The notes under the pieces: generated by a model | What the model saw: the letters and a program-made list of their open reading frames with translations, nothing else | The model's database searches: none | What the model was told of the DNA's origin: nothing | Program-made: the position numbers and the translations under genes | Part shown: in pieces, positions 1 through 64,000 of the stretch | Position numbering within the stretch: the stretch's first letter is position 1 | Layout of the letters: each line of letters begins with the position of its first letter | Assembly (NCBI GenBank): GCA_964418245.1 | Contig: CAYQKW010000003.1 | Span: 2,977 to 66,976, forward strand | Source: an uncultured Oscillospiraceae bacterium | GTDB lineage: Bacteria; Bacillota; Clostridia; RUG12999 | DNA length: 64,000 nt | Direction of reading: 5' to 3'

Positions 1-2
1 TA

Positions 3-659
3 GATACAATTGTAACATTTTCAGGTTGCCCCGGCGGAAGTGAAGTTGATATGACACCGAACTGGGCAGTATGCCCGTGGCCTGAGGATTTCCTCGAAGT
101 ATTGGATTATCAGTGGAACAAAGTTTTGATTCCTTATTGGAAAGAAGCAGTTAAATTTGCAAATGCACACGGAGTTAAGAAAATAGCTCTTGAAATGCAT
201 CCGGGATTCTGTGTATACAATCCTGAAACTTGCCTTAAACTGCGTGAAGCCGTTGGCGATACAATAGGTGCAAATCTTGACCCAAGCCATCTTTTCTGGC
301 AGGGTATCGACATAGTTGCGGCGATACGTAAACTCGGTGAAGCCGGCGCAATATATCATTTCCATGCAAAAGATACAAAAATCGACCCGATTAACTGTGG
401 TGTGAACGGCGTACTCGATACAAAACATTACGGTGACGAAATTAATCGTTCGTGGATTTTCCGTTCCGTGGGATACGGTCACGATTTGCAGACATGGAAA
501 GATATTATGAGTAATTTAAGACTTGTAGGTTACGACGGCATCATCAGCATCGAACACGAGGACAGTCTTATGACAGGTAAAGAGGGTCTTGAAAAAGCAA
601 TTGCTTTCTTAAAAGAAACAATTATATTTGAGTCGAAAGGCGATATGTGGTGGGCTTAA
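3..659 (+). CDS. sugar phosphate isomerase/epimerase (xylose-isomerase-like TIM barrel), 5' end cut by window edge
   Basis: Frame is open from nt 3 (DTIVTFSGCPGGSEVD precedes the listed ATG at 51, so that ATG is internal). Motifs KKIALEMHPG, NLDPSHLFWQGID and IISIEHED fit this TIM-barrel family. Followed 27 nt later by a Gfo/Idh/MocA oxidoreductase, a common pairing. Confidence 0.75.
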   Translation, partial: DTIVTFSGCPGGSEVDMTPNWAVCPWPEDFLEVLDYQWNKVLIPYWKEAVKFANAHGVKKIALEMHPGFCVYNPETCLKLREAVGDTIGANLDPSHLFWQGIDIVAAIRKLGEAGAIYHFHAKDTKIDPINCGVNGVLDTKHYGDEINRSWIFRSVGYGHDLQTWKDIMSNLRLVGYDGIISIEHEDSLMTGKEGLEKAIAFLKETIIFESKGDMWWA

Positions 660-686
660 AACCCATTTATCACGGAGGTTGGAAAA

Positions 687-1757
687 ATGATTAAAGATAA
701 ATATGCATTGGGTATTGTGGGTTTCGGCGGAATGGCCGGACATCATTGTACACAGCTTGCAAAAGGTAATACAAAAGTATATGTCAAAGGCGTATACGAT
801 ATAAAAGAAGAAAGAATCGAAGCAGCTAAAGAAAAAGGTTATAAAACTTATTCTTCAAGAGAAGAACTGCTTGCGGATAAAGATATAGATATAGTTCTTG
901 TTTCGGCATATAACGATGTACATAAAGAAATTGCGATTGATGCACTTCGTGCCGGAAAACACGTATTGTGCGAAAAACCGGTAACACCGACTTGTGCGGA
1001 ACTTGAAGAAATTATGGCTGTTGCCGAAGAAACGGGTATGGTTTTTACAGTTGACCAGAACAGACGTGTGAACAAAGATTTTATTCTTATGCGCCGTCAC
1101 GTTGAAGCCGGTGAAATAGGTGATGTTTACGTAATCGAATCTCGTGTGGAGGGTTCAAGAGGTATGCCCAAAGGTTGGCGTACAATAAAAGAACTCGGCG
1201 GAGGTATGATGCTTGACTGGGGTGTTCATCTCATTGACCAGATTATGTATATGATAGACGAAAAAGTAACAAACGTATATTGCAAAATGTATTCGATAAA
1301 TTATAAAGATATTGATGATAATGTTCACCTTACACTTACTTTTGAAAGCGGACTTACGGCACATATAGAAGTCGGTACGAATAACTATATTATGCATCCG
1401 CGTTGGTATGTTCTCGGCTCAAACGGCACATTACAGATAGACAGCTGGGATTGCGACGGCAAAATTATACGTAAAAAAGATGATGACAGCGAATGGGCGG
1501 AAGAAATTGTATATACAAAAGCCGGTCCCACAAAAACAATGGCACCGAGAAACCCGAATACAACAGAGGAAATCAAACTTTCCGAACCGCTTGATGTTAT
1601 TGATAACTTAGACCCTGTTTACGACCAGCTCGTAGATGCGATTGAGGGAAAAGCTCCGCTCAAAATCACTCCTCAGCAGGCATGGAGAGTTGTTAAAGTA
1701 ATGGAAACAGCTTTCAAATCTGCCGAAACCGGTGAAGCAATAAAAGTTAATATATAA
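687..1757 (+). CDS. Gfo/Idh/MocA family NAD(P)-dependent oxidoreductase
   Basis: Rossmann motif GIVGFGGMAG at the N-terminus, conserved EKP motif (LCEKPV), 356 aa. GGAGG RBS 8 nt upstream of the ATG. Confidence 0.85.
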   Translation: MIKDKYALGIVGFGGMAGHHCTQLAKGNTKVYVKGVYDIKEERIEAAKEKGYKTYSSREELLADKDIDIVLVSAYNDVHKEIAIDALRAGKHVLCEKPVTPTCAELEEIMAVAEETGMVFTVDQNRRVNKDFILMRRHVEAGEIGDVYVIESRVEGSRGMPKGWRTIKELGGGMMLDWGVHLIDQIMYMIDEKVTNVYCKMYSINYKDIDDNVHLTLTFESGLTAHIEVGTNNYIMHPRWYVLGSNGTLQIDSWDCDGKIIRKKDDDSEWAEEIVYTKAGPTKTMAPRNPNTTEEIKLSEPLDVIDNLDPVYDQLVDAIEGKAPLKITPQQAWRVVKVMETAFKSAETGEAIKVNI

Positions 1758-1934
1758 TATGTTTGTATATGGGTATTGTGTTTTTGCAGTACCCTTAACC
1801 GTTATTTGGTGCGGAGCAGGGACAAACATATTCAATGCATAATTATGTTTGCACGATGTTCATGCGGAAAATGAAATTCGTTGCAAAAACCTGTCAATGG
1901 TGGAATTAAATCTAATCAATTGAACAAACCGTAG

Positions 1935-1956
1935 GGGCGGACGACCCTGTCCGCCC
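1935..1956. repeat. GC-rich hairpin repeat, copy 1 (GGGCGGAC-GACCCT-GTCCGCCC)
   Basis: Perfect 8-bp stem with a 6-nt loop in AT-rich intergenic DNA. Near-identical copies at 16674-16695 and 63671-63697. A degenerate inverted half-copy (GTGCGGAGCAGGGAC) lies at 1809-1823. Confidence 0.7.
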
Positions 1957-2017
1957 GACCAATCATTGCAAAAATCAATACAGAAAATACCTATATATTT
2001 TACGAAAGGAAAAAAAT

Positions 2018-2749
2018 ATGTATCATAATTTCAAAACAGATGAATTTGAATTTAACGGTCATGAATGTACCGTTGTAATTCCCGAAAATCCGTTGGATGG
2101 AAATCCTTATATATGGCGTGCCGAATTTTTGGGTGCCTTCGACAGCGTTGATGTTGAAATGATAAAAAGAGGGTATCATCTTATAAATATAGCTTTGCAC
2201 GATATGTTCGGTGCTCCGGAAGCCATAGAGGAAATGTATAAATTTCAAAAATATGTTGAAGAAAAATATTCACTCAATAATAAAGCCATAATATTCGGTT
2301 TCAGCCGCGGCGGACTTTATACGGTGAATTTCACTGCTGTACATCCGGAAAAGGTCGATAAAATATATCTTGATGCACCTGTGCTTGATATAATGAGCTG
2401 GCCTTACGGAATAATGAGAGGTGACGGAAGTGAACCGGATATAAAAATGTGCTCGGAAATATATCATATAACTGATATAAAAGCTTTTACCGACAGCCCG
2501 ATTTATAAAATAAATTCTTTGTTGGAAAATAAAATACCCGTTATGCTTGTTGCCGGCGACAGCGATACGGTTGTACCGTTCAACGAAAACGGAAAAATTT
2601 TGTTTGCCGATTATGTACGATACGGCGGAACAATAAGTCTTATTGTTAAAAAAAGTGTCGGACATCATCCGCACAGTCTTGATGACCCAACGGAAATTGC
2701 GGATTTTCTCTGTGGAAATCCTGAGGAAATATGGTTTAAAGAGATATAG
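2018..2749 (+). CDS. alpha/beta-fold hydrolase (esterase / dienelactone-hydrolase-like), cytoplasmic
   Basis: GXSXG nucleophile elbow GFSRGG, with later GDSDTVVP (Asp) and VGHHPHS (His) fitting a Ser-Asp-His triad. No signal peptide. AAAGGA RBS upstream. Confidence 0.7.
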   Translation: MYHNFKTDEFEFNGHECTVVIPENPLDGNPYIWRAEFLGAFDSVDVEMIKRGYHLINIALHDMFGAPEAIEEMYKFQKYVEEKYSLNNKAIIFGFSRGGLYTVNFTAVHPEKVDKIYLDAPVLDIMSWPYGIMRGDGSEPDIKMCSEIYHITDIKAFTDSPIYKINSLLENKIPVMLVAGDSDTVVPFNENGKILFADYVRYGGTISLIVKKSVGHHPHSLDDPTEIADFLCGNPEEIWFKEI

Positions 2750-2816
2750 ACCGCCATATTTTCGGCATAACTTTGAACGATACCTATAGCACAATAGCAT
2801 AAAGCGAGTGTTCGGC

Positions 2817-2850
2817 ATAATGCAATGCGGCTTTAGCCGCATTGCATTAT
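2817..2850 (+). terminator. Rho-independent terminator between convergent esterase and ptsI genes
   Basis: Perfect 15-bp stem ATAATGCAATGCGGC / GCCGCATTGCATTAT with loop TTTA, followed by TGTTTTT on the + strand. The ptsI stop codon (2833-2835) sits in the loop and its last codons lie in the right arm, so the hairpin may also act on the minus-strand transcript. Confidence 0.6.
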
Positions 2851-4449
2851 TGTTTTTCGCAGTGGAAGAATGAGCGGCGGTGATACGGAAATTTCATCAA
2901 TTCCGTTTTCAACAAGCCATTCCGTCATTTTTAAGTCTCCGCCGAGTTCACCGCATATTCCCACCCATATTCCTTTTTCATGAGCATTATTTATTGTGAT
3001 TTTTATAAGTTTTTTCACCGCATCGTGATACGGATTGTAAAATTCGGCAATAAATTCGCTTTGACGGTCTGCCGCAAGGGTGTACTGTGTTAAATCATTA
3101 CTGCCTATACTGAAAAAATCCACTTCCTCCGCAAGCATATCACTTATAAGTGCGGCGGCCGGGGTTTCTATCATTATTCCTGTTTCTATATCTTCGTCAA
3201 ACGAAATTTTTTCTGCCCGAAGAGAATTTTTAACTTCTTCAAGAAGTGTTTTTATGCGGCGTACCTCATCAACGGAAATTATCATCGGAAACATTATTGC
3301 GGCTTTTCCGAATGCCGATGCACGAAGAATTGCACGAAGTTGTGTTTTGAACACTTCGGGGCGTTTGAGGCATATTCTCACTGCTCTGAATCCCATTGCC
3401 GGATTCTCTTCACGCGCAAGTTTGAAATAATCTATTTGTTTATCGGCACCTATGTCAAGGGTTCGTATAATAACCTTTTTACCGCCCATGCTTTCTATAA
3501 TTTTTTTATATACCGCAAACTGCTCCTGTTCAGTGGGATAATCGTTGCTTTCAAGATACAAAAACTCACTGCGCAAAAGACCTATGCCTTCCGCATCGTT
3601 TAAAATTGCCGCACCTATGTCCGATACGCCGCCTATATTTGCATAAAGATGTATTTTTTTGCCGCTTGACGTTATCGTTTCTTTATCCTTATACTTTCTC
3701 ATAAGCTCATCATGTTTTTGCAATTCAAGCTGTTTTTTCTCCATACGGTCAGATGTTTCTTCATCCGGAGAAACATACACCGTTCCCGTTCCGCCGTCTA
3801 TAATAACGGTTTCGCCGTCATATTTTTTCAAGTCTTCCCCCACACTCACAACCGCCGGGACATTCATTGTTCTTGCAAGTATTGCCATATGCGAATTTGA
3901 ACTGCCGAGTGTTGTAATGAAACCGAGTACATTTTCTTTATCCATCTGTACGGTTTCGCTCGGCGTTAAATCTTTTGCACCGATTATGCACACCGATGTC
4001 ATATTTTCTTTTTCGGCGTTATTCGTCATACAATCTATTATTCTGTTTGATATATCCGTCACGTCCACCGCACGTGCGCGCATATATTCATCGTCCATTT
4101 CTTTAAACATGGACGAAAAATTTTCGGCGGTTACAGACACGGCATATTCGGCATTAACCCGTTGTACATTTATTATGTTTTTTATTGATTCGTTGTAGTC
4201 CGGGTCGTTTATCATCATGCAGTGAATATCAAATATTGCGGCATTGGCTTCGCCGACCTCGTGCAAAGCCTTATTATACAGTGAATTGAGCTGTTCCAGC
4301 GCTTTCTCCTTTGCTCGTTCAAGTTTTTCAAATTCTTTTTCGGCATCTTCGATATGCACACGTTTAATATTTGTTTCTTTCTCTTTATAATAGTGCAATT
4401 GTCCTTTCACGACGCCGGCACATACTCCTTTGCCATTTAACACTTTCAT
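2833..4449 (-). CDS. ptsI: phosphoenolpyruvate-protein phosphotransferase (PTS enzyme I)
   Basis: 538 aa. Phospho-His region GSSNSHMAILARTMNVPAVV, C-terminal PEP-binding motifs SIGSNDLTQY and active-site Cys in WVGICGELGGD. Lies 30 nt downstream of ptsH. Confidence 0.9.
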   Translation of the reverse strand: MKVLNGKGVCAGVVKGQLHYYKEKETNIKRVHIEDAEKEFEKLERAKEKALEQLNSLYNKALHEVGEANAAIFDIHCMMINDPDYNESIKNIINVQRVNAEYAVSVTAENFSSMFKEMDDEYMRARAVDVTDISNRIIDCMTNNAEKENMTSVCIIGAKDLTPSETVQMDKENVLGFITTLGSSNSHMAILARTMNVPAVVSVGEDLKKYDGETVIIDGGTGTVYVSPDEETSDRMEKKQLELQKHDELMRKYKDKETITSSGKKIHLYANIGGVSDIGAAILNDAEGIGLLRSEFLYLESNDYPTEQEQFAVYKKIIESMGGKKVIIRTLDIGADKQIDYFKLAREENPAMGFRAVRICLKRPEVFKTQLRAILRASAFGKAAIMFPMIISVDEVRRIKTLLEEVKNSLRAEKISFDEDIETGIMIETPAAALISDMLAEEVDFFSIGSNDLTQYTLAADRQSEFIAEFYNPYHDAVKKLIKITINNAHEKGIWVGICGELGGDLKMTEWLVENGIDEISVSPPLILPLRKTIMQCG

Positions 4450-4479
4450 TTCGGAATACCTCCCCGATACATCGCCGAT

Positions 4480-4737
4480 TTACAGATTTTCGCCGAAAAA
4501 CTTCATAACGGATTCTTTTGCCGCGTCTTCGTCTTCTCCGATTACGGACACCGTAACGGAATCGCCTTTTTTCACATTAAGACCCATTAAATTAAAAAGT
4601 CGTTTTGCATCGGCGGTTTTTCCGCCGAACGATACCGTAATATCGCTTTTAAATTTCTGTGCACATTTAACGAGAAGTCCCGCCGGGCGTGCATGAATAC
4701 CGAGTTCATCTTTAATTACATATTCAAATTCTTTCAT
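4480..4737 (-). CDS. ptsH: phosphocarrier protein HPr (His15 present, Ser46 replaced by Arg)
   Basis: 85 aa from ATG 4737 (GGAGA RBS 7 nt upstream). The ORF-track start at 4743 is a TTG adding two residues. GIHARPA places His at position 15. The KS(I/L) regulatory site reads AKRLFNLMGL. Confidence 0.9.
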   Translation of the reverse strand: MKEFEYVIKDELGIHARPAGLLVKCAQKFKSDITVSFGGKTADAKRLFNLMGLNVKKGDSVTVSVIGEDEDAAKESVMKFFGENL

Positions 4738-4876
4738 AGGCAAATCTCCATTCTGCCGCCCTGTGCCGGCATGGATTTTTTACAGGGATATTTTATTGAA
4801 TTTAGTTTTGCCCAATTTATGCGTTATTATGAATAAAATTTATTTTTTATCCGCCGAATAAAACGGCAGCCGTTCG

Positions 4877-6901
4877 TCAACCCGTGATATTGCCGTTAAT
4901 AACGGTTTTGAACATCTCGTTAAGTTTTTCTTTCAGGAATATGTTATTTTTTAATTCCGGGTCTTTTTCCAAAATTTCTCTTGCCGCATTTCCGGCATTT
5001 TTCATTACATTTAAATCTGTTTCAAGGTCGGCTATTTTAAATTCGGGAAGTCCATGCTGACGCGTTCCGAGAAAATCGCCCGGACCTCTCAGTGCAAGGT
5101 CTTTCCGTGCCACTTCAAACCCATCGTTTGTTTTTGCCAAAACTTTAAGCCGTTCGTTATCTTTGTCCTGCGAAAACAAAACACAATAAGAACGATATTC
5201 TCCCCTGCCGACTCTGCCGCGTATCTGGTGCAGCTGCGAAAGCCCGAAACGTTCCGCATTTTCAATTATCATCACGCTTGCATTCGGAACATTTATTCCG
5301 ACTTCAATTACGGTTGTGGATACAAGCACGTCGGTTTTGCCCTCCGCAAAATTTCGCATTATTTCATTTTTTTCTTTCGGGCGCATTTTGCCGTGAAGAA
5401 GACTGACATTATACTTCGCAAGTACACCGCCGCTCAATTCGTTTGCCAGTTCTTCGGCGGCTTTAATATCGATTTTTTCCGATTCCATGGCAAGCGGACA
5501 TATTATATATACCTGCCGCCCCTCTTCAACATTTTTTATAATAAAATTATTTATTCGTGTCCGCATTGATTCGTCCACGATATATGTGCTTATTTTTTGC
5601 CGCCCGGGCGGAACCGAATCTATAACAGAAATATCCAAATCACCGTATATTATAAGTGCGAGTGTTCTTGGAATCGGCGTTGCCGACATTATAAGTATAT
5701 GTACTTTGTCACCTTTTTCGGAAAGCGTTAAACGCTGTTTTACCCCGAATCTGTGCTGTTCATCGGTTATAACAAGGCGAAGATTTTTAAATTCGACATT
5801 GCTTTCAAGCAACGCATGAGTGCCTATAATTATTTTGGCTTCACCGTTTTTTATTTTCAATATTTCATTTGACTTTTGTTTGCCCGTCACACTGCCGCTC
5901 AAATATGCAATTTCGTCATCATTGAAATATTTTTTTGCGGTATTGAAATGCTGTGATGCCAAAACCTCTGTCGGTGCCATAAGTGCCGATTGAAATCCGT
6001 TTTTATATGCCGCATATATTGCCGCGAACGCCACAGCTGTTTTTCCGGAACCAACATCTCCCTGCACAAGCCTGTTCATACCGACATTCCCCGACAAATC
6101 CGCATATATCTCAAAGATTACTTTTTTCTGTGCATCGGTAAGTTCAAACGGAAGCATTTCGGCAAATTCGCAAAAAATCCCTTCGGTATTGAACTTTTCG
6201 CCCTGAGGTTTTTGTTTTTTTACTTTCAAAATTCCGAGCTGAAAAAGCATAAGTTCTTCAAATATAAGCCGTTTTCTCGCGATTTCATATTCATGTTTTC
6301 CGTTCGGAAAATGTATGGCACGCAATGCAAAATTTATTTCGCACAATTCGTATTTTTTACGTATATCCTCGTCGATATATTCGTTTAGCGTTCCGACATA
6401 CTTTTCAACACAGATACGCATAAGGCTCTGCATTGTTTTCTGCGGAAGATTTTTTGTAAGCGGATATATCGGGACAACTCTGCCGATGTATGTATCGCCG
6501 TCGGCTTTTTCATAGGTTATTCCCGACATTTCAAACTTACCGTATTTATACTCGGTTTTTCCGTAAAATTTATATTTCTGTCCTTTTTTCAACGATGATT
6601 TAATATATTTGTTGTTATACCAATTCAGCATTACCGCACCGGTACCGTCGCTTGCAACCGCTTTGTATATAACAAGATTTTTCCTGATGTGCATTTCTTC
6701 GACTTCGGTAATAAGTTCGGCAAAAACAGCGGCATTTTCACCGCTTCGCAAATCTTTTATCGGGCGGATTTCACTTCTGTCTTCCATTTGTCTCGGTACA
6801 AAATATAGCATATCATTCACGGTTTTTATACCGAGTTTGAGCAACAGTTTGCTTCTGCTTTCTCCGATTCCTTTAATTTCCGATATGGGTGTATTTATCA
6901 T
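4877..6901 (-). CDS. recG: ATP-dependent DNA helicase RecG
   Basis: Walker A GDVGSGKT, motif II DEQHRFG, helicase C-terminal motifs (QLHQIRGRVGRG). Start moved to ATG 6901 (MINTPISEIKGIG), which has GGAGG 5 nt upstream. The ORF-track ATG at 6913 overlaps the gpr stop codon (TAATG). Confidence 0.9.
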   Translation of the reverse strand: MINTPISEIKGIGESRSKLLLKLGIKTVNDMLYFVPRQMEDRSEIRPIKDLRSGENAAVFAELITEVEEMHIRKNLVIYKAVASDGTGAVMLNWYNNKYIKSSLKKGQKYKFYGKTEYKYGKFEMSGITYEKADGDTYIGRVVPIYPLTKNLPQKTMQSLMRICVEKYVGTLNEYIDEDIRKKYELCEINFALRAIHFPNGKHEYEIARKRLIFEELMLFQLGILKVKKQKPQGEKFNTEGIFCEFAEMLPFELTDAQKKVIFEIYADLSGNVGMNRLVQGDVGSGKTAVAFAAIYAAYKNGFQSALMAPTEVLASQHFNTAKKYFNDDEIAYLSGSVTGKQKSNEILKIKNGEAKIIIGTHALLESNVEFKNLRLVITDEQHRFGVKQRLTLSEKGDKVHILIMSATPIPRTLALIIYGDLDISVIDSVPPGRQKISTYIVDESMRTRINNFIIKNVEEGRQVYIICPLAMESEKIDIKAAEELANELSGGVLAKYNVSLLHGKMRPKEKNEIMRNFAEGKTDVLVSTTVIEVGINVPNASVMIIENAERFGLSQLHQIRGRVGRGEYRSYCVLFSQDKDNERLKVLAKTNDGFEVARKDLALRGPGDFLGTRQHGLPEFKIADLETDLNVMKNAGNAAREILEKDPELKNNIFLKEKLNEMFKTVINGNITG

Positions 6902-6912
6902 ATTAACCTCCA

Positions 6913-7788
6913 TTAATCCTTCCGCAACAATTTATGCAAACCCATGTTTATTCCGTGTGCAACAATTTCTGCCGACGTTTCGATTATCATATCTATATCT
7001 TTCGGTGTGACCATCATATCGGCACCTCCGGCTTTTTCGGCAAGCACATCGGCATTTTTTTCTCCGGCTTTTTCGAGTGCCGCATATACCATTGTTTTTG
7101 CATCCACAACAGTTGGAACTCCCACCGCTATAACAGGTATTTTCAAATTTTTTTCCGTGAGACCTCTTCGTCTGTTTCCAACGCCTCCGCCTGGGTGTAT
7201 GCCGCTGTCGGAAATTTGCACGGTATTGCCCACTCTTGATGGATTTCCTGCCGCAAGCGCGTCAATCGCTATTATTGCATCCGGACTCACCTTTTCTTTG
7301 ATTCCGCGTATTATTTCAAGTGTTTCTATCCCCGTATTCCCCAGTACATCGGGAGCAATGGCACATACACTTCGTGCACCCTTGCAAACACTTTTCGGCA
7401 TATATTCAAAAAGATGACGCGTAACCTCTATTTTTGATATAACTTTCGGACCGAGTGCATCAGGAGTGATTTGTCGGTTTCCCAACCCCACCGCAAGTAT
7501 TGTACCCGATATATTATGCTTGTCTAACAATGCGGCAAGACTTTCCGACACGAGCGAACATATGTTTTCACGTTCGTCATCTTCCGAATACTTCATGTTT
7601 TCGGCTTCAATTGTAATATACGTACCCATATTTTTTCCGAGACGCTGTTCTCCCGTTTCGTTCAAAATATCCACAATCGTAATTTCCGCACCGTTTTGAT
7701 GACGTTTTTTAACTTTTATTCCCACTGTATCATGTGTACCGCAGGTTTCATGCGCTTCAAGCGCAAGGTCTGTGCGTACAGCCGGCAT
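6913..7788 (-). CDS. gpr: germination protease (GPR endopeptidase, spore SASP degradation)
   Basis: N-terminal RTDLALEAHE and the VGLGNRQITPDALGP block are GPR hallmarks as I recall them. 291 aa is the short clostridial size. GGAAAGGA RBS 8 nt upstream. Confidence 0.75.
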   Translation of the reverse strand: MPAVRTDLALEAHETCGTHDTVGIKVKKRHQNGAEITIVDILNETGEQRLGKNMGTYITIEAENMKYSEDDERENICSLVSESLAALLDKHNISGTILAVGLGNRQITPDALGPKVISKIEVTRHLFEYMPKSVCKGARSVCAIAPDVLGNTGIETLEIIRGIKEKVSPDAIIAIDALAAGNPSRVGNTVQISDSGIHPGGGVGNRRRGLTEKNLKIPVIAVGVPTVVDAKTMVYAALEKAGEKNADVLAEKAGGADMMVTPKDIDMIIETSAEIVAHGINMGLHKLLRKD

Positions 7789-7851
7789 ATAATCATTCCT
7801 TTCCCGTCCGCGGATATTTTACGGACACATTTATTATATACCGACAATATT

Positions 7852-7880
7852 ATTTTATAACACAATCTTTGTTTTGTCAA
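7852..7880 (-). promoter_or_regulatory. sigma-A-type promoter upstream of gpr-recG
   Basis: On the minus strand: TTGACA (7880-7875), 17-nt spacer, TAAAAT (7857-7852), about 60 nt upstream of the gpr ATG. Prediction by consensus match only. Confidence 0.4.
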
Positions 7881-7904
7881 GAATTTTCTTTTTTTACTCA
7901 ATAC

Positions 7905-7949
7905 GGGGCTGTGACAATACGATTTTTAAAATCATTTTGTCACAGCCCC
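7905..7949 (-). terminator. stem-loop downstream of locus A (13-bp stem, no clear U-tract)
   Basis: GGGGCTGTGACAA (7905-7917) pairs with TTGTCACAGCCCC (7937-7949) around a 19-nt loop. Starts 7 nt after the stop of the last locus A gene. The absent U-run lowers confidence. Confidence 0.35.
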
Positions 7950-7955
7950 AATAAT

Positions 7956-10900
7956 CTATTTTATTAAAATTGTATCAACAATTTTAATCACTTCGCCGCG
8001 CGTTGCACATCCAAAAGGTTTTATTCCCTCGCCGTCGCCATGTATAAGTCCGCTGTTCCACGCACGGTTTAATGCATTGTAGCACCGATATGTTGCAGAT
8101 GTCAAATCCATCGGCGGTTCCGACGCACCATTCCCTTCCGGAACCATTTCCGCATAATCTGCCATAGCCATAATGCACGTTATCATATCTTCCCTTGTCA
8201 TAAAGCTGTTCGGGTTGAAATTTTCCGTTATATAAGCCGGGAGAATATTATTTTTAATTACATAATCGACTTCGTCCGAATATTCTTCGGATATATCCGT
8301 CTCAGATTTTTTAAGTTTTATAACTCGTGTAACGATTTTAATCATTTCATCGTAAGTGATATTATCGTCCGGACGAACATTTGCATTGCCGTCGCCTTTT
8401 ATTATTCCGACTGCCGCAAGATGTGCCGCATAATCTCTCACCCAATGATTCACGGTATCCGCAAAAATTACGTTATCCGGATTGTTATCCGATACCGTAA
8501 CATCGAACTCAAACGGTTCCATATCCGCAGCGGTATAAACCGTAAGTTTATAATCGCCCGCCATTTTTGACGTATCTATATCCAGATTATAAGTATAATC
8601 ATCGTTTATACCGGTTGTGAAAATTTCACTCTTTCCGTTTTCTCCGAGTATTTTCACAAACATCTTTTCAACATATTCAAACGGCATAAGTCCGCTTATG
8701 TTTATCATTCCGGTTTCTTCGTTATACTCGGTTTCGCAAGTCATGTCGCTTAAGAGATATTTTATAACACTCTGACCGAGCCATGTTGCACCGTTCACGG
8801 TTGTCATCGGAATATAAAGCATTCCGCTTTCTTCGTTCCAAACAGAGCCTGCCGCTTCCATTTTCTCATTAATACCGAAATTCACCGTTATATACTTTTG
8901 TTCCGGATTTTGCATAACCACTTCATATCCGCTGGCGATTTTACGCACCATTATCATACACGGTCTGTCTACACTGATTTTTTTGGAATCGCCAAATTCC
9001 AGTTCGCCCGCTTTTCTGAATACCGCCTGAAGAACTTCGCATTCGGGATGATAAACCGCCTGTACTTCGGTGTCGTTACGCAATATCTGGACTTTCGGTG
9101 CTTTTGCATATTCCGCAACATATTCCATGTTTTCGCCCGGAACCAAAATATATGTGTATGTACCGCCTTTTGGATTTGTTCCGTGTTCTATACCGGCACT
9201 GAACACTTCTTTTGTTACATACGGTTCTCTTTCGTCGCCTATTCTTAAGCCGTTACCTGTTTGACTTTTGTTTGCAAACGAAATTGTTTGTTCTCCGGGT
9301 GTGATATATCCTATATTATCATGATATACCCATTCCGCATTTTCCACCGTAAGTTTTGTTTCCTTTTCAAGCGTTTTAACTTCGCCGCCCACACTGTAGC
9401 TAACATCACCGTCAAGATTACATTGGTTCATGGAAGTATACAGCGGATTTGCCGAAACACTTTTTATTCCGGCACCGAGTGCCACCACTTCGTCATCGAA
9501 AAAGAAATATGATTTTTTTGCATCAACTTCGCCGTATGTATCGGAGTAGTCCGATGCCGCAAAGCCGTATTCTCCGTCCGAGGCAACGCCGTGGAAGCTG
9601 TTATATCCGTAGTTTATGTTATTTCCGTATGCGTTTGTCGGTAATTCCGGTACGTTATCGTCCGACTGAACGGCGGTAAGTCCCGGTATTCTGTCCCAAT
9701 CCCACACTTTCGGCACGTCTATATATTCTTGTCCGTCGGTGAAAATTGCAAGTCCGTTACCCATATAATATTGGTTGTTTCCGTCCAAATTCAATTTTTC
9801 ACTTCTGAGCAAACGATTTGACGTACTTTTGCTTGAAGCATAGAATTTTTCACGGTGATGCGACATGAAATCACTGTTCCAATATGCCTTGTTACCCGTT
9901 ACATAACTGTGTGATTTTTCTGTATCGTTTAAAACGGCATCTCTCAATGCGATGAGTTCGTCACGTCTGGGCATTGTGGGTTCTTCGAGTAATCCGTTTA
10001 TGTAATATACAAGATATTGTTCACGTGTTCCGTTTCCTCTTTCCAAAGTACGACCAAGCGACCAAAATTCGGCTCCCTCACCTCTTCTTGACCATGCAAA
10101 GGAATCAAGCACCATATCTGCCAAAACCTGAAGTTTTTCCACCGGTGCGGCAAATTCCGTTCCGGCAGCATATTTCAATATAGGCAATACACCGTTCATC
10201 CACTGGTTGCCGTATCCTCTCAAATAAAGCATTTCCCCGTGTGCCAAATATGTGCCGTCCGGATATATTCCTTGTCCCATATAATGGCTTTTGTCCTGTC
10301 TGTCCAATATTGGCGATGCACTTTCGCCGTCCTCATAACTCGCAATACCGTCACCATAGGTTTTCCAATCGTTTGTACATTCTTCAAACATCATTCTGAG
10401 CGTATCTTCTTCGTTATATATAGCCGCAATATACCGCCACATTGTTGCCGTAACCGTTATGTTGTTGTTTGCTGTACAGAATCGATATGCTCCGTTTTCA
10501 CGTTCTTCCCATTTTCTGAAATACCATTCTCTTGCTCTTGAAAGAACATTGCTCGGAATTTCAATTCCTTCCTCCATCAATGTACATATTATTTCTCCCA
10601 GAACAGTAGGATATGCAATCCAATCGTCCCAGCCGCTGTTGCCGGCTCCGACATCGTCAAACTCCGCAAGACAAAAATACTCAAGCGATTTTCTTATTTT
10701 TTTAAGCAATTCCGCATTATGATAATTTTCCGTACTCGGTGCAACATAGCTACTCACAAGCGACGACAAACGTGCCAGGTGCGTTGCTCTGCCCTGCGGT
10801 TCCGCATAGTTTACATCTGAAAACGTGCCGTTATCCTGCAACAGTTTAACAAATTCCGGGTCATATGTTTTTACATAATAAGTATTACCGGCGGAATTTA

Positions 10901-11024
10901 CATACGACTGCCACACATCGGCTCTGATACGCTGTGAAATAATCTCCACATCGCTTTCCGCAAAAACCGGAACTGCGGACAAACACATTAATACCGTCAG
11001 CAATAATCCTATAATTTTTTTCAC
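7956..11024 (-). CDS. secreted polysaccharide lyase family 8-like enzyme with three C-terminal SLH cell-wall anchoring repeats
   Basis: Start set to GTG 11024 (GGAGG 9 nt upstream; signal peptide VKKIIGLLLTVLMCLSAVPVFAES). The ORF-track extension to 11090 overlaps the upstream gene. PL8 catalytic His/Tyr block YPDGTYLAHGEMLYLRGYGNQW (His-x8-Tyr-Gly as in hyaluronate, chondroitin AC and xanthan lyases) plus WDWDRIPGLTAVQ. C-terminal SLH repeats start at FADTVNHWVRDYAAHLAAVGIIKGDG and DLTSATYRCYNALNRAWNSGLIHGDG. Confidence 0.8.
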   Translation of the reverse strand: MKKIIGLLLTVLMCLSAVPVFAESDVEIISQRIRADVWQSYVNSAGNTYYVKTYDPEFVKLLQDNGTFSDVNYAEPQGRATHLARLSSLVSSYVAPSTENYHNAELLKKIRKSLEYFCLAEFDDVGAGNSGWDDWIAYPTVLGEIICTLMEEGIEIPSNVLSRAREWYFRKWEERENGAYRFCTANNNITVTATMWRYIAAIYNEEDTLRMMFEECTNDWKTYGDGIASYEDGESASPILDRQDKSHYMGQGIYPDGTYLAHGEMLYLRGYGNQWMNGVLPILKYAAGTEFAAPVEKLQVLADMVLDSFAWSRRGEGAEFWSLGRTLERGNGTREQYLVYYINGLLEEPTMPRRDELIALRDAVLNDTEKSHSYVTGNKAYWNSDFMSHHREKFYASSKSTSNRLLRSEKLNLDGNNQYYMGNGLAIFTDGQEYIDVPKVWDWDRIPGLTAVQSDDNVPELPTNAYGNNINYGYNSFHGVASDGEYGFAASDYSDTYGEVDAKKSYFFFDDEVVALGAGIKSVSANPLYTSMNQCNLDGDVSYSVGGEVKTLEKETKLTVENAEWVYHDNIGYITPGEQTISFANKSQTGNGLRIGDEREPYVTKEVFSAGIEHGTNPKGGTYTYILVPGENMEYVAEYAKAPKVQILRNDTEVQAVYHPECEVLQAVFRKAGELEFGDSKKISVDRPCMIMVRKIASGYEVVMQNPEQKYITVNFGINEKMEAAGSVWNEESGMLYIPMTTVNGATWLGQSVIKYLLSDMTCETEYNEETGMINISGLMPFEYVEKMFVKILGENGKSEIFTTGINDDYTYNLDIDTSKMAGDYKLTVYTAADMEPFEFDVTVSDNNPDNVIFADTVNHWVRDYAAHLAAVGIIKGDGNANVRPDDNITYDEMIKIVTRVIKLKKSETDISEEYSDEVDYVIKNNILPAYITENFNPNSFMTREDMITCIMAMADYAEMVPEGNGASEPPMDLTSATYRCYNALNRAWNSGLIHGDGEGIKPFGCATRGEVIKIVDTILIK

Positions 11025-11025
11025 G

Positions 11026-12285
11026 TTAATATACCTCCGTTCCCTCAATAGCTCCGTTCGATATATCCGCCGTAAACGCCGCATATGCAAGACTTAAATC
11101 TCCGTCGAACACAAACACTTTGATTTTTCCGCTCTGCGGTATGTTTTCCGTAAGCGTTATTTCTTTTGCCGTATCGTACGCAAGTTCTTCTTTGATTGAT
11201 TTTACATCCGCAAGCATACCGTCGGAATTATAGGTACACACAGTAAACACTGCCGTACGGTTTTCCGGCCAGCTGCTCGTGATATTGATTTTGCCGTCGG
11301 CACTTATATCACCGAATTTATACAGCGGTTGATTTTTTGTGAAGAAGCTTATATCCTCCGCATCATATTTAAGGCTGCCGTCCTCCGACAAAAGCCCGGT
11401 CATCACAACAATGTAATTTCTGCCGTATTCCAACTCATTTTCAGGCACAACGGTTACGTTTTTGCCCTCTGCCGAAACAGCTGCAGAAACAACTTCATCA
11501 TTGTCTTTTTTCAATATTACATTTGTTTTTGCACTTTCCGCATCAACAGTGTGCGAAAATTCCAGTTTTATTTCTTCCGTGTTTTGCGGAATTACATCTC
11601 CGGATTTAACGCTTGAATCCTTAACCGTAATTCTGTCCATTACATATGTTCTGTAATGTCCCATATATGCAACATCGGCATTATCCACAGAATTGTTCTG
11701 CCCGTTTTTGATTTCCAGCCAAGTTCTCACATTTTCCACACTTGTGGTATCATTCGGTTTTGTTTTGGTTTGAATTTCTCCGTCAATATACAGTTCGTGA
11801 GGTTTTATGCCGGAAACTTTGCTACCTGCGATAGTTGTGTTTTCCATATCCAGTACATAAGTTATTCTGTGCCATTCGTTCTGCGTGATTGAAATTGCAC
11901 CGTAACCGGTTACGGTTATCGCATTTCCGTTATATGTAATTGTGTTGTTTTCAAAAATTCTGAGAGGTGCGATGAGTTTTTTTGTTCCTTTAAGCGTGAA
12001 ATCCAAAACAATATATTTTTCATTCGCATAACTTTTAAGTGACGTTCCGTCAAAACACGGATGTTTTGAATTTCGGCTCGTATCGAAAACCGCTGTATCT
12101 TCCTCAAAAATCGGCAATTGCTGCCAAGACTTTGTCGGCTTGTCGTTTTCCGCCTCGGTAAAACTCCAGTTATCTATGTAATATGCCACCGGGAACAGTT
12201 CCGTATCATCATCCGCAACCTCTGCGTATACCATACCCGTACATAACATTACCGCTATTATAATTATCGAAAAAATCTTTTTCAA
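11026..12285 (-). CDS. secreted protein: one jelly-roll-like domain + Ig-like domain + shared C-terminal module; function unknown
   Basis: TTG start overlapping the upstream stop (TTGA), with AAGGATGG RBS. Signal peptide MKKIFSIIIIAVMLCTGMVYAE. Domain with YYIDNWSF ... AYMGHYRTY (aa 29-216) matches the repeats in the two upstream genes. The Ig-like segment resembles SbsA-type domains. The C-terminus (FTVCTYNSDGMLADVKS...KIKVFVFDG) matches the module at the ends of three other proteins. Confidence 0.7.
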   Translation of the reverse strand: MKKIFSIIIIAVMLCTGMVYAEVADDDTELFPVAYYIDNWSFTEAENDKPTKSWQQLPIFEEDTAVFDTSRNSKHPCFDGTSLKSYANEKYIVLDFTLKGTKKLIAPLRIFENNTITYNGNAITVTGYGAISITQNEWHRITYVLDMENTTIAGSKVSGIKPHELYIDGEIQTKTKPNDTTSVENVRTWLEIKNGQNNSVDNADVAYMGHYRTYVMDRITVKDSSVKSGDVIPQNTEEIKLEFSHTVDAESAKTNVILKKDNDEVVSAAVSAEGKNVTVVPENELEYGRNYIVVMTGLLSEDGSLKYDAEDISFFTKNQPLYKFGDISADGKINITSSWPENRTAVFTVCTYNSDGMLADVKSIKEELAYDTAKEITLTENIPQSGKIKVFVFDGDLSLAYAAFTADISNGAIEGTEVY

Positions 12286-15200
12286 CTTATACCATCCTTT
12301 CCTTTTGGAAAAATAACCGATGCCGTTCTCGGAAGATTATGATTTCCATCGCTCCACACAAACATTTTTATGCTGCACGAAGAATTGATTGCTTCCGCTT
12401 TCGGAATTTTAACATTTATATCGGCAGCCGTTTTGCCTTGCAGCGTATATTTATTTTCCGTTACGCTTAACAATTTTCCGCTTTTATCATACACTGCCGT
12501 ATATAGTTTTATATTTTCGCCGTTATCGCTGTATAATTTTATTTCGGCTTCCATATTGCCGCCGCAAAGTTCGGAAATTAAATTCCCGTCATCATTCCTC
12601 ACGGAAAGCGGATATACGGCAATATCCGTTCCCGTTTCCGTATATACATCCGTAACGCTTTGTCCGGCATAAAGTCCCGTTCGGTTTGTAACGGTTGTTT
12701 CGCTCATGCCGTTTTCTTCGTTATACGTCATATTATTCAATCTTTTATTTATTGCAAACTTAACCGAAATATTTTCGTTTTCGGGATTTTGCATCGTTAT
12801 CTGATATGCGCCGTTTATTTTTCTCACCATGACTATGCAGGGTCTATCGACGCTTATTTTTAATCCGTTTTCGGTTTCCACCGTGCCGTTTTCATAGAAT
12901 ACGGCTTGAAGAATATCGGATTTTTTATTGTATACTGCTTGAATTTTGCTTGTGTTCATGCAGATTTCAATATTGTTTTCGTTTTTATATTTCAAAAATT
13001 CTTCTTTTGATTTACCCGGAACCGCTATATAAGCGTAATTTCCATCATCTGACTTATTATTAATCGTCAGGCTGAATATGTTGCGTGTATAAGATTTTCC
13101 GGAAGAATGCGAAACACCGTTTCTCATTCCGTTACCTGTCTGTGCCTTATCCGATATGCAGATATTCTGACCGTTCGGCAGTATATATCCTATATTCGCA
13201 TGATGTACCCATTCAACGTTATCCGCCGTATATTCCGTTTGTTTCTCAAGCATTTTTTCTTTTCCGTTTTCTCCGTATATAACGTTTCCGTCCAATATAC
13301 TCTGATTTACGGAAGTTGCTATTTCGCCCTCGGCACCATCATCAAGTGATATTCCCGCTCCGAGTGCAACAATTTCGTCATCAAACATAAACCACGCTTT
13401 TTTTGCGTTTACACCTGTCTGTTTAACGTGATAATCCATTGCGGACACACCGTAATATCCGTCTGAAGCACCGCCCGAAAAACTTTTTTCACCGAAACAT
13501 TCGCTTTCGGAAAGCTCCGCAATTGCAGGCACATCTCCGTCCGTCTGTACCGCCGTAATACCCGGAAGTCTGTCCCAATCGAATACGGGAAGCACCTCCT
13601 CATATTCTTTGCCGGTTACATAAAGCTGAAGTTGTCCGTCCGACATATAAAAATTGTTTGTTCCGTTTTCGCCCAAAGTTTCGCTTTTTAATGTGCGGTT
13701 ACTTGTTAGTTTGACTGCCGCAAAATATCCGTCCCTGTGATGTGCCGTAATATCGCTCGTCCAATAATGGCGGTTACCTCGCACATAACTTTGCTCCTTG
13801 TTTTCCTCCAATTCCGTCAAAAGCTGTTCCAGCTCCGCTTTTCTCGGAATATTCGGTTCTTCAAGCAGATATTTGCAAAACAGTTTCAAATCCGTGCTTG
13901 CACCGTTTGTTCCTTTACCGCTCGACACAGCATTTGTGATACTTCTTTGCAGCCCCGTATATTCACTGTTTGAACCTCGCATAAGCCAGCGATAATTTTC
14001 GAGCAAAAATCCAGACATCTGCGAAAGTTCCTCTGCCGTGAACTGCCTTTGCGTTCCTACGGCATATTTTATGTATCTGCAAGTTCCGCCCAGCATAAGC
14101 TGTCTGCCGTATCCAAATGTATAATGCATGGGACCGTGTTCAATATAACTCCAATCGGGATAGAGTCCGCTGCCGAAATAGCTTTTACCACGCACTTCGG
14201 TATATCCCGTTTCATTATCTTCAACACCGTATTCTCCGCCGTCCGTATGGTTATATGTGCCTTTTAACACATTATCGTAAATCAAATCAATATATTTTGT
14301 ATCGTCAAACACAATTGCAAGATATTGCCATATTGATGCTGTTGTGGAACAATTTGAAAGTGCATAACAAAATGTTTTTGCATTGCCGTCCGCCCTGTGG
14401 CACAAGTCGAACCAATATGTATCGGCTTCATACAATATATCTTTTGGAATATCCACACCCGAAATAACAAGATAATACATTGATTGTGCCAACTGCGACG
14501 GTACGTTCATCCAAAGGTCCCAACCGCCGGATGTTCCCACAGTGTTTATTTTATATTCTTTACTTGCAAAAAACCTTAATGCTTCAAGTGTCTTTTCAAG
14601 CAATGTTTCATCTTTGAAAAAAAACGATTTTTCGTATGCATAAGCTCTGCTCATCTCTGCCGTGCGTGTTATATGTGTCATTCTGTCCACAGCCGATGTG
14701 TAATTCAAATCCGAAAACGTTCCGTCCGCAGATACGCTGCCGATATATTCGGAAACAGCCGTATCATCGGAAGAATTCGGTTTTAAATCTTCTTTTATTC
14801 GTTCAAGTATTATTCTTTTATCCGCTTCAAGTTTTGCCGCCGTTTCGGCATCCGTTTTAACCGGAGGTTCTGCCGCAAGCGGAAGATAAATACGCAGATA
14901 ATCCATATACATTTCAACTGTGCCTGCCGTTGAATGATTCTGTACTATAATCATTTTGCGGTTATTGTTGAACATGGCACTGTCCATTTCCTTATTCAGC
15001 TTATATTCCGTATTGTTTATTGTGATTGATTTTATAAGTTTTTCGCCCAAATTCATTTTGACTTTTATATCATACCACATATTTTCTTCAACGGCATATC
15101 CAGTGTTGCTTATTGTTGCCGCAGAGTTTCCGCTGCTCGGAGTTATTGCGAAAAGCGTCATGAAATATTCCGTTGCAAGTCCCAATCCGCCGGTAAACTT

Positions 15201-16625
15201 TATTGACGTTTCAAAAACCATTTCACCGCTTTCGCCCTTCCATAAATAAGGAACTTCAAATCCCGTGTTTACATCGTTTTCCGATACGGAAAATTTTGCG
15301 GCGGTTTTATCCTCATAAAATACGGTTTCGGGGAACTCGGAAAATGCCTTAAGTTCATACGGAATACGGTAAAAATCCGCATTCACAAGATATTTATCGG
15401 CATTATAGCTTGTATATATTTTATAATAATCCATATACACCGCTTCTTCCGTTTCGGACGGTTCTATAAAATTACGGCGATTGGAAATTGATAGGGTGTC
15501 CGTGTTTTGCGGAAGATATTCTCTGCCGTTCACAATGAGTTTCACGGGTTTGATATTTTCCGCACTATCGCCCGTTACGATTTTTTCACTCATATCCATA
15601 ATGAGAACAACTGTATGCCACCGTCCTGCGGTTGCCGATATTGGATTAAATCCTTTTACATTCAGAGTATCGCCGTTATATTTTATTTGATTTGCATCGA
15701 GCAGATGCAATGTTTTATTCATTTTCTTTTCGGCTTTCACACGTGTTTCAAAAACTGCGTAACCGCCATCTTTGTTCACCCAATTTTTAGGTATAAACCC
15801 CGTGTTTGCACCGTTTGCATAAGCATTGAATTTAACGGTTCCGTCCTTTATACGTTCGGGAAGTACGTTGAATGCCGTTTTCGGCATATCTTCGTCCGTG
15901 TCGAATTTTATGTTTTCAATCATTTCAACCACCGGATATGCTTCTCGATTTTCGTCTGCGGAATCGTATTTTTCGTCATATACCGTATATGTTTTAAAAT
16001 AATCCATATAAAGTATATCTCCGTTTTTTGCCAAAACATCATTTTCCTTTAACGGTTCAATGAAATTTCGTCTGTCTTTCAGTGTCATTGTATCGTTATT
16101 TGAAGGTGTATATTCACTGCCGTTCACGGTTAGGCTTATCGGTTTTATATTTGATACCGTGTTTCCCGTTACTACTTTTTGGCTTATATCGAGTATAAGC
16201 CGTATTTCATGCCATTCACCTACAGTGAGCGATATTTTGTCAAATCCTTTAACATTGAGCTGCGAGCCTTTGTAATATATTTGAGCTGTATCGAGTATGC
16301 GGAACGGATTTTTCATATCCTGTTCGGCTTTCAGGCGTGTTTCCAAAACAACAAGGTCGTTTTGAATATCCGACCAGCCCGAAATTATAAATCCCGTGTT
16401 CTTTCCGTTTTTGTTCGGGTCAAATTTTCCGGCAACAACTCCGTCTTTGGTTACAAGTTCCGGCAATACCGAAAAAGGAGTTCCGGGTGAATCGTTCACC
16501 GACGAAAAATCCCAGTTATCTATATATTCGCCGACAGGATATTCCGTTTTCTGTGCGTACACACCGAACATCGGTATGAAAACCGCTATCAGCAATATTG
16601 AAAATATTTTTTTCAATTTTCTCAT
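12282..16625 (-). CDS. secreted multidomain PL8-like polysaccharide lyase: three N-terminal jelly-roll-like repeats + PL8 core + shared C-terminal module (no SLH)
   Basis: Signal peptide MRKLKKIFSILLIAVFIPMFGVYAQ. Repeats at aa 28-215, 229-407 and 411-581 (EYIDNWDF...LYMDYFKTY; ...VYMDYYKIY; ...MYMDYLRIY). PL8 block LYPDWSYIEHGPMHYTFGYGRQL and FDWDRLPGITAVQ. C-terminal LYTAVYDKSGKLLSV...SIKMFVWSDG. Confidence 0.8.
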   Translation of the reverse strand: MRKLKKIFSILLIAVFIPMFGVYAQKTEYPVGEYIDNWDFSSVNDSPGTPFSVLPELVTKDGVVAGKFDPNKNGKNTGFIISGWSDIQNDLVVLETRLKAEQDMKNPFRILDTAQIYYKGSQLNVKGFDKISLTVGEWHEIRLILDISQKVVTGNTVSNIKPISLTVNGSEYTPSNNDTMTLKDRRNFIEPLKENDVLAKNGDILYMDYFKTYTVYDEKYDSADENREAYPVVEMIENIKFDTDEDMPKTAFNVLPERIKDGTVKFNAYANGANTGFIPKNWVNKDGGYAVFETRVKAEKKMNKTLHLLDANQIKYNGDTLNVKGFNPISATAGRWHTVVLIMDMSEKIVTGDSAENIKPVKLIVNGREYLPQNTDTLSISNRRNFIEPSETEEAVYMDYYKIYTSYNADKYLVNADFYRIPYELKAFSEFPETVFYEDKTAAKFSVSENDVNTGFEVPYLWKGESGEMVFETSIKFTGGLGLATEYFMTLFAITPSSGNSAATISNTGYAVEENMWYDIKVKMNLGEKLIKSITINNTEYKLNKEMDSAMFNNNRKMIIVQNHSTAGTVEMYMDYLRIYLPLAAEPPVKTDAETAAKLEADKRIILERIKEDLKPNSSDDTAVSEYIGSVSADGTFSDLNYTSAVDRMTHITRTAEMSRAYAYEKSFFFKDETLLEKTLEALRFFASKEYKINTVGTSGGWDLWMNVPSQLAQSMYYLVISGVDIPKDILYEADTYWFDLCHRADGNAKTFCYALSNCSTTASIWQYLAIVFDDTKYIDLIYDNVLKGTYNHTDGGEYGVEDNETGYTEVRGKSYFGSGLYPDWSYIEHGPMHYTFGYGRQLMLGGTCRYIKYAVGTQRQFTAEELSQMSGFLLENYRWLMRGSNSEYTGLQRSITNAVSSGKGTNGASTDLKLFCKYLLEEPNIPRKAELEQLLTELEENKEQSYVRGNRHYWTSDITAHHRDGYFAAVKLTSNRTLKSETLGENGTNNFYMSDGQLQLYVTGKEYEEVLPVFDWDRLPGITAVQTDGDVPAIAELSESECFGEKSFSGGASDGYYGVSAMDYHVKQTGVNAKKAWFMFDDEIVALGAGISLDDGAEGEIATSVNQSILDGNVIYGENGKEKMLEKQTEYTADNVEWVHHANIGYILPNGQNICISDKAQTGNGMRNGVSHSSGKSYTRNIFSLTINNKSDDGNYAYIAVPGKSKEEFLKYKNENNIEICMNTSKIQAVYNKKSDILQAVFYENGTVETENGLKISVDRPCIVMVRKINGAYQITMQNPENENISVKFAINKRLNNMTYNEENGMSETTVTNRTGLYAGQSVTDVYTETGTDIAVYPLSVRNDDGNLISELCGGNMEAEIKLYSDNGENIKLYTAVYDKSGKLLSVTENKYTLQGKTAADINVKIPKAEAINSSCSIKMFVWSDGNHNLPRTASVIFPKGKDGIS

Positions 16626-16673
16626 CCTTTCCTTTTTTTCGGTTTATGCCGAAACTGACATATAATCATTGTC

Positions 16674-16695
16674 GGGCGGACAGGGTCGTCCGCCC
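16674..16695. repeat. GC-rich hairpin repeat, copy 2 (same element, oriented on the minus strand)
   Basis: GGGCGGAC-AGGGTC-GTCCGCCC on +, which is GGGCGGAC-GACCCT-GTCCGCCC on -. Lies in the 96-nt gap between the 962-aa and 1447-aa genes. Confidence 0.7.
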
Positions 16696-16721
16696 CACGT
16701 TTTTATTTTTCGCTTATGCGA

Positions 16722-19610
16722 TTATTTTTTCGGGAATGTATCTGCTGCCGCTACGGGTTTAATTGCATTTATTCCGTCCCAGAACAGAACTTTAACTTCC
16801 GGATTTGTTATTTCGGACGGAACGGATATTTGTGCCGTTATTTTTCCGTTTTCCGAATTATATGTGCCTTTTGTTACAGATACAAGTTTGTTTCCGCTGT
16901 AAAGCACTGCCGCTACGGCTTCAGGTGCAGATTTTATTTCCGCATTCACATCAACGGATATGTTGAGTATTTCGCCGAGTGCAAGCGCAGTTGCCGTTTC
17001 TCCGTTTTTGTCCGTATATTTCGGAGCTGAAATATAATCGTTGATTTTATATGATTTCATATAATCCATATACATTATGTGCGATTTTGTTTCAGTGAGT
17101 TCCGCATCAGTTTTACCCTCAACATAATATCTTGTTGTATTGCTGCCGCTTGCGGTTGAACGGAATCCGTTTGCTATATCGTATTTTGTTCCGTCTATTG
17201 TGATTGTGAGATATTTTTTGTTATCGTTATCAACCACAACTTCAAATGTATGCCATTCACCGAATGCTAAATCTTCAACAATATTACTCTCGCCATCGTA
17301 AAGAGATACTGCAAGCGTATCTTCACCGTTTTCCTCCGATGCGGTTTTGGCTTTAAGATCTATAATATTTGCCAAGCAATAGCTTGATGCTCCGTCATTT
17401 TCCGGTATCATAACTTTTGTTTCTATCGCTACCGTACCCGTGCCGTCGCCCGCATATATTTCAAATCCGCCGTTTGCACCTTTCGTTCCCGTATAAGCTG
17501 TGAGTTTAACCGCTTTTGTTCCATCTGACAGCGTAACCGCTTCACGCTTACCGTCGTGGAATTTGTTTCCTGCTTTTACATCAAATTCATAATCATAGAT
17601 AAGGTCTTGCATTGTATATTTGCTTGTACCTGCGAAAGCATATGCTTCTTTTTCAATTGTGTAAGCTTTGTAATAGTCAAGCCAAAACTCAATATTGTCT
17701 TTATTATTTTCAATATATACGGTATTTGCGTTTCTGTTCTTATTTGCCGATGTCCATACAATATTATTCTGTTCAAGATTAATTTCGCTGTCACCTACCG
17801 CAAGCTTAACCGCTTTTAAATTACCGTCTTCCTCAAATGTGCTGCGGTCAAGAACAAGTGATACATCATACCAAACGTTTCTGTCTATTCCTGTATTATA
17901 AGCACCCGTATCAGACTGAAGTCTGAGTATTGCTTCATCGCCGTTTCCGACAACTCTTACCATAGCACCGAAAAGACATATATTTTTCGCATCTGTATTT
18001 CCGAATTTTAATCCTGTTTCAAGAACAACGTAATCTTCTTTCATATCGGCAAATTTAATATCATCGTAAAATCCGATGTTGGAATATGAGTTATCTGCTT
18101 CTTTTGCATTGTTTGAATTGAAATACACAACTCCTTTGCCGTTTTCTGTCGTCATAACCGGAAGTATACCTTGTGCACCTGTACTTAAATCGCCTTTATA
18201 ATCAAAATCTCTGTTCACAATCATATTTACCGGAGTATATTTTGTTGTGGTTTTAAGATATGTTGCATCATCTTCAACTTCTTTTGAATCGGCAATATAT
18301 GTTTTGTAATAGTCCATATATACTATATCTGCTGTTGTTGCCGTATTATTTTTATCAGTTGAATTTATCCACATTCTGTTATGAGCATTTCCGAAACTTA
18401 TATCGTTGTTATTACTCGGTTTATATTTTTCACCGTCTATATACATGAGATACGGTTTCATACCCGTAATTGAATTATTGGCATCTGCTGTTGCATTTTC
18501 GATATTCACAACATAAACAACATTGTGATATGTTTTTGCTTCAAGTGCAACGTTTCCAAATCCCGGCACTTTAAGCGATTCGCCGTTAAAGCTAAAGTCA
18601 TTGCTATTCCATATACGCAAATAGTTTTTCAATTTTGCATCTGACTTCACCGCAAACTCAAGAACAAGGAATTTATTTTTACCGTCAATATAGTTTGAAA
18701 TGTGTGAAGCATGAAATCCCGGATTTTGGTAAGTTTTTCCATCAACAGTTTTAACTTCTGTATTGAAAATTGCTTCATCATTTTCAAAAGTTACAAGTCC
18801 CTGCCATGCTTCTGTAGGTCTGTTGCCCTCGGAGAAATCCAAATTATCAATATATTTACTTACAAGATATGTTTCTCTGTCCGTAATAAGTTCAGTTACT
18901 GCTGCTTCCGTTGTTGTATATGTTTTATAATAATCCATATAAACAATACCGTCTTGAGTGAACACATTGTTTACCTTATAAGGTTCAATATAGTTTCTTC
19001 TGCTTTCAACCGATATGACGTCGGTTTTTGTCGGAATATATCTTTTACCGTTCACAACAAGTGCTGTAGGTTTGATGTTCGATACTTTTTTTACAGTATC
19101 GTTATCGTTGTATGTAAGTTCTTTTGCACTCATATCCATTACAAGTGTAATTTTGTTCCATACATTTGCGGCGAGTGTTATTTTTTCAAATCCCGGTACA
19201 GTAACGGATGTGCCATCATATTTTATTTGATTTCCGTCAAGAATACGCATGGTTTTTTCTGTTTTTTTATCAGCTTTTATGCGCAAATCGAAAACCATGT
19301 ATTTATCCGATACATTTTCCCAAGATGAAGATTGAAATCCAACGTTTGTTTCTTTTGTATACGCATCGAATTTTGCCGCCGTAACGCCGTCCTCGGTTAC
19401 GAGATCGGGCAGTGTCAGAAATGCAGTTTTGGGAGAGCTTTCCGCATCATCAAAATCCCAGTTATCGATATAATTCACAACCGTCATTCCGGAACTTGAT
19501 GTGCCGGCAGAGCCGCCTCCTCCCGATGATGTGTTTTCTGCCGCAGAAACAGAAATAATACTGCCTGCAAGCATTGCCAGAGTAAGTGCCAATGATAATA
19601 ATTTTTTCAT
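16722..19610 (-). CDS. secreted non-catalytic protein made of four tandem jelly-roll-like repeats + shared C-terminal module
   Basis: Signal peptide plus Gly/Ser stretch (SAAENTSSGGGGSAGTSSSG). Repeats at aa 43-232, 248-439, 457-651 and 664-856, each ending in (V/F/M)(Y/W)(M/L)DY(Y/M)K(T/A/S)Y. C-terminal AAVLYSGNKLVSV...VKVLFWDG. No catalytic motif recognised. Confidence 0.75.
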   Translation of the reverse strand: MKKLLSLALTLAMLAGSIISVSAAENTSSGGGGSAGTSSSGMTVVNYIDNWDFDDAESSPKTAFLTLPDLVTEDGVTAAKFDAYTKETNVGFQSSSWENVSDKYMVFDLRIKADKKTEKTMRILDGNQIKYDGTSVTVPGFEKITLAANVWNKITLVMDMSAKELTYNDNDTVKKVSNIKPTALVVNGKRYIPTKTDVISVESRRNYIEPYKVNNVFTQDGIVYMDYYKTYTTTEAAVTELITDRETYLVSKYIDNLDFSEGNRPTEAWQGLVTFENDEAIFNTEVKTVDGKTYQNPGFHASHISNYIDGKNKFLVLEFAVKSDAKLKNYLRIWNSNDFSFNGESLKVPGFGNVALEAKTYHNVVYVVNIENATADANNSITGMKPYLMYIDGEKYKPSNNNDISFGNAHNRMWINSTDKNNTATTADIVYMDYYKTYIADSKEVEDDATYLKTTTKYTPVNMIVNRDFDYKGDLSTGAQGILPVMTTENGKGVVYFNSNNAKEADNSYSNIGFYDDIKFADMKEDYVVLETGLKFGNTDAKNICLFGAMVRVVGNGDEAILRLQSDTGAYNTGIDRNVWYDVSLVLDRSTFEEDGNLKAVKLAVGDSEINLEQNNIVWTSANKNRNANTVYIENNKDNIEFWLDYYKAYTIEKEAYAFAGTSKYTMQDLIYDYEFDVKAGNKFHDGKREAVTLSDGTKAVKLTAYTGTKGANGGFEIYAGDGTGTVAIETKVMIPENDGASSYCLANIIDLKAKTASEENGEDTLAVSLYDGESNIVEDLAFGEWHTFEVVVDNDNKKYLTITIDGTKYDIANGFRSTASGSNTTRYYVEGKTDAELTETKSHIMYMDYMKSYKINDYISAPKYTDKNGETATALALGEILNISVDVNAEIKSAPEAVAAVLYSGNKLVSVTKGTYNSENGKITAQISVPSEITNPEVKVLFWDGINAIKPVAAADTFPKK

Positions 19611-19645
19611 TTTTGGTTTCCCTCTTTCTTTTTATATTTTTTCAA

Positions 19646-19664
19646 CAAGGGGCAAAGCCCCTTG
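19646..19664 (-). other. intercistronic GC hairpin without U-tract
   Basis: CAAGGGGC-AAA-GCCCCTTG (8-bp stem) between the 905-aa gene stop (19674) and the 962-aa gene start (19610). No T-run follows on the transcribed strand. Confidence 0.5.
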
Positions 19665-19673
19665 ATTATAACT

Positions 19674-22391
19674 TTATCTGTAGATTACGCAGCCGTATCT
19701 TGCATCGCCGTAATTACGGAACGATGTGAGATATATTTTATCGCCTATGCGTATATCTTTAACATTAGCCTCTGTAAGTTTTGTTTTGCCGTTTTCACAA
19801 ATAAGTACGCTTCCGTCCGTTCTTGTGATATGGTTTGTTCTGTATTTAATTGTCCATTTATCCATGCCGTCTTTGGCAACGCTGTCCAAATCTCTCATTG
19901 TTATTTCAACAACATAAGAAGATGCATCCTGCATAACAACCGCCGATACTTCACCCATCATTGCAAAACGCTGATATATAACAAGGTCGGAAGTGTTATC
20001 TCGGCAGTTTATGGCGTGTCCTGTTACAGAACTGTTATAGAACGTTGTGAAACCATTATAACATTCAACCGGGTCAAACTGATTCATTTTTCCGTCTTTC
20101 ACAGATGCATAAAAATATTTTATCTGGTTGAGTGTATCCGGCCAAGCAAAAATTACGTCACCGCGTTTTAGCGTTTTTGCCTGTTCTTCAACCTCTTCCG
20201 TAAACGTGTATGTATACGGTAATTTATTCACATATCCGTCCACTGCGACCAATATTTCGCCGTCTGCTCCGAGTGTTTCGTACACTCTGTTCACAACAAT
20301 TGCAGACATTCTTGTGCAGTCGTATGTAACGGGCGAACCCATATCCAGTATTACGGTTGCGGTACCATTTGCCTTAATATCATACAGCCAAAGTGTTCTT
20401 TCGTCAGCAGTGAGAACAGCCGTACTTCCGGGCCGCACCTCGTACATGGCTTTTTTATCCAAATTATCTTTTGTCGGAACCGTCATATACGTTCCTTTAT
20501 TTATGGCATACAAACCACTCAATTCATCCGGAAGTGAACCGCTTCCGAGTGCCATTATATGATGATGATTTGAGATTAACGACTTTGAATTTTTCCAGTT
20601 TACGGAAAAATAATCATTGCCGATGTTACCGATTTCCTCTGCCGCAAGTTCAATTTTCACGATTTTATTATCATCGTTTGTGTGATAAATAATCAACTGA
20701 TTAATTGTTTCTCCGTTTGTTGTAAGCATATTATATGCTTCCGACGGTGAAAACCTTGACGACTGAAAACCTTGTTTAATCGTTATTTTATCGGTTGATT
20801 CAAGTGTTATAAACTTGCCGTCTATTGTATAAAGTTCCGTAATAAGGCTTCCGTCCAGTTTGTTGGTATCAAGTCTTGCTTTTCTTAAAAACGCATAATC
20901 GGCGTTTACGTTTGTAATTTCAAAATCCGCCGTGTTTCCGAACGCATCCATATAAAAAACATATTTCTGACCGAGCGTAAGGTCTTGCATTTTTGGTTTT
21001 GCATAAGGATTGAGCCTTAGCGTTTCCGTTTCGGTTGAAAAGTATTCGTCGTCGATTTTACTGCTTGCCGTTTCGGTTTTGGCAATATCCGAAAAATATA
21101 TTTTCATTGCCGAACCGTCTTTCGATTCTGCCGCAGCAATCACGCTGTTTGCCGTGAAATATTCATACATTTGTTCTTTATCCGCAATATCAATCGGTGT
21201 ATTCTCTACAAAAAACGTAAGTGCCGACAAATCGCAGTTCTGTGTGCTGACGGATTCCGAAGCGTCATCACTGTAAATAATCTCGTCCTCAGGAATCGCT
21301 CTGCCGATGCGCATTGTTTTGTAATCATTCACAATTGCCGCATCATATTTCCCGTCGGAATTATTATCCACAAATGTTGTATCGCCGTATTTCGGCATCA
21401 TATCGGCAACCGTTGCTTCAAAATAATATACGCCGTTATAAATTACACTTACATTATCGGCAAGCGAAACCTTTTTCTCTTTATCGTTTTCGGTATAATA
21501 AACCGTTGACATTGTTGACTGTGTACGTTCAAAATCATCATAGGTTATTGTCACTGAGTCTGTTTTTTTGGGCAATGCAAAAACAAGTTCAAAATCCCCA
21601 CCCGAATTTTCGTAAGCATAATATTCAACATTATATCCCAAGAGGTCGCGCTGTGACATATTCGTTACGATAAACTTTTCGCCGTTTATTTCAAGAGCTG
21701 ATTTGCCTGCGGACTTTGTTGTTTTTATGCCTGTTCTGCTGTTTGCCGTGACAATACCTTCGCCGAATTCGATATTATGATATTGTGCCAGCAATGTTTT
21801 ATCTTTTTTTAATTCATACTCCGACCCAAAAATCTTGTATGTTGCCGTTTGTGTGCGCATTGTATTATAAATCAGCTTTGCGAGCGTTCCTTTTGTCATA
21901 TAACTGCCGCTGACCCCCGAAGATATACCGAGTTCCGATGCCGTCAGTGCGTATCCCACCGGATAACCGCCGTTTGCTTTCGCTTTATCTTTATATCCGA
22001 GTGCGGTTACAAACACTTTATATGCATCGTTTGTCGCAATAAAATCCTCAGGTTCAAACTTGCCGACCGCATTGCCGGACATGAGCCCCATTGAGCAGAC
22101 AGCCGAAATATAACCGTAATGCTCGCTGTTTTTATCGACATCGCCGAATGCAAGCTCTTCTGTTCGCGGTTCTGCATTCAAAAGTTTGCAAACGATTTTC
22201 GCAAATTCGGCACGGGTTACCTTGTTATCCGGATTAAATGAACCGTTTTTTCCGTTTTCCATAAATCCAAGACCGACAACAACCTCTGCTTTATCGAACA
22301 TAATTTCTTTCGCCGCGACTTTCGGAACGGCAATTGCCGCCGAAAACAGGCATATTGAAATCAACATTCCCATTATTTTTTTAAATTTCAT
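19674..22391 (-). CDS. secreted surface protein: three N-terminal SLH repeats + ~700-aa beta-rich region of unknown function, C-terminus ...GCVIYR
   Basis: Signal peptide MKFKKIMGMLISICLFSAAIAVPKVAA. SLH signatures (KVTRAEFAKIVCKLL; FGDVDKNSEHYGYISAVCSMGLMSGNAVGKFEP; TKGTLAKLIYNTM). Paralogous in architecture and C-terminal VIYR to the 876-aa protein at 44626-47256. Confidence 0.75.
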   Translation of the reverse strand: MKFKKIMGMLISICLFSAAIAVPKVAAKEIMFDKAEVVVGLGFMENGKNGSFNPDNKVTRAEFAKIVCKLLNAEPRTEELAFGDVDKNSEHYGYISAVCSMGLMSGNAVGKFEPEDFIATNDAYKVFVTALGYKDKAKANGGYPVGYALTASELGISSGVSGSYMTKGTLAKLIYNTMRTQTATYKIFGSEYELKKDKTLLAQYHNIEFGEGIVTANSRTGIKTTKSAGKSALEINGEKFIVTNMSQRDLLGYNVEYYAYENSGGDFELVFALPKKTDSVTITYDDFERTQSTMSTVYYTENDKEKKVSLADNVSVIYNGVYYFEATVADMMPKYGDTTFVDNNSDGKYDAAIVNDYKTMRIGRAIPEDEIIYSDDASESVSTQNCDLSALTFFVENTPIDIADKEQMYEYFTANSVIAAAESKDGSAMKIYFSDIAKTETASSKIDDEYFSTETETLRLNPYAKPKMQDLTLGQKYVFYMDAFGNTADFEITNVNADYAFLRKARLDTNKLDGSLITELYTIDGKFITLESTDKITIKQGFQSSRFSPSEAYNMLTTNGETINQLIIYHTNDDNKIVKIELAAEEIGNIGNDYFSVNWKNSKSLISNHHHIMALGSGSLPDELSGLYAINKGTYMTVPTKDNLDKKAMYEVRPGSTAVLTADERTLWLYDIKANGTATVILDMGSPVTYDCTRMSAIVVNRVYETLGADGEILVAVDGYVNKLPYTYTFTEEVEEQAKTLKRGDVIFAWPDTLNQIKYFYASVKDGKMNQFDPVECYNGFTTFYNSSVTGHAINCRDNTSDLVIYQRFAMMGEVSAVVMQDASSYVVEITMRDLDSVAKDGMDKWTIKYRTNHITRTDGSVLICENGKTKLTEANVKDIRIGDKIYLTSFRNYGDARYGCVIYR

Positions 22392-22394
22392 TTG

Positions 22395-24302
22395 CTACCC
22401 CTCACTTTTGGTTAAATCAAAAAACTGTGCCGCAACTTTGCATATTGCCGCTCTGCTGCATACGGATTTTGGCATAAACATATTTTCTCCCACTCCGTTT
22501 ACAATGCTTTTTTCCCACAAATACGCAACCGACGATACAGCATAATCACTTATGAGATTGCTGTCCGCAAACTCCGGGGTTCCAAACGGAATATCAATTT
22601 TTTCCGTATATTGTTTTGCTCTGCACATAAGCACACACATATCCTCGCGTGTGAGAAATCCATCCGGATTAAATTCCGTTTCGCTCACACCGTTTATGAT
22701 TCCTGCCGAATACAGTCTGTTTACATAATCCGCATACCAGCTGTTGCTGTTTATATCATCAAATTTAATACGATATTCGCATTGCGGTATTTTTATTATA
22801 TTTACAAGAATTTTTGAAAATTCCGCACGTGTTACGGGGTCGTTCGGGCGGAATTTACCGCCATCTCCGTTCACTATATCTTTTTCTGCAAGTGCATTGA
22901 TATATATTTCCGCCCACGGAGCTTCATTAATATCATCGAACTTCAATGTTGTTGTTTCTTGCTTTGTGTTCGGAGCAATATATGCCGTGCCGCCGCCCAA
23001 ACTTGTGCTGTTTCCATTGCTTCCGCCGCCCGAACCGCCGCCCGAACCGCCGCCCGAACCGCCGCCGATAGTGCCGGTATTGGTTACATCCGCAATTTCT
23101 TTTGCAAGTTTTGCGGATATATCTGCGGTTGACGAATAGGTATTGACTGCCGCCATTCTTGACAAAACATCGTTTTTCTGCGAATCCGTAAGTTTTTCAT
23201 CAAGTTTTTTAAGGCTTTCTTCAATATTTAAAATTTCAACTTTTCCGACTTTATCAAAATATTTTAAAATATCATATACATTTGCATTTTTACTTTCGTT
23301 CATTGCCGTCACGGCAACCGCGTCGTAAAAGTTTTTATACAACTTGTCCGAAGTCTGCGGATTTACTTTTGCTATATAGTTCATTACGGCATCCTTGCCC
23401 GAAAGCCCGTTATAATATCCGTCTTCCGACGTATCTATTCCGAGTGCCGTTGCATAATTCGGAGCCGTGCTTTCCAAAAAAGCTTTTTTATCCGCTGTTT
23501 TAAGATACATAACCATTGCCGTTTCGCGGTCTATTCCCTTTTCAATATCGTCAAATACCGCATTTTCAAGCAACACAAGGTTTTTGTGCATATTAATCAT
23601 TACAGTTTTCTGTTCTTCTGCGGAGAGTGCATCATACGTATCGGCAAGAGAAAAATTGATTATAATTTTATAATCATTATAAAAGCCTACCAAGTCTTCT
23701 CCGAGTGTATCGCCTTTTGCGTCAAGTACCGCCTCAACATAGTTGTCTGCATTGCGATATACAAATTCGCCCGAATTAACCGTTTCTCCGGTTGCTGCAA
23801 AATACACATATTCCCCGTCCGAAAAATCTTTCAAATCAACGGTAAACTCGGTTTTATCCGCAATTTTTTCCGCACGAACGGCAACGGCATCGGCAACATC
23901 ATACAACTTGAAATCTGTTCCTTTTGCGTTGTCCTTTTTATAAACCGAAAGTGAGGCATATGCATTTTCGCCGTTCGGTTTTACGGATACCGTCAAGGTT
24001 TTTTCGGAATAGCTTACAGCATGGGTTGTTTCTTCAAGTGTTGACGGATTTTTTGTTACAAGAATATATAAATTGCATTCTTCGCCGCCGTTTAAGTTCC
24101 CTTTAACACGAATCACACCTTCGCTATCCGTGTTCACGCTTTTCTTATCCCAATCAACAGAGTGGATACCGCCGTTGTATTCCACCGTCGGCGGCAAGAT
24201 TAAATTTTCTCCCACTCTTATGTTTTTCGTTATATCAAAAGCATTTACGGAAAGTGATGTCATCAGCAGCAAGCTTGCGGCAATTGCTGTTTTTATTTTC
24301 AT
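22395..24302 (-). CDS. secreted surface protein: beta-sandwich N-terminus + helical region + (GGGS)n linker + three C-terminal SLH repeats
   Basis: Signal peptide MKIKTAIAASLLLMTSLSVNA. Linker GGGSGGGSGGGSGGGSNGNS. SLH repeats FDDINEAPWAEIYINALAEKDIVNGDG, FDDINSNSWYADYVNRLYSAGIINGVS and FADSNLISDYAVSSVAYLWEKSIVNGVG. Confidence 0.75.
   Translation of the reverse strand: MKIKTAIAASLLLMTSLSVNAFDITKNIRVGENLILPPTVEYNGGIHSVDWDKKSVNTDSEGVIRVKGNLNGGEECNLYILVTKNPSTLEETTHAVSYSEKTLTVSVKPNGENAYASLSVYKKDNAKGTDFKLYDVADAVAVRAEKIADKTEFTVDLKDFSDGEYVYFAATGETVNSGEFVYRNADNYVEAVLDAKGDTLGEDLVGFYNDYKIIINFSLADTYDALSAEEQKTVMINMHKNLVLLENAVFDDIEKGIDRETAMVMYLKTADKKAFLESTAPNYATALGIDTSEDGYYNGLSGKDAVMNYIAKVNPQTSDKLYKNFYDAVAVTAMNESKNANVYDILKYFDKVGKVEILNIEESLKKLDEKLTDSQKNDVLSRMAAVNTYSSTADISAKLAKEIADVTNTGTIGGGSGGGSGGGSGGGSNGNSTSLGGGTAYIAPNTKQETTTLKFDDINEAPWAEIYINALAEKDIVNGDGGKFRPNDPVTRAEFSKILVNIIKIPQCEYRIKFDDINSNSWYADYVNRLYSAGIINGVSETEFNPDGFLTREDMCVLMCRAKQYTEKIDIPFGTPEFADSNLISDYAVSSVAYLWEKSIVNGVGENMFMPKSVCSRAAICKVAAQFFDLTKSEG
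23023..23067. repeat. perfect 12-bp tandem repeat (3 full units + partial) encoding the Gly/Ser linker
   Basis: CCGCCGCCCGAA occurs three times (23023-23058), then CCGCCGCCG. In frame within the 635-aa gene. Confidence 0.9.
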
Positions 24303-24314
24303 TCCCGATTCTCC

Positions 24315-25931
24315 TTATTTTACCATATTGTCGTTATACATTTTAAGCAATTTTTTCATATCGCAAATATCCGAAATACCGTCTATAAATTTGTCAAACT
24401 CATCAAAACTTTTTGCACCTGTTATAAAATTTGTTGTGTTTTCTTCAACATAAGTTTCAAGCGGCACAAGCAGCATTGTTCTTTCTTCCCTTTGTTCTGC
24501 CGTAAGTTTAACGGGCTGAGGAAGCAGATTCGGATTTCTTATATCGCCGTCTTTAAAGGTTTCGATGTGGTTCAGGTCTTTTGTTTCGTATCCGTTTTGC
24601 GTTGACCAGTAACTTACCGGAATAACCGGGAATGTCGGCGACTTTGTAGGTATACACTGAATGCCCGAACGAATTGAAAGCGAGCTGTTTACACCGTATT
24701 TGGCAAGTTCCGTCATGCAGTTTTCGGCTTCCATGATGCTCTTTACAAACACATTATTGCCCTCGGCATCTTTTTCGTATGTAACACCCTCAACACCCCA
24801 TGCGGCAAGTTCTATCATTTCGTCCGAATACATATAATCAAGCAGTTTCACAAGTTTATCTTTGTTTTTTGCTTTTTCGGAAATAACCATCATTGTGTCG
24901 ATTGAAAGTTCATATCCTTCTTCGTTCACTCTGCTCCACGGTTTTTCGCCTTTTGAGCTGAGCGGACGGTCTACTATACCCCAATCCGCACCGGGCGAGT
25001 TCGGGTTATTATTCATTTCTCTGTTTTGTATTCTTGTACCGGAGAAAGGCAATGCTATAAAGCTTTTTCCGCTTAACAATTTTTCCATCATCATATCATC
25101 TGTCTGCACGATATATTCGTTATCGAGCAATTTTTCTTTATACAGCTTGTTCAAAAATTGCAGTGATGATTTATATGCTTCTTTATCTTCGAGCGGACCG
25201 TATACATATTTGCTTCCGTTATAATAAACTTCGGGTTCGGTATGATTTATTTCACACACGGTTTTAAGAAGCATTGACGATGAAAGCGCATTTATCGGAT
25301 ATGAATCCGGATAGAGCTGTTTGAGTTGTTTTGCAACATCATAATATTCATCAAGTGTTGACGGCGGAGTTATGTTATGTTTCTTTAAAATATCGAATCT
25401 CATTGCAATTGACCCGTATCCGTCCACATCGGTACCGTTTTTATATCCGGCTGACGGGAAACAATATATTGCACCATCTGCATTCTGTATTCTTTGTTTA
25501 CCGTAATTTTGGTCAAGATATTTGGGGAAATATTTAAGGTCATCCTTATAATCCATAATATTAACGATTTTGCCTTCTTCACCCAAGTTATTAACCCAAT
25601 CTATGGCGTCCAGTCCAAGACCCGTTACCATGAACACGTCATCATATTTGTTGCCGGCAAGATAAACCGACATTTTTTGCGCATAGTCATTGATTGCAAG
25701 TTCTTTCCATGTTATATCCAAGTCCATACCCATATATTCTTCTGCCATTTGTTCCCATTTTTCCTGTACCTGCGTACCGAGCGGAGAATCTGAATATGTC
25801 ATATTATATACGCTGAATTTAAGCGTATTTCCGTTTTGGGAATCCGCGTCGTTTTTTCCTCCTCCGCATCCCGTCAGCATTGTTGCCGCACAAACCATTG
25901 CGGTAACCGATTTAACCGTTTTTAATTTCAT
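24315..25931 (-). CDS. ABC transporter extracellular solute-binding lipoprotein (large LplA-type, carbohydrate)
   Basis: Lipobox AATMLTGCGGG after the signal peptide. 538 aa. Sits immediately downstream of two sugar-type permeases. Confidence 0.85.
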   Translation of the reverse strand: MKLKTVKSVTAMVCAATMLTGCGGGKNDADSQNGNTLKFSVYNMTYSDSPLGTQVQEKWEQMAEEYMGMDLDITWKELAINDYAQKMSVYLAGNKYDDVFMVTGLGLDAIDWVNNLGEEGKIVNIMDYKDDLKYFPKYLDQNYGKQRIQNADGAIYCFPSAGYKNGTDVDGYGSIAMRFDILKKHNITPPSTLDEYYDVAKQLKQLYPDSYPINALSSSMLLKTVCEINHTEPEVYYNGSKYVYGPLEDKEAYKSSLQFLNKLYKEKLLDNEYIVQTDDMMMEKLLSGKSFIALPFSGTRIQNREMNNNPNSPGADWGIVDRPLSSKGEKPWSRVNEEGYELSIDTMMVISEKAKNKDKLVKLLDYMYSDEMIELAAWGVEGVTYEKDAEGNNVFVKSIMEAENCMTELAKYGVNSSLSIRSGIQCIPTKSPTFPVIPVSYWSTQNGYETKDLNHIETFKDGDIRNPNLLPQPVKLTAEQREERTMLLVPLETYVEENTTNFITGAKSFDEFDKFIDGISDICDMKKLLKMYNDNMVK

Positions 25932-25969
25932 TGTTTTTCGTCCTTTCTTTATTTTAAATATAATTTATG

Positions 25970-26863
25970 TTATCCTTTTACCGCGCCTATCATTACGCCC
26001 TTTGCAAAATATTTCTGTATGAACGGATATATGCAAAGTATCGGAACCATCGCTATAACAACCGCCGCCATTTGTGCGTTCTGCGGATTTATGTTAAGAC
26101 TTCTCATCATTTCGGAAACCGCGTCGTCCCCGAACTGTGCTTCGTTGAGCTGACCCATAACAACTATTTTTCTGAGCAGCATTTGAAGCGGATATTTTGA
26201 CGGGTCGTTCAAATACATTGATGCGTTGAACCAGCTGTTCCATATTTCCACTATTTTGAAAAGCCCATAAGTTGCGATTACCGGTTTTGAAAGCGGCATT
26301 ATAATTTTTAACCACACCGTGAAATCGTTTGCTCCGTCTATGCTTGCCGATTCTCTGAGTTCTTTCGGTATTCCGCAGAAAAAGCTTCTGAATACAAAAA
26401 CGTTGTAAGCACTTATGGCGCCCGGCAATACCATTGCCCATATCGTATCGAAAATGCCGAGTTTCTGATACATGATATACGTCGGAATTATACCGCCGCT
26501 TAAAAACATTGTTATAAGCACAAACACAGATATTCCTTTTCGCAGTACAAAATCGTTAATCGACAATGTATAACTGAGCATTGAAGTTCCGATAAGCATT
26601 ATCAGCGTACCGACAACAACATAAACTATTGTGTTTTTATATGCCACAAGAAAATCCGCATCTTTCATCATGAGTTTGTATCCGTTTATGTTAAACCCTT
26701 TCGGATACCATGTTACTTTACCGCCCGTTATCATGTCGTTGCTGCTGAAAGACGTTGCGACAACGTTGAGCATCGGGTAAAGCATTATAACAATCATAAA
26801 CAGCGTTATAAGTATAATAACCGCATCCGCTATCCTATCGGAAAGTTTTGTTTTTATCTTCAT
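25970..26863 (-). CDS. carbohydrate ABC transporter permease (LplC/MalG-like)
   Basis: 297 aa, six predicted TM segments. EAA-loop-like region ESASIDGANDFTVWLKIIMPLSKP. GGAGG RBS. Confidence 0.85.
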   Translation of the reverse strand: MKIKTKLSDRIADAVIILITLFMIVIMLYPMLNVVATSFSSNDMITGGKVTWYPKGFNINGYKLMMKDADFLVAYKNTIVYVVVGTLIMLIGTSMLSYTLSINDFVLRKGISVFVLITMFLSGGIIPTYIMYQKLGIFDTIWAMVLPGAISAYNVFVFRSFFCGIPKELRESASIDGANDFTVWLKIIMPLSKPVIATYGLFKIVEIWNSWFNASMYLNDPSKYPLQMLLRKIVVMGQLNEAQFGDDAVSEMMRSLNINPQNAQMAAVVIAMVPILCIYPFIQKYFAKGVMIGAVKG

Positions 26864-26878
26864 TTCAGTTCACCTCCG

Positions 26879-27847
26879 TTACCACATCGACTCGCCGGTA
26901 AGTTTGTCTGAAATCTTATTTGTGGTAATAAGAAGTACAGCCGAAACCGCCGATGTCAAAAGACCTATTGCCGCCGAATAACTGTATCTTGCACCCTCTA
27001 TACCTTCGCGGTATGAATACGTTGTTATAATATCCGCGACTTCATATGTCTGAGAGTTATACATAAGCAAGACTTTTTGATAATCTTGATTCAGCACCGA
27101 ACCCATTTGAAGTATCAAAAGCACCATTATTGTCGGTACAATAGCCGGAAGAGTTACGTAAACCAATTTGTGAAATCTGTTTGCTCCGTCAATTGTTGCC
27201 GCTTCGTAAAGCTGAACATCAACATTCGAGAGTGCCGCCAGATATACAATGCTGTTCCAGCCTATGTTCTGCCACAGTGCCGAACCGATAAACATTGTTC
27301 TGAACCACGACTTTTCCATGAAGAAATTAATTTTTTCGCCGCCCATTGACGCTATCATTTGATTAAACAACCCGTTTTCGGATGCGAAGTTTTTCAGCAT
27401 TCCGACAATGATAACCGACGAGATAAAATGCGGCAGATATGTAATTGTCTGCACCACTCTTTTATATCCCGGACTTTTCAGTTCATTCAGCAACAGTGCC
27501 AGAATGATAGGCGCCGGAAAGCTCCACACAATGGAATATATTGCTAATATAAATGTGTTTTTTATAAGCCGAAATGCATACGGATTTTTAAAGAAATCTA
27601 TAAAGTGTTTCAACCCCACCCATTTTCCGCTCAATATACCACTGCCTATTCTGTAGTTTTTAAATGCAATAAGCGCACCGTACATCGGAAGATAATTAAA
27701 CAGAAGTAGCAGTATACACGCCGGCAATGCCATTGCAATGAGTATCTTCTGATGATTCATCTTTTTAAAAAAGCCGCTTTCGCATCTCAGATCTTTTCCT
27801 CCCGTCATAATCTGTTTTTTTGCCAATTCATTCACTTGCCAAATCAT
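26879..27847 (-). CDS. carbohydrate ABC transporter permease (LplB/MalF-like)
   Basis: Motifs LFNYLPMYGALIAFKNY and EAATIDGANRFHKLVYVTLP. Start is uncertain: the ORF-track start 27895 is a TTG, and I chose ATG 27847 (AGGAAAGGA just upstream). Confidence 0.8.
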   Translation of the reverse strand: MIWQVNELAKKQIMTGGKDLRCESGFFKKMNHQKILIAMALPACILLLLFNYLPMYGALIAFKNYRIGSGILSGKWVGLKHFIDFFKNPYAFRLIKNTFILAIYSIVWSFPAPIILALLLNELKSPGYKRVVQTITYLPHFISSVIIVGMLKNFASENGLFNQMIASMGGEKINFFMEKSWFRTMFIGSALWQNIGWNSIVYLAALSNVDVQLYEAATIDGANRFHKLVYVTLPAIVPTIMVLLILQMGSVLNQDYQKVLLMYNSQTYEVADIITTYSYREGIEGARYSYSAAIGLLTSAVSAVLLITTNKISDKLTGESMW

Positions 27848-27911
27848 TCCTTTCCTGAGTAATCGGTTCAACAAAGGGGAAGCCCCATTATTCAACTTTA
27901 ATCATATAATG

Positions 27912-27941
27912 ATTATATCATACCCTTGTTATCATTGTCAA
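27912..27941 (-). promoter_or_regulatory. sigma-A promoter of the locus A transporter/surface-protein operon
   Basis: Minus strand: TTGACA (27941-27936), 18-nt spacer, TATAAT (27917-27912), with an extended -10 TG (TGATATAAT). Lies directly after the regulator gene terminator. Consensus match only. Confidence 0.5.
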
Positions 27942-28104
27942 TAAACATTATTTCGGATATATTCCATTTTTAACTCAGAATATGAAAAAAATAGTCGTTT
28001 TCGGCAATCAGTCATTTTTTTAGATTATTTTCATTTATTTTGATTGCACGTTTTAAATACCGTATTATACAGGCATTTGCGGTTCACTTTCAAAATCACT
28101 GTGC

Positions 28105-28146
28105 AAAAAAAGTTTGCGCAAAACCTTTTTTTGGTTTCACGCAAAC
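28105..28146 (-). terminator. Rho-independent terminator after the locus A regulator gene
   Basis: Minus strand: GTTTGCG-TG-AAACC-AAAAAAA-GGTTT-TG-CGCAAAC (7-bp + 5-bp interrupted stem) followed by TTTTTTT. Begins 8 nt after the stop codon at 28154. Confidence 0.55.
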
Positions 28147-28153
28147 CCACTTT

Positions 28154-30343
28154 TTATTCATCTGTTTTATCTTGCCGTACATTCGTTCTGTATTCCCTTG
28201 GCTGCATTCCGAAATATTTTTTAAACGAACGATTGAATGTAACGCTGCTTGGTATACCGACTTTCTCGGCAACTTCTGTTATCTTTGTTTTTTGATTCTC
28301 AAGCAGCAGTTCCGAAGCTTTCTGCATTCTTACTTCCATTATGTAATGCGATATATTCACGCCCGAATGTTTCTTGAAATATGTCGAAAGATAACTCGGC
28401 GTTATGCCAAACACATCCGCAATGCTGTCGAGCGACAGCTGTTCGGCATAATGCCTGCCGATATAGTCATGTATATCGGCATAAAGCTTTTCGGTTTTAT
28501 CCGATTCCGTTTCAAGTGCAACCGTTAAAAACTTATGGCGCAAAAGACCTATCATTGCATTTTTGTTATATATCGTATCAATATTAATAACCTCGGTTTC
28601 GGCGTTTTCTTCCCTGTTCCCCACACTTATTACAATATTAAGGAATTTTACAAGATATTCGCAGGTTTCTCTTGCCTCCGCAAAACTAACATCGTCAATC
28701 TTGTTTAAAAAATCATCAAAAAATGTATTTATCCCTTCAATATTTCCCTGCCGCAGGTAACTTAACAGCATATTTTGTTCACTTATATCCATAATCTTGC
28801 GTTTAGTGGTTTTTGTATCCGCATTTTTACCGTAAACATTAATGCTTGCACCGTTCATATCTTTTATGAGCTGGCTTTCGAGTGCGCACTCACTCTGTTT
28901 GAAATACTTATATGTATTTTTTACATCGTCAAACAGCATACTGACGCCGCCCGCCATGAATACGTTTTCTTCGCACTCGGTTTTTACTTCTTTTACAATT
29001 CTGTGAAGTTCATCGTAAAAATCATTAAAACCACCCATATCAATGAGATATACATCGGCATTTTTTAAAATACTGTTAATATTAATCGCATTATAACTTT
29101 CTGACAGTTTTTCTCCGAACATTCGGCTTCCCTGTGCAGACTTATTACCGTAATCGTCTTCAAGCACCATATACAGTACAACCATTGTACCGAAACTCTC
29201 GGTCATTTCTTTGACTGCCACCCAATCGACATTTTCGTTATCGTTGCCGCACAGATACAAAAACGTGCTTTTTCGCAGAATATTTTTTGTTTCAAGGAGT
29301 TCTTTATCCGAAAGATTGTTATCGTTCAAAACTTCATTGATAACATCTTCACCATTGCTTGTTCCCTCATATTTTTTCATAATTGCGCCGACAGGTTTGT
29401 AAATATTCACATTTTGCACCAAAAACAATATATTTACGGCAACAAACAGGAATATAACAAAAAACCATTCCCATATAAAGCTCTGCATTCTGTAATAAGT
29501 TTGTTTTGAAATCAAACTTATCACTCGCATTTCGTTACCCATTGCACCCTCTGTGTACGCATAAAAATTGTTTCCGGAAAGTTTTACGCTTATATTTTTA
29601 TTATCGGCAAGCTTCAAGAGCGTTTTCATATCGCCTTCTTCAAGTTCGACGCTTTTGGCAAACACACCGTTTCTAAACAGCACCACGGTATCATATGTAT
29701 TTTCGGGCATAAGCATTTCTTCAAATCCTGTTCTGTATATTTTGGCTATAACGGAACAGCGCGAGTTCACCTCAAGATTATATATTATGCACTCATCGAA
29801 AATGATATAATTCTCATTTTCCAAAATTCCGATGTCGTTTCCCGAAACCACATTTTTATCCGCATATGCACTCGTCATTCCTTCGGGGTTTCCAAGTACG
29901 GTCTTTAGTATATTCTGATTGAACAGCCCATCTTTACTGATGATTTTTTCGGAATTTGTCATATTAACATAAAATTCTATACTATACGGAAACGATTTTT
30001 CCGTAAGATTAATTTTATCTTTCATTCCGTTTATGACATCACCTTTGTTTATATCTTCCTCTTTTGTCATGGAATAAAACTGCCATATATTATCATCGTT
30101 TCCGAGTACACCGCACACCGTTCGTATTCTTTCAAGCTCGTTTGCAAGTTTTTCTTGAACTGCGCTTTGCTGCATAATATTAAGTTCTTTTACATCTGCC
30201 TGTTCCTTTTTCAGCACAAAGAAATAGTTCATTATAAATATAACAAGCATGAATATTACAAACAGTGCATTTGTAAACAGCAACTGTTTTGATATGCTGC
30301 GCATTACGCGTTTCTTTCTAAAAAACATATACTTTAACTCCAT
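28154..30343 (-). CDS. membrane-spanning AraC-family one-component regulator (TM - ~250-aa extracytoplasmic domain - TM - cytoplasmic domain - AraC HTH)
   Basis: Hydrophobic segments LLFTNALFVIFMLVIFIMNYFFVL (aa ~20-43) and FIWEWFFVIFLFVAVNILFLV (aa ~290-312). C-terminal AraC-type double HTH (YIGRHYAEQLSLDSIADVFGITPSYLSTYFKK...EVAEKVGIPSSVTFNRSFKKYFGMQPREYR). No receiver or histidine-kinase motifs. The start may be ATG 30328 (GGAG 9 nt upstream) rather than 30343. Confidence 0.75.
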   Translation of the reverse strand: MELKYMFFRKKRVMRSISKQLLFTNALFVIFMLVIFIMNYFFVLKKEQADVKELNIMQQSAVQEKLANELERIRTVCGVLGNDDNIWQFYSMTKEEDINKGDVINGMKDKINLTEKSFPYSIEFYVNMTNSEKIISKDGLFNQNILKTVLGNPEGMTSAYADKNVVSGNDIGILENENYIIFDECIIYNLEVNSRCSVIAKIYRTGFEEMLMPENTYDTVVLFRNGVFAKSVELEEGDMKTLLKLADNKNISVKLSGNNFYAYTEGAMGNEMRVISLISKQTYYRMQSFIWEWFFVIFLFVAVNILFLVQNVNIYKPVGAIMKKYEGTSNGEDVINEVLNDNNLSDKELLETKNILRKSTFLYLCGNDNENVDWVAVKEMTESFGTMVVLYMVLEDDYGNKSAQGSRMFGEKLSESYNAININSILKNADVYLIDMGGFNDFYDELHRIVKEVKTECEENVFMAGGVSMLFDDVKNTYKYFKQSECALESQLIKDMNGASINVYGKNADTKTTKRKIMDISEQNMLLSYLRQGNIEGINTFFDDFLNKIDDVSFAEARETCEYLVKFLNIVISVGNREENAETEVINIDTIYNKNAMIGLLRHKFLTVALETESDKTEKLYADIHDYIGRHYAEQLSLDSIADVFGITPSYLSTYFKKHSGVNISHYIMEVRMQKASELLLENQKTKITEVAEKVGIPSSVTFNRSFKKYFGMQPREYRTNVRQDKTDE

Positions 30344-32097
30344 TATCCGTTTTTAATCAACATCAGTTTGCTAACACCGAGCCCCGCCGTATCATCCGGA
30401 TTTATATTTTCGGCAAATAATTTGACAGTGTTCACACCTTTTGTCAACTGTATTTTGCCGAGAACGCTTCCCGTTTCGGAAAAATATTTTTTGTTTGCCC
30501 CTCTTGATTGTACATCCGCTTTAAGCACACAGGGTCGATATTCTTTTTCGCCGCACACAAGTTTTACGGTATGACCTCCCGTCCACGGTTTATATTTCTG
30601 CGTTAATGTATACAAAACCGCTTTATATTCACCGCTTTCCGCAACCTTGAACGTCCATTCCACATAATTTCGGTTATCAAACCATTTTTCAATAACCCCG
30701 GCAACGCTTACCGACATATCTTCCGACGCGGCAAGATTATATTTTTCTGCCGCAACCGCCGCATCGTCTTCGTCAATATCCGCGGCTTTGTGGGTGCTTT
30801 GCTTCACAACCTCGCACAGTGCCGCCGGCAATACAACCGTGCCTTTTTCCTGGCTGTAAACACCTTTTTCCACTTCGGGTTCTCCGTCTGTTTCGATTTT
30901 TACAACCGTAACGTATTTACCGAAATCTTCTTTGGTCATTTCAAAATGCAAACCGTCGGAATTTTCAAAATGCAGGTTTTCTCCGCCGAGAACGCTTATA
31001 TTTTTTATTTTGTTTTTAATTCCGTAAATATCTATTTTTTTCGTTTCATCATAGATATAAAGATAAATTGCATTCCCCTTGCGGCTTGCTCCGCCGAATG
31101 TAAAATCGCATTCAAAAGGCGATGCTTCCGTACCCTCAACCGCTTCGCCGTTCACGGCATACCATTCTGCCAGTTCCTCCAATATATGTATGCTTTCCTC
31201 CGGGATTTCTCCATCGGCTTTCGGACCGATATTCAAAAGCAGATTTACTCCTTTGGACATAAGTCCGCACAAAAGTTCTATTATTTCTTTGGGTGATTTG
31301 AAATTTTTATCATCTCTTTTATATCCCCATGTATTGTTCATTGTTGATGCCGTTTCCCAGCAGCCATCCGGCTTTCCTGCCGGTATCTGATTGTCGCCGA
31401 AACAGCCGAAGTCACCCATATTGGGCGTACATCCTATTCTTCCGCTTATCAAGCAATTTGGTTGAAAACTTTTTACATACGCTTTCAAATCCTCGGTTCT
31501 TTCGTCGGTCATTCGGTTCGGAACGTCCATCCACACAAGACCAATATCACCGTAATTTGTCAAAAGTTCTTTCAGCTGATATTTGCATTTTCCGTTAAGA
31601 TATGCATCAATATCACGTTCCTCTTCCGGCGTATCAAAATCCCACGTGTTGCCTATGGCATCTTTTTCATGAAAATCGAGTGCCTGAGAATAATACAAAC
31701 ACGGCACTATCCCCTCTTCTCTCATTGCTTCCGTAATTTCTTTTACCACATCTCTTTTGCACGGACTGCGTTTTACGATACTGTAATCATCGTATGATGT
31801 ATCGTACATTGCAAAGCCCTCGTGATGTTTTGATGTGAACACGCAGTATTTCATGCCGGCTTTTTTTGCCATTACGGCAATTTTTTTCGCATCGAATTTT
31901 TCGCAGGTCATTTTTTCGGCAAGTTTTTCATAATCGCCGAGTGCAATTTTTTCTTTTGCCGCAATCCATTCACCTATACCGGGGGTTTCTTTTCCTTTCC
32001 AATATCCCTCTGTCGCCGCATAAAGCCCCCAGTGAATAAACAATCCGAACCGTGCTTTTTTAAACCACTCTATTTTTTTATCATCAGCATTTAACAT
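30343..32097 (-). CDS. alpha-L-fucosidase (GH29), cytoplasmic, with C-terminal beta-sandwich (CBM-like) domain
   Basis: N-terminal GH29 signature WFKKARFGLFIHWGLYA and LVWMDV. No signal peptide. Start set to ATG 32097 (GGAGGGG 5 nt upstream). The stop overlaps the regulator start (TAATG). Confidence 0.85.
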   Translation of the reverse strand: MLNADDKKIEWFKKARFGLFIHWGLYAATEGYWKGKETPGIGEWIAAKEKIALGDYEKLAEKMTCEKFDAKKIAVMAKKAGMKYCVFTSKHHEGFAMYDTSYDDYSIVKRSPCKRDVVKEITEAMREEGIVPCLYYSQALDFHEKDAIGNTWDFDTPEEERDIDAYLNGKCKYQLKELLTNYGDIGLVWMDVPNRMTDERTEDLKAYVKSFQPNCLISGRIGCTPNMGDFGCFGDNQIPAGKPDGCWETASTMNNTWGYKRDDKNFKSPKEIIELLCGLMSKGVNLLLNIGPKADGEIPEESIHILEELAEWYAVNGEAVEGTEASPFECDFTFGGASRKGNAIYLYIYDETKKIDIYGIKNKIKNISVLGGENLHFENSDGLHFEMTKEDFGKYVTVVKIETDGEPEVEKGVYSQEKGTVVLPAALCEVVKQSTHKAADIDEDDAAVAAEKYNLAASEDMSVSVAGVIEKWFDNRNYVEWTFKVAESGEYKAVLYTLTQKYKPWTGGHTVKLVCGEKEYRPCVLKADVQSRGANKKYFSETGSVLGKIQLTKGVNTVKLFAENINPDDTAGLGVSKLMLIKNG

Positions 32098-32151
32098 TAT
32101 TTCCCCTCCGAACATTTTTGCATATTGGCTTCCGCACATTGTACATATATA

Positions 32152-32180
32152 ATTTTATCATTATTAATCCGTAATGTCAA
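32152..32180 (-). promoter_or_regulatory. sigma-A promoter for the GH29-regulator transcription unit
   Basis: Minus strand: TTGACA (32180-32175), 17-nt spacer, TAAAAT (32157-32152), preceded by TG (TGATAAAAT). Confidence 0.45.
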
Positions 32181-32341
32181 TAAATATTTCTTCAAAAAAT
32201 ATCAAATTATTATTATTTATGAAAAATATTTCTTTTCATTTTTTCGGATAATGTTCATTTTTTTGATTTCCGACACTTTCGGTTTGAAATATTTTTCATA
32301 AATAACACATACACATAGCACTTTCAAACATATAATTTATC

Positions 32342-33808
32342 ATGAAAAAATTTTTACTGAACACGTTAATACTCACAGGGACGTCATTTTTTCTGCAATT
32401 TTCATGGCTTGTGTTTAATATATACATATCGCAGAAATCGGGAGCTGCGGGCATGGGACTTTATCAGCTTGTCATGTCTGTTTACAGATTTGCGGTGACT
32501 TTTGCAATATCGGGAATAGGGCTTACAGCAACAAAGACGGTTGCCGAAGAAAAAGCACACGGCGGAAACGTGCGCGGTGTCATGAAACACTGTCTTATAT
32601 ACGCATTTTGTTTCGGATTTGCCGCACAGCTTTTGATGCTGTGCTTCGGTGATTTTATCGGTACGTATTTTTTAGGTGATGCGCGCACAGCTTTTTCACT
32701 AAAAATAATCGGCATAAGCCTGCCGTATCTTTCGATGTCTGCCTGCATCGGCGGATATTTCACGGCAGAAAACAAGATTACATATTATTCCCTTTGTCAA
32801 ATTTCCGAATTGCTTATACGTATGTCGGTGACTGTATTTTTGCTTGAAAAAGTCATTTCTCCGACTGCCGCAAACACATGTGCTTCAATAACGCTGGGCG
32901 GCTGTGCCGGTGAGATAATATCTTTTGCGATAAGTTTTGCACTGTATATACATGACAAAAAATATGCGGCGGATTCCGGAAAAACAAATGCGAAAGTAAT
33001 AAAAACCGCACTTCCGCTTGCCATAAGTTCATATGTACGTTCCGGGCTTTCTTCCGCCGAGCATATGCTCATTCCGCCCGGATTTGAAAAATTCGGCATG
33101 AGCCGAAAAGAATCACTTGAAAAATATGGAATTGTCCACGGAATGGCGATGCCGGTTATAATGTTTGCCTCTGCATTTTTGAACTCTGCCGCATCGCTTA
33201 TTATACCGAAACTTTCGGAATGTGCCGCAAAAAAAGAAACAAAAAGAATTAATTATATTGTTACGGAAAATTTCAAATATACAATGATTTTTTCAATTTA
33301 TATAAGCATTATAATGCTTGTGTTCGGCGACCTTATTTCCGCCGCGGTATATAAAAACCGCGAGATTTCGCTGTATATAAAACTTCTTGCGCCGCTTGCC
33401 GCGGTTATGTATCTTGACAACAGCGTTGACGGTATGCTGAAAGGGCTGAACGAACAAGTGAAATCAATGGAATATAATATCATAGATTCCGGAATAAGCC
33501 TTATTCTTGTATGTATACTCATTCCGCATTTCGGAATCGGCGGATATATGATAGTTATATTTATAAGCGAAATTTTGAATGCAACGCTAAGCATTATGCG
33601 GCTTATAAAAATCACGGATTTTAAAGCGGAACTTTTTAAAAACATTGCGGTTCCGCTCATCTGTGCCTCAATATCCGCTTTTGCCGCAAAAATAACCCTG
33701 CCCGTTAAAGTGGGGTATATAGGTTTGATTACCGTTACCGCAGTATCCGGGCTGTTTTATTTCGCGCTTATATCGTTTATTCTTCCGAAAGACCGCAGAG
33801 CTGATTGA
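32342..33808 (+). CDS. MOP-superfamily flippase, SpoVB/MurJ-like (probable stage V sporulation protein B)
   Basis: 488 aa with about 14 hydrophobic segments. N-terminal pattern LILTGTSFFLQFSWLVFNIYISQKSGAAGMGLYQLV resembles SpoVB/polysaccharide-biosynthesis proteins. No Shine-Dalgarno sequence upstream. Confidence 0.6.
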   Translation: MKKFLLNTLILTGTSFFLQFSWLVFNIYISQKSGAAGMGLYQLVMSVYRFAVTFAISGIGLTATKTVAEEKAHGGNVRGVMKHCLIYAFCFGFAAQLLMLCFGDFIGTYFLGDARTAFSLKIIGISLPYLSMSACIGGYFTAENKITYYSLCQISELLIRMSVTVFLLEKVISPTAANTCASITLGGCAGEIISFAISFALYIHDKKYAADSGKTNAKVIKTALPLAISSYVRSGLSSAEHMLIPPGFEKFGMSRKESLEKYGIVHGMAMPVIMFASAFLNSAASLIIPKLSECAAKKETKRINYIVTENFKYTMIFSIYISIIMLVFGDLISAAVYKNREISLYIKLLAPLAAVMYLDNSVDGMLKGLNEQVKSMEYNIIDSGISLILVCILIPHFGIGGYMIVIFISEILNATLSIMRLIKITDFKAELFKNIAVPLICASISAFAAKITLPVKVGYIGLITVTAVSGLFYFALISFILPKDRRAD

Positions 33809-34373
33809 TAACATCCCATGCAATATCCGTATTTAATCCGGTTTGAGCCGAAAACGGTATAAGCACATCTTCTTCGCCCATCATAAGTGTTTCAAAAATA
33901 AGCGAAAGATTTTCTTCAAGTGCGTTTTTTGAAAGCTTATCCGCCTTTGTCGCAAAAACAATAAGCTGTCCGTGGCTGTGCTGAATCCAGCGTGCCATCG
34001 TTATGTCGTCTTTTGACGGTTTATGCCGTGCATCTACGAGCAGAATTGTGTTTACAAGCTGCTCTCTTGTATTGAGATACTCATCAATCATTTGACCCCA
34101 TTTTTCTTTTTCTTTTTTCGACACTTCGGCATAACCGTAGCCCGGAAGGTCAACAAGATGAATTGTTTCATCAATGTTATAAAAATTAATCTGCGCCGTT
34201 TTGCCGGGTTTTCCGCTTGTTCGTGCAAGATTTTTACGGTTAAGTATTTTGTTTATAAATGAACTTTTGCCGACATTAGACCTGCCGGCAAACGCAAGTT
34301 CCGGTATGTTTTCTTTCGGATATTGTTTTGGGCTTACAGCCGAAACAACAATTTTTGCATTGTGTATATTCAT
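33777..34373 (-). CDS. engB: ribosome-biogenesis GTPase EngB/YsxC
   Basis: G1 motif GRSNVGKSS, LVDLPGYGYA, TKADK (G4). Start at ATG 34373 (MNIHNAK) overlaps the upstream stop as ATGA. The ORF-track 277-aa version is an upstream extension through the preceding gene. Confidence 0.9.
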   Translation of the reverse strand: MNIHNAKIVVSAVSPKQYPKENIPELAFAGRSNVGKSSFINKILNRKNLARTSGKPGKTAQINFYNIDETIHLVDLPGYGYAEVSKKEKEKWGQMIDEYLNTREQLVNTILLVDARHKPSKDDITMARWIQHSHGQLIVFATKADKLSKNALEENLSLIFETLMMGEEDVLIPFSAQTGLNTDIAWDVINQLCGLSEE

Positions 34374-35338
34374 ATCTTTTCTCCCGTTATTTTTATATCG
34401 ACACCGTATTTTTCCTTTATATATCTTATATTTTCTTTTTTGTTTCCGACCGCCTGTGAAACATATTTCTGCGGTACGTTCATTGTTAAATTTTCTTTCC
34501 CGATATGTGTTAAAACATATTCTTCTTCTTTGTTCCTCCAAAGTCTTGAAAGCACAAGCTCGCCGAAACTGCTGTGATACGCACCGCCGAGAATGTTCCC
34601 TTTTTCGCATATAATATCCGTTGATTGCAATCCCATGCGTATTACACGTATGTTTTTCCCGTCAAAAAGGTTGTAAAGCCGACTGCACAGTTCCACCGTT
34701 GTATCAAGGCTGTACGGAACATATTCTCCGCTTTTGTACAGTTTTGCAAGATGCGTTCCCTCAAGCACTACCGTAGGATAAATCCTCACGGTTGACGGGT
34801 TCAGCTCCGCAATTTTAACACCCGTTTCAAAATCCTTTTCGGGTGTGGATTTAAACAGCCCGGTCATCATCTGCAAGCCGATTTCAATATCGTATTTCCC
34901 GATAAGTTCAACCGCCTTTGCAACATCATCGGCAATATGCCCTCTGTTATTTGCGGCAAGTACGCCGTTATCCATTGACTGCACCCCAAGTTCAACCGCG
35001 GTTACATGATATTTTTTCAGCCTTTCGAGAATCGGTTCGGATATGTAATCCGGTCTTGTTGATATTCTTATTCCGCTTATGCTTCCGTTTTTATAAAATT
35101 CATTTGCCGCTTCAAGAAGGCTTATCTGTTCTTCTTCGTCAATTCCCGTGAAACTGCCGCCGAAAAACGCCGCCTGTATATCACCGTGCATTGTTTTGAT
35201 ATATTCGGATATTGTTTTTTTTACATCGGATGCCGTAACGCCGGTTGAACGCCCTGTAATTTTTTTCTGATTACAGAAACTGCAATCGTGCGGACAACCG
35301 AAATGCGGAACAAAAATCGGTATGTTATAATGTCTCAT
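34370..35338 (-). CDS. radical SAM protein (Elp3/coproporphyrinogen-oxidase-like family; exact function unknown)
   Basis: CxxxCxxC cluster motif FGCPHDCSFCNQ near the N-terminus. 322 aa. ATGA overlap with rnc upstream. Confidence 0.8.
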   Translation of the reverse strand: MRHYNIPIFVPHFGCPHDCSFCNQKKITGRSTGVTASDVKKTISEYIKTMHGDIQAAFFGGSFTGIDEEEQISLLEAANEFYKNGSISGIRISTRPDYISEPILERLKKYHVTAVELGVQSMDNGVLAANNRGHIADDVAKAVELIGKYDIEIGLQMMTGLFKSTPEKDFETGVKIAELNPSTVRIYPTVVLEGTHLAKLYKSGEYVPYSLDTTVELCSRLYNLFDGKNIRVIRMGLQSTDIICEKGNILGGAYHSSFGELVLSRLWRNKEEEYVLTHIGKENLTMNVPQKYVSQAVGNKKENIRYIKEKYGVDIKITGEKI

Positions 35339-36021
35339 AAAGTTTTTCCGCCCAATTTGGAAATGATATTTTTTGCCGCCATCTGTTCAGCCGCTTTTTT
35401 TGTTCTGCCCGTTCCGCTTGCCTGAAGTTTTCCCACAGAAACTCTGGCTCTGTATTCTTTCATATGGTCCGGACCTTTTTCGTCTATTATGGTGTAAACG
35501 GCTTGTCTGCCTTTTTCTTGCTGTACAATCTCTTGAAGAGTGGTTTTATAGTCCTTTTTACCGGCACAACCGGCAGTATCTTTGATTTTATCTTCAATCA
35601 ATGGCATAAAAAACTTCCTTGCGCATTCAATCCCACCGTCAATATAAACGGCTCCGAGCATAGCTTCAACCAAATCCGCAAGAATTGACGGACGCTCTCT
35701 TCCGCCCATATTCTCTTCCCCATGACCGAGAAGCAGTTCCTTGCCGAGTTCAAGCCTGACCGCAATTTCATACAAACTTTCTTCGCACACCACAGCGGCA
35801 CGAAGTTTTGTGAGGAATCCCTCCGGCAAATCCGGATAATTTGTATATATGTAATCGCTTACAATTATACTTAAAACGGAATCTCCCAAAAACTCAAGTC
35901 TTTGGTTGCTTCCTTTATGCGTTCTTCGGTGTTCGTTGGTATAAGACGTATGGGTTCTTGCAAGATTATACAAACTCTCGTTCTTAAATTTATATCCGGC
36001 AAACATATACATTATATTCAT
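35335..36021 (-). CDS. rnc: ribonuclease III
   Basis: Signature NQRLEFLGDSVL, a second acidic cluster ADLVEAMLGA, and a C-terminal dsRBD (GRTKKAAEQMAA). Confidence 0.92.
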   Translation of the reverse strand: MNIMYMFAGYKFKNESLYNLARTHTSYTNEHRRTHKGSNQRLEFLGDSVLSIIVSDYIYTNYPDLPEGFLTKLRAAVVCEESLYEIAVRLELGKELLLGHGEENMGGRERPSILADLVEAMLGAVYIDGGIECARKFFMPLIEDKIKDTAGCAGKKDYKTTLQEIVQQEKGRQAVYTIIDEKGPDHMKEYRARVSVGKLQASGTGRTKKAAEQMAAKNIISKLGGKTL

Positions 36022-36048
36022 CCCTCTTACTTTTTATTACTATATACT

Positions 36049-36077
36049 ATTATACAGTTATATTAAAAAAAAGTCAA
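36049..36077 (-). promoter_or_regulatory. sigma-A promoter of rnc operon
   Basis: Minus strand: TTGACT (36077-36072), 17-nt spacer, TATAAT (36054-36049), about 28 nt upstream of the rnc ATG. Confidence 0.5.
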
Positions 36078-36168
36078 GTATTTTTATTGACGAAACAAAA
36101 ATTTTGAGTTTGCGCCGGTACCGGATTGTTTTATTGCCACGGCAATGCATGGTGCTTTCGGTGCAGTG

Positions 36169-36204
36169 AAAAACGGCACAGCGATTTATAAAACCGCTGT
36201 GCCG
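36169..36204 (-). terminator. Rho-independent terminator ending locus B
   Basis: Minus strand: CGGCACAGCG-GTTTTATAAAT-CGCTGTGCCG (10-bp stem) followed by TTTTT. Located 41 nt after the stop of the 975-aa gene. Confidence 0.7.
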
Positions 36205-36244
36205 CAAAAACCTTTGTATGTATCTATCAGGATTCAATCTGTTT

Positions 36245-39172
36245 TTATTTTACGTCGGCAAAAGGACTTAAGTTTCCGCCCAACATCATTATCTTCACAC
36301 TGCTTTCGTTTGTCACACCCGAAAGTGTACCGGAAAGTGTTTGTTTGTTGTTATTTTTGGCAACAGTGTTTTTAACAATATTGAGGTTTATGAGTTTATT
36401 TCCGTCATATTCTGCAATCGCAACATAAACGTCCAAACCTTCTTCATATCCGCTGAAATTATAAACATCGGCATTGAACGAGAGAGCGCCGTCTTTAACT
36501 TCTTTTACTCCGTTTTCAATAAGAAGTCCGTTTGTTATGAGTTTTGCTCTTGCCTTGAGTGCGGCTATCGTTGCATCATCAACAGGCATAGCTATATTTT
36601 TTGCACGGGCAAGTGCAATCCAGCCGTCGATATTATAAACATAATCAATGTTCTCGGCATTCATTGCATCTACATTTGCCGGAATATTCGCAAGACCGGC
36701 TTTTATTGTTTTTGCGGACGGATAAACCTCTGTCATTGCAAAAACGAATATATTCGGTTCTTCATAATTTTCTGTAAGTTTTACACTTACCGCTTTTTTT
36801 GACGGGTCGGCAACTATATCATAATCATAGATATATACATACTGTTCCCAGCCTTTGGAATTTACTTTCACATAACCGGGTTGTTTGTCGCTGTAGTCGT
36901 ATCTTACCTGATAACCCGTTATAACCGGAGTTTTATCTTCGGGATATGTGTTTACGGGGCTTCCGCAGTTTCCGCCGAACATATGGATATTCAACGTACC
37001 TTTTGATGTGCTTCCGTCTTCATATACCACTTCATATCTAAGAATACCGCCGTTGGAATTACTGTACGAACGTCTTGCGGCAAGAATTGAAATGCGGTCG
37101 GTTTGTTTTCCGCTCAATGCAATTTCTTGAGTATATCTTTTTGTTCCGTCGGTTTCTTTGTATAAACCGAAAGCGTTCTTGTTATATTCGGTAAGACTGC
37201 CGAATTTATATTTAAGACCGTTGTATTTAACATAACCATCGGAATCCTGTGCATTTATAACAGCTTCACTTTCAAACCAGATTTTACCTTTTTCTTTGCC
37301 TTTTTCTTCCCAGGTAATCAGATTATTGCCCACAAATCCAAGTTGAGATTTATTCACATCGTTTTCATGCATAAACGCATCGTATTCAAAATAGTTACTC
37401 AAATCAACAATGGCATATTCCTCAATCAAATCGTTGTATGCGTTTTTTAATGCGTTCACTTTTTCGGAATTGTAATCGGAATCCGTAACTCCGCCTTTTG
37501 TTTTTGCAAAATCTATATAGCCGAACAGCTCGCTCATCTGTGCCGCCGTGTAGCTTTCGATATTTGCAGTATTGTAATTTTCAAGCATAGCATCAATTTT
37601 AGCCGAAATCTCGCCTACAGTTTCGTATACTTCGGTAACACTGAAAATTGCAATGTTGTCTTGCGCAGACTTTTTGAGAGTTATTGACGAAACTTTTTTG
37701 CCGCCGTCAACAGGCAGTCTATAAGCATAAATTAAACCGACCCCACCGTCATATTCCATATTTGCATATGCTCCGTTGCTTCTGTTACGGTATAAGTATC
37801 TCTTTACGTCCTTAAGAATATTTGCTTCCGTTGTTTCGTCCTGAACATCCCATTGCCCGATTTCCTGTGTTTTAACTTCGCTTTTCGTACCATCGGAATA
37901 ATTTATAACATAAGACAAGGTTTTGTTACCCCAAGCCCATTCCGATGCCGTTATATAAACGGAATCAAGTTCATTGCCGCTCAAAGGAATTGTTGTATCT
38001 TTTGTCAAAAGCACACCGTTATATGCTCTGCCGCTGAGATTGCCGAATTTGTAATCAATTCCGTTTACGCTTAAAACTCCGTCTTTCATATCTTTTTCAA
38101 GATTTGCGGCATTATACCACTGTTCTTTGCCGTTATCAGTCGGACTGTTTTTTGTTGCGTCAAGATTTGCCTGTAAATCTTCGACACTGTCTGTGGTTTT
38201 TGCGAAATAGTCTGCTGTGAAATATTCTTCGATGTCCACGGGTGATGTTTTAAATTCTTCTGCACGTATTCTTTTATTGATGGTCGAAACCGTTTCGTAA
38301 TCGGTCACATCGACAGAATCAAGACCGTTTTCAAGTGCAAATTTCGCATAATCGGCAAATTTGAGTGCCGCTTCTCTGTTTGTATCATCGATTGTTTTGT
38401 AGCAATCTGAATTTGCATTGATATATTCTGCCATTGCCGCGGTTGTTTCATATACCTTTGTAACCGCAAATATTGCAGCTTCCGAGCCTGTATAATTGGT
38501 TGATTTTTTAAACGTTACCGATTTTGCTCTTTTTTGTTTTGTTACGGGAATGTTTGCCGAATTGATACATGCATTGTCTCCGCCGTAATAGAATGAATCG
38601 ATTTCTTCCGTTTCAATTCCTTCTACTTTCTTATAGCGGTGCACCCATCTTTTTGTGTTTACAATAAGAGATGCCGGTTCTTCCTGCGGATTCCAGTCTT
38701 CAATATCAATTGAGGAAAGGACATCGGACGTACCGTCTGTATAGTTTACGATATAGCTTATTGTATCATTTCCGCTTCTTCTGCCCGTTGCGGCAATGCT
38801 TATATAATCGAGATATTCATCACCAAGGTCGATTGTGACATCGTTCACCAAAAGAATAGCATTTTTGTCATGCCCCTCAACACTGCCGAATTTGTACGGA
38901 ATATTTCCTTTTGTTATAACGCCGTCCTCAGCGGTCTGTTCAAAAGCATCGCCGTAAAACCATTGAGTGCCGCCGAAGCCTGTTCCGTATTCGGGTGACA
39001 AACCATTATCGTAATCCGATTCCTTAACAAAAAAGTCGTTTGTAAACTTTTCTGTCAAATCAACACAAGACGTACCGGGGACGTTTGAGGTTGCGGCAAA
39101 AGCCGTGAAAGATGATAAAACTCCCATGAGCATTAAAACCGAAAGTGTTAATGCCAAACATTTTTTCTTCAT
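36245..39172 (-). CDS. secreted protein with three tandem copies of an unrecognised ~210-230-aa beta-rich domain, each followed by a helical linker, + shared C-terminal module
   Basis: Signal peptide MKKKCLALTLSVLMLMGVLSSFTAFA, GGAGGA RBS. Repeat landmarks: (V/I)D(L/I)..(K/Y)F..D(F/Y)F at the start, G(N/I/L)(I/D/K)YKFG(S/N)(V/L), (T/I)(I/L)(S/R)Y(I/V/E)V(N/V)Y.DG(T/S), and ending IF(A/S)VT(K/E)VYET. C-terminal VYVAIAEYDGNKLINL...VKIMMLGG. Confidence 0.7.
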   Translation of the reverse strand: MKKKCLALTLSVLMLMGVLSSFTAFAATSNVPGTSCVDLTEKFTNDFFVKESDYDNGLSPEYGTGFGGTQWFYGDAFEQTAEDGVITKGNIPYKFGSVEGHDKNAILLVNDVTIDLGDEYLDYISIAATGRRSGNDTISYIVNYTDGTSDVLSSIDIEDWNPQEEPASLIVNTKRWVHRYKKVEGIETEEIDSFYYGGDNACINSANIPVTKQKRAKSVTFKKSTNYTGSEAAIFAVTKVYETTAAMAEYINANSDCYKTIDDTNREAALKFADYAKFALENGLDSVDVTDYETVSTINKRIRAEEFKTSPVDIEEYFTADYFAKTTDSVEDLQANLDATKNSPTDNGKEQWYNAANLEKDMKDGVLSVNGIDYKFGNLSGRAYNGVLLTKDTTIPLSGNELDSVYITASEWAWGNKTLSYVINYSDGTKSEVKTQEIGQWDVQDETTEANILKDVKRYLYRNRSNGAYANMEYDGGVGLIYAYRLPVDGGKKVSSITLKKSAQDNIAIFSVTEVYETVGEISAKIDAMLENYNTANIESYTAAQMSELFGYIDFAKTKGGVTDSDYNSEKVNALKNAYNDLIEEYAIVDLSNYFEYDAFMHENDVNKSQLGFVGNNLITWEEKGKEKGKIWFESEAVINAQDSDGYVKYNGLKYKFGSLTEYNKNAFGLYKETDGTKRYTQEIALSGKQTDRISILAARRSYSNSNGGILRYEVVYEDGSTSKGTLNIHMFGGNCGSPVNTYPEDKTPVITGYQVRYDYSDKQPGYVKVNSKGWEQYVYIYDYDIVADPSKKAVSVKLTENYEEPNIFVFAMTEVYPSAKTIKAGLANIPANVDAMNAENIDYVYNIDGWIALARAKNIAMPVDDATIAALKARAKLITNGLLIENGVKEVKDGALSFNADVYNFSGYEEGLDVYVAIAEYDGNKLINLNIVKNTVAKNNNKQTLSGTLSGVTNESSVKIMMLGGNLSPFADVK

Positions 39173-39198
39173 AAATAAATCCTCCGTTTTTCTAAATT

Positions 39199-40707
39199 TT
39201 AGTTTTCAAAAAAGTTTATTTCCGTTATGCTGTTCCAACCGGTCGAGCTGTTGCCGTGACCGGCATATTTTAGATAGCGAAAACTTGTTTTAAGGCTTGT
39301 TATCTCATAATCGTTGGTTACTCCGCTGCTTTTTCCCGTAAATACCTGTGTCCAGTTTTCTCCGTCGCTTGATACATACAAGTCGTATACAGCTTTTCTG
39401 GCAGCTCCGTTGCTCCAGGCAATTGCAACATTATCGATATAACCTTCTTCACCGAGGTCAAACATTATCCATTGTTCATATTCGGCGGACCACCTGGTAT
39501 TAAGATTTCCGTCAATTGTATTTTCGGGAATGTTGCCGTCGTGGGTTGATGCCGTGACCGTTTTGACCCTGACTTCGTCGCCGATAAGTTCTTTTGCCAA
39601 TGTATAAACCCCATCGGAATCCTGATATATACTTGTTCGGTACATTTTATCGACCAACTTTGCAATAAGAGCTTTTTCAACCGTTTTTTGCGGTTCGGGA
39701 AATTTGTTCTCGTCCGCAATCACAATCAAACCGCTGTCGTCCCAGAAAACATATTTACCGAGTGCTTCCGACACAGCACGAATAGGTACCATTGTTCTGT
39801 CATCTGTAATGTACGAAGCAGCATCTATGAGCTTTGTTTCGCCGTTTACGGTTATGCTCGCCTCTCCGACCGTTAAGTTTACTGTGTTGTTACCCCCTTT
39901 CAATGTGATTTTATTCGTTTCTTCCTCCCAGTCAAGAGATACACCGAATGCTTCTGCAACAAAACGCAGCGGCACATAGGTGCGGTCGTCAAGCACCACA
40001 GGCTTAACCTCGGAAGACCTGTTATCAATTCTTTTGAACTGACCTTGCACCAGTGCTTCGTCGGAGCCGACAAGAAGAACGACCGAATCATTCAGTTTTG
40101 TATCAAATTTATCTTCAAACGGCATTATATCATAGCTTGAAAGGAGTGTTTCGCCGCTGTAGGCATAAACATCATCCAGTTCGCCGCCGTCGGAAAATTT
40201 AAAATCCATACCCCTTATGCCGTCGAGTGTAAAGGCGTTTTTTGCGACCTTGACATCGTCAACGTAAAGAAAAGCGGTTTTATTTGATACCACAACCGAA
40301 ATTTTCTTCACTTCTCCGAAGGGCAGTGTTACACCGCCCTCGGAATTGTTTACAGCAAAATTCATGAAATTTTCAACATAAAATTTTGAATTTACAAAAC
40401 CCAACGCAAGAGTTCCGTTTTCGGGAAGTTTAACCTTAAATTCCGCAACAAACGGGATATTGAGTTTGCCGAACTGCTTTTGGAGCGAACTTACACCGCC
40501 GATTTTCAAAAGCATATTATTACCGTTTTTCACAATTTCGGCGTTTCCGTCAATCTCCCAATTCGGAATATCTGACACGGAATAACCCTCAAATTCTTCT
40601 TTATATTGAAGTGTTACCTCGTCAAAAGTTTCTTCCGCCGACACGGAAAGACCCGAAAAGAGCATTGCAATAAGCATCAATAAAGCATATTTATTTATCT
40701 TATTCAT
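39199..40707 (-). CDS. secreted protein: jelly-roll-like N-domain + two copper-amine-oxidase-N-terminal-like (stalk) repeats + C-terminal F5/8 type C (discoidin/CBM32-like) domain
   Basis: Start set to ATG 40707 (MNKINKY; GAGGAG RBS). The ORF-track GTG 40722 overlaps the upstream stop. LDDRTYVPLRFVAEAFGVSLDWEE and TDDRTMVPIRAVSEALGKYVFWDD are CuAO-N-like repeats. NTIDGNLNTRWSAEYEQWIMFDLGEEGYIDNVAIAW is a discoidin-domain signature. Confidence 0.7.
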   Translation of the reverse strand: MNKINKYALLMLIAMLFSGLSVSAEETFDEVTLQYKEEFEGYSVSDIPNWEIDGNAEIVKNGNNMLLKIGGVSSLQKQFGKLNIPFVAEFKVKLPENGTLALGFVNSKFYVENFMNFAVNNSEGGVTLPFGEVKKISVVVSNKTAFLYVDDVKVAKNAFTLDGIRGMDFKFSDGGELDDVYAYSGETLLSSYDIMPFEDKFDTKLNDSVVLLVGSDEALVQGQFKRIDNRSSEVKPVVLDDRTYVPLRFVAEAFGVSLDWEEETNKITLKGGNNTVNLTVGEASITVNGETKLIDAASYITDDRTMVPIRAVSEALGKYVFWDDSGLIVIADENKFPEPQKTVEKALIAKLVDKMYRTSIYQDSDGVYTLAKELIGDEVRVKTVTASTHDGNIPENTIDGNLNTRWSAEYEQWIMFDLGEEGYIDNVAIAWSNGAARKAVYDLYVSSDGENWTQVFTGKSSGVTNDYEITSLKTSFRYLKYAGHGNSSTGWNSITEINFFEN

Positions 40708-40718
40708 TTTTCTTCTCC

Positions 40719-43700
40719 TCACTTTGTGTAAACAGGTACGTTGTTACCGTTTGCGTTACTTTCCCATTTAAAGCCTTCGGGGATTTTCACTTCATCGGCA
40801 ACAACAAGTTCGCCGTTTGCAATTTCAAATTGGAAGTTCGACACTTTCAAATCGGTTGTTTTGCCGTTATATGCCGCATTATCCGCATTGAGCATAATTC
40901 CGGTAATTTTACCGTCTTTATTCTTCTTTATATAAATCCCCTCTGCATTTACCTTAAATCCATCAATTTCAATTTCACGTTTTCCGTTTTTCGAAGCGAT
41001 ATACGAAATCTGCGAACCGTCGGCCAGCTGTGCCGTGAAACCGGTGAGATACGAATCGGTCAGTTCGAGTTTTGATGTTGCTTTCACTTTATCGTTCATG
41101 TCGGGATACGGAACAATCAAAGAAATTGCCAGCTGGTTGCCCGCACCTTTCCATTTAACGTGCGTATCAATCTTCGGTTTTTGACCGTAGCTCTGATAAG
41201 TCTGCCAGCCGTACACCGTTTCTCCGTTGTTTTCGTTTACACCGCAGTAGGTTTCGTAATCAAGATTTTCATTGTTGAAATTGTAGATTGATATGTTTGC
41301 ACCCTCTGCATCAAGTGTTTTTATAAGATTTTTATTTCTGTTAATCATAAATTCATCTTCGGTAAATTCGTGGTTTACCGCCCACACCTGTGTGTAATCG
41401 TGTTCCGAATCCGTTTTCATTATATCGGTTGAAACGAATATTTCGGACTCTCTGTCGAATATAACCTGTCTGTTATGAGTAACATCATCAACGATAAGTT
41501 TTTTCTTTGAATAATCACCTGTCATTCCATAGCCGTAATCATAAAAGCTTTCGGTAAAGTCAAATTTTTCGGTATTAAGCCAGCGTGCCGCAATCGGGTC
41601 GGTATATGCCGTTGTGGGTTCTGCCGCCGCCGCCATTGTTTGGGAATATCCGTCAACCGAAATTGTATTTGCACCGAACGAACTTAAAATGTAATATTCA
41701 AAAAAGTCCGTGCCGTAATTTGACTGTCCGCTGTCGGCAAGAAGTTCTCTGCCGTATGCCCAAAGCTGAAGAGCGTTGCCCGATTCGTCATGGTGTCCGC
41801 TTCCTTTTCGTGAGCCTTTCATGAACATATTAACGGCATTATCACCCGTCCAATCGGTTCTTAACGAATAAAAGCCGCCGTATGGGAACTGAATCGAATT
41901 AAAGTCCAGTTCAGAATTTTCGGTGCCGTTTACGGCAATTTTAAAATTCTTGAGCATTTGATTATAAGGTATTTTACCGCCTATATTTCCGTTACGCAAA
42001 CTCGGACCCACATCATCCGGAAAACGCAGTGTTTTCAGCATTCTTGTTCTGTATGCTATAACCTCGTCAAGTCTGTCGTAAAAATTGGGTTTAACACTGT
42101 CGTGTGCAAACATTTCTTTAAATTCCTCGGCTTTTTCAATCAAGGCTTCGTTATAGTTGAACGATTGTTCAACATCCGCTCCGTCAGGAAGATAGAGCAG
42201 TGTTAGATAGTCGTTTATTATTTCGATTCCTCGGTCGTAATATCCTTTGCAGACAGAGAAATCTTCAAAGAAGCTGTTTGCCGTGACAAGCGATATTGCC
42301 GCATCTATAACCTGATTCGGAGTGTCGTTTGAGGCGGAGTTTGCAACAAGATTATCAACATAATCAATGGTTCTGACAATCATCGATGCAAGATATGCTC
42401 CGGGGATTGCCGCCTCTGTGTTCTGCGGCGAATATCTTGCCGCCGCACCGAGCTGACTTACAAAGTTGCCGAGTTTCCATGAAACGTGAAGCGGCGGCAT
42501 ATACGTTGAGCCGATTGCTGTATGTTTTGTTGCATTTGTCGAATTATACGCTTCAAGCCATGCATCGTAATTGTTTTTCGCAAAATCCTCCCACACAAGT
42601 GCCCAGCGTTTCATATATTTTACATCACCGTTTTCCAAAAATGCTTCAACGAAATTATATGGGAAATGCATTGAGCTTATATTTGTCCACCAGCTTGTAT
42701 TTTCCGCCGGTGAATCCTGAAACCATTCTATATTTCCGATTTCTCCCAAAGACATTTTAACATATCCCGCCGGGTGATTCATTACAACAATATTGTTCAT
42801 AATATCTTCAATATCCGTCTGCATACACCATGCGACCATTTCGGGAGCATATTTTTTGCTTGCCTTATTGACAAATCTTTCTTTATAAAGTTCCATAGCT
42901 TTTCCGTAGTTACCGCTTTCGTATTCCGATTTTATCACCGCGAGAGATTTATCGGAAAAATCAATGAGCGCAAACAAGCTTTCGGCAGTGGTTTTAAGTG
43001 TTTCGGTATCGTAGTGATATTCCAAAGTATTGCTTATTTCTTTTATGATTTCATCACTGTAGCAATTACGGACATTATCGCCGATGATTACCAGACCGTT
43101 TTCATTGATATAAACACCCGTATTGAAAATTTCTTTTATGCGTTCACTGCTTACAAACGCTGTATCTCTTGATGTGACACTGTCTGTCAGATACTTTTTC
43201 ACACCATTGTACAAAACCGTCGGATGTGAGTCTTCATATCCGACTTCCGCACCCAAAGCTTCGGATATGAACCGAACAGGAAGATAAGTGACGCCGTCTT
43301 TTGAAAAGACTTTGCATTTATAATCCCCCTCTTTTATTTCGCGGCGTTCTTTGTTTATATATCCCGTGTTCACTCCGTTTTTCAAAACAATTTTGCCCAA
43401 AAGAATCTGATTGGGTACCTGCACAGGTTTGCTTTGCACCGCTTCACCGATTGCACCGGTTGAAAGTGCCGTGGGAACAACCTCAAACTTAATCCATTTA
43501 CCGCAGTCTTCGGCTGTGAGTGTATACGTAACCTTATCAGCACCGGAAATTTCGGTATATTCACCGTCTTTGGAATCGGAACAATACCATTTATAAAGGC
43601 TTTCGCCTTCTTCATGCTTTGCCGGATGCACATAATCATAGCAACCTGTCAGCACCGTATTGTCTATTACCGGTTTTTCAATCATCACATTCGCCGCCAT

Positions 43701-44615
43701 AGGGGTATCTTCGGCATATTTCATTTCCCATTCATACAGCGAGCAATCGTCTGTGGCACACGGCATTACAAGTCTTACATATCTTGCCGTAATCGTTTCA
43801 AATTCACCTTCGGTATATATTCCGCGATTTTCATCGTCAAAAACTCGGTGTACCGCCGTTTCCCAAATTTTTCCGTCAAGTGAATATTCAATCGAAAATT
43901 CCAGAAGTGTTGCGATGTGTTCGTGCATATAATAATAATTGAGTTTTTCTTCGTTTCCCAAATCAATTGTTATTGTATGCGGAAACTCTTCGTTTGTATC
44001 GGCCGGATTAACCCATCGCGTTGTGGTATCGCCGTCATTTATGTTTGTTACATGGCAACCCCACGCTCCCCATTCGTTATAGTTGCTTTCGGTAACCGGC
44101 TTGCCTCTTGTTGGAGGAACCTGCTGACAATTGTTTTTAACAACAATCTCATAAATATTGATGTTCCCCTCGGACGCGGTTACACACAAACGAAAATATC
44201 TTGTTTTTACCGCATTGAAGTTGAGCCTTGTGAGCACTGCCGCCGCTTTTGTCTTTTTGGTTCTTTCGGAAATAAGCGTCCAGTTGCTTCCGTCAAGAGA
44301 ATACTCAATCTTGAAATTTGTTATATTCGCAAGATATTCTCTCAGTTCAAAAGTATCAAACTCAATTGACTCCCCAAAATCAAATGTTATATATGTGGGG
44401 CTGTATTCACCCTCGGTCGGATTTGCCGCCATGTATCTCGAAAGCGATGTGCCGTCACAGACTTTGTCGATACCGTATTCCTTTTTTTCGGCCGGATTAT
44501 TGGTTGAAACCGCCGCTCCGACAGCAAGATTGTCAATATCGGCAAAAACCGTTATGCTGAGTGCCGTTATCATCAGGCTTAAAGCAAACATTGCCGCCAA
44601 TATACTTTTTTTCAT
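40719..44615 (-). CDS. secreted heparinase II/III-like polysaccharide lyase with two N-terminal F5/8 type C domains, an Ig-like repeat and a CuAO-N-like repeat
   Basis: Start set to ATG 44615 (MKKSILAAMFALSLMITALSITVFA; AGGGGG RBS). Discoidin signatures CDGTSLSRYMA...YITFDFG and INDGDTTTRWVNP...ITIDLG. Alginate-lyase/heparinase N-domain style helical region. The heparinase II/III block GSRKGSGHHDESGNALQLWAYGRELLADSGQSNYG matches the H-x-D...L-x-D-x-G pattern of that family. Confidence 0.7.
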   Translation of the reverse strand: MKKSILAAMFALSLMITALSITVFADIDNLAVGAAVSTNNPAEKKEYGIDKVCDGTSLSRYMAANPTEGEYSPTYITFDFGESIEFDTFELREYLANITNFKIEYSLDGSNWTLISERTKKTKAAAVLTRLNFNAVKTRYFRLCVTASEGNINIYEIVVKNNCQQVPPTRGKPVTESNYNEWGAWGCHVTNINDGDTTTRWVNPADTNEEFPHTITIDLGNEEKLNYYYMHEHIATLLEFSIEYSLDGKIWETAVHRVFDDENRGIYTEGEFETITARYVRLVMPCATDDCSLYEWEMKYAEDTPMAANVMIEKPVIDNTVLTGCYDYVHPAKHEEGESLYKWYCSDSKDGEYTEISGADKVTYTLTAEDCGKWIKFEVVPTALSTGAIGEAVQSKPVQVPNQILLGKIVLKNGVNTGYINKERREIKEGDYKCKVFSKDGVTYLPVRFISEALGAEVGYEDSHPTVLYNGVKKYLTDSVTSRDTAFVSSERIKEIFNTGVYINENGLVIIGDNVRNCYSDEIIKEISNTLEYHYDTETLKTTAESLFALIDFSDKSLAVIKSEYESGNYGKAMELYKERFVNKASKKYAPEMVAWCMQTDIEDIMNNIVVMNHPAGYVKMSLGEIGNIEWFQDSPAENTSWWTNISSMHFPYNFVEAFLENGDVKYMKRWALVWEDFAKNNYDAWLEAYNSTNATKHTAIGSTYMPPLHVSWKLGNFVSQLGAAARYSPQNTEAAIPGAYLASMIVRTIDYVDNLVANSASNDTPNQVIDAAISLVTANSFFEDFSVCKGYYDRGIEIINDYLTLLYLPDGADVEQSFNYNEALIEKAEEFKEMFAHDSVKPNFYDRLDEVIAYRTRMLKTLRFPDDVGPSLRNGNIGGKIPYNQMLKNFKIAVNGTENSELDFNSIQFPYGGFYSLRTDWTGDNAVNMFMKGSRKGSGHHDESGNALQLWAYGRELLADSGQSNYGTDFFEYYILSSFGANTISVDGYSQTMAAAAEPTTAYTDPIAARWLNTEKFDFTESFYDYGYGMTGDYSKKKLIVDDVTHNRQVIFDRESEIFVSTDIMKTDSEHDYTQVWAVNHEFTEDEFMINRNKNLIKTLDAEGANISIYNFNNENLDYETYCGVNENNGETVYGWQTYQSYGQKPKIDTHVKWKGAGNQLAISLIVPYPDMNDKVKATSKLELTDSYLTGFTAQLADGSQISYIASKNGKREIEIDGFKVNAEGIYIKKNKDGKITGIMLNADNAAYNGKTTDLKVSNFQFEIANGELVVADEVKIPEGFKWESNANGNNVPVYTK

Positions 44616-44625
44616 ATTCTGCCCC

Positions 44626-47256
44626 CTATCTGTAAATAACAACTTCATAAAGCACACTCTTGTGAGTATGGGCATAAATCGTATCATTTTCCTTTATCTC
44701 ATCAAAGCTTACCTGCCTTACCGTTTTTTTATCACTGTCAAACAAATAAACAAGCGTTTTCCCCGTGCTGTATTCCAATCTGCGCGGATATTCCGAAAGC
44801 TGTACAAAAAGGATTTTTCCTTTAACAAGCTTTCCGGCTTTACCGTAATAATAAAGCACGTCCGGACCAAATGCGTTGCCGTTTGCCTTTTCTCTGAATC
44901 CCGTTGTCGTGTTGCTTCCGGCAAAAAGCGTGTTGTCGGCAAATGAAAATTCTCGGTAAAGTGCATTCGCGCAATTATTGGAATCGACTGAAATACGAAT
45001 CATATCACCGGGTTTTATCACAACACCGTCATATGCTTCTTTCAGTGTGCATTCAATTTCTTTGCCGTTTTTTATTCCGCTTATTTTCCGAACAACATCG
45101 CCGTTCACGCTGTCATATACCTCGTTTACGTTTTTAACAATCATAAGAGGAAATTGTATTGACGCGAGCCACTGTGCGTAATTGTTTATTACAGCATCGT
45201 AATTTTCAAACACAACCGCACCGGCGTTATATTCAATGTCACAGTCATAAATACTCAATTTAAAATCTGTTTCGACATTGGCATCTCCAAGTTTGAATGC
45301 TTCGGTCTGCAATTTTTCGTATTCGATAATCTTATATTCCTCCTCGCGGCTTAAATCTGCCGGGACAGAGAAGATTTTTGTATTCGAAGTCATTTTATAA
45401 AGATGATTTATTGTGTACGCTACTGGGTGAATACGTGCCGTTGAAGATTCCAAGTTGCAGTCGAAACCTCCGTTTTGCGTGATAATTTCTTTAACCTTTC
45501 CTTTGTCGCTGAGCTTATATTTTATAATTTGATTATAACTCACCGTACCATTGTCGTCGGTTATGGCTATCGCCGATAACGGAGACGAGGTTCTTGCTCC
45601 GTTTACAACAAGCTTCGGTTCTGTTTCGGTATAAATAAATTTCCCGTTTGCAGAGAAAATTTTAAGTTCAAGCGAAGCATCAATTGTATCGGGTTTGCAG
45701 GCAATAAGATAGCCGAACAGTTCTTTGTTTGAATTACTCTCGCACAAAGCCACTTTTCCGTTTGTGTTAAGATATGCCGTAACCTTTGACCCGATTTCAA
45801 TTTCTTCCGCATTTTCGGCATATTTCCCGTTTTTATAATAATCCTCGGATATGGGATATTCAATACCGTCTATGGTTACATAATTTTCCCCTTGAGAACC
45901 TGTACTCATTGAATCGACTGTTCCGCTTACGGTTTTATCGGAGGCAATTATGTTATAAAATTCTCCGTCGTTATACGCCGTTTTCCAAACCGACAGAACA
46001 TTATTTTCAACAACTTCGGCAAGCTCGATTTCTTTTCCGTTTTTTACAACACGATATTCCACGTCATGGTCTTCCGACGAAAGTTCAATCTTTTTACCGG
46101 CATATTTCCCGTAGATAATTTCGGCGGACACTCCGATGTGTTCCGCAACCACCGTTTCGCAATTTTCGATAATAACAGCGTTCACGGTACCATCGGAATC
46201 ATAATCCGAAAACGTTATACTGCCGCTGTCGAAAAGCAGTTCGGAATCTTTCACGGATGATGTTCCCAAAAATCCCAGGAACGCACTGTTTTTTACAACC
46301 GGGATACTGCCTTTTAAATCAACGTTTTTTAAAACTCCGTTTTTGTTGTAATAAAACCTGTTGTTTCTTAATTCTTCAAAATTTTCCGCATCAACTTTTA
46401 CAATATCTTCATTTTCCTTTTCCGTTATGTAAGAAATCTTCCTGTCATCGTCCTCTTTTATAAGATAAACAACATTTTTTGCAAGCAGCCCGAATACAGA
46501 ATCTTTTGTATAATACGTTATGCCGTCAATTTCAATTCTTCTTTCGTTGCCAAGCCCACTTCCGTACAGCGACGAAAAACGGTCTGCCGTGACAACTCCC
46601 TCATAAAGTTTTGAATTATTCACTCTTTCAAGAATCGTATCGGATTTTTTTGACTCAAACGTATACGAATCATTTCCGAGACCGGACACTTCAAGATAAT
46701 GGAGTGAAAGCGAATTGTAAAGCAGGGTGATTGCATCTTTCACCGTTAAATATTCCGCACCCCTGTCAACTTCGGAAAGCATTTTCAGCTGTGATGCCAT
46801 CTGAATATACGAATACGGATATTTTCCGTTATATTTAAGGTATTCGCTCCAATTTGCCGCATTTAATATGACAGATACGGCTTCCGGGAGTTTAACCCTG
46901 TCGTCCGGTCGGAATTTACCGTTCCCCGTACCGTTTATATATTCGTGTTCACACGCAAAATTTATATATGAACTTGCGTTATGCTTGCCCGGAACATCAA
47001 TAAACCGGTTTTCTCCCGAATAATCCAGTGCTTCGTCTTCATAACCGAGCATACGCACAGCCCAGATAACAAACTGCCCTCTGCTGACCGACGAAGATAT
47101 TTCTTTTTCATCTACAATGCCCAATTCATGAAGAACCCTATACCTATAATCGGGAATATAGTTTTCGCTTATCTCTTCATCTGCCGCCGAAACATATGCA
47201 AAACACCCTATCGACAGGCAAAAAGCCAGCATAACCGAAATAATTTTTTTCATCAT
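44626..47256 (-). CDS. secreted surface protein: three N-terminal SLH repeats + ~650-aa beta-rich region, C-terminus ...EVVIYR (paralog of 19674-22391)
   Basis: Signal peptide MMKKIISVMLAFCLSIGCFAYVSA. SLH signatures (VSRGQFVIWAVRML; FIDVPGKHNASSYINFACEHEYINGTGNGKFRP; TVKDAITLLYNSL). The start ATG overlaps the upstream stop (TAATG); the second ATG at 47253 is equally possible. Confidence 0.75.
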   Translation of the reverse strand: MMKKIISVMLAFCLSIGCFAYVSAADEEISENYIPDYRYRVLHELGIVDEKEISSSVSRGQFVIWAVRMLGYEDEALDYSGENRFIDVPGKHNASSYINFACEHEYINGTGNGKFRPDDRVKLPEAVSVILNAANWSEYLKYNGKYPYSYIQMASQLKMLSEVDRGAEYLTVKDAITLLYNSLSLHYLEVSGLGNDSYTFESKKSDTILERVNNSKLYEGVVTADRFSSLYGSGLGNERRIEIDGITYYTKDSVFGLLAKNVVYLIKEDDDRKISYITEKENEDIVKVDAENFEELRNNRFYYNKNGVLKNVDLKGSIPVVKNSAFLGFLGTSSVKDSELLFDSGSITFSDYDSDGTVNAVIIENCETVVAEHIGVSAEIIYGKYAGKKIELSSEDHDVEYRVVKNGKEIELAEVVENNVLSVWKTAYNDGEFYNIIASDKTVSGTVDSMSTGSQGENYVTIDGIEYPISEDYYKNGKYAENAEEIEIGSKVTAYLNTNGKVALCESNSNKELFGYLIACKPDTIDASLELKIFSANGKFIYTETEPKLVVNGARTSSPLSAIAITDDNGTVSYNQIIKYKLSDKGKVKEIITQNGGFDCNLESSTARIHPVAYTINHLYKMTSNTKIFSVPADLSREEEYKIIEYEKLQTEAFKLGDANVETDFKLSIYDCDIEYNAGAVVFENYDAVINNYAQWLASIQFPLMIVKNVNEVYDSVNGDVVRKISGIKNGKEIECTLKEAYDGVVIKPGDMIRISVDSNNCANALYREFSFADNTLFAGSNTTTGFREKANGNAFGPDVLYYYGKAGKLVKGKILFVQLSEYPRRLEYSTGKTLVYLFDSDKKTVRQVSFDEIKENDTIYAHTHKSVLYEVVIYR

Positions 47257-50200
47257 TATTCCTCCACTAATATTTTATCTACCAAACGTTTTACAATTAC
47301 CGCCATCTGTGCCCGTGTTATATTCTCTTGCGGTGCAAAATATTCCTCGGAAACTCCGTTCATAAGTTCATACTTTACACAGGCATTGACATATTCCACC
47401 GCCCACGGAGAAACCAAATCCATATCCTTAAAATCTGCTGACGGTGCCGCTTTTGTGAGCGGAGGAATCTGAATATAATAAAGTTCCGTTATAATTTTTG
47501 CCGCCTGTTCTCTCAAAACAACATCATAAGGATTAAATTTGCCGTCGAAACCGGATATAACGCCGGCACTTGCGGCTTTTGCCACCTCGGAATAAAACCA
47601 ATCTTTTTCCGAAACATCCGTGAAATTGCATTCATTATTGCCCGACACCTCAAACGTACGCATAAGCACCGCCGTAAATTCTGCCTTTGTAACGGCTCTT
47701 TCGGGTTCATATTTATTGTCACCCGTTCCGTTCAAAACACCCAATTTGTAAAGACGTTCTATGCTTTCACGTGCCCAATGCCCGTCAATATCCGCGAATA
47801 CCGCCGCAGTCTGCACAGCCTTGTTGTTTGTTTTATAATCTCCCGTCACGGTAACGTTGCTATTAACATATCCGCCACCGCCGCCACCGCCGCCGGATGA
47901 CGATGAACCGCCGCTTCTGCCGTTCACATAAACGGCATCACTTAAAACAGGATTGCCCGTTTTCGGTTCAGCTTCACAGCAGGGTGTGACTTCAAATTTG
48001 AAATACTTCCCGTAATCGGATGGTTGCAGAACATAGCTTCTTCCGGTTTCTGCTTTTATTTCTTCAAAGTTTCCGTTTGAAGAAGAACGATACCATTTAT
48101 AAGTTGAATTTTTCTCACCGCTACCGTTTGCGTGTGAATATTTATATTCACCGACAAGACTGCTGCCGTCGGCACTGATTTTTGCCGTGACATCGGTTGC
48201 GCCGGGAATATCCCGAACAAACAAAGGACTTCCCGTAACCGCTATTCCGGTTTTTGGGTCTGTTACGCTCACCGGAGTTATTTCAAACGCAATATATCTG
48301 TCGGCATCGTTTTTCGTCAGTGTGTAAGTCACTTTATCTGCCGCAGATGTCACTCCGTTCTTCAAAACCGTGCTGTCTGACATATCGGCATTTTTCGATG
48401 ATAGGATTCTGTATTCGGAATCTCCCTCAATATCATCGTTTACATCTTCGTATATATATGTAAATTCAAGCGTTTCGCCGGTATAAACTTTCCCCTCTGT
48501 TTTTATTCCGTAAGCATACGGTGCGGATGGTTTTGCGGTTTCAACAGGACCTATAACCGAACTCACAGCCTTTGTAAAGCATTCGTTTTCTTTGTTTTGT
48601 GCAAGTACCGTCACACGCAGATATTTGCCGAGACAATCTTTAAGAATTGTAATATCCTTTGAATTTACACCTTCAATGACGGTATATTCTCCGTCTGCCG
48701 TGTCGGCTTTTTCCCAAATATAAGTATACGCGGCATCGGCATTATTCGATGAATCCTTTTCATATTCCGCACTTATGACAGAACCTGCCGAAATTTCTCC
48801 GGAGATTGTGGGTTTGGAAACAATCGGACTTGTTTTCGAGGAGTTTAACAGTCTTATCTCATAAATCGACGCACTGTCAAATTCGGCAAAAACAGTATAT
48901 TTTATTTTAAAATATCTTGCCGAAACAGTATTGAATTTGTGTGAAAATGTTTTGTCATTCCATTGCGATGCAGATTCGGATTCCGTTTCGTCAAGTGTTT
49001 CCCAATTCAGTTTATCCGCGGAACATAAAATTGAATACTTTTCAAATCTTTCTCCCATTGAATCGAACTCAAGCATATTTATCTGTGCCGTGTTTCCCAA
49101 ATCAATATTTATATAACCGTTTTTAGAGTTACCTGCCCATCGTGTATCGGATTTGCCGTCAAACATAAGTTCAGCACCGTAACCCGAAAGCGAACTGTCT
49201 GCTTCGGCGGCCGCACCGAGTGCGATATTTTCATTTTCCTTAACCGGACCGAAAACAGCTGTTTCAACCGCCGAACCATCTGCGAAATTTGTTTCCGCTT
49301 TTATGTACATACCTTTGACTTCGGAATTAAGAAGAATGTTGCCGCCCTGTGCAAACTCCGTAAATTCACCGTCTGCGGACAATGATTTTTTCCAAACGGC
49401 TTTTTCAAGCATGGTGTCGGAATTATGAGAAATCGCCGCTCTTTGCGAAACCATCGGCGTGCCTGTGATTTCTGCCTTTAACGGAGGACGCTCACACGTA
49501 TTTAAATCAATTGCTGTCTCTTCAAGCATTCGTCCGTCGGTATCATATATATTACTCAATTTCAAAATATAATCCGTTTCGTAGTTTAAGCGTTCCGAAA
49601 AATTTATTCTCAAAACATTTTCGCTTATAATATAAGTGAAAGGAACCTCTTGTGTTTCGTGCATAATCGAAATACAATCATTCGAGAAGCGTTCCGTGTC
49701 AATCGCATTTGAAAAATTAACCGTGAATGAATCTACCTCTGCATTTTCGGTTTCGGATGTGGAGCTGATGCTCATGGGATAATATGTTTCAATCTTTATA
49801 TCATCCAAATAATAATCGTAACCGTTTTTTCCGCCCGTCATCATACGCACGAACATAAATCCGCCTTTAACCTCATTCGGAAAACCGATAGGCTCGGCAT
49901 TAATTTTAACGCCGTCAAGTTCCACGTCGAACGTTTTATCTGTATTCCTTATAATCACCTTATATTTATAAGATTTATCATTTTCAATTTTAACACCCAA
50001 GGAAACACTTTTTTGAGTGGCGGATTCCTGATAGCAAAGATTTCCGTTCTGATCTATAAAGAAGAAATTGAGATTTCCCTCTTCAAACCGAACGTTAAAC
50101 AGCGGACAGCTTTTGCGAAAAGGCATTGATTCTGTTGCATTTTCATTTTTTATTCTGAATTCGTAGCTTATTTCCGCAATAGTTCCGGATGTGAAGCCTT

Positions 50201-50495
50201 TCTGAATAAAAGGCCATAAAACTTCGTCGGAAGAAGACGGACCTGTTATGCCGACATGAAAACATTTGTCATTTTCGTCATCTCTGCCGGGATTTTTTAT
50301 AAAATCATATGCGGCAACCGTGGTTTTTGAAGTATCGTTATAATTCATAATTACCCAGTCGGCAAACGGATTTTCTTCGTTGAATGTAACATTTGCCACT
50401 TCCGCCGCAAAAACTGCGGAGGAAGTCAGCAAAATTATTACGCACATAACCAACGGAACAAACAAATATTTTTTCTTATAATATAAATTTCCCAT
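47256..50495 (-). CDS. secreted surface protein: jelly-roll-like domain + Ig-like domains + F5/8 type C domain + Y-x-W beta-repeats + poly-Gly/Ser linker + three C-terminal SLH repeats
   Basis: Signal peptide, AAAGGAGAG RBS. N-domain ends GYDYYLDDIKIETYY. Discoidin signature LMFDGKSDTRWAG...YINIDLG. Linker SGGSSSSGGGGGGGG. SLH repeats FADIDGHWARESIERLYKLGVLNGTGDNKYEP, FTDVSEKDWFYSEVAKAASAGVISGFDGKFNP and FKDMDLVSPWAVEYVNACVKYELMNGVS. Confidence 0.75.
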   Translation of the reverse strand: MGNLYYKKKYLFVPLVMCVIILLTSSAVFAAEVANVTFNEENPFADWVIMNYNDTSKTTVAAYDFIKNPGRDDENDKCFHVGITGPSSSDEVLWPFIQKGFTSGTIAEISYEFRIKNENATESMPFRKSCPLFNVRFEEGNLNFFFIDQNGNLCYQESATQKSVSLGVKIENDKSYKYKVIIRNTDKTFDVELDGVKINAEPIGFPNEVKGGFMFVRMMTGGKNGYDYYLDDIKIETYYPMSISSTSETENAEVDSFTVNFSNAIDTERFSNDCISIMHETQEVPFTYIISENVLRINFSERLNYETDYILKLSNIYDTDGRMLEETAIDLNTCERPPLKAEITGTPMVSQRAAISHNSDTMLEKAVWKKSLSADGEFTEFAQGGNILLNSEVKGMYIKAETNFADGSAVETAVFGPVKENENIALGAAAEADSSLSGYGAELMFDGKSDTRWAGNSKNGYINIDLGNTAQINMLEFDSMGERFEKYSILCSADKLNWETLDETESESASQWNDKTFSHKFNTVSARYFKIKYTVFAEFDSASIYEIRLLNSSKTSPIVSKPTISGEISAGSVISAEYEKDSSNNADAAYTYIWEKADTADGEYTVIEGVNSKDITILKDCLGKYLRVTVLAQNKENECFTKAVSSVIGPVETAKPSAPYAYGIKTEGKVYTGETLEFTYIYEDVNDDIEGDSEYRILSSKNADMSDSTVLKNGVTSAADKVTYTLTKNDADRYIAFEITPVSVTDPKTGIAVTGSPLFVRDIPGATDVTAKISADGSSLVGEYKYSHANGSGEKNSTYKWYRSSSNGNFEEIKAETGRSYVLQPSDYGKYFKFEVTPCCEAEPKTGNPVLSDAVYVNGRSGGSSSSGGGGGGGGYVNSNVTVTGDYKTNNKAVQTAAVFADIDGHWARESIERLYKLGVLNGTGDNKYEPERAVTKAEFTAVLMRTFEVSGNNECNFTDVSEKDWFYSEVAKAASAGVISGFDGKFNPYDVVLREQAAKIITELYYIQIPPLTKAAPSADFKDMDLVSPWAVEYVNACVKYELMNGVSEEYFAPQENITRAQMAVIVKRLVDKILVEE

Positions 50496-50520
50496 TTATA
50501 CTCTCCTTTGAAAGTAAGTT

Positions 50521-52125
50521 TTATCTGTTTTTGTTATATGTTTCCTTTATGTATTCATAATCGCCTATCTGTTTCATTCCGTCTATAAACGAATCCCACT
50601 CGGACATACTTTTTGTACCGGTTATAAATGAAAATACATTTTCATTTGTATAAGTCCAAAGAGCGGTAACCATTGTTGCCGTTTCTTCGGTTTCTTCGGC
50701 GGAGAGATTTACCGGAGGTTTGTTGTCGTTGGGGTTTACGGATGCCTCTCCCTCTGCGTCTGACGTAAACTGATAATAGTTTTCTTTCTGCCAGCTTCCG
50801 TCTTTATACACAGGAACAGGTGCAAGCAGTTTTGTTGCACTGTCGTTATCACTCGGCATAAACTGTATTCCGCATTTAACACTCTGCGACTGATTTACCC
50901 CGTATTCGGCGAGTTTGAGCTGAGGATTGTCGGAATTTTTGATTTCATCGGTGTAATCTCTGTTTCCGTTCTCATCTTTTGTGAAAGTAACGCCCTCAAC
51001 ACCCCAGTTTGCAAGTTCAATCATTTTGTCGGAATACTGATAATCCAAAAGTTTAACTATAAGGTCTGGGTGTTTTGCTTTTGTGCTTACAGCCGTCATA
51101 TAGACAACGTTCAAACTCTTGCCCTTTACATTTGAAGATGATTTCCACGAAACTTCGTTATAAAGATTTTTGGGTTCTGAGATAATTCCCCATTCAACCC
51201 CGGAATCTTTTGTATTTATGTATTGATTAATTCTTATACCCATGAAGGCCGGAGACATGAAACATTTTCCGTTAAGCATTTTCTGCATTGCCTGGTCGGT
51301 ACTCTGCGTTAAAAATTCCGGGTCAAGCAGGCCTTCTGCATAAAGTTTTCTCAAATATTCAACCGTTTCTTTAAATCTTTTTTCATCATCAACCGGACCG
51401 TATACATATTCTTTTCCGTTATAGTAGATATTCGGATGAGTATGATTGAGTCCGAAGAAATAAAGTATAAAGTTTGCCGGGTCTCTCAAATAGCTTATGG
51501 GATAGCTGTCGGGATATTTTTCTTTTAAAGTTTTTGCTGCTTCATAATATTCCTGAAGTGTTTCGGGAATTTTTATTCCTTCTTTTTCAAAAATATCTTT
51601 ACGAATGGCATTTACCGCCTGTGTTCCCGTATTATTTCCTATACTTGAATTTAAAAATGCATAAATTTCTCCGTCTTTGGTTTCAATTCTGCTTCTTTCA
51701 TTGTCTGTATTCAGAAATTCGGAATAGTACGGAATATTATCTTTATATTTGTTAATATCAACAAGAAGTCCTGCCTTTCCGAGCTGCATTGCATTGTTTA
51801 CAGGGTCGGCTATAATGACGAAAACATCGGCAAAGTCGCCGGAAGCAAGATATACCTGCTGTTTCTGATTATAGTCATTACTGTTCTGCTCCTGCCAGTC
51901 TATATTGAGTTTTATACCCATATAGTCTTCCATATACTCCTGCCACTTGTCTTGAGCAAGTGTACCGAGCGGAGACTGTGAAAATATCGGGTTATAAACC
52001 GAAAAAGAAAGTTCGTCAACGTTTCCCGAAACCTCCGCATCTTTTTTACCGCATCCGCAAAGCGAGCTTGCCGCAACCGTTATCGCCGCCGTTACGGCGA
52101 TACCTTTTAACATTTTTTTGTTCAT
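50521..52125 (-). CDS. ABC transporter extracellular solute-binding lipoprotein (large LplA-type), paralog of 24315-25931
   Basis: Lipobox ASSLCGCGKK. 534 aa. Alignable by eye with the locus A SBP (FSVYN...SQSPLGT, YPDSYPI, KLLDYxYSDxMIELAxWGVEGVT). Confidence 0.85.
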   Translation of the reverse strand: MNKKMLKGIAVTAAITVAASSLCGCGKKDAEVSGNVDELSFSVYNPIFSQSPLGTLAQDKWQEYMEDYMGIKLNIDWQEQNSNDYNQKQQVYLASGDFADVFVIIADPVNNAMQLGKAGLLVDINKYKDNIPYYSEFLNTDNERSRIETKDGEIYAFLNSSIGNNTGTQAVNAIRKDIFEKEGIKIPETLQEYYEAAKTLKEKYPDSYPISYLRDPANFILYFFGLNHTHPNIYYNGKEYVYGPVDDEKRFKETVEYLRKLYAEGLLDPEFLTQSTDQAMQKMLNGKCFMSPAFMGIRINQYINTKDSGVEWGIISEPKNLYNEVSWKSSSNVKGKSLNVVYMTAVSTKAKHPDLIVKLLDYQYSDKMIELANWGVEGVTFTKDENGNRDYTDEIKNSDNPQLKLAEYGVNQSQSVKCGIQFMPSDNDSATKLLAPVPVYKDGSWQKENYYQFTSDAEGEASVNPNDNKPPVNLSAEETEETATMVTALWTYTNENVFSFITGTKSMSEWDSFIDGMKQIGDYEYIKETYNKNR

Positions 52126-52179
52126 AATTTCTCCCTTTCTTTATTATAAAATTTAGTTTTAATATATAAATATATTGTT

Positions 52180-53085
52180 TTATTCTTTAACACTGCCGAG
52201 CATAACGCCTTTTACAAAATATTTCTGCAAAAACGGATACACGCACAATATCGGAATCATTGCCACCATTACCGAAGCCATCTGTACATTTTTGGGATGG
52301 ACATTCAGACTTTCCATCATGCTTGACATTTGACTGTCGGCATATGCACCTCCTCGTACATCATCATTTATCACGATTTTACGTAAAATCATCTGAAGCG
52401 GATAACGTTTTTCGTCATTCAGATACATAAGTGCGTTAAACCAGCTGTTCCAATGACCTACAATAACAAAAAGACCTATTGTACACAAAACCGGAAGCGA
52501 CACGGGAACATATATTCGGAAGCAAACAAGAAAATCATTTGCTCCGTCAAGCTGTGCCGATTCGCGAAGCGACGGAGATATTCCTTTGAAAAATGTTCGG
52601 CAGATAAAAAGGTTATATGCCGTAACGCATCCCGGAAGCACCATAACCCAAAGCGTATCAAGAAGATGAAGACCTTTTATGACAAGATACGTCGGGATGA
52701 GACCTCCGTTAAAAATCATTGTAAAAACCAAAAGTCTGTTAAATACTTTATTCAGCACAAAACCGTTAATTGCCATTGCATAGGCGGCAAGAATTGTAAA
52801 AAGCAATGATATTGCCGTCCCCACCACAGCATAAACTATTGTATTTTTGTATGCCGTAAAGATTTCGCTGTTTGTCAATACCGTCTTATAGCTGTTAATG
52901 TTGAATCCTATCGGATACCACGACACCTCACCCGATGTTATTGCCTCCGACGAACTTAGTGATACCGCAAGAACGTTTAAAATCGGATAAAGCATCACAA
53001 TCATGATAAAAATCATAAATATGCAGTTAAACCAATCGAAAAACATTCCTCCGATGCCTTCGTGTTTTTTTATGTATTTTTTCAT
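52180..53085 (-). CDS. carbohydrate ABC transporter permease (LplC-like)
   Basis: Start set to ATG 53085 (MKKYIKKHEG; AAGGAGGGG RBS). EAA-like region ESAQLDGANDFLVCFRIYVPVSLP. Confidence 0.85.
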   Translation of the reverse strand: MKKYIKKHEGIGGMFFDWFNCIFMIFIMIVMLYPILNVLAVSLSSSEAITSGEVSWYPIGFNINSYKTVLTNSEIFTAYKNTIVYAVVGTAISLLFTILAAYAMAINGFVLNKVFNRLLVFTMIFNGGLIPTYLVIKGLHLLDTLWVMVLPGCVTAYNLFICRTFFKGISPSLRESAQLDGANDFLVCFRIYVPVSLPVLCTIGLFVIVGHWNSWFNALMYLNDEKRYPLQMILRKIVINDDVRGGAYADSQMSSMMESLNVHPKNVQMASVMVAMIPILCVYPFLQKYFVKGVMLGSVKE

Positions 53086-53098
53086 TTGCAACCCCTCC

Positions 53099-53998
53099 TT
53101 AGAACAGCGAAGTATCGGAACATTTCTTTGAAACATAATTTGCAGCGCATATAAATATCATTGAAATAACCGAAGTAAACAGCCCGACCGCCGTTGTGTA
53201 GCTGTAGTTACCGTATTCAATACCCTCTCTGTAGGTATATGTTCCGAATATATCCGCAACCGAAAAGGTTGTCGGACTGTATAAGAGCAGAGCTTTTTGA
53301 TAATCACTGTTTAAAACCTGACCCACACTCATTATAAATGTTATGCATATTGTGGGAATCATTGCCGGAAGCGTAACGTGGAGCAGTTTTTTGAAACGCC
53401 CGGCTCCGTCAATCGTCGCCGCCTCGTAGAGCGTAACATCAACACCGGAAAGTGCCGCAAGATATATAATCGTTCCCCAGCCTATTCCCTGCCACATACT
53501 CGACCCCACAAAAATAGTTCTGTACCATTCCGGCAGAGCGAGAAAATTGATTTTCCCAAGTCCGAAAGACTCAATCATTCCGTTGACTATTCCGTCAAGC
53601 GAAAGAAACTGTTTTAAAATCCCCACAACTATAACTGTTGATATAAAATACGGAAGATATGTAACCGTTTGAATTACTTTTTTAAAGCGTTGATTTTTAA
53701 TTTCATTAAGCATAAGTGCCAAAACTATGGTTGCCGGAAAATTAATTATAAGTGCATAAAAACCAAGCAGAAATGTGTTTTTAAACAATCTGTAAAAAAA
53801 CGGCCCCGTGAAAAATTTTACAAACCACTTCAGCCCCACCCAATTTGCGGCCCAAATTGAACCGAATTTATAATTTTTAAATGCAATTACAACCCCGAAC
53901 ATCGGGAAGATGTTGAAAAGAAGCAAAATAATAAATGCGGGCAAAAGCATCAGTGTCAAACATTTATGCTTTGCTATGTTCTTAAAAAATGATTTCAT
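53099..53998 (-). CDS. carbohydrate ABC transporter permease (LplB-like)
   Basis: LFNIFPMFGVVIAFKNY and EAATIDGAGRFKKLLHVTLP. GGAGG RBS 7 nt upstream. Confidence 0.85.
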   Translation of the reverse strand: MKSFFKNIAKHKCLTLMLLPAFIILLLFNIFPMFGVVIAFKNYKFGSIWAANWVGLKWFVKFFTGPFFYRLFKNTFLLGFYALIINFPATIVLALMLNEIKNQRFKKVIQTVTYLPYFISTVIVVGILKQFLSLDGIVNGMIESFGLGKINFLALPEWYRTIFVGSSMWQGIGWGTIIYLAALSGVDVTLYEAATIDGAGRFKKLLHVTLPAMIPTICITFIMSVGQVLNSDYQKALLLYSPTTFSVADIFGTYTYREGIEYGNYSYTTAVGLFTSVISMIFICAANYVSKKCSDTSLF

Positions 53999-54045
53999 GA
54001 TTTACCTCCGTAAAATAATAGATGTTGAATAAACTTCACAAATTC

Positions 54046-54075
54046 ATCATACCATACGGCAGGCTTATTTGTCAA
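54046..54075 (-). promoter_or_regulatory. sigma-A promoter of the locus B transporter/surface-protein operon
   Basis: Minus strand: TTGACA (54075-54070), 18-nt spacer, TATGAT (54051-54046), with extended -10 TG (TGGTATGAT). Same position relative to regulator, terminator and permease as in locus A. Confidence 0.5.
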
Positions 54076-54162
54076 TCATTAAATTTTAAGATACTGTGCA
54101 ATATCTAATATATATAATATTTTCTCTGTTTTTCCGCATTTTTTCAGTAAATATATATGATT

Positions 54163-54194
54163 AAAGAAAGCGGAACGACAAAGTGTCGTTCCGC
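54163..54194 (-). terminator. Rho-independent terminator after the locus B regulator gene
   Basis: Minus strand: GCGGAACGAC-ACTTT-GTCGTTCCGC (10-bp stem) followed by TTTCTTT. Confidence 0.65.
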
Positions 54195-54247
54195 AGAATA
54201 CACACCGGCATATGATTGTGCCGCACCGAATGATATGCCCCCCCGAT

Positions 54248-56359
54248 TTAATCAAACTTTTGTTTGAACTGGCTTGGTGTTTCGCCCGTATATTTTTTGA
54301 AGTTTCGGTTGAACGTATTCACCGAATCGAAACCAACCATTTGAGCAACATCTGAAATCTTTATATTTTTTTTGCCTTTCAAAATTTCCTTTGCTTTTTC
54401 GATTTTTGCATTGCTTATATAAGTTGAAATATTAAGTCCGCTCATCTTTTTAAAATACGAAGAAAGATATTCGGGAGTAATTTTCAGGCTGTAGGCAATT
54501 GAATTAACCGTCAGACATTTATCCGTATTTGAATTTACATATTCCAGAATTGCCTCATACATACTGTTTCTTGAAGTATTTTTAAAGCATCGCGCAACTT
54601 TCAGGTAGCAACCGCTGACATATTTGTGGATATTTTCGACACTTATATTTTCATCGTCGATTTTATAGTCCATTTCAATATTATTTGTATCGGTAACTTC
54701 CCTTAAAATACTCATGAGATGCGAATATACGCGTTTGAAATTCTCATAGCTCATTGCCTCGAATTTTCCGAAAAGATATTGTTCGAAAAATTCGGTAATC
54801 TTTTCTTCATCGCCTTTCAGGACAGAATTGATTACTTCGTGTTCTTTTTCCCACGGAATTGAAAATTTGGCTTTAAACTCCAGATTTTTATATTCCAAAA
54901 CACTGTTGTTCAAAAGTTCCGGAACAGGGCATTTGTATAAAACCTGCGAACTTTCGGTATATGCTATGTTAAGCATACTTATATCGCCGTACACTTCGCT
55001 TATTCCCATAATCAATTCTTTTTCCGCATTAAACTTCTTTACCATACGCAAAAGGAACTCTGCCAATTTTGCTCTGTTTTCGCAACATACAACATACTTT
55101 TTGCTTTTGGTATCTGTAAATATTTTCTCGATATAATAATTTTCGGAAATTATCTCTTCAAATATCTCAAGCGAACCGAAACCGCTGCTCATAAGAACAT
55201 ACAAAGCAACATATTCGGGAAATTTTTGAGAAAGCTTATCAAGCATTTTGGTATCAATCCCCTGTTTTTCTCCGTGCATAAGCTTGAGCAATGCCTGACC
55301 CTCGTAAAGCCTTTCGTTGCGTTCTATCACATCTTGCATGGCACTGTTGTTTTTCTTTAAATGTTCAAATGCCGACTGAATCACATTAATTTCATTTTTC
55401 CCGTTTTCGTAAGAATTGAAATTCAACGCCATTTTTCTGATAGGGATATACGTTATATACTGTATGGCAACAGCAAAAAAATTTATGAAAAGGAAAAGAA
55501 TTACACTCAACCACGTATATGTGTTTACGTAATTTGCTATTTTTTCATATTGGTTGTTATTGCAGATATATGTAAATGTGAGCGGTTTTCCGTAAAATTC
55601 ACAATTTGACGTTACAATTCCATATTTTTTGCCGTCGGTATTTTTATAAATATCCTCGCCATTTTGAAAAATCTTTTTATAATCAAGCGAATTTGGCAGG
55701 TTTTTTGAAGAAGCGATAAGTTCTTCATCGAAAAATATTGCAAATCCGCCGTCATCCTCTTTATCGGACGCTTCAAGAAACGATATAAACGTATCTTTTG
55801 AAGCGGTAAAGTAAAAGCTCATATCCGACGCCGTATTGTTCACATAAAGAATCGAGTCGGCAAAAGGATAAAATCCCGTTTCAAGCTTTTCAAGCTCAAT
55901 TATTTCAGAAGATGAAAAATACGAAGAATTTCCGGAAGAAACATTGAAATACTCGCTGTCAACATTTCCGTTTTCGTTTATCACAATTCCGTTATTTTTC
56001 AAATATATATTCATGCTTGTGCCATAATCGAAAGATGTTGCGATAAAAGACAACTGATTCTTCAGACTGCGTATATTTTCAATCTGTGCCGTAGAATTTT
56101 TCGGGAATCTTTTTACATTTGTTACCTCTGCCGTATTAAGCGTAATCGTTCCCAGATTTTTTATTCTGTCAACTTCGACAAAAAATCTGTTTTGAAATTC
56201 CGTAAGCAATGTTTTGTAATTGTATGACGTTCGTTTATTGAGTTCATACTTTATATAAAAATTGTTAAACACCAAAAAAATAATAATACAAACAGAAACA
56301 ACCGCATTTATTATTATGATTTTATTGACTATACTCTTGTCCTTCAAAAACTTAAACAT
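54248..56359 (-). CDS. membrane-spanning AraC-family one-component regulator, paralog of 28154-30343
   Basis: TM segments IIIINAVVSVCIIIFLVFNNFYI (aa ~13-36) and YTWLSVILFLFINFFAVAIQYITYI (aa ~271-295). C-terminal AraC HTH (LTVNSIAYSLKITPEYLSSYFKK...DVAQMVGFDSVNTFNRNFKKYTGETPSQFK). Confidence 0.75.
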   Translation of the reverse strand: MFKFLKDKSIVNKIIIINAVVSVCIIIFLVFNNFYIKYELNKRTSYNYKTLLTEFQNRFFVEVDRIKNLGTITLNTAEVTNVKRFPKNSTAQIENIRSLKNQLSFIATSFDYGTSMNIYLKNNGIVINENGNVDSEYFNVSSGNSSYFSSSEIIELEKLETGFYPFADSILYVNNTASDMSFYFTASKDTFISFLEASDKEDDGGFAIFFDEELIASSKNLPNSLDYKKIFQNGEDIYKNTDGKKYGIVTSNCEFYGKPLTFTYICNNNQYEKIANYVNTYTWLSVILFLFINFFAVAIQYITYIPIRKMALNFNSYENGKNEINVIQSAFEHLKKNNSAMQDVIERNERLYEGQALLKLMHGEKQGIDTKMLDKLSQKFPEYVALYVLMSSGFGSLEIFEEIISENYYIEKIFTDTKSKKYVVCCENRAKLAEFLLRMVKKFNAEKELIMGISEVYGDISMLNIAYTESSQVLYKCPVPELLNNSVLEYKNLEFKAKFSIPWEKEHEVINSVLKGDEEKITEFFEQYLFGKFEAMSYENFKRVYSHLMSILREVTDTNNIEMDYKIDDENISVENIHKYVSGCYLKVARCFKNTSRNSMYEAILEYVNSNTDKCLTVNSIAYSLKITPEYLSSYFKKMSGLNISTYISNAKIEKAKEILKGKKNIKISDVAQMVGFDSVNTFNRNFKKYTGETPSQFKQKFD

Positions 56360-56452
56360 ATTACCACTCTTTTATTTTCTATTTTCCGCCAAAGACGACC
56401 ACCGGTCAATCGGTATGCGGTACAATGAATTGATTACAACACAATTAACCTA

Positions 56453-56482
56453 ATTATACCATAGAACAGTGTTCAAAGTCAA
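56453..56482 (-). promoter_or_regulatory. sigma-A promoter of the locus B regulator gene
   Basis: Minus strand: TTGACT (56482-56477), 18-nt spacer, TATAAT (56458-56453), with TG extension (TGGTATAAT). About 90-nt leader. Confidence 0.45.
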
Positions 56483-56596
56483 TGGTTATTTTTTAACATA
56501 TTAGTCTAAATCTAATATTTTTCACTGTCTTTTTTATGATATTTTGGTTAAATTGCCATATTTTTTAAGAATGTACCGTTTACCGCAATATAAAAC

Positions 56597-56631
56597 AAAA
56601 AACTCTTTCGTTATTTTTTTGAAAGAGTTTT
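56597..56631 (-). terminator. Rho-independent terminator of trkA-trkH
   Basis: Minus strand: AAAACTCTTTC-AAAAAAATAAC-GAAAGAGTTTT followed by TTGTTTTAT. Begins 7 nt after the trkH stop. Confidence 0.7.
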
Positions 56632-56637
56632 GTTTGT

Positions 56638-58074
56638 TTATCTTTTCCATGTATACGGCGAGAACAATACCAATATCGGGAATATTTCCAATCTGCCGAT
56701 TAGCATATCTATAATAAATATCACTTTCGACAATGTTGAAAAACCATCGAAATTGCATACGGGTCCCACCGCTTCAAGCCCCGGACCCACATTATTCATT
56801 GTGGTTGCCACAGCGGTGAAATTTGTTGCAAAACTGAAATTATCTATGCTTACAATAAGCATGGATATTATAAAAATCACGGCATATGAAACAATATATA
56901 CATTCACCGAACGAATAACATCGTGTTCGATAAGTCTGCTGTCCATTGCAATTTTATGCGTGGTTTTGGGGTGTGCCATAATTTTAAGTTCTTTAACAAC
57001 GCTTTTAAGTGCTATGATTATTCTTGATACTTTCATACCGCCGCCGGTACTTCCGGCACAGGCACCGATAAACATAATCAAAATTAGTATTGATTTTGAG
57101 AACGACGGCCATTTATCGAAGTCAACCGTTGCAAAGCCCGTTGTGGTTATAACCGATGCAACTTGGAACACACTGTGTTTCAATGCTTCGGCTGTACTTC
57201 CGAACATTCCTCTTATGTTAAAACATATAATCAAGGACGAGCAAAGTATGATACCGATATACGCTTTAAGTTCTTCGGAATGCAGTGCTTCTTTGAAACG
57301 CCTTGCGATAATTAAATAATATACCGTGAAATTAACGCCGAAAAGTACCATAAAAACAGTAAGCACAATCTGCACGTAAGACGAATAATCCGCCGCGCTT
57401 GAATTAAGTACCGAAAATCCGCCTGTTCCGGCCGTTGAGAACGAAAGCGTTATCGCTTCAAACACGCTCACTCCTCCGCAAACAAGAAAAATCATTTCAA
57501 TCACAGTCATCACGGCATATATTTCGTATAACAGCTTTGCCGATGTTTTCACCCTCGGCACAAGCTTTGTTACTGACGGTCCGGGTGATTCGGCTTTCAT
57601 GAGATACAAATTATTGCCCCCGGAAATCGGCATGACCGACATGAGAAAGACAAGAACTCCCATGCCGCCTATCCAATGTGTAAAACTGCGCCAAAAAAGC
57701 ATACATTTCGGCAATGATTCAATATCGCCCAAAATTGTTGCGCCGGTTGTTGTGAATCCGGACACCGTTTCAAACAATGCGTTCACAAAGCTTGGAATCG
57801 AATTTGAAATAACAAACGGCAATGCCGCAAAAATACTCATTACAATCCAGCTGAACGCAACAATAACAAACCCCTCTTTTGAATATATTGTCTTGTTTTT
57901 GGGGCGTTTCAGCGTTAAAGCAACTCCGCATACGGCACACAGAACCGCACATAGTATGAAACAAAACGCCTCTTGTTCTTTGAATATGACACCGCACAAA
58001 AACGGAAGAAGCATGAATGCCGCTTCAAAATTCAAAACCAACCCAAGTGTATATAAAACTATTCTGTAATTCAT
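56638..58074 (-). CDS. trkH: TrkH-family potassium uptake membrane protein
   Basis: 478 aa polytopic membrane protein with repeated selectivity-filter-like GFxTTG/TAGTGG motifs (VSGFTTTGATI, FSTAGTGGFS, ITTTGFAT, CAGSTGGGMKV). ATGA overlap with trkA. Confidence 0.85.
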   Translation of the reverse strand: MNYRIVLYTLGLVLNFEAAFMLLPFLCGVIFKEQEAFCFILCAVLCAVCGVALTLKRPKNKTIYSKEGFVIVAFSWIVMSIFAALPFVISNSIPSFVNALFETVSGFTTTGATILGDIESLPKCMLFWRSFTHWIGGMGVLVFLMSVMPISGGNNLYLMKAESPGPSVTKLVPRVKTSAKLLYEIYAVMTVIEMIFLVCGGVSVFEAITLSFSTAGTGGFSVLNSSAADYSSYVQIVLTVFMVLFGVNFTVYYLIIARRFKEALHSEELKAYIGIILCSSLIICFNIRGMFGSTAEALKHSVFQVASVITTTGFATVDFDKWPSFSKSILILIMFIGACAGSTGGGMKVSRIIIALKSVVKELKIMAHPKTTHKIAMDSRLIEHDVIRSVNVYIVSYAVIFIISMLIVSIDNFSFATNFTAVATTMNNVGPGLEAVGPVCNFDGFSTLSKVIFIIDMLIGRLEIFPILVLFSPYTWKR

Positions 58075-59444
58075 ATGCCTTTCCTCTGTTCCAAAATATC
58101 GCTTATATCTTTAAATCCGCTTTTTGTGGTTACCACTATAACCGTATCGTCGGGCATGATTATGTCTTTGCCCTTTGGTGTGATAATTTTACCGTTTCTG
58201 TTTATACAGGCAATAAGCGTATTGTCTTTTATCGGCAGTTTTTCAAGTGTTATATTTGAAATCGGCGAATTTTCTTTTATACGAAATTCCAGTGCCTCTG
58301 CTTTTCCGTCAAGAATAACATGCATTGTTTCTATATTGCTTCCGATTGAATTTTTCATCGCACGCACGAATTTTACAATATGTTCGGCAGTGATATTTTT
58401 CGGATATACAATTGTATCGAGCGGCAAATCGTCAATAACCTCATCATATGTTATGCGATTTATTTTCGTTACGACTTTGCCATGCGATTTTCTTTTTGCA
58501 TAAAGCGAAATAAGAATATTTTCTTCGTCTATATTTGTTAAAGCAACGAAAGATTCGGTATATTCAATACCCTCTTCCAAAAGCTTTTGGCTGTCTGTTC
58601 CGTCATCGTTTATAATTGTTGCTTTCGGCAGTAAAGTGCAAAGTTTTTCGCAGGTTTCGGGGTTTTGTTCTATAATCTTCACGTCAATACCCGATTTCAG
58701 CAGGTTTTTCGCAAGATAAAATGCGGTTGCTCCGCCGCCCACAATCATTGTATTTTTAACTTTATGAGTTTTTATACCTATCTTTTTGAAAAACTCCGCC
58801 GTATCTTGCTGTGACCCGACAATACTTATTATATCGCCGGATTTAAGCACAAAATTACCGCCCGGAATAAACGCGCTGTCGCCGCGTTCCACTCCGCATA
58901 TAAGCACATTACATTTAAGCTTTGAGCTTATTTCGGATATTTCGGTATTATCAAGCACGGAATCCGACGTTATGCGGAATTTTAATATTTCAACTCTGCC
59001 TTTTGCAAACGTATCTATTTGTATTGCCGACGGAAATTTCAATACACGTGCGATTTCGTGAGCCGCCGCGTGTTCCGGATTGATTATCATTGCAAGCCCG
59101 AGGTCATCTTTAACAAGATTGATTTCCTTGCTGTATTCGGGTTTTCTTACTCTGGCGATTGTACGGCAATTACCCGCCTTTTGGGCAATAAGACACGTAA
59201 GCAGATTTATTTCGTCCGAACCGGTTACCGCAATAAGTATATCCGCTTCTTTTACCCCCGCCTCAATCAACGTATCAAGGCTTGTACCGCTGCCCACAAC
59301 GCCCATAACATCGTTTTGGTTTATTATATCCTGCACCACGCGGTATCTCAAATCCACAACCGTTATATTTTGTTCATCTTCCATATTCAGCTGTTCGGCA
59401 AGCTTTTGTCCGACTTTTCCGCAGCCAACAATTATAATATTCAT
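58071..59444 (-). CDS. trkA: Trk system potassium uptake protein TrkA (two tandem RCK/NAD-binding units)
   Basis: MNIIIVGCGKVGQKLA (GxGxxG) and a second MIVGGGATAFYLA Rossmann motif. 457 aa. Confidence 0.88.
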   Translation of the reverse strand: MNIIIVGCGKVGQKLAEQLNMEDEQNITVVDLRYRVVQDIINQNDVMGVVGSGTSLDTLIEAGVKEADILIAVTGSDEINLLTCLIAQKAGNCRTIARVRKPEYSKEINLVKDDLGLAMIINPEHAAAHEIARVLKFPSAIQIDTFAKGRVEILKFRITSDSVLDNTEISEISSKLKCNVLICGVERGDSAFIPGGNFVLKSGDIISIVGSQQDTAEFFKKIGIKTHKVKNTMIVGGGATAFYLAKNLLKSGIDVKIIEQNPETCEKLCTLLPKATIINDDGTDSQKLLEEGIEYTESFVALTNIDEENILISLYAKRKSHGKVVTKINRITYDEVIDDLPLDTIVYPKNITAEHIVKFVRAMKNSIGSNIETMHVILDGKAEALEFRIKENSPISNITLEKLPIKDNTLIACINRNGKIITPKGKDIIMPDDTVIVVTTKSGFKDISDILEQRKGI

Positions 59445-59479
59445 ATTTATCCCTTCAAATCATATTAATTTGCGGATTT

Positions 59480-59508
59480 ATTATATCACATTTATATTTA
59501 TATGTCAA
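59480..59508 (-). promoter_or_regulatory. sigma-A promoter of trkA-trkH
   Basis: Minus strand: TTGACA (59508-59503), 17-nt spacer, TATAAT (59485-59480), with TG extension (TGATATAAT). Only about 35 nt to the trkA ATG. Confidence 0.55.
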
Positions 59509-59681
59509 CAAATATTTACGAAATTTACGAAAAATATACACTTGAGTTGTTTTTCAAAGCAGCCGTGACATAAAAATTTAAAATTCGTCTGTCAAATCCG
59601 TCCGTTTACCGCGAAAACCAATCAAAGCCGAACATATTGTTAAACTCTGCACGGCAATTACCGATATTTATGCAAAAACTC

Positions 59682-59710
59682 TTGACTTTTATATCCGTTT
59701 GCGGTATAAT
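59682..59710 (+). promoter_or_regulatory. sigma-A promoter of the 59747 gene (and possibly nadK-argR-recN)
   Basis: TTGACT (59682-59687), 17-nt spacer, TATAAT (59705-59710). Confidence 0.5.
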
Positions 59711-59746
59711 TATAAGTACATAAAAATAAAAAAGCGAGGAATAAAA

Positions 59747-60586
59747 ATGAAAAAGAAAATCTTAACTTTAATATTATCTGCGGTACTTATGTCCGGTGCG
59801 GCAAATGCGGCGGAGGTTATTATCAATCACCCATACAAAGATAATGCTCCGCAGTTCAAATTCATAGGCGATGTAAGCTATGAAAACACTGTTAAAATCA
59901 AAGATATTTACTCCTATGACGAAACGGCATACATATGCAAATCGCCGATTACGGTTGAAGTTGTTGCGGACAATCTCTGTGAAATAGGTGCCTCACAGTT
60001 ATTTTTCAACGGTGAACGTATGAAATTTACCGATTTTGCAGACATAGAAGGTAATGATGATCTCGGTTCAAAATTTGAAATTACAAAACCCGGAATTTAC
60101 ACTGTTTCTTCCGGCGATACAGAGCTTACGCCACCGGTTTGGGCTTATTTGCTTATCAGCGGCGAAGTTCAGCCGACAGAATCCAAAGTTTACATCAACG
60201 GCAAAGAAACAGCTTTTGAAGCATATAACATCGGCGACAACAACTATTTCAAACTCCGTGACATTGCAATGGCGTTAAACGGTACCGAAAAGCAATATAA
60301 CGTAATTTGGGACGATGAAATCGAAGCCATAAACCTCATCAAAAACACACCGTATGAAAAAGTGGGCGGCGAACTTTCGGCAGCAAATGTAACATCCGCA
60401 GAAGCGGCGCCGAACATTTCCGATACGTTTCTTGACGGAACTCCATGCGGATTTATTTCTTACACAATAAACAACAATAATTATTATATGCTCCGGAATC
60501 TTGGCGAAACTTTCGATTTTTCCGTTGAATGGGACGAAGCGACAAACAGCATACACATTGATACGACCAAATCTTACACAAAATAA
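59747..60586 (+). CDS. secreted protein with two copper-amine-oxidase-N-terminal-like repeats; function unknown
   Basis: Start at ATG 59747 (MKKKILTLILSAVLMSGAANA signal peptide; GAGGA RBS). Repeats NNYFKLRDIAMALNGTEKQYNVIWDD and NNYYMLRNLGETFDFSVEWDE. Confidence 0.7.
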   Translation: MKKKILTLILSAVLMSGAANAAEVIINHPYKDNAPQFKFIGDVSYENTVKIKDIYSYDETAYICKSPITVEVVADNLCEIGASQLFFNGERMKFTDFADIEGNDDLGSKFEITKPGIYTVSSGDTELTPPVWAYLLISGEVQPTESKVYINGKETAFEAYNIGDNNYFKLRDIAMALNGTEKQYNVIWDDEIEAINLIKNTPYEKVGGELSAANVTSAEAAPNISDTFLDGTPCGFISYTINNNNYYMLRNLGETFDFSVEWDEATNSIHIDTTKSYTK

Positions 60587-60610
60587 TTCTGCATAAATAT
60601 ACGGTTGGTG

Positions 60611-61441
60611 ATGAATTTGAATATTTCGATACTGGCAAATTTAAAAAAAGATATTAACGGCGCGGTTCTTTGTGCCGTAACAGAGGAATTTAAAGGAAAA
60701 GCAGAACTGACGGTTTTCTATGATGCCGCGGAAAAATCGGCATATGACAATTGCGATGCGGTTGTTGTGCTGGGCGGTGACGGAACAATTATACGTGCCG
60801 CAAAAAACGCCGCACCGCTCGGGATTCCGGTCTGCGGAGTAAATCTCGGTAAGATTGGTTTTCTTGCGGCGGCCGAAATGACAGACATAAGAAAACTTGC
60901 CGAACGCATTATTTCCGGTATATATAAAATTGAAAAACGCATGATGCTTGAAGTTAGTCTTTGTACAGCAAGAGGCAGTCAAAGCCTTGGATTTGTTTTA
61001 AACGATGCCGCAATAGGGCGTGGGTCGTATACAAAAATGATAAAGTTGAATTTCACGGCAAACAACGATTTTTTAGACAGCTATATGGCAGACGGTGCGG
61101 TTATAAGCACACCGACAGGGTCAACCGCATATTCTTTATCCGCCGGTGGTCCGGTCGCCGAACCGACAATGGATTTGTTCATTCTTACGCCCATATGCGC
61201 ATACGACTTGCAGACACGAAGCATGGTGCTTCCGCCCGATGTATCACTCGGAATCGAAATATCGGGGAAACAGGGGGCATCGGCAATGTTATCGCTTGAC
61301 GGTCACGAGGACATACCCATTGTTCCGGGCGATAAGATAATAATAAAAAAATCGGATTATTATGCGCAGTTTATAAGTCTCGGAGACAGAAGTTTTTACA
61401 GCGTACTGCGTAAAAAACTCGGCAGAAAGCAGGGAAATTGA
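60611..61441 (+). CDS. nadK: NAD kinase
   Basis: GGDGT motif (VVVLGGDGTIIRAA), NDAAI, and TPTGSTAYSLSAGGP. ATG 60611 preferred over the TTG at 60605. Confidence 0.9.
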   Translation: MNLNISILANLKKDINGAVLCAVTEEFKGKAELTVFYDAAEKSAYDNCDAVVVLGGDGTIIRAAKNAAPLGIPVCGVNLGKIGFLAAAEMTDIRKLAERIISGIYKIEKRMMLEVSLCTARGSQSLGFVLNDAAIGRGSYTKMIKLNFTANNDFLDSYMADGAVISTPTGSTAYSLSAGGPVAEPTMDLFILTPICAYDLQTRSMVLPPDVSLGIEISGKQGASAMLSLDGHEDIPIVPGDKIIIKKSDYYAQFISLGDRSFYSVLRKKLGRKQGN

Positions 61442-61442
61442 C

Positions 61443-61901
61443 ATGAATAAATATGAAAGACATTCTCAGATACTTCAAATAATCAAAGAAAACGTAATAC
61501 AAACACAAGAAGAACTTGCAAAAAAACTCAACGAAAACGGCATTTACGCCACACAGGCAACAATTTCGCGGGATATACGCGAATTGCGTCTTATAAAGGT
61601 TTCGGATGGCGGAGATATATATAAATATGCAACCGCCTCGGGCGAATCTTCTTTCAATCTTGAAAGCCGTTTAAAAACCGTGTTTTCGGAATCGGTAATA
61701 AACGTAAACACAGCCAAAAACATTATAGTTATAAACACACTTGCAGGTATGGCGCAGGCGGCGGCAAGTGCGGTTGATTCCATCGGATATGCCGAAATTC
61801 TGGGGTCAATTGCCGGCGATGATACAATTATTATTATTGTAAATGATGACAGGAACGCCGCAAAAATATGTTCAAAACTGAAAATGATGATTAAGTCTTA
61901 A
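61443..61901 (+). CDS. argR: arginine repressor ArgR/AhrC
   Basis: Winged-helix motif ATQATISRDIRELRLIK and C-terminal oligomerisation motif GSIAGDDTIIIIV. Conserved nadK-argR-recN order of Firmicutes. Confidence 0.9.
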   Translation: MNKYERHSQILQIIKENVIQTQEELAKKLNENGIYATQATISRDIRELRLIKVSDGGDIYKYATASGESSFNLESRLKTVFSESVINVNTAKNIIVINTLAGMAQAAASAVDSIGYAEILGSIAGDDTIIIIVNDDRNAAKICSKLKMMIKS

Positions 61902-61946
61902 TCCGGGTTTTATACCGAAAAATGTTGAGTGAAAGGAGGGGTTTTT

Positions 61947-63605
61947 ATGCTGATGTTCATTGACATACAAGATGTCGCCGTGATAAAGCGGGCAAAAATT
62001 GAATTTTCTGACGGTTTGAGTGTTCTTACCGGCGAAACAGGGGCCGGCAAATCCATCATTCTCGATTCCATAGGAATGATAAGCGGAAACCGCATAGGTC
62101 GTGATATTGTCCGCAGCGGCTGCGGAAAAGCAAAAGTTTCGGCATTGTTCTTTTTGGACGATGATGAATATGAACGACTGGATAAATTCGGAATCGAAAA
62201 AACCGATGACAATACTTTGCTTATACAAAGGGAAATTTCGGCCGACGGAAAAGGAACGGTGCGTATAAACGGGGCTTTGTCATCTGTTGCAGTTTTAAAA
62301 GAAATCGGTTCGGGATTGATAAACATTCACGGTCAGCAGGATACATCGGCACTTTATTCGGCAGAGCGGCATATTCATATTCTTGACGAATACAGCGGCA
62401 TGAAAAAGAATACTCTCCTTGAATTTTCCGAGGATTTTAAAGAATATAACCGACTTAACAAAGAAATTGAAGAATTTGAAGAACTCAAGACCAAACGTGC
62501 CGCAGAAACCGATTTACTCGAATTCCGCATAAATGAGATAAACGCACTTGCGCTTAAAGAAAATGAAGAAAAAGAGCTTGAAGAAAAGGCAGAATTACTT
62601 GAAAACAGCGAAGAAATAATGAGTTTTATTTCAAAAGCGGCAGATTTGCTTTCAGAGGGCAGACAAAACGCAACAGACATGATAAACGATGCTTCCGGGG
62701 CTATGCTGAAAATTTCGGAATACAGCGGTGAACTTTCTGCCATGTATGAGCAACTGTGCGATATTTCGTACAGCTTGGGCGACATTTCAAAAAATATAAA
62801 ATATTATGCCGAAAATATAGATTTTTCTCCCAATGAGCTTGCCGATATACGCGACAGACTTGACGAAATAAACCGTATGTGCATTAAATACCGCTGTTCG
62901 TCAAGCGCACTCAAAAACATATTGAAAGATTCGGAAGAACGATTGGACAAACTGAAAAATGCCGAGCTGTCGGAAAGCAATATTAAAGAAAAACTTGCGG
63001 TGCTTTTTGAAAAATTGAATAAAAATGCCGATAAGATTCATAAAATACGAATTGATACCGCAAAGCGATTTGAAACGGCAATGGAAAAAAATCTTGCGGA
63101 ACTCAATATGCAGGGTACGAAATTCAAAGTTTTGATTTCCGATACAGAATTTAACGCATATGGTCATGACAATGTACAGTTTATGATTTCGGCAAATGCC
63201 GGTGAAGATTTGAAACCGCTTTCAAAGGTTGCATCCGGGGGTGAACTTTCGCGAATTATGCTTTCACTCAAGGTACTTGATACAGAAAAAGGAAAGACTT
63301 ATATATTTGATGAGATAGATACCGGGGTAAGCGGCGTTACCGCCGAAAAAATTGCATTAAAACTCAAAGAAGTATCAAAGCACAATCAAACGATAATAAT
63401 AACTCACAGTCCGCAGATTGCCGCCGCCGCAGACCATCATTATCTCATAGAAAAGAATACCGAAAGCGGAGAAACAGTTGCAAGCGTAACAAAATTAAAC
63501 ACTTCCGAACGTATAACAGAGCTTGCGAGAATCGCCGCCGGCAGTAATATAACCGTTACCGCGCTTGAGGCGGCAAAAGAGCTTTTAAACAAACATCGTC
63601 AGTGA
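61947..63605 (+). CDS. recN: DNA repair protein RecN
   Basis: Walker A GETGAGKS, long coiled-coil middle, and C-terminal signature/Walker B (ASGGELSRIMLSLK, YIFDEIDTGVSG). Start set to ATG 61947 (AAAGGAGGGG 5 nt upstream). Confidence 0.9.
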   Translation: MLMFIDIQDVAVIKRAKIEFSDGLSVLTGETGAGKSIILDSIGMISGNRIGRDIVRSGCGKAKVSALFFLDDDEYERLDKFGIEKTDDNTLLIQREISADGKGTVRINGALSSVAVLKEIGSGLINIHGQQDTSALYSAERHIHILDEYSGMKKNTLLEFSEDFKEYNRLNKEIEEFEELKTKRAAETDLLEFRINEINALALKENEEKELEEKAELLENSEEIMSFISKAADLLSEGRQNATDMINDASGAMLKISEYSGELSAMYEQLCDISYSLGDISKNIKYYAENIDFSPNELADIRDRLDEINRMCIKYRCSSSALKNILKDSEERLDKLKNAELSESNIKEKLAVLFEKLNKNADKIHKIRIDTAKRFETAMEKNLAELNMQGTKFKVLISDTEFNAYGHDNVQFMISANAGEDLKPLSKVASGGELSRIMLSLKVLDTEKGKTYIFDEIDTGVSGVTAEKIALKLKEVSKHNQTIIITHSPQIAAAADHHYLIEKNTESGETVASVTKLNTSERITELARIAAGSNITVTALEAAKELLNKHRQ

Positions 63606-63670
63606 TTTGTTTGTGGCGGAGAACAACCTGTGTGTCGTTCCGCAATATTTGATAAAATATCCACAGAACC

Positions 63671-63697
63671 GCGGGTGCGGACGACCCTGTCGCCCGC
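63671..63697. repeat. GC-rich hairpin repeat, copy 3 (degenerate)
   Basis: GCGGGTGCGGACGACCCTGTCGCCCGC shares GCGGACGACCCTGTC with copies 1 and 2, and similar flanks with copy 1 (AACCGnnGG upstream, ATTGCA downstream). Confidence 0.6.
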
Positions 63698-63851
63698 ACA
63701 TAATTGCACAACCAACTGTAATACATTGTATAAATACACGAAAAACATATAAGAATATTTAATACAATTCCGAATAAAATCCGTCTTGTGTGTCCATGTG
63801 CAGGACGTATTAAACAACAACATTTGTGGACAGAAAGGCAATGAAATTTAT

Positions 63852-64000
63852 ATGTCGGAAATATATATTTTCGGGCATAAAAGCCCGGATACGGATTCCA
63901 TATGCGCCGCAATAGCATATGAAGAACTGAAAAACAAAATCGACGGAAACACATATGTTGCTTGCAGACTGGGCAGCATAAACCGCGAAACCGAATATGT
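63852..64000 (+). CDS. DHH-family manganese-dependent inorganic pyrophosphatase-like protein, 3' end cut by window edge (not in ORF track)
   Basis: MSEIYIFGHKSPDTDSICAAIAYEELKNKIDGNTYVACRLGSINRETEY: the GHKxPDTDSICxAIAY motif is the DHH motif I/II region of PpaC-type enzymes. AGAAAGG RBS upstream. Confidence 0.7.
   Translation, partial: MSEIYIFGHKSPDTDSICAAIAYEELKNKIDGNTYVACRLGSINRETEY

Follow-up and report, generated by a model that had tools for sequence, protein, structure and literature searches.

Two loci with the same gene order lie on the minus strand of a 64,000-nt stretch of DNA (the window) from an uncultured Oscillospiraceae bacterium. Domain content was read for all 20 proteins of both loci. 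The features are listed below, coordinates being counted from the first letter of the window.

Locus A (7956-32139, minus strand):
30343..32139, minus strand, GH29 alpha-L-fucosidase, 598 aa, opening the locus (Pfam Alpha_L_fucos, E 8e-79)
28154..30343, minus strand, regulator, 729 aa, with C-terminal AraC HTH (HTH_18 at residues 641-720)
28110..28148, minus strand, intrinsic terminator 3' of the regulator gene, 16-bp stem followed by a T run
27912..27941, minus strand, operon promoter, TTGACA-18-TATAAT with TG extension, 12/12 consensus matches
26879..27895, minus strand, ABC permease 1, 338 aa (BPD_transp_1)
25970..26863, minus strand, ABC permease 2 (BPD_transp_1)
24315..25931, minus strand, lipoprotein solute-binding protein, 538 aa (SBP_bac_1, SBP_bac_8; lipobox LTGCGG)
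22395..24302, minus strand, 635-aa secreted protein (the C-SLH partner), three C-terminal SLH repeats (E 1e-35)
19674..22391, minus strand, 905-aa secreted protein, N-terminal SLH trimer and all-beta body of ~720 aa
16722..19610, minus strand, 962-aa secreted protein, four modules of ~205 aa mapped with jackhmmer
16674..16695, minus strand, GC-rich hairpin inside a 96-nt gap, without T tract on the coding strand
12282..16625, minus strand, PL8 lyase, 1447 aa (Lyase_8_N, Lyase_8, Lyase_8_C)
11026..12285, minus strand, 419-aa secreted protein, one copy of the module found in the 962-aa protein and Big_5
7956..11090, minus strand, PL8 lyase, 1044 aa, with C-terminal SLH (Pfam)
7905..7949, minus strand, long hairpin directly past the final stop codon, with weak T tail (read directly from the sequence)

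Locus B (36245-56359, minus strand):
54248..56359, minus strand, regulator, 703 aa, with C-terminal AraC HTH (HTH_18)
54170..54194, minus strand, intrinsic terminator 3' of the regulator gene, 11-bp stem with 7 GC pairs
54046..54075, minus strand, operon promoter, TTGACA-18-TATGAT with TG extension (read from the sequence)
53099..53998, minus strand, ABC permease 1 (BPD_transp_1)
52180..53136, minus strand, ABC permease 2 (BPD_transp_1)
50521..52125, minus strand, lipoprotein solute-binding protein, 534 aa (SBP_bac_1, E 5e-25; lipobox LCGCG)
47256..50495, minus strand, 1079-aa secreted protein, Big_5, F5/8 type C, AIR9-Ig, Gly/Ser linker and three C-terminal SLH repeats
44626..47256, minus strand, 876-aa secreted protein, degenerate N-terminal SLH (E 5e-5) and all-beta body
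40719..44687, minus strand, lyase, 1322 aa, two F5/8 type C, Ig, Cu_amine_oxidN1-like, heparinase II/III N and C
39199..40722, minus strand, 507-aa secreted protein, N-terminus without assigned domain, Cu_amine_oxidN1 and F5/8 type C
36245..39172, minus strand, 975-aa secreted near-orphan, three tandem units of ~275 aa
36173..36205, minus strand, strong intrinsic terminator closing the locus, 15-bp stem with 8 GC pairs followed by a T run

An ORF check placed all genes of both loci on the minus strand, with the coordinates and sizes given in a preceding sequence-only reading. The common gene order, promoters, terminators and operon lengths described there were verified as well: from promoter to last stop codon, 19,986 nt are covered in locus A and 17,831 nt in locus B. 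No intergenic gap exceeds 96 nt and several genes overlap at their start and stop codons, as had been proposed and as the coordinates confirm. All genes listed in that reading are real, but the GH29 gene was missed. Its end overlaps the start codon of the locus A regulator gene, and its product, having neither a signal peptide nor a hydrophobic leader at the N-terminus, is cytoplasmic. In the orthologous locus L002, the GH29 and regulator genes are arranged as in locus A. The hairpin past the final stop codon is likely the terminator of locus A, judging from its sequence, and no convincing internal terminator was seen on the coding strand of either operon. We infer that each locus would be expressed as a single transcript, co-induced by polysaccharide. 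Promoter-like internal sites are present (e.g. 12285-12257); given these sites and the GC-rich hairpin at 16674-16695, sub-operonic transcripts are possible.

Both regulators contain two hydrophobic spans, located at residues 16-34 and 287-305 in locus A, where they flank an outside region of ~250 aa, and at 8-26 and 280-298 in locus B. Residues before 630 of the locus A regulator gave no Pfam match even at E<=5, and no known ligand-binding domain was found there; the sensor region of both regulators is still undescribed. The two regulators are 25% identical over 520 aa. The 338-aa permease of locus A and the 299-aa permease of locus B share 55% identity, as do permease 2 of locus A and the 318-aa permease of locus B; identity between the binding proteins is 42%. 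With its called TTG start 17 nt from the -10 box, the 338-aa permease probably begins further downstream. The importers of both loci are of the CUT1 type of ABC transporters. Neither locus contains an ABC ATPase gene, and a shared ATPase encoded elsewhere is therefore presumed.

Following the importer genes, each locus encodes a pair of secreted S-layer-homology (SLH) proteins. In the 635-aa protein, an N-terminal region without assigned domain is followed by the Gly/Ser linker GGGSGGGSGGGSGGGS and the SLH repeats. It is related beyond SLH to its counterparts in L002, L003 and L010, which in turn link it to the L005 and L009 partners. The 905-aa and 876-aa proteins, which both end in VIYR, belong to one family (25% identity over 613 aa). 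An ortholog of the 876-aa protein is found in another locus (L007_866, 50% identity), and the 905-aa protein is nearer to the 865-aa protein of L003 than to the 876-aa protein. The AF2 model of the 905-aa protein (pLDDT 80.6) is a chain of small beta domains without an enzyme-like fold; Foldseek returned SpaA/Sap matches for SLH and elsewhere weak small-barrel matches only.

The membrane-spanning AraC regulators, lipoprotein binding proteins, Gly/Ser linkers and VIYR ends of the sequence-only reading were all seen in the sequences. Pairwise alignment of the proposed counterparts gave a divided result: regulators, permeases, binding proteins and the 905-aa and 876-aa proteins are related, whereas the match between the 635-aa and 1079-aa proteins is confined to SLH. 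The regulator and transporter genes, which are mutual best matches among the sampled loci, bear out a duplicated scaffold; the SLH and downstream proteins do not. The absence of dockerins, cohesins, LPXTG motifs and a two-component system was upheld by domain searches, which detected none of these, including histidine kinase and receiver domains. Several domains held to be unassignable could be named (CBM32-like F5/8 type C, Big_5, AIR9-Ig, Cu_amine_oxidN1), others being indeed without match. The lyase family differs between the loci, as had been suggested, with two PL8 lyases in locus A and a heparinase II/III-like lyase in locus B by domain search.

Among solved structures, the closest relative of the two locus A lyases is the PL8 chondroitinase AC of Pedobacter heparinus (1HM2, 1CB8; E ~1e-68, with E 7e-69 for the 1447-aa lyase against 1HM2), to which they add three N-terminal modules (1447 aa) or a C-terminal SLH (1044 aa). 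In the alignment, H284, Y293, R347 and E431 of the 1044-aa lyase correspond to H225, Y234, R288 and E371 of 1HM2, and H830, Y839, R894 and E982 are conserved in the 1447-aa lyase. As judged from these residues, both keep an intact His/Tyr/Arg/Glu catalytic tetrad. Similar-fold relatives include xanthan lyases and a mannuronate lyase. The 1322-aa lyase passes the Pfam cut-offs for Hepar_II_III_N/C and matches heparinase III (5JMD) with E 8e-11. No SLH was found in the 1447-aa and 1322-aa lyases by domain search. The true starts of the 1044-aa and 1322-aa lyases are probably internal, near VKKIIGLL and at MKKSIL, respectively.

The 962-aa protein has no SLH and no Pfam, NCBIfam or PDB match. Its module occurs in three N-terminal copies in the 1447-aa lyase (residues 30-576; jackhmmer), where it is fused to the PL8 catalytic domain, and in the 962-aa, 1447-aa and 419-aa proteins alike it stands right behind the signal peptide. 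For the 975-aa protein, only 4 homologous clusters were found among 5.8 billion, the search being restricted to proteins with shared short exact words. Its repeat unit was modelled with AF2 (pLDDT 86.7) as a jelly-roll plus three helices, with Foldseek matches to AziU3/U2, CBM6/36/61 and Cry toxin domains; the modelled jelly-roll is similar to carbohydrate-binding modules. The 962-aa and 975-aa proteins do not match each other; both are repeat proteins specific to their own locus.

With a membrane-spanning AraC regulator, a CUT1 importer, SLH proteins and lyases, both loci fit the definition published for Gram-positive polysaccharide utilisation loci (gpPULs). Gene content, homology, the intact PL8 residues, the signal sequences, the motifs of promoters and terminators and the repeated occurrence of the SLH pair make it probable that they are two independent gpPULs in a spore-forming member of the Bacillota, equipped to bind acidic polysaccharides at the wall, cut them and take them up. 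The original proposal, in which proteins anchored to the wall capture uronic-acid polymers and cleave them to supply an ABC importer, fits the domain evidence. The outside domain of the regulator would sense a breakdown product of the target polymer, and the regulator would then activate the strong sigma-A promoter with extended -10 box just downstream of its own terminator. The resulting transcript of ~18-20 kb would yield the two permeases and lipoprotein binding protein of the importer, together with the SLH wall proteins, polysaccharide lyases and secreted CBM-like repeat proteins. At the cell wall the polymer would be held and cut into oligosaccharides, which would subsequently be imported; in locus A, these would then be trimmed by the cytoplasmic fucosidase. 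The likely target of locus A is a PL8-cleaved polymer of the chondroitin/hyaluronan kind, possibly fucosylated, and that of locus B a polymer cut by a heparinase II/III-type lyase. Unsaturated uronyl hydrolases of GH88 or GH105, sulfatases and KduI/KduD-type genes are absent from both loci; part of the pathway is therefore missing from the window, and a host glycosaminoglycan is no more than a candidate target.

A C-SLH protein adjoins an N-SLH all-beta protein (~850-980 aa) in ten sampled ABC- or enzyme-linked loci. In nine of these (locus A, locus B, L002, L003, L005, L007, L009, L010 and L091) the two are same-strand neighbours, and in L064 the neighbour of the N-SLH family member is a lyase with C-terminal SLH. 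Lyase operons of like overall plan occur in other genomes (L002, L007, L064). The pair could consist of ordinary S-layer or envelope structural proteins without a glycan role, being chance operon members or envelope remodellers that let large enzymes through. The family is indeed large and unnamed, the body of the 905-aa protein alone matching 2363 clusters (50% identity clusters), and no carbohydrate-binding module was detected in this body by Pfam or Foldseek. Many members lie in clusters without degradative enzymes (L004, L013-L042, L058, L062, L063, L066, L092), some of them paired divergently with a conserved 610-636-aa N-terminal-SLH protein, others as paralog arrays. Like S-layer proteins, the 905-aa protein is large, acidic and all-beta, and in its model the SLH trimer superposes on SLH of Bacillus anthracis Sap and Paenibacillus alvei SpaA (TM ~0.7-0.8). 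Its body, however, does not match the assembly domains of Sap in any meaningful way. In the ten loci, moreover, the family gene shares its strand with closely packed genes for lyases, GH20 or beta-helix enzymes, or parts of ABC importers. Copies in utilisation loci are cysteine-rich, unlike Sap and SpaA, and compositionally distinct (6-12 Cys against 0-2 in envelope-type copies), and their partner belongs to a different family with C-terminal SLH. A purely structural role is considered unlikely.

Less likely still, the SLH pair would anchor the anchorless secreted proteins (962, 1447 and 419 aa in locus A; 1322, 507 and 975 aa in locus B) in a multi-enzyme complex without cohesin and dockerin. 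No anchor is present on half of the secreted proteins, the three such proteins in locus A begin with their common module, two in locus B have Cu_amine_oxidN1 and F5/8C modules in common, and Cu_amine_oxidN1 is also present on large enzymes adjoining the pair in L007 and L009. Cellulosomes likewise have SLH-anchored non-catalytic proteins encoded beside anchorless secreted enzymes, but use cohesin-dockerin, neither of which is present in any protein of the two loci. The shared modules could, however, be mere carbohydrate-binding modules, the 1044-aa lyase has its own SLH and the 975-aa protein has no module in common with any neighbour. That one or more of the 905, 876, 962 and 975-aa proteins form a new polysaccharide-degrading enzyme family is very improbable. 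In favour of this reading, outside SLH none of them matches a Pfam, NCBIfam or PDB sequence, and by structure the 975-aa unit comes closest to AziU3/U2, biosynthetic enzymes whose complex was deposited from Streptomyces sahachiroi. Against it, the 905-aa model lacks an (alpha/alpha) toroid, beta-helix or TIM barrel, the 962-aa and 975-aa proteins are tandem repeats of a single module, typical for binding proteins, and the remaining matches of the 975-aa unit are mostly carbohydrate-binding modules, toxin domains and receptor ligand-binding domains.

The reading as gpPULs places both loci among known systems. In the gpPULs of Roseburia and Eubacterium rectale, enzyme, carbohydrate ABC transporter and AraC-type regulator genes are clustered (Sheridan et al. 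2016, PMC5320581) and, as in loci A and B, SusC and SusD are absent. Those gpPULs use glycoside hydrolases, some with putative sortase signals and with no SLH mentioned, whereas loci A and B use lyases and anchor by SLH, their regulators are membrane-spanning and their operons are of unusual length, with about half of the content non-catalytic. In the xylan, beta-glucan and starch systems of Paenibacillus sp. JDR-2, multimodular enzymes with CBM and SLH cut at the wall and products are taken up by ABC transporters (PMC4765114); the same source lists a JDR-2 SLH protein predicted to act on hyaluronan and cites Clostridium, Caldicellulosiruptor and Thermoanaerobacter for this strategy. There, SLH is on the enzyme itself, whereas loci A and B have a separate, dedicated pair of non-catalytic SLH genes and most of their lyases and repeat proteins lack an anchor. 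Bacteroides glycosaminoglycan PULs, with PL8, PL12, PL13 and PL15 lyases, SusC/D and a hybrid two-component sensor (reviewed in PMC9067506), resemble loci A and B in lyase families, surface binding proteins, an outside sensor with AraC output and coupled import. In contrast, the bacterium with loci A and B has no outer membrane, the loci have no SusC/D, sulfatase or GH88, import is by ABC transporter, and the sensor is one protein without kinase or receiver domain.

The initial claim of an undescribed system was overstated, since both loci correspond to gpPULs as defined (PMC5320581) and the combination of SLH and ABC import is known (PMC4765114); the genuinely new part is smaller. It is the recurring, uncharacterised pair of non-catalytic SLH proteins in utilisation loci, of which the 905/876 partner appears to be derived from a big family of S-layer-like envelope proteins. 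The locus-specific repeat proteins are also undescribed so far. Most likely, the SLH pair acts as accessory proteins, forming a glycan-binding or spacing platform at the surface.

Loci A and B are best supported as two operons of the Gram-positive polysaccharide utilisation locus (gpPUL) class. [quoted passage not shown] The predicted enzymes of locus A are two PL8 lyases and a GH29 fucosidase; that of locus B is a heparinase II/III-like lyase. An HTH_18/HTH_AraC protein was encoded directly upstream of each operon. For transport, each locus carried two BPD_transp_1 permeases and an SBP_bac_1 lipoprotein binding protein, together forming a CUT1-type (LplABC-like) importer; no ABC ATPase was detected by Pfam in either locus. 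Shared use of an ATPase is known for CUT1-type transporters. Gene order and domain content were determined using Pfam and agreed, together with the ORF coordinates, with the sequence-only reading of the two loci, which had not listed the GH29 gene. The genes are listed in their order, all on the minus strand.

Locus A, 7956-32139, minus strand
30343-32139, minus strand: GH29 fucosidase
minus strand: 729-aa regulator with AraC-type HTH
minus strand: two BPD_transp_1 permeases
minus strand: 538-aa solute-binding protein
minus strand: 635-aa protein with three C-terminal SLH repeats
minus strand: 905-aa protein with N-terminal SLH
minus strand: 962-aa protein, no Pfam domain
minus strand: 1447-aa PL8 lyase
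minus strand: 419-aa protein with Big_5
minus strand: 1044-aa PL8 lyase with SLH

Locus B, 36245-56359, minus strand
minus strand: 703-aa regulator with AraC-type HTH
minus strand: two permeases
minus strand: 534-aa solute-binding protein
minus strand: 1079-aa protein with Big_5, F5/8 type C, AIR9-Ig and three SLH repeats
minus strand: 876-aa protein with weak SLH
minus strand: 1322-aa protein with two F5/8 type C domains and heparinase II/III N and C domains
minus strand: 507-aa protein with Cu_amine_oxidN1 and F5/8 type C
minus strand: 975-aa protein, no Pfam domain

Each regulator contained two hydrophobic spans and a C-terminal AraC/XylS double HTH (HTH_18, E 2e-20 and 1e-16), while its sensor region matched no known domain even at E<=5. 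A lipobox was present on both binding proteins and signal peptides on all remaining products of both loci, with the exception of the fucosidase. The Gly/Ser linkers and VIYR ends reported for the SLH proteins were found, as were the promoters, each TG-extended (TTGACA-18-TATAAT and TTGACA-18-TATGAT), and a terminator 3' of each regulator gene, all at the expected positions. Operon spans of 19,986 and 17,831 nt, with gaps of at most 96 nt, were also correct. Locus B was closed by a strong terminator (36205-36173) and a long hairpin was located 3' of locus A. Shuffled sequence gave promoter-like and terminator-like matches at least as often as they were seen within the operons. The 96-nt gap between the 962-aa and 1447-aa genes contained, at 16674-16695, a GC-rich hairpin of 8 bp, perfectly paired (GGGCGGAC/GTCCGCCC). 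On the coding strand it is not accompanied by a T tract; it could have a part in RNA processing, stabilisation or attenuation. Neither Rfam nor tRNA scanning of the window gave a match.

The called TTG start of the permease at 26879-27895 lies 17 nt from the -10 box. The called starts of this gene and of the ORFs at 7956-11090 and 40719-44687 are probably too far upstream. In the 1044-aa and 1322-aa ORFs, plausible signal-peptide starts were located approximately 22-25 codons further in, so that the apparent overlaps of 62-65 nt vanish.

The two PL8 proteins (1044 and 1447 aa) contained Lyase_8_N, Lyase_8 and Lyase_8_C above the Pfam cut-offs. For both, Pedobacter chondroitinase AC was the best match (E ~1e-68), followed with much weaker scores by xanthan, mannuronate and hyaluronate lyases. 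Residue-level alignment was carried out against the catalytic residues of chondroitinase AC, H225, Y234, R288 and E371. The His, Tyr, Arg and Glu were kept as H284, Y293, R347 and E431 in the 1044-aa protein and as H830, Y839, R894 and E982 in the 1447-aa protein, and both proteins are predicted PL8 lyases. Similarly, the 1322-aa protein is, by domain content, a putative heparinase II/III-like lyase: Hepar_II_III_N and Hepar_II_III_C scored 54.1 and 44.4 bits (cut-offs 22 and 24), and Bacteroides heparinase III (5JMD) was matched at E 8e-11. Lacking a signal peptide, the GH29 fucosidase would have oligosaccharides as substrates after their import. Genes for unsaturated uronyl hydrolase, sulfatase or a downstream uronate pathway were absent from both loci.

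Counterpart proteins of the two loci, which had been described as paralogous, were compared pairwise by BLASTP. Homology held for the regulators (25% identity over 520 aa, reaching well past the HTH), the permeases (55%), the binding proteins (42%) and the 905-aa and 876-aa proteins (25% over 613 aa, well past the SLH repeats). It did not hold for the 635-aa and 1079-aa proteins, where similarity was confined to SLH, or for the 962-aa and 975-aa proteins, which showed none. Among the sampled loci around relatives of the 905-aa protein, the regulator genes of A and B, and likewise their transporter genes, were mutual best non-orthologous matches, but the 905-aa protein was closer to an 865-aa protein of locus L003 than to the 876-aa protein. 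A recent duplication of the whole locus was rejected, since the 905-aa and 876-aa proteins are not mutual closest relatives among these loci. The two loci thus have in common an old regulator-importer cassette and their layout. Separate orthologs exist for both: L002 shares the gene order of A, including GH29, and L007 corresponds to the downstream part of B, from a 1080-aa SLH protein through a homolog of the 975-aa protein.

The 905-aa and 876-aa proteins belong to a large family of N-terminal-SLH, all-beta proteins. Using the 905-aa protein as query, 248 relatives were retrieved; most of those listed were approximately 800-950 aa long, most had N-terminal SLH, and none of those listed carried a function name from its source. 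The body without SLH matched 2363 representative clusters (50% identity) at E<=1e-3 and 1096 at E<=1e-10. No NCBIfam model matched the 905-, 876-, 962- or 975-aa protein, and a sequence search of the PDB gave no match for the 876-, 962- and 975-aa proteins and a match through SLH only for the 905-aa protein. Pfam delineated three SLH stretches in the 635-aa protein, three in the 1079-aa protein and two in the 1044-aa protein; the SLH of the 876-aa protein is degenerate (one stretch, E 5e-5). Wall anchoring through SLH goes with a pyruvylated secondary cell-wall polymer and CsaB, neither of which is encoded in the window. An AlphaFold model of the 905-aa protein (74 sequences, pLDDT 80.6) showed an SLH trimer and, C-terminal to it, small beta domains arranged in a chain. 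In Foldseek, strong matches were obtained with the SLH domains of SpaA and Sap, the model superposing on the entire SpaA SLH trimer; the remaining matches were weak small-barrel ones and included no enzyme fold. As an improbable rival reading, one of the unassigned large proteins of the loci may be a new enzyme.

Most family members examined end in a hydrophobic C-terminal strand (e.g. VIIK, VIVK). VIYR is thus a locus-specific form of this strand, and its interpretation as a sorting signal was rejected. A typical S-layer lattice protein is acidic, with cysteines few or absent. Nine cysteines were counted in the 905-aa protein and ten in the 876-aa protein; across the family, members in utilisation-type loci (within L002-L010, and L064) had 6-12, whereas those in envelope-type loci (L004, L008, L011, L013, L031, L034, L038, L040 and L058) had 0-2.

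In nine loci, a family member (~865-1075 aa) is adjoined on the same strand by a C-terminal-SLH protein (~490-1080 aa), the two forming an SLH pair. Its neighbours were as follows.

Window A: PL8 lyases, ABC importer
Window B: heparinase II/III-like lyase, ABC importer
L002: as in window A
L003: heparinase II-type lyases and binding protein
L005: GH141 and pectate-lyase-like proteins
L007: as in window B
L009: GH20 and very large DSE-like proteins
L010: Golvesin_C, Hepar_II_III_C and beta-helix proteins
L091: ABC importer and 1345-aa SLH protein

The C-terminal-SLH partners of A, L002, L003, L005, L009 and L010 were mutually related beyond SLH; the 1079-aa partner of locus B was not related to them beyond SLH. 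A further sampled locus, L064, encodes a membrane-type AraC regulator, a binding protein, two permeases, GH20 and a family member, followed by a 1959-aa heparinase II/III lyase with SLH. In L009, a contig from Hadza gut, the GH20/DSE-like locus with the SLH pair (1528-9984) lies approximately 1.3 kb beyond a PlsX-ACP-RNase III-radical SAM run, and in the window (34370-36245) RNase III and radical SAM genes border locus B directly. The RNase III proteins of the two are only 48% identical, and L009 and locus B may or may not occupy a common insertion site.

Other family members occur in loci without degradative enzymes, some of them as divergent pairs or in arrays of three or four paralogs. In many contigs from human gut and bioreactors (L013-L042, L058 and L071), a member of approximately 854-923 aa (gene 10001-12547) is divergent to a conserved N-terminal-SLH protein of 610-636 aa, no degradative enzymes being found near these pairs, which may constitute a two-protein envelope or S-layer module. 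The SLH pair of loci A and B may likewise, though less probably, be a purely structural envelope component; its own neighbours are lyases and an importer. Of the fetched family genes, 19 fell in one 90%-identity cluster, nearly all from human-gut assemblies. On a bioreactor metagenome contig (L040, 10001-15200), ORF calling gave two adjoining 863-aa family genes; their similar composition and identical last 12 residues suggest a tandem duplication. The metagenome scan was carried out by subfamily alignment (A5) and yielded mostly envelope-type copies and many near-identical human-gut contigs; the frequency of utilisation-type contexts derived from it is therefore biased.

Four modules of approximately 205 aa make up the 962-aa protein. 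A single copy of this module is also present in the 419-aa protein, and three copies lie N-terminally in the 1447-aa PL8 lyase. Across approximately 90 loci, it was confined to locus A and its ortholog. That it is fused to a lyase domain points to a binding role. The 975-aa protein (36245-39172) is a near-orphan, with only four homologous clusters in a word-seeded search of 5.8 billion clusters; the one relative whose context was examined lies in the orthologous locus L007. It consists of three tandem units of approximately 275 aa, one of which was modelled confidently as a jelly-roll with three helices (pLDDT 86.7, pTM 0.87). The top structural match of this unit was AziU3/U2 of Streptomyces (E 7e-11), followed by Cry toxin domains, Eph receptor ligand-binding domains, CBM6, CBM36 and CBM61. 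A shared origin of the 962-aa and 975-aa proteins was rejected, BLAST giving no match and profile comparison a probability of 0.9%. Cu_amine_oxidN1 was found in the 507-aa and 1322-aa proteins and in large enzymes beside the SLH pair in L007 and L009, and might mediate surface association. Beyond both loci, a 295-aa protein (59699-60586) carries it as well.

The window flanks are of housekeeping type (RecG, germination protease, RNase III, TrkAH). Between the loci lie a flippase-like gene on the plus strand (32342-33808, Polysacc_synt/MurJ-like), possibly of SpoVB type, and a block of GTPase, radical SAM and RNase III genes; the loci thus sit among housekeeping genes, and no mobile island is obvious. 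The whole window has an even GC content. The germination protease and the use of SLH suggest a spore-forming member of the Bacillota. An anaerobic habitat, gut or digester, is suggested by the occurrence of relatives in metagenomes from human gut and bioreactors.

The two loci had been presented as an undescribed, wall-anchored apparatus for glycan capture and depolymerisation that feeds an ABC importer. As a functional interpretation this was reasonable; the novelty of the whole system was overstated, since both loci fall within the gpPUL definition (PMC5320581) and Paenibacillus JDR-2 couples SLH and CBM enzymes to ABC import as an established strategy, with related systems noted in Clostridium, Caldicellulosiruptor and Thermoanaerobacter (PMC4765114). 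A 2022 review (PMC9067506) states of gut Firmicutes that their lyase-containing gpPULs were predicted, none being characterised, and that none of their glycosaminoglycan gpPULs had been characterised. Loci A and B differ from cellulosome systems in lacking cohesin and dockerin modules, and from Bacteroidota Sus-like PULs in having no matches to a TonB-dependent receptor or SusD. Neither locus contained an LPXTG anchor, and no histidine kinase or receiver domains were found in or near either. What is new here is the recurring accessory SLH gene pair, the regulator sensor domain and the locus-specific proteins resembling carbohydrate-binding modules. Literature searches returned no description of the SLH pair, of the repeat proteins or of a membrane-type AraC regulator in such loci, the last query being swamped by arachidonic acid papers.

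In the proposed mechanism, the one-component membrane-spanning AraC sensor would activate the strong promoter lying downstream of its own terminator. From the resulting long transcript, presumably a single one, would come the importer and the lyases, the binding proteins anchored to the wall and secreted proteins similar to carbohydrate-binding modules. For both loci, induction and substrates are inferred. For the SLH pair, the simplest role would be that of a non-catalytic platform on the surface, positioning or spacing the polymer close to the importer; the larger member of the pair appears to derive from an S-layer-like family. Less probably, the pair would serve to dock the anchorless proteins. 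A further reading, the most novel one, is improbable: the pair would be a substrate-induced, locus-specific S-layer offshoot, forming a wall patch or platform that captures acidic polysaccharide and holds the anchorless lyases and repeat proteins. If true, this would be a surface multi-protein complex without cohesin or dockerin, in which an SLH platform takes the role of the SusD/E/F-type surface proteins of Bacteroides.

As the overall strategy is not new, the value of the two loci lies in their accessory parts and in substrate discovery. The surface handling of large acidic glycans is far less understood in Gram-positive gut and sediment bacteria than in the Bacteroides Sus model. Three handles are offered here: a wall-protein family of approximately 2,400 clusters (50% identity) without a Pfam or NCBIfam model and nameless among the matches listed, an AraC regulator that spans the membrane and whose sensor domain is unassigned, and a recurring two-gene SLH cassette that could mark a subclass of Gram-positive utilisation loci.

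Follow-up and report, generated by a model that had tools for sequence, protein, structure and literature searches.

A rare jelly-roll repeat family linked to PL8 lyase cassettes in uncultured Clostridia of the gut and its candidate role in carbohydrate binding

Gene organization of the locus

The window (i.e., the whole stretch of DNA analyzed here, 64 kb in length) contains three adjoining genes on the minus strand, which encode secreted proteins of 962, 1447, and 419 amino acid residues (aa), respectively, and carry copies of a single repeated domain. The genes for these proteins and for their neighbors, together with the domains other than the repeats, are as follows.

7956..11090, minus strand: second PL8 lyase, 1044 aa, with Pfam Lyase_8 domains and an SLH cell-wall anchor, no repeats
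11026..12285, minus strand: gene for the 419-aa secreted protein, with repeat C1, a Big_5 Ig-like domain and the shared C-terminal domain
11029..11358, minus strand: C-terminal domain of the 419-aa protein (jackhmmer with homologues; weak match to Pfam DUF7447, E = 0.004)
11395..11631, minus strand: Big_5 bacterial Ig-like domain (Pfam PF13205, E = 7e-9)
12282..16625, minus strand: gene for the 1447-aa secreted protein, with signal peptide, repeats B1-B3, PL8 lyase and C-terminal domain (Pfam, NCBIfam)
12303..12590, minus strand: C-terminal domain of the 1447-aa protein, shared with the other repeat proteins (jackhmmer with homologues)
12762..14174, minus strand: PL8 lyase core, residues 818-1288 (Lyase_8, E = 8.8e-65; Lyase_8_C, E = 2.4e-17; Lyase_8_N, E = 1.8e-16)
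16722..19610, minus strand: gene for the 962-aa secreted protein, with signal peptide, repeats A1-A4 and C-terminal domain, no catalytic domain (open reading frame and translation)
16725..17039, minus strand: C-terminal domain (about 105 aa) of the 962-aa protein, common to all three repeat proteins (jackhmmer with homologues)
19542..19610, minus strand: predicted Sec signal peptide of the 962-aa protein (MKKLLSLALTLAMLAGSIISVSA), from the sequence pattern in the translation
19674..24302, minus strand: two SLH proteins of 905 aa and 635 aa, conserved cassette members in which Pfam finds SLH only
24315..30343, minus strand: ABC sugar importer (binding protein and two permeases) and AraC-type regulator (Pfam SBP_bac_1/8, BPD_transp_1, HTH_18)

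The 962-aa protein is identical to a database protein (P0001) and belongs to no Pfam or NCBIfam family. The repeats and the linkers between them cover residues 43-855 of the 962, the signal peptide and the C-terminal domain of about 105 aa making up the remainder, and its description in the first-pass annotation as made almost only of the repeat is fair. The 1447-aa protein bears three repeats N-terminal to a PL8 core, as had been proposed: Lyase_8_N, Lyase_8, and Lyase_8_C matched with 60.6, 219, and 63.6 bits, respectively, all above the Pfam thresholds, which places the protein in PL8. The helical domain of this lyase probably begins further upstream than the Pfam match. The nearest solved structure to the PL8 core is that of Pedobacter chondroitinase AC (1hm2/1cb8; E = 9e-70), and xanthan lyase was matched with an E value of 3e-27. 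The match to the NCBIfam model of chondroitinase AC scored 299 bits against an equivalog cut-off of 1000 bits, and we therefore assign no substrate to the 1447-aa lyase.

The C-termini of the three repeat proteins were united by jackhmmer when homologues were added, but not when jackhmmer was run on the sequences of the window alone. No SLH anchor was found in the three repeat proteins and no lipoprotein anchor in the 962-aa and 419-aa proteins, the genes of the latter two lying between those of the enzymes and those of the importer. The 905-aa and 635-aa SLH proteins hold the same position in the related loci L001-L004, and their significant matches in the search against PDB sequences were confined to the SLH regions. 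At residues 395-440 or so of the 635-aa protein, there were two short and marginal PDB matches, which look like chance.

Eight copies of the repeat in three proteins

Translation of the window yielded eight homologous in-frame copies of 171-195 aa each, all on the minus strand. The 962-aa protein bears four of them, the 1447-aa protein three, and the 419-aa protein one. The E values below are from a leave-one-out test, in which an HMM was built from seven copies and searched for the omitted eighth and which is hence non-circular.

18915..19484, minus strand: repeat A1, 190 aa, of the same subtype as B1 and B2 (E = 4e-54; alignment)
18294..18869, minus strand: repeat A2, 192 aa, with C1 as the closest paralogue (E = 1e-33; alignment)
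17658..18242, minus strand: repeat A3, 195 aa (E = 1e-11; alignment)
17043..17621, minus strand: repeat A4, 193 aa, the most divergent copy (E = 2.5e-5, full length; AlphaFold2; Foldseek)
15981..16544, minus strand: repeat B1, 188 aa, the most typical copy (E = 1e-56; AlphaFold2; Foldseek)
15405..15941, minus strand: repeat B2, 179 aa (E = 1e-51)
14883..15395, minus strand: repeat B3, 171 aa, immediately ahead of the lyase (E = 2e-12)
11638..12201, minus strand: repeat C1, 188 aa, in the 419-aa protein (E = 9e-36)

The omitted copy was found again over its full length by all of the eight leave-one-out HMMs (E = 2.5e-5 to 1e-56). In end-to-end alignments, the copies are 16-51% identical to one another. 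The landmarks common to the copies are (Y/M)I(D/E)N.(D)F, N.GF, V(F/L)E(T/F).K, WH/WY, and YMDY(Y/F)K.Y, and the nearly invariant or conserved residues are F13, K72, W111, D181, Y182, and Y186. Both the eight intervals and the landmarks were as the first-pass annotation gave them; in the 962-aa protein, the HMM envelopes (residues 43-232, 248-439, 457-651, and 664-855) coincide exactly with its coordinates. The linkers between the repeats are as short as 4-17 residues, and every copy is net acidic with a pI of 4.5-5.8. At the DNA level, repetition was detectable only for a 33-nt stretch encoding YMDYYKTY; thus, recent duplication of the DNA can be ruled out and the duplications are old.

The same annotation counted about ten copies, including two divergent versions at the N-termini of two proteins encoded in a second region of the window (locus B), and this part of the count did not stand. 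The N-terminus of the 507-aa open reading frame (39199-40722) was hit by the repeat HMM with an E value of 0.9, and that of the 1079-aa open reading frame (47256-50495) was not matched at all. Aligned to a 36-sequence profile of the repeat with hhalign, the two received probabilities of 16% and 1.5%, respectively, and a Pfam search of these N-termini gave no match. We thus rejected the two as members of the family on all three grounds, HMM, hhalign, and Pfam. As they are not detectably of the same family, the window contains eight copies rather than about ten.

Family status and distribution

No repeat reached the threshold of any Pfam or NCBIfam model, either in whole proteins or as a single repeat (Pfam models up to 2025 and NCBIfam of 2026; the PDB sequences used below are also of 2026). 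The sole near match in Pfam was that of B3 to SO2946-like_C (PF22237; E = 8e-5), which scored 23.1 bits and thus fell short of the cut-off of 27. Laminin_G_3 (PF13385; threshold of 27.6 bits) was matched by neither the full proteins nor the single repeats at E values up to 10. Likewise, there was no Pfam match to Sialidase-like_CBM (PF22585), and the CBM40 structures 2w68 and 4c1w were absent from the lists of the profile searches against PDB. CBM70 gave no PDB sequence match at E values up to 10. The searches of PDB sequences with 8- and 36-sequence profiles retrieved LamG proteins at the first rank, but these matches, the best of which was to neurexin with an E value of 0.012, were non-significant. 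No description of this domain was found in the literature searched. The earlier statement that no named CBM matches thus held against Pfam, NCBIfam, and PDB sequences, all of which stayed below significance, and the Pfam search with single repeats gave no high-confidence match to a defined CBM or DUF. Judged from these sequence comparisons, the repeat most likely represents a new and very rare sequence family outside Pfam, NCBIfam, and PDB sequences.

An exhaustive scan of 1.84 billion cluster representatives detected only about ten true members. All of the true members found lie in cassettes with a PL8 lyase from uncultured Clostridia of the gut, and the cassette common to them comprises an ABC importer, two SLH proteins, repeat proteins, and a PL8 lyase with SLH. 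Of the ten clusters looked up, the two with a source name were annotated as "hypothetical protein". As about ten clusters in 1.84 billion are concerned, we regard the family as a lineage-specific elaboration, not as a widespread family missed so far, and this rarity limits its significance. In GTDB genomes, a pattern for the terminal motif matched 46 places, none of which was confirmed, so that no species representative bears the repeat as far as the motif shows. The remote tail of the exhaustive search consisted of proteins in which Pfam recognizes Laminin_G_3 and Sialidase-like_CBM domains; among these proteins are tandem arrays ahead of a heparinase II/III-like lyase (P0018). Four further proteins retrieved (P0010-P0012 and P0014) were judged spurious; they are of Bacteroidota, bear many short 'NGNTITTAGVYRDTL...CDSF' repeats, and matched just 45 profile positions.

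The number of repeats detected N-terminal to the PL8 core varied among the homologues (one in P0007, four in P0009, and five in P0008). Positional orthologues were 44-86% identical, whereas paralogues were 16-51% identical. Thus, each copy has been kept by selection.

Predicted fold of the repeat

The most typical copy (B1) and the most divergent one (A4) were modeled by AlphaFold2 with a pLDDT of 96.8 and a pTM of 0.91, and with a pLDDT of 86.9 and a pTM of 0.86, respectively. The two models share an all-beta fold of about 15 strands, and the concanavalin-A-like superfamily is characterized by a curved jelly roll of two sheets with some 13-15 strands. In Foldseek searches against PDB, nearly all of the top 50 matches of both models were concanavalin-A-like/LamG jelly rolls, namely legume lectins, the CBM40 lectin domains of sialidases, the LNS domain of neurexin, the HC-N domain of botulinum toxin, and enzymes of PL14, PL36, PL20, GH16, and GH131. 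The exception for B1 was 5ly8, a phage CBM2 module at rank 48, which we left unclassified. From these models, the repeat is predicted to be a beta-jelly-roll of the concanavalin-A/LamG type and a member of this superfamily, which bears out the likeness to LamG/ConA-like lectin folds noticed previously in the terminal motif.

The structural neighbors are remote, with TM scores of 0.3-0.57 and identities of 7-16% at a Foldseek probability of about 1.0. The lectin domain of Vibrio cholerae sialidase (2w68) showed a TM score of 0.57 to A4, the highest for this copy, and of 0.50 to B1, for which the HC of BoNT/A (5tpb) scored higher (0.53). While the best matches of A4 were lectins and CBM40, those of B1 were jelly-roll lyases of PL14 (3a0n) and PL36 (6kzk), not CBMs. 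As the structural matches are all weak (TM of 0.57 or lower), no function can be transferred from any of them. SO2946-like_C (2a5z) was also retrieved with B1 (rank 40, TM of 0.49); its sequence match, however, is below the threshold and involves one of the eight copies only, and the function of SO2946-like_C itself is not assigned.

The repeat shares with Laminin_G_3 and the ConA superfamily not only the fold predicted by AlphaFold2 and Foldseek but also three strands, i.e., hydrophobic-E-x-R/K-x-K, W-H/Y-x-hydrophobic-x-hydrophobic-x-D, and the terminal Y-x-D-x-x-x-x-Y. Furthermore, the weakest true matches of the exhaustive search bear the Laminin_G_3 domain of Pfam. On the other hand, the repeat is separated from the solved members of ConA/Laminin_G_3 by identities of 7-16% and TM scores no higher than 0.57.

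Possible function of the repeat

When a ConA-like module is fused to a glycan-active enzyme in bacteria, it usually binds carbohydrate, as known for CBM40 and CBM66. A CBM is a discrete fold within a carbohydrate-active enzyme; three copies of the repeat are fused to the PL8 core, and the confident model of B1 is that of an autonomous domain. Besides, the size of 171-195 aa is typical of a LamG/CBM40 module and smaller than the chains of the jelly-roll enzymes matched (214-267 residues). On balance, we favor the reading that the repeat is a non-catalytic, lectin-fold carbohydrate-binding module of a family not covered so far, which operates in a Gram-positive utilization locus built around two PL8 lyases. 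B1-B3 ahead of the lyase core would then hold or target the 1447-aa enzyme on a substrate containing uronic acid. The 962-aa and 419-aa proteins may be secreted or surface glycan-binding proteins, the former being free of catalysis if its repeats are CBMs, and may capture the polymer or its fragments for the adjacent ABC importer. Multivalent substrate binding, with avidity provided by the copy number, can reasonably be proposed in view of the fold of the repeats, their position, and their number. As the positional copies are conserved as their own orthologues, they may recognize different features of one complex glycan. An electrostatic argument for the binding of polyanions failed: all copies are acidic, and with a pI of 4.5-5.8, they do not seem suited to hold an acidic polymer by electrostatic attraction alone.

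Among the systems known, CBM40 of the V. cholerae sialidase and pneumococcal NanA resembles the repeat in its length of about 190 residues, in the ConA-like jelly roll, in the position N-terminal to an enzyme acting on an acidic sugar, and in the structural matches to 2w68 and 4c1w (TM of 0.38-0.57). However, the repeat has no detectable sequence similarity to CBM40 and is combined with a PL8 lyase instead of a sialidase. The title of PDB entry 2w68 states that multivalent arrays of CBM40 raise affinity. CBM70, which binds hyaluronan, is N-terminal on the pneumococcal PL8 hyaluronate lyase and presented on the surface; it is a single-copy module of 161 residues with a 5+5-strand sandwich resembling CBM4 and a basic groove (PMC4175358). 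The repeat is likewise a beta-sandwich, probably non-catalytic, N-terminal to a PL8 lyase, but is predicted to be ConA-like with about 15 strands, is acidic, and occurs in 3-5 copies. As for the repeat proteins lacking an enzyme, glycan-binding proteins with multiple CBMs are known in polysaccharide-utilization loci, such as the SGBPs of Bacteroidota and surface proteins of gut Firmicutes. Like those, the 962-aa and 419-aa proteins are secreted, have no catalytic domain, and bear putative binding modules, but they are unrelated in sequence, have neither a lipoprotein nor an SLH anchor, and carry modules that are unclassified.

The repeats could instead form a rigid structural stalk by which the lyase reaches out past the S-layer, or serve as LamG-type protein-binding modules that join the proteins of the cassette in a complex on the surface. 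We consider this unlikely, albeit worth keeping in mind, as the LamG/LNS domains of neurexin were the best (non-significant) PDB sequence matches, the conserved residues are generic landmarks of the fold also present in the remote Laminin_G_3 relatives, and the repeat proteins, themselves without SLH, adjoin two conserved SLH proteins in which no other domain is recognized. The short linkers suit beads on a string, yet a stalk would need neither a separate four-copy protein nor a one-copy one, and divergence between positions combined with conservation within positions looks like specificity rather than spacing. The tendency of ConA-like modules on glycan-active enzymes to be sugar binders argues against both a stalk and protein binding.

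Far less probable is that composition or chance accounts for the similarity among the copies, or that the family corresponds to a CBM or DUF already defined elsewhere than in Pfam, NCBIfam, and PDB sequences. The profile of the exhaustive search did attract spurious repeat proteins, but chance is difficult to reconcile with leave-one-out E values as low as 1e-56 across the whole domain and with confident models of a common fold, and a known family with the lack of significant database matches, the "hypothetical protein" names, and the lack of a description in the literature searched. We give the least credence, by a hair, to some or all of the repeats being small catalytic jelly-roll enzymes (PL7/PL14/PL36 lyases or GH16-like), with the 962-aa protein being multi-catalytic. 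The top Foldseek matches of B1, the PL14 alginate lyase vAL-1 and the PL36 lyase Aly36B (E of about 1e-4), together with PL20, GH131, and GH16 enzymes further down, would fit catalysis, and PL14, PL36, and PL20 lyases share the superfold and act on uronic-acid polymers. Jelly-roll lyases of PL7/PL14/PL36 are domains of roughly 240-270 residues in which a conserved catalytic Lys/Tyr (or His/Tyr/Gln/Arg) lines the cleft. K72, Y182, and Y186 of the repeat are nearly invariant, and the mutations in the Aly36B complex structures likewise concern a Lys and a Tyr (K143A/Y185A according to the PDB entry title). Nevertheless, TM scores to these lyases are 0.39-0.49 with identities of 9-13%, their chains are longer (238-267 residues for PL14, PL36, and PL20), and the divergent A4 prefers lectins and CBM40. 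The conserved K and D-Y...Y are also present in relatives of the Laminin_G_3/sialidase-CBM type that are non-catalytic, for example P0017 (ETRVK ... YDYIRIY), and are therefore probably fold determinants; besides K72, D181, Y182, and Y186, the copies have no conserved polar residue in common.

Returning to the repeat as a carbohydrate-binding module, the candidate substrates of this conserved and uncharacterized PL8 cassette of uncultured Clostridia in mammalian guts are host glycosaminoglycan, dietary gum, and microbial exopolysaccharide. If binding is confirmed, a new CBM family would be founded on the copies described here. The locus presents natural multivalent arrays of 3-5 copies, and after identification of the ligand, the four-copy protein, presumably free of catalysis, could be used as a probe or an affinity reagent.

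The C-terminal domain common to the three repeat proteins may provide their retention on the cell surface. A more elaborate and rather doubtful extension is that the copies have position-specific specificities and read one acidic glycan together, while the shared C-terminal domain docks the three SLH-less proteins onto the two SLH proteins. If this docking holds, the cassette would encode an undescribed surface complex with which Gram-positive bacteria of the gut degrade polysaccharides, and which needs no cohesin-dockerin pairs.

Repeat copies and the genes bearing them

The repeat region lies within a run of minus-strand genes, and the copies are carried by three adjacent ORFs, each encoding a protein that opens with a predicted hydrophobic Sec-type leader, as read from the sequence:

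16722-19610, minus: 962-aa ORF with four repeats (A1-A4)
12282-16625, minus: 1447-aa ORF with three repeats (B1-B3) and PL8
11026-12285, minus: 419-aa ORF with one repeat (C1)

All eight intervals were in frame and translated into segments of 171-195 aa, which aligned from end to end with pairwise identities of 16-51%. As a check against circularity, an HMM built from seven copies was searched against all six-frame ORFs of the window, and the omitted copy was recovered at full length in eight of eight cases (E-values of 1e-56 for B1, 4e-54 for A1, 1e-51 for B2, 9e-36 for C1, 1e-33 for A2, 2e-12 for B3, 1e-11 for A3 and 2.5e-5 for A4, the most divergent copy). No further ORF among the six-frame ORFs of the window scored against the repeat HMMs. 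The first-pass annotation had claimed about ten copies: eight stood, with HMM envelopes in the 962-aa protein converting exactly to the coordinates assigned there, while the two placed in locus B bore no detectable relation to the family. The landmark motifs named in that annotation were present throughout the eight aligned copies, and F13, K72, W111, D181, Y182 and Y186 are conserved.

Age of the repeat arrays

At the DNA level, only a single stretch of 33 nt, which encodes the terminal YMDYYKTY strand, was found to be repeated across the three genes, being 76-91% identical in five of the eight copies:

15412-15444: 33-nt repeat
15985-16017: 33-nt repeat
17047-17079: 33-nt repeat
18295-18327: 33-nt repeat
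18916-18948: 33-nt repeat

Thus, the duplications are old. The individual copies shared 44-86% identity with their positional counterparts in other genomes, as opposed to 16-51% with their paralogues, and the order of the repeats was kept across genomes, albeit with one extra copy inserted third in P0003, a homologue of the 962-aa protein. From these comparisons, we regard the arrays as old and each array position as maintained by selection.

Fold and family status

AlphaFold2 was run on alignment A2, in which 36 copies of the window and of its homologues were brought together. The models of B1 (mean pLDDT 96.8, pTM 0.91) and A4 (pLDDT 86.9, pTM 0.86) were both all-beta with approximately 15 strands, and Foldseek searches against PDB retrieved almost only concanavalin-A-like (ConA-like) jelly rolls for both. 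The best matches of B1 were jelly-roll lyases; its matches comprised enzymes (PL14 and PL36 alginate lyases, BT_1020 sialidase, GH131, GH16 and PL20), lectin-type domains (botulinum/tetanus toxin HC-N, the lectin domain of Vibrio cholerae sialidase, NanA CBM40 and neurexin LNS) and SO2946. For A4, the matches were legume lectins together with the lectin domain of the V. cholerae sialidase, the TM reaching 0.57 at best. All of these matches were remote (E-values of 1e-6 to 1e-3, TM of 0.3-0.57 and identities of 7-16%). The models thus clearly place the repeats in the ConA-like superfold, with the solved structures all being distant relatives. The jelly-roll-like fold guessed in the first-pass annotation was thereby borne out, and the lack of a common fold, set beforehand as an outcome that would speak against the repeat family, was not what the B1 and A4 models displayed.

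No match at threshold was obtained in Pfam or NCBIfam for any repeat, whether searched within the whole proteins or singly at E-values up to 10; the nearest Pfam match, B3 to SO2946-like_C, was sub-threshold (23.1 bits, with the cut-off at 27). Profile searches against all PDB sequences retrieved non-significant LamG proteins only (neurexin-1 alpha, E-value of 0.012; pikachurin, E-value of 1.5). The other outcome named beforehand, a confident match to a defined family for all repeats, was therefore absent from Pfam, NCBIfam and PDB sequences. At the sequence level, the repeats did not fall into Laminin_G_3, Sialidase-like_CBM/CBM40 or CBM70; they belong to the ConA-like superfold, and the enzyme carrying them, the 1447-aa protein, is a bona fide PL8. 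Judged by Pfam, NCBIfam and PDB sequences, the repeats so far appear to form a sequence family of their own, new in sequence although the kind of module is well known.

Distribution of the repeat family

When the eight-copy profile was run with HMMER over the full set of 1.84 billion cluster representatives, 20 proteins had E-values below 0.001, namely nine true full-length members, seven remote proteins and four spurious ones. P0005, the tenth true member, was found by a word-index search.

True members of the repeat family
P0002: homologue of the 962-aa protein, four copies
P0003: homologue of the 962-aa protein, five copies
P0004: PL8 lyase, three copies
P0005: second PL8 lyase of the P0004 type
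P0006, P0013, P0016: homologues of the 419-aa protein
P0007: PL8 lyase, one detected copy
P0008: PL8 lyase, five detected copies
P0009: PL8 lyase, four detected copies

Both members with a source name are "hypothetical protein" of Clostridia MAGs. The remote proteins (P0015 and P0017-P0022) are ConA-like and bear Pfam Laminin_G_3 or Sialidase-like_CBM domains; in P0018, tandem Laminin_G_3 domains precede a heparinase II/III-like lyase. The spurious ones (P0010-P0012 and P0014) are of Bacteroidota and match only 45 profile positions through many short repeats, and the apparent significance of their E-values comes solely from the summing of numerous weak matches. These long proteins comprise dozens of ~50-aa 'NGNTITTAGVYRDTL...CDSF' repeats, and family models built from the present repeats need caution, as such proteins get picked up.

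The family occurs only in uncultured gut Clostridia of a narrow lineage, and none of the 185,579 species-representative genomes gave a member in a motif scan. The nearest relative among these representatives was an uncultured Clostridia MAG of a Hadza gut metagenome, whose RecG shared 86% identity with RecG of the window; the identity to all others was at most 59%. In this relative (L005, 1-3000), gpr-recG is present with no PL8 gene beside gpr, in contrast to the window (6913-11090). The absence from the representatives and from this position in the relative makes the PL8 locus look like accessory DNA.

The PL8 cassette

The same cassette was found in every readable locus (L001, L002 and L003/L004), and the order in the window is identical.

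Components of the cassette in order
1: ABC binding protein and two permeases
2: SLH protein of ~630 aa
3: SLH protein of ~900 aa
4: multi-repeat protein (optional)
5: enzyme with repeats and PL8, without SLH
6: protein with one repeat and Big_5, 420-440 aa
7: enzyme with PL8 and SLH, ~1030 aa

Upstream are genes coding for a GH29 fucosidase and for a regulator of the AraC type. L001 and L002 are paralogous cassettes in one other genome (GCA_054297345.1): L001 is close to the window version and additionally contains a GH95 enzyme, and L002 is a divergent version with a lyase bearing four repeats, and additionally contains a GDSL esterase and an unsaturated glucuronyl hydrolase of GH88. In the 1447-aa protein, the PL8 core was closest to Pedobacter chondroitinase AC (E-value of ~1e-69), followed by xanthan lyases (E-value of ~1e-27), and scored far under the NCBIfam equivalog cut-off. 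A uronic-acid-containing polymer, possibly fucosylated, fits as the substrate of the cassette.

Two SLH proteins occupy the same position in L001-L004, and no domain besides SLH was recognisable in either of them in Pfam or PDB:

19674-22391, minus: 905-aa SLH protein
22395-24302, minus: 635-aa SLH protein

None of the three repeat proteins has the SLH anchor that their neighbours possess. An iterative search including homologues revealed a C-terminal domain of ~70-105 aa common to all three (pattern ...Y..dGkL..V... then vKvFvWd), absent from all other ORFs of the window and with a weak match to DUF7447 as its sole Pfam match:

16725-17039, minus: shared C-terminal domain
12303-12590, minus: shared C-terminal domain
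11029-11358, minus: shared C-terminal domain

As the repeat proteins are without an SLH anchor, surface retention or docking to partners may be the role of this domain.

Possible function of the repeats

We consider the repeats to be probably non-catalytic, lectin-fold carbohydrate-binding modules (CBMs) used multivalently, based on the ConA-like fold, a sequence family that grades into sialidase-CBM and Laminin_G_3 domains, the placement N-terminal to a lyase, the number of copies, the exclusive linkage to the PL8 cassette and a domain size that is typical of LamG/CBM40 and not of jelly-roll enzymes. The putative multivalent binding proposed in the first-pass annotation is thus a reasonable one. 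The three repeats would target the PL8 enzyme to its polymer or hold it there, and the 962-aa and 419-aa proteins would act as catalysis-free glycan-binding proteins feeding the importer. The repeats would behave as a ConA-like CBM does. CBM40 is nearest to them in size and fold, and in both cases the partner enzyme acts on an acidic sugar.

Two observations count against carbohydrate binding. The repeats are acidic (pI of 4.5-5.8), unlike hyaluronan-binding CBM70 with its basic groove (PMC4175358), from which they differ in size and strand count as well. The other is that the best structural matches of B1 are jelly-roll lyases. A structural or protein-interaction role seems rather unlikely to us, and we regard catalysis by the repeats as very improbable indeed. 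That the repeats are an artefact or already classified elsewhere is highly unlikely, given the leave-one-out recovery and the lack of significant matches in Pfam, NCBIfam and PDB sequences.

Locus B

The N-termini of two locus-B proteins, described in the first-pass annotation as more divergent versions of the repeat, showed no detectable relation to the family:

39199-40722: 507-aa ORF, HMM E-value of 0.9, hhalign probability of 16% with the 36-sequence profile
47256-50495: 1079-aa ORF, no HMM match, hhalign probability of 1.5% with the same profile

Pfam returned no match to the N-terminal ~180-220 aa of either protein. The endings of these regions (ELDDVYAY and YYLDDIKIETYY) are reminiscent of the final strand in ConA-like domains, and the regions may therefore represent another unclassified lectin-fold module. 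Also in locus B, a 975-aa protein (36245-39172, minus) matching no Pfam family adjoins a 1322-aa heparinase II/III-like enzyme with F5/8 type C domains (40719-44687). Elsewhere in the window, two minus-strand ORFs, 33777-34610 (277 aa) and 34370-35338 (322 aa), overlap by ~240 nt, probably due to one mis-set start or a frameshift.
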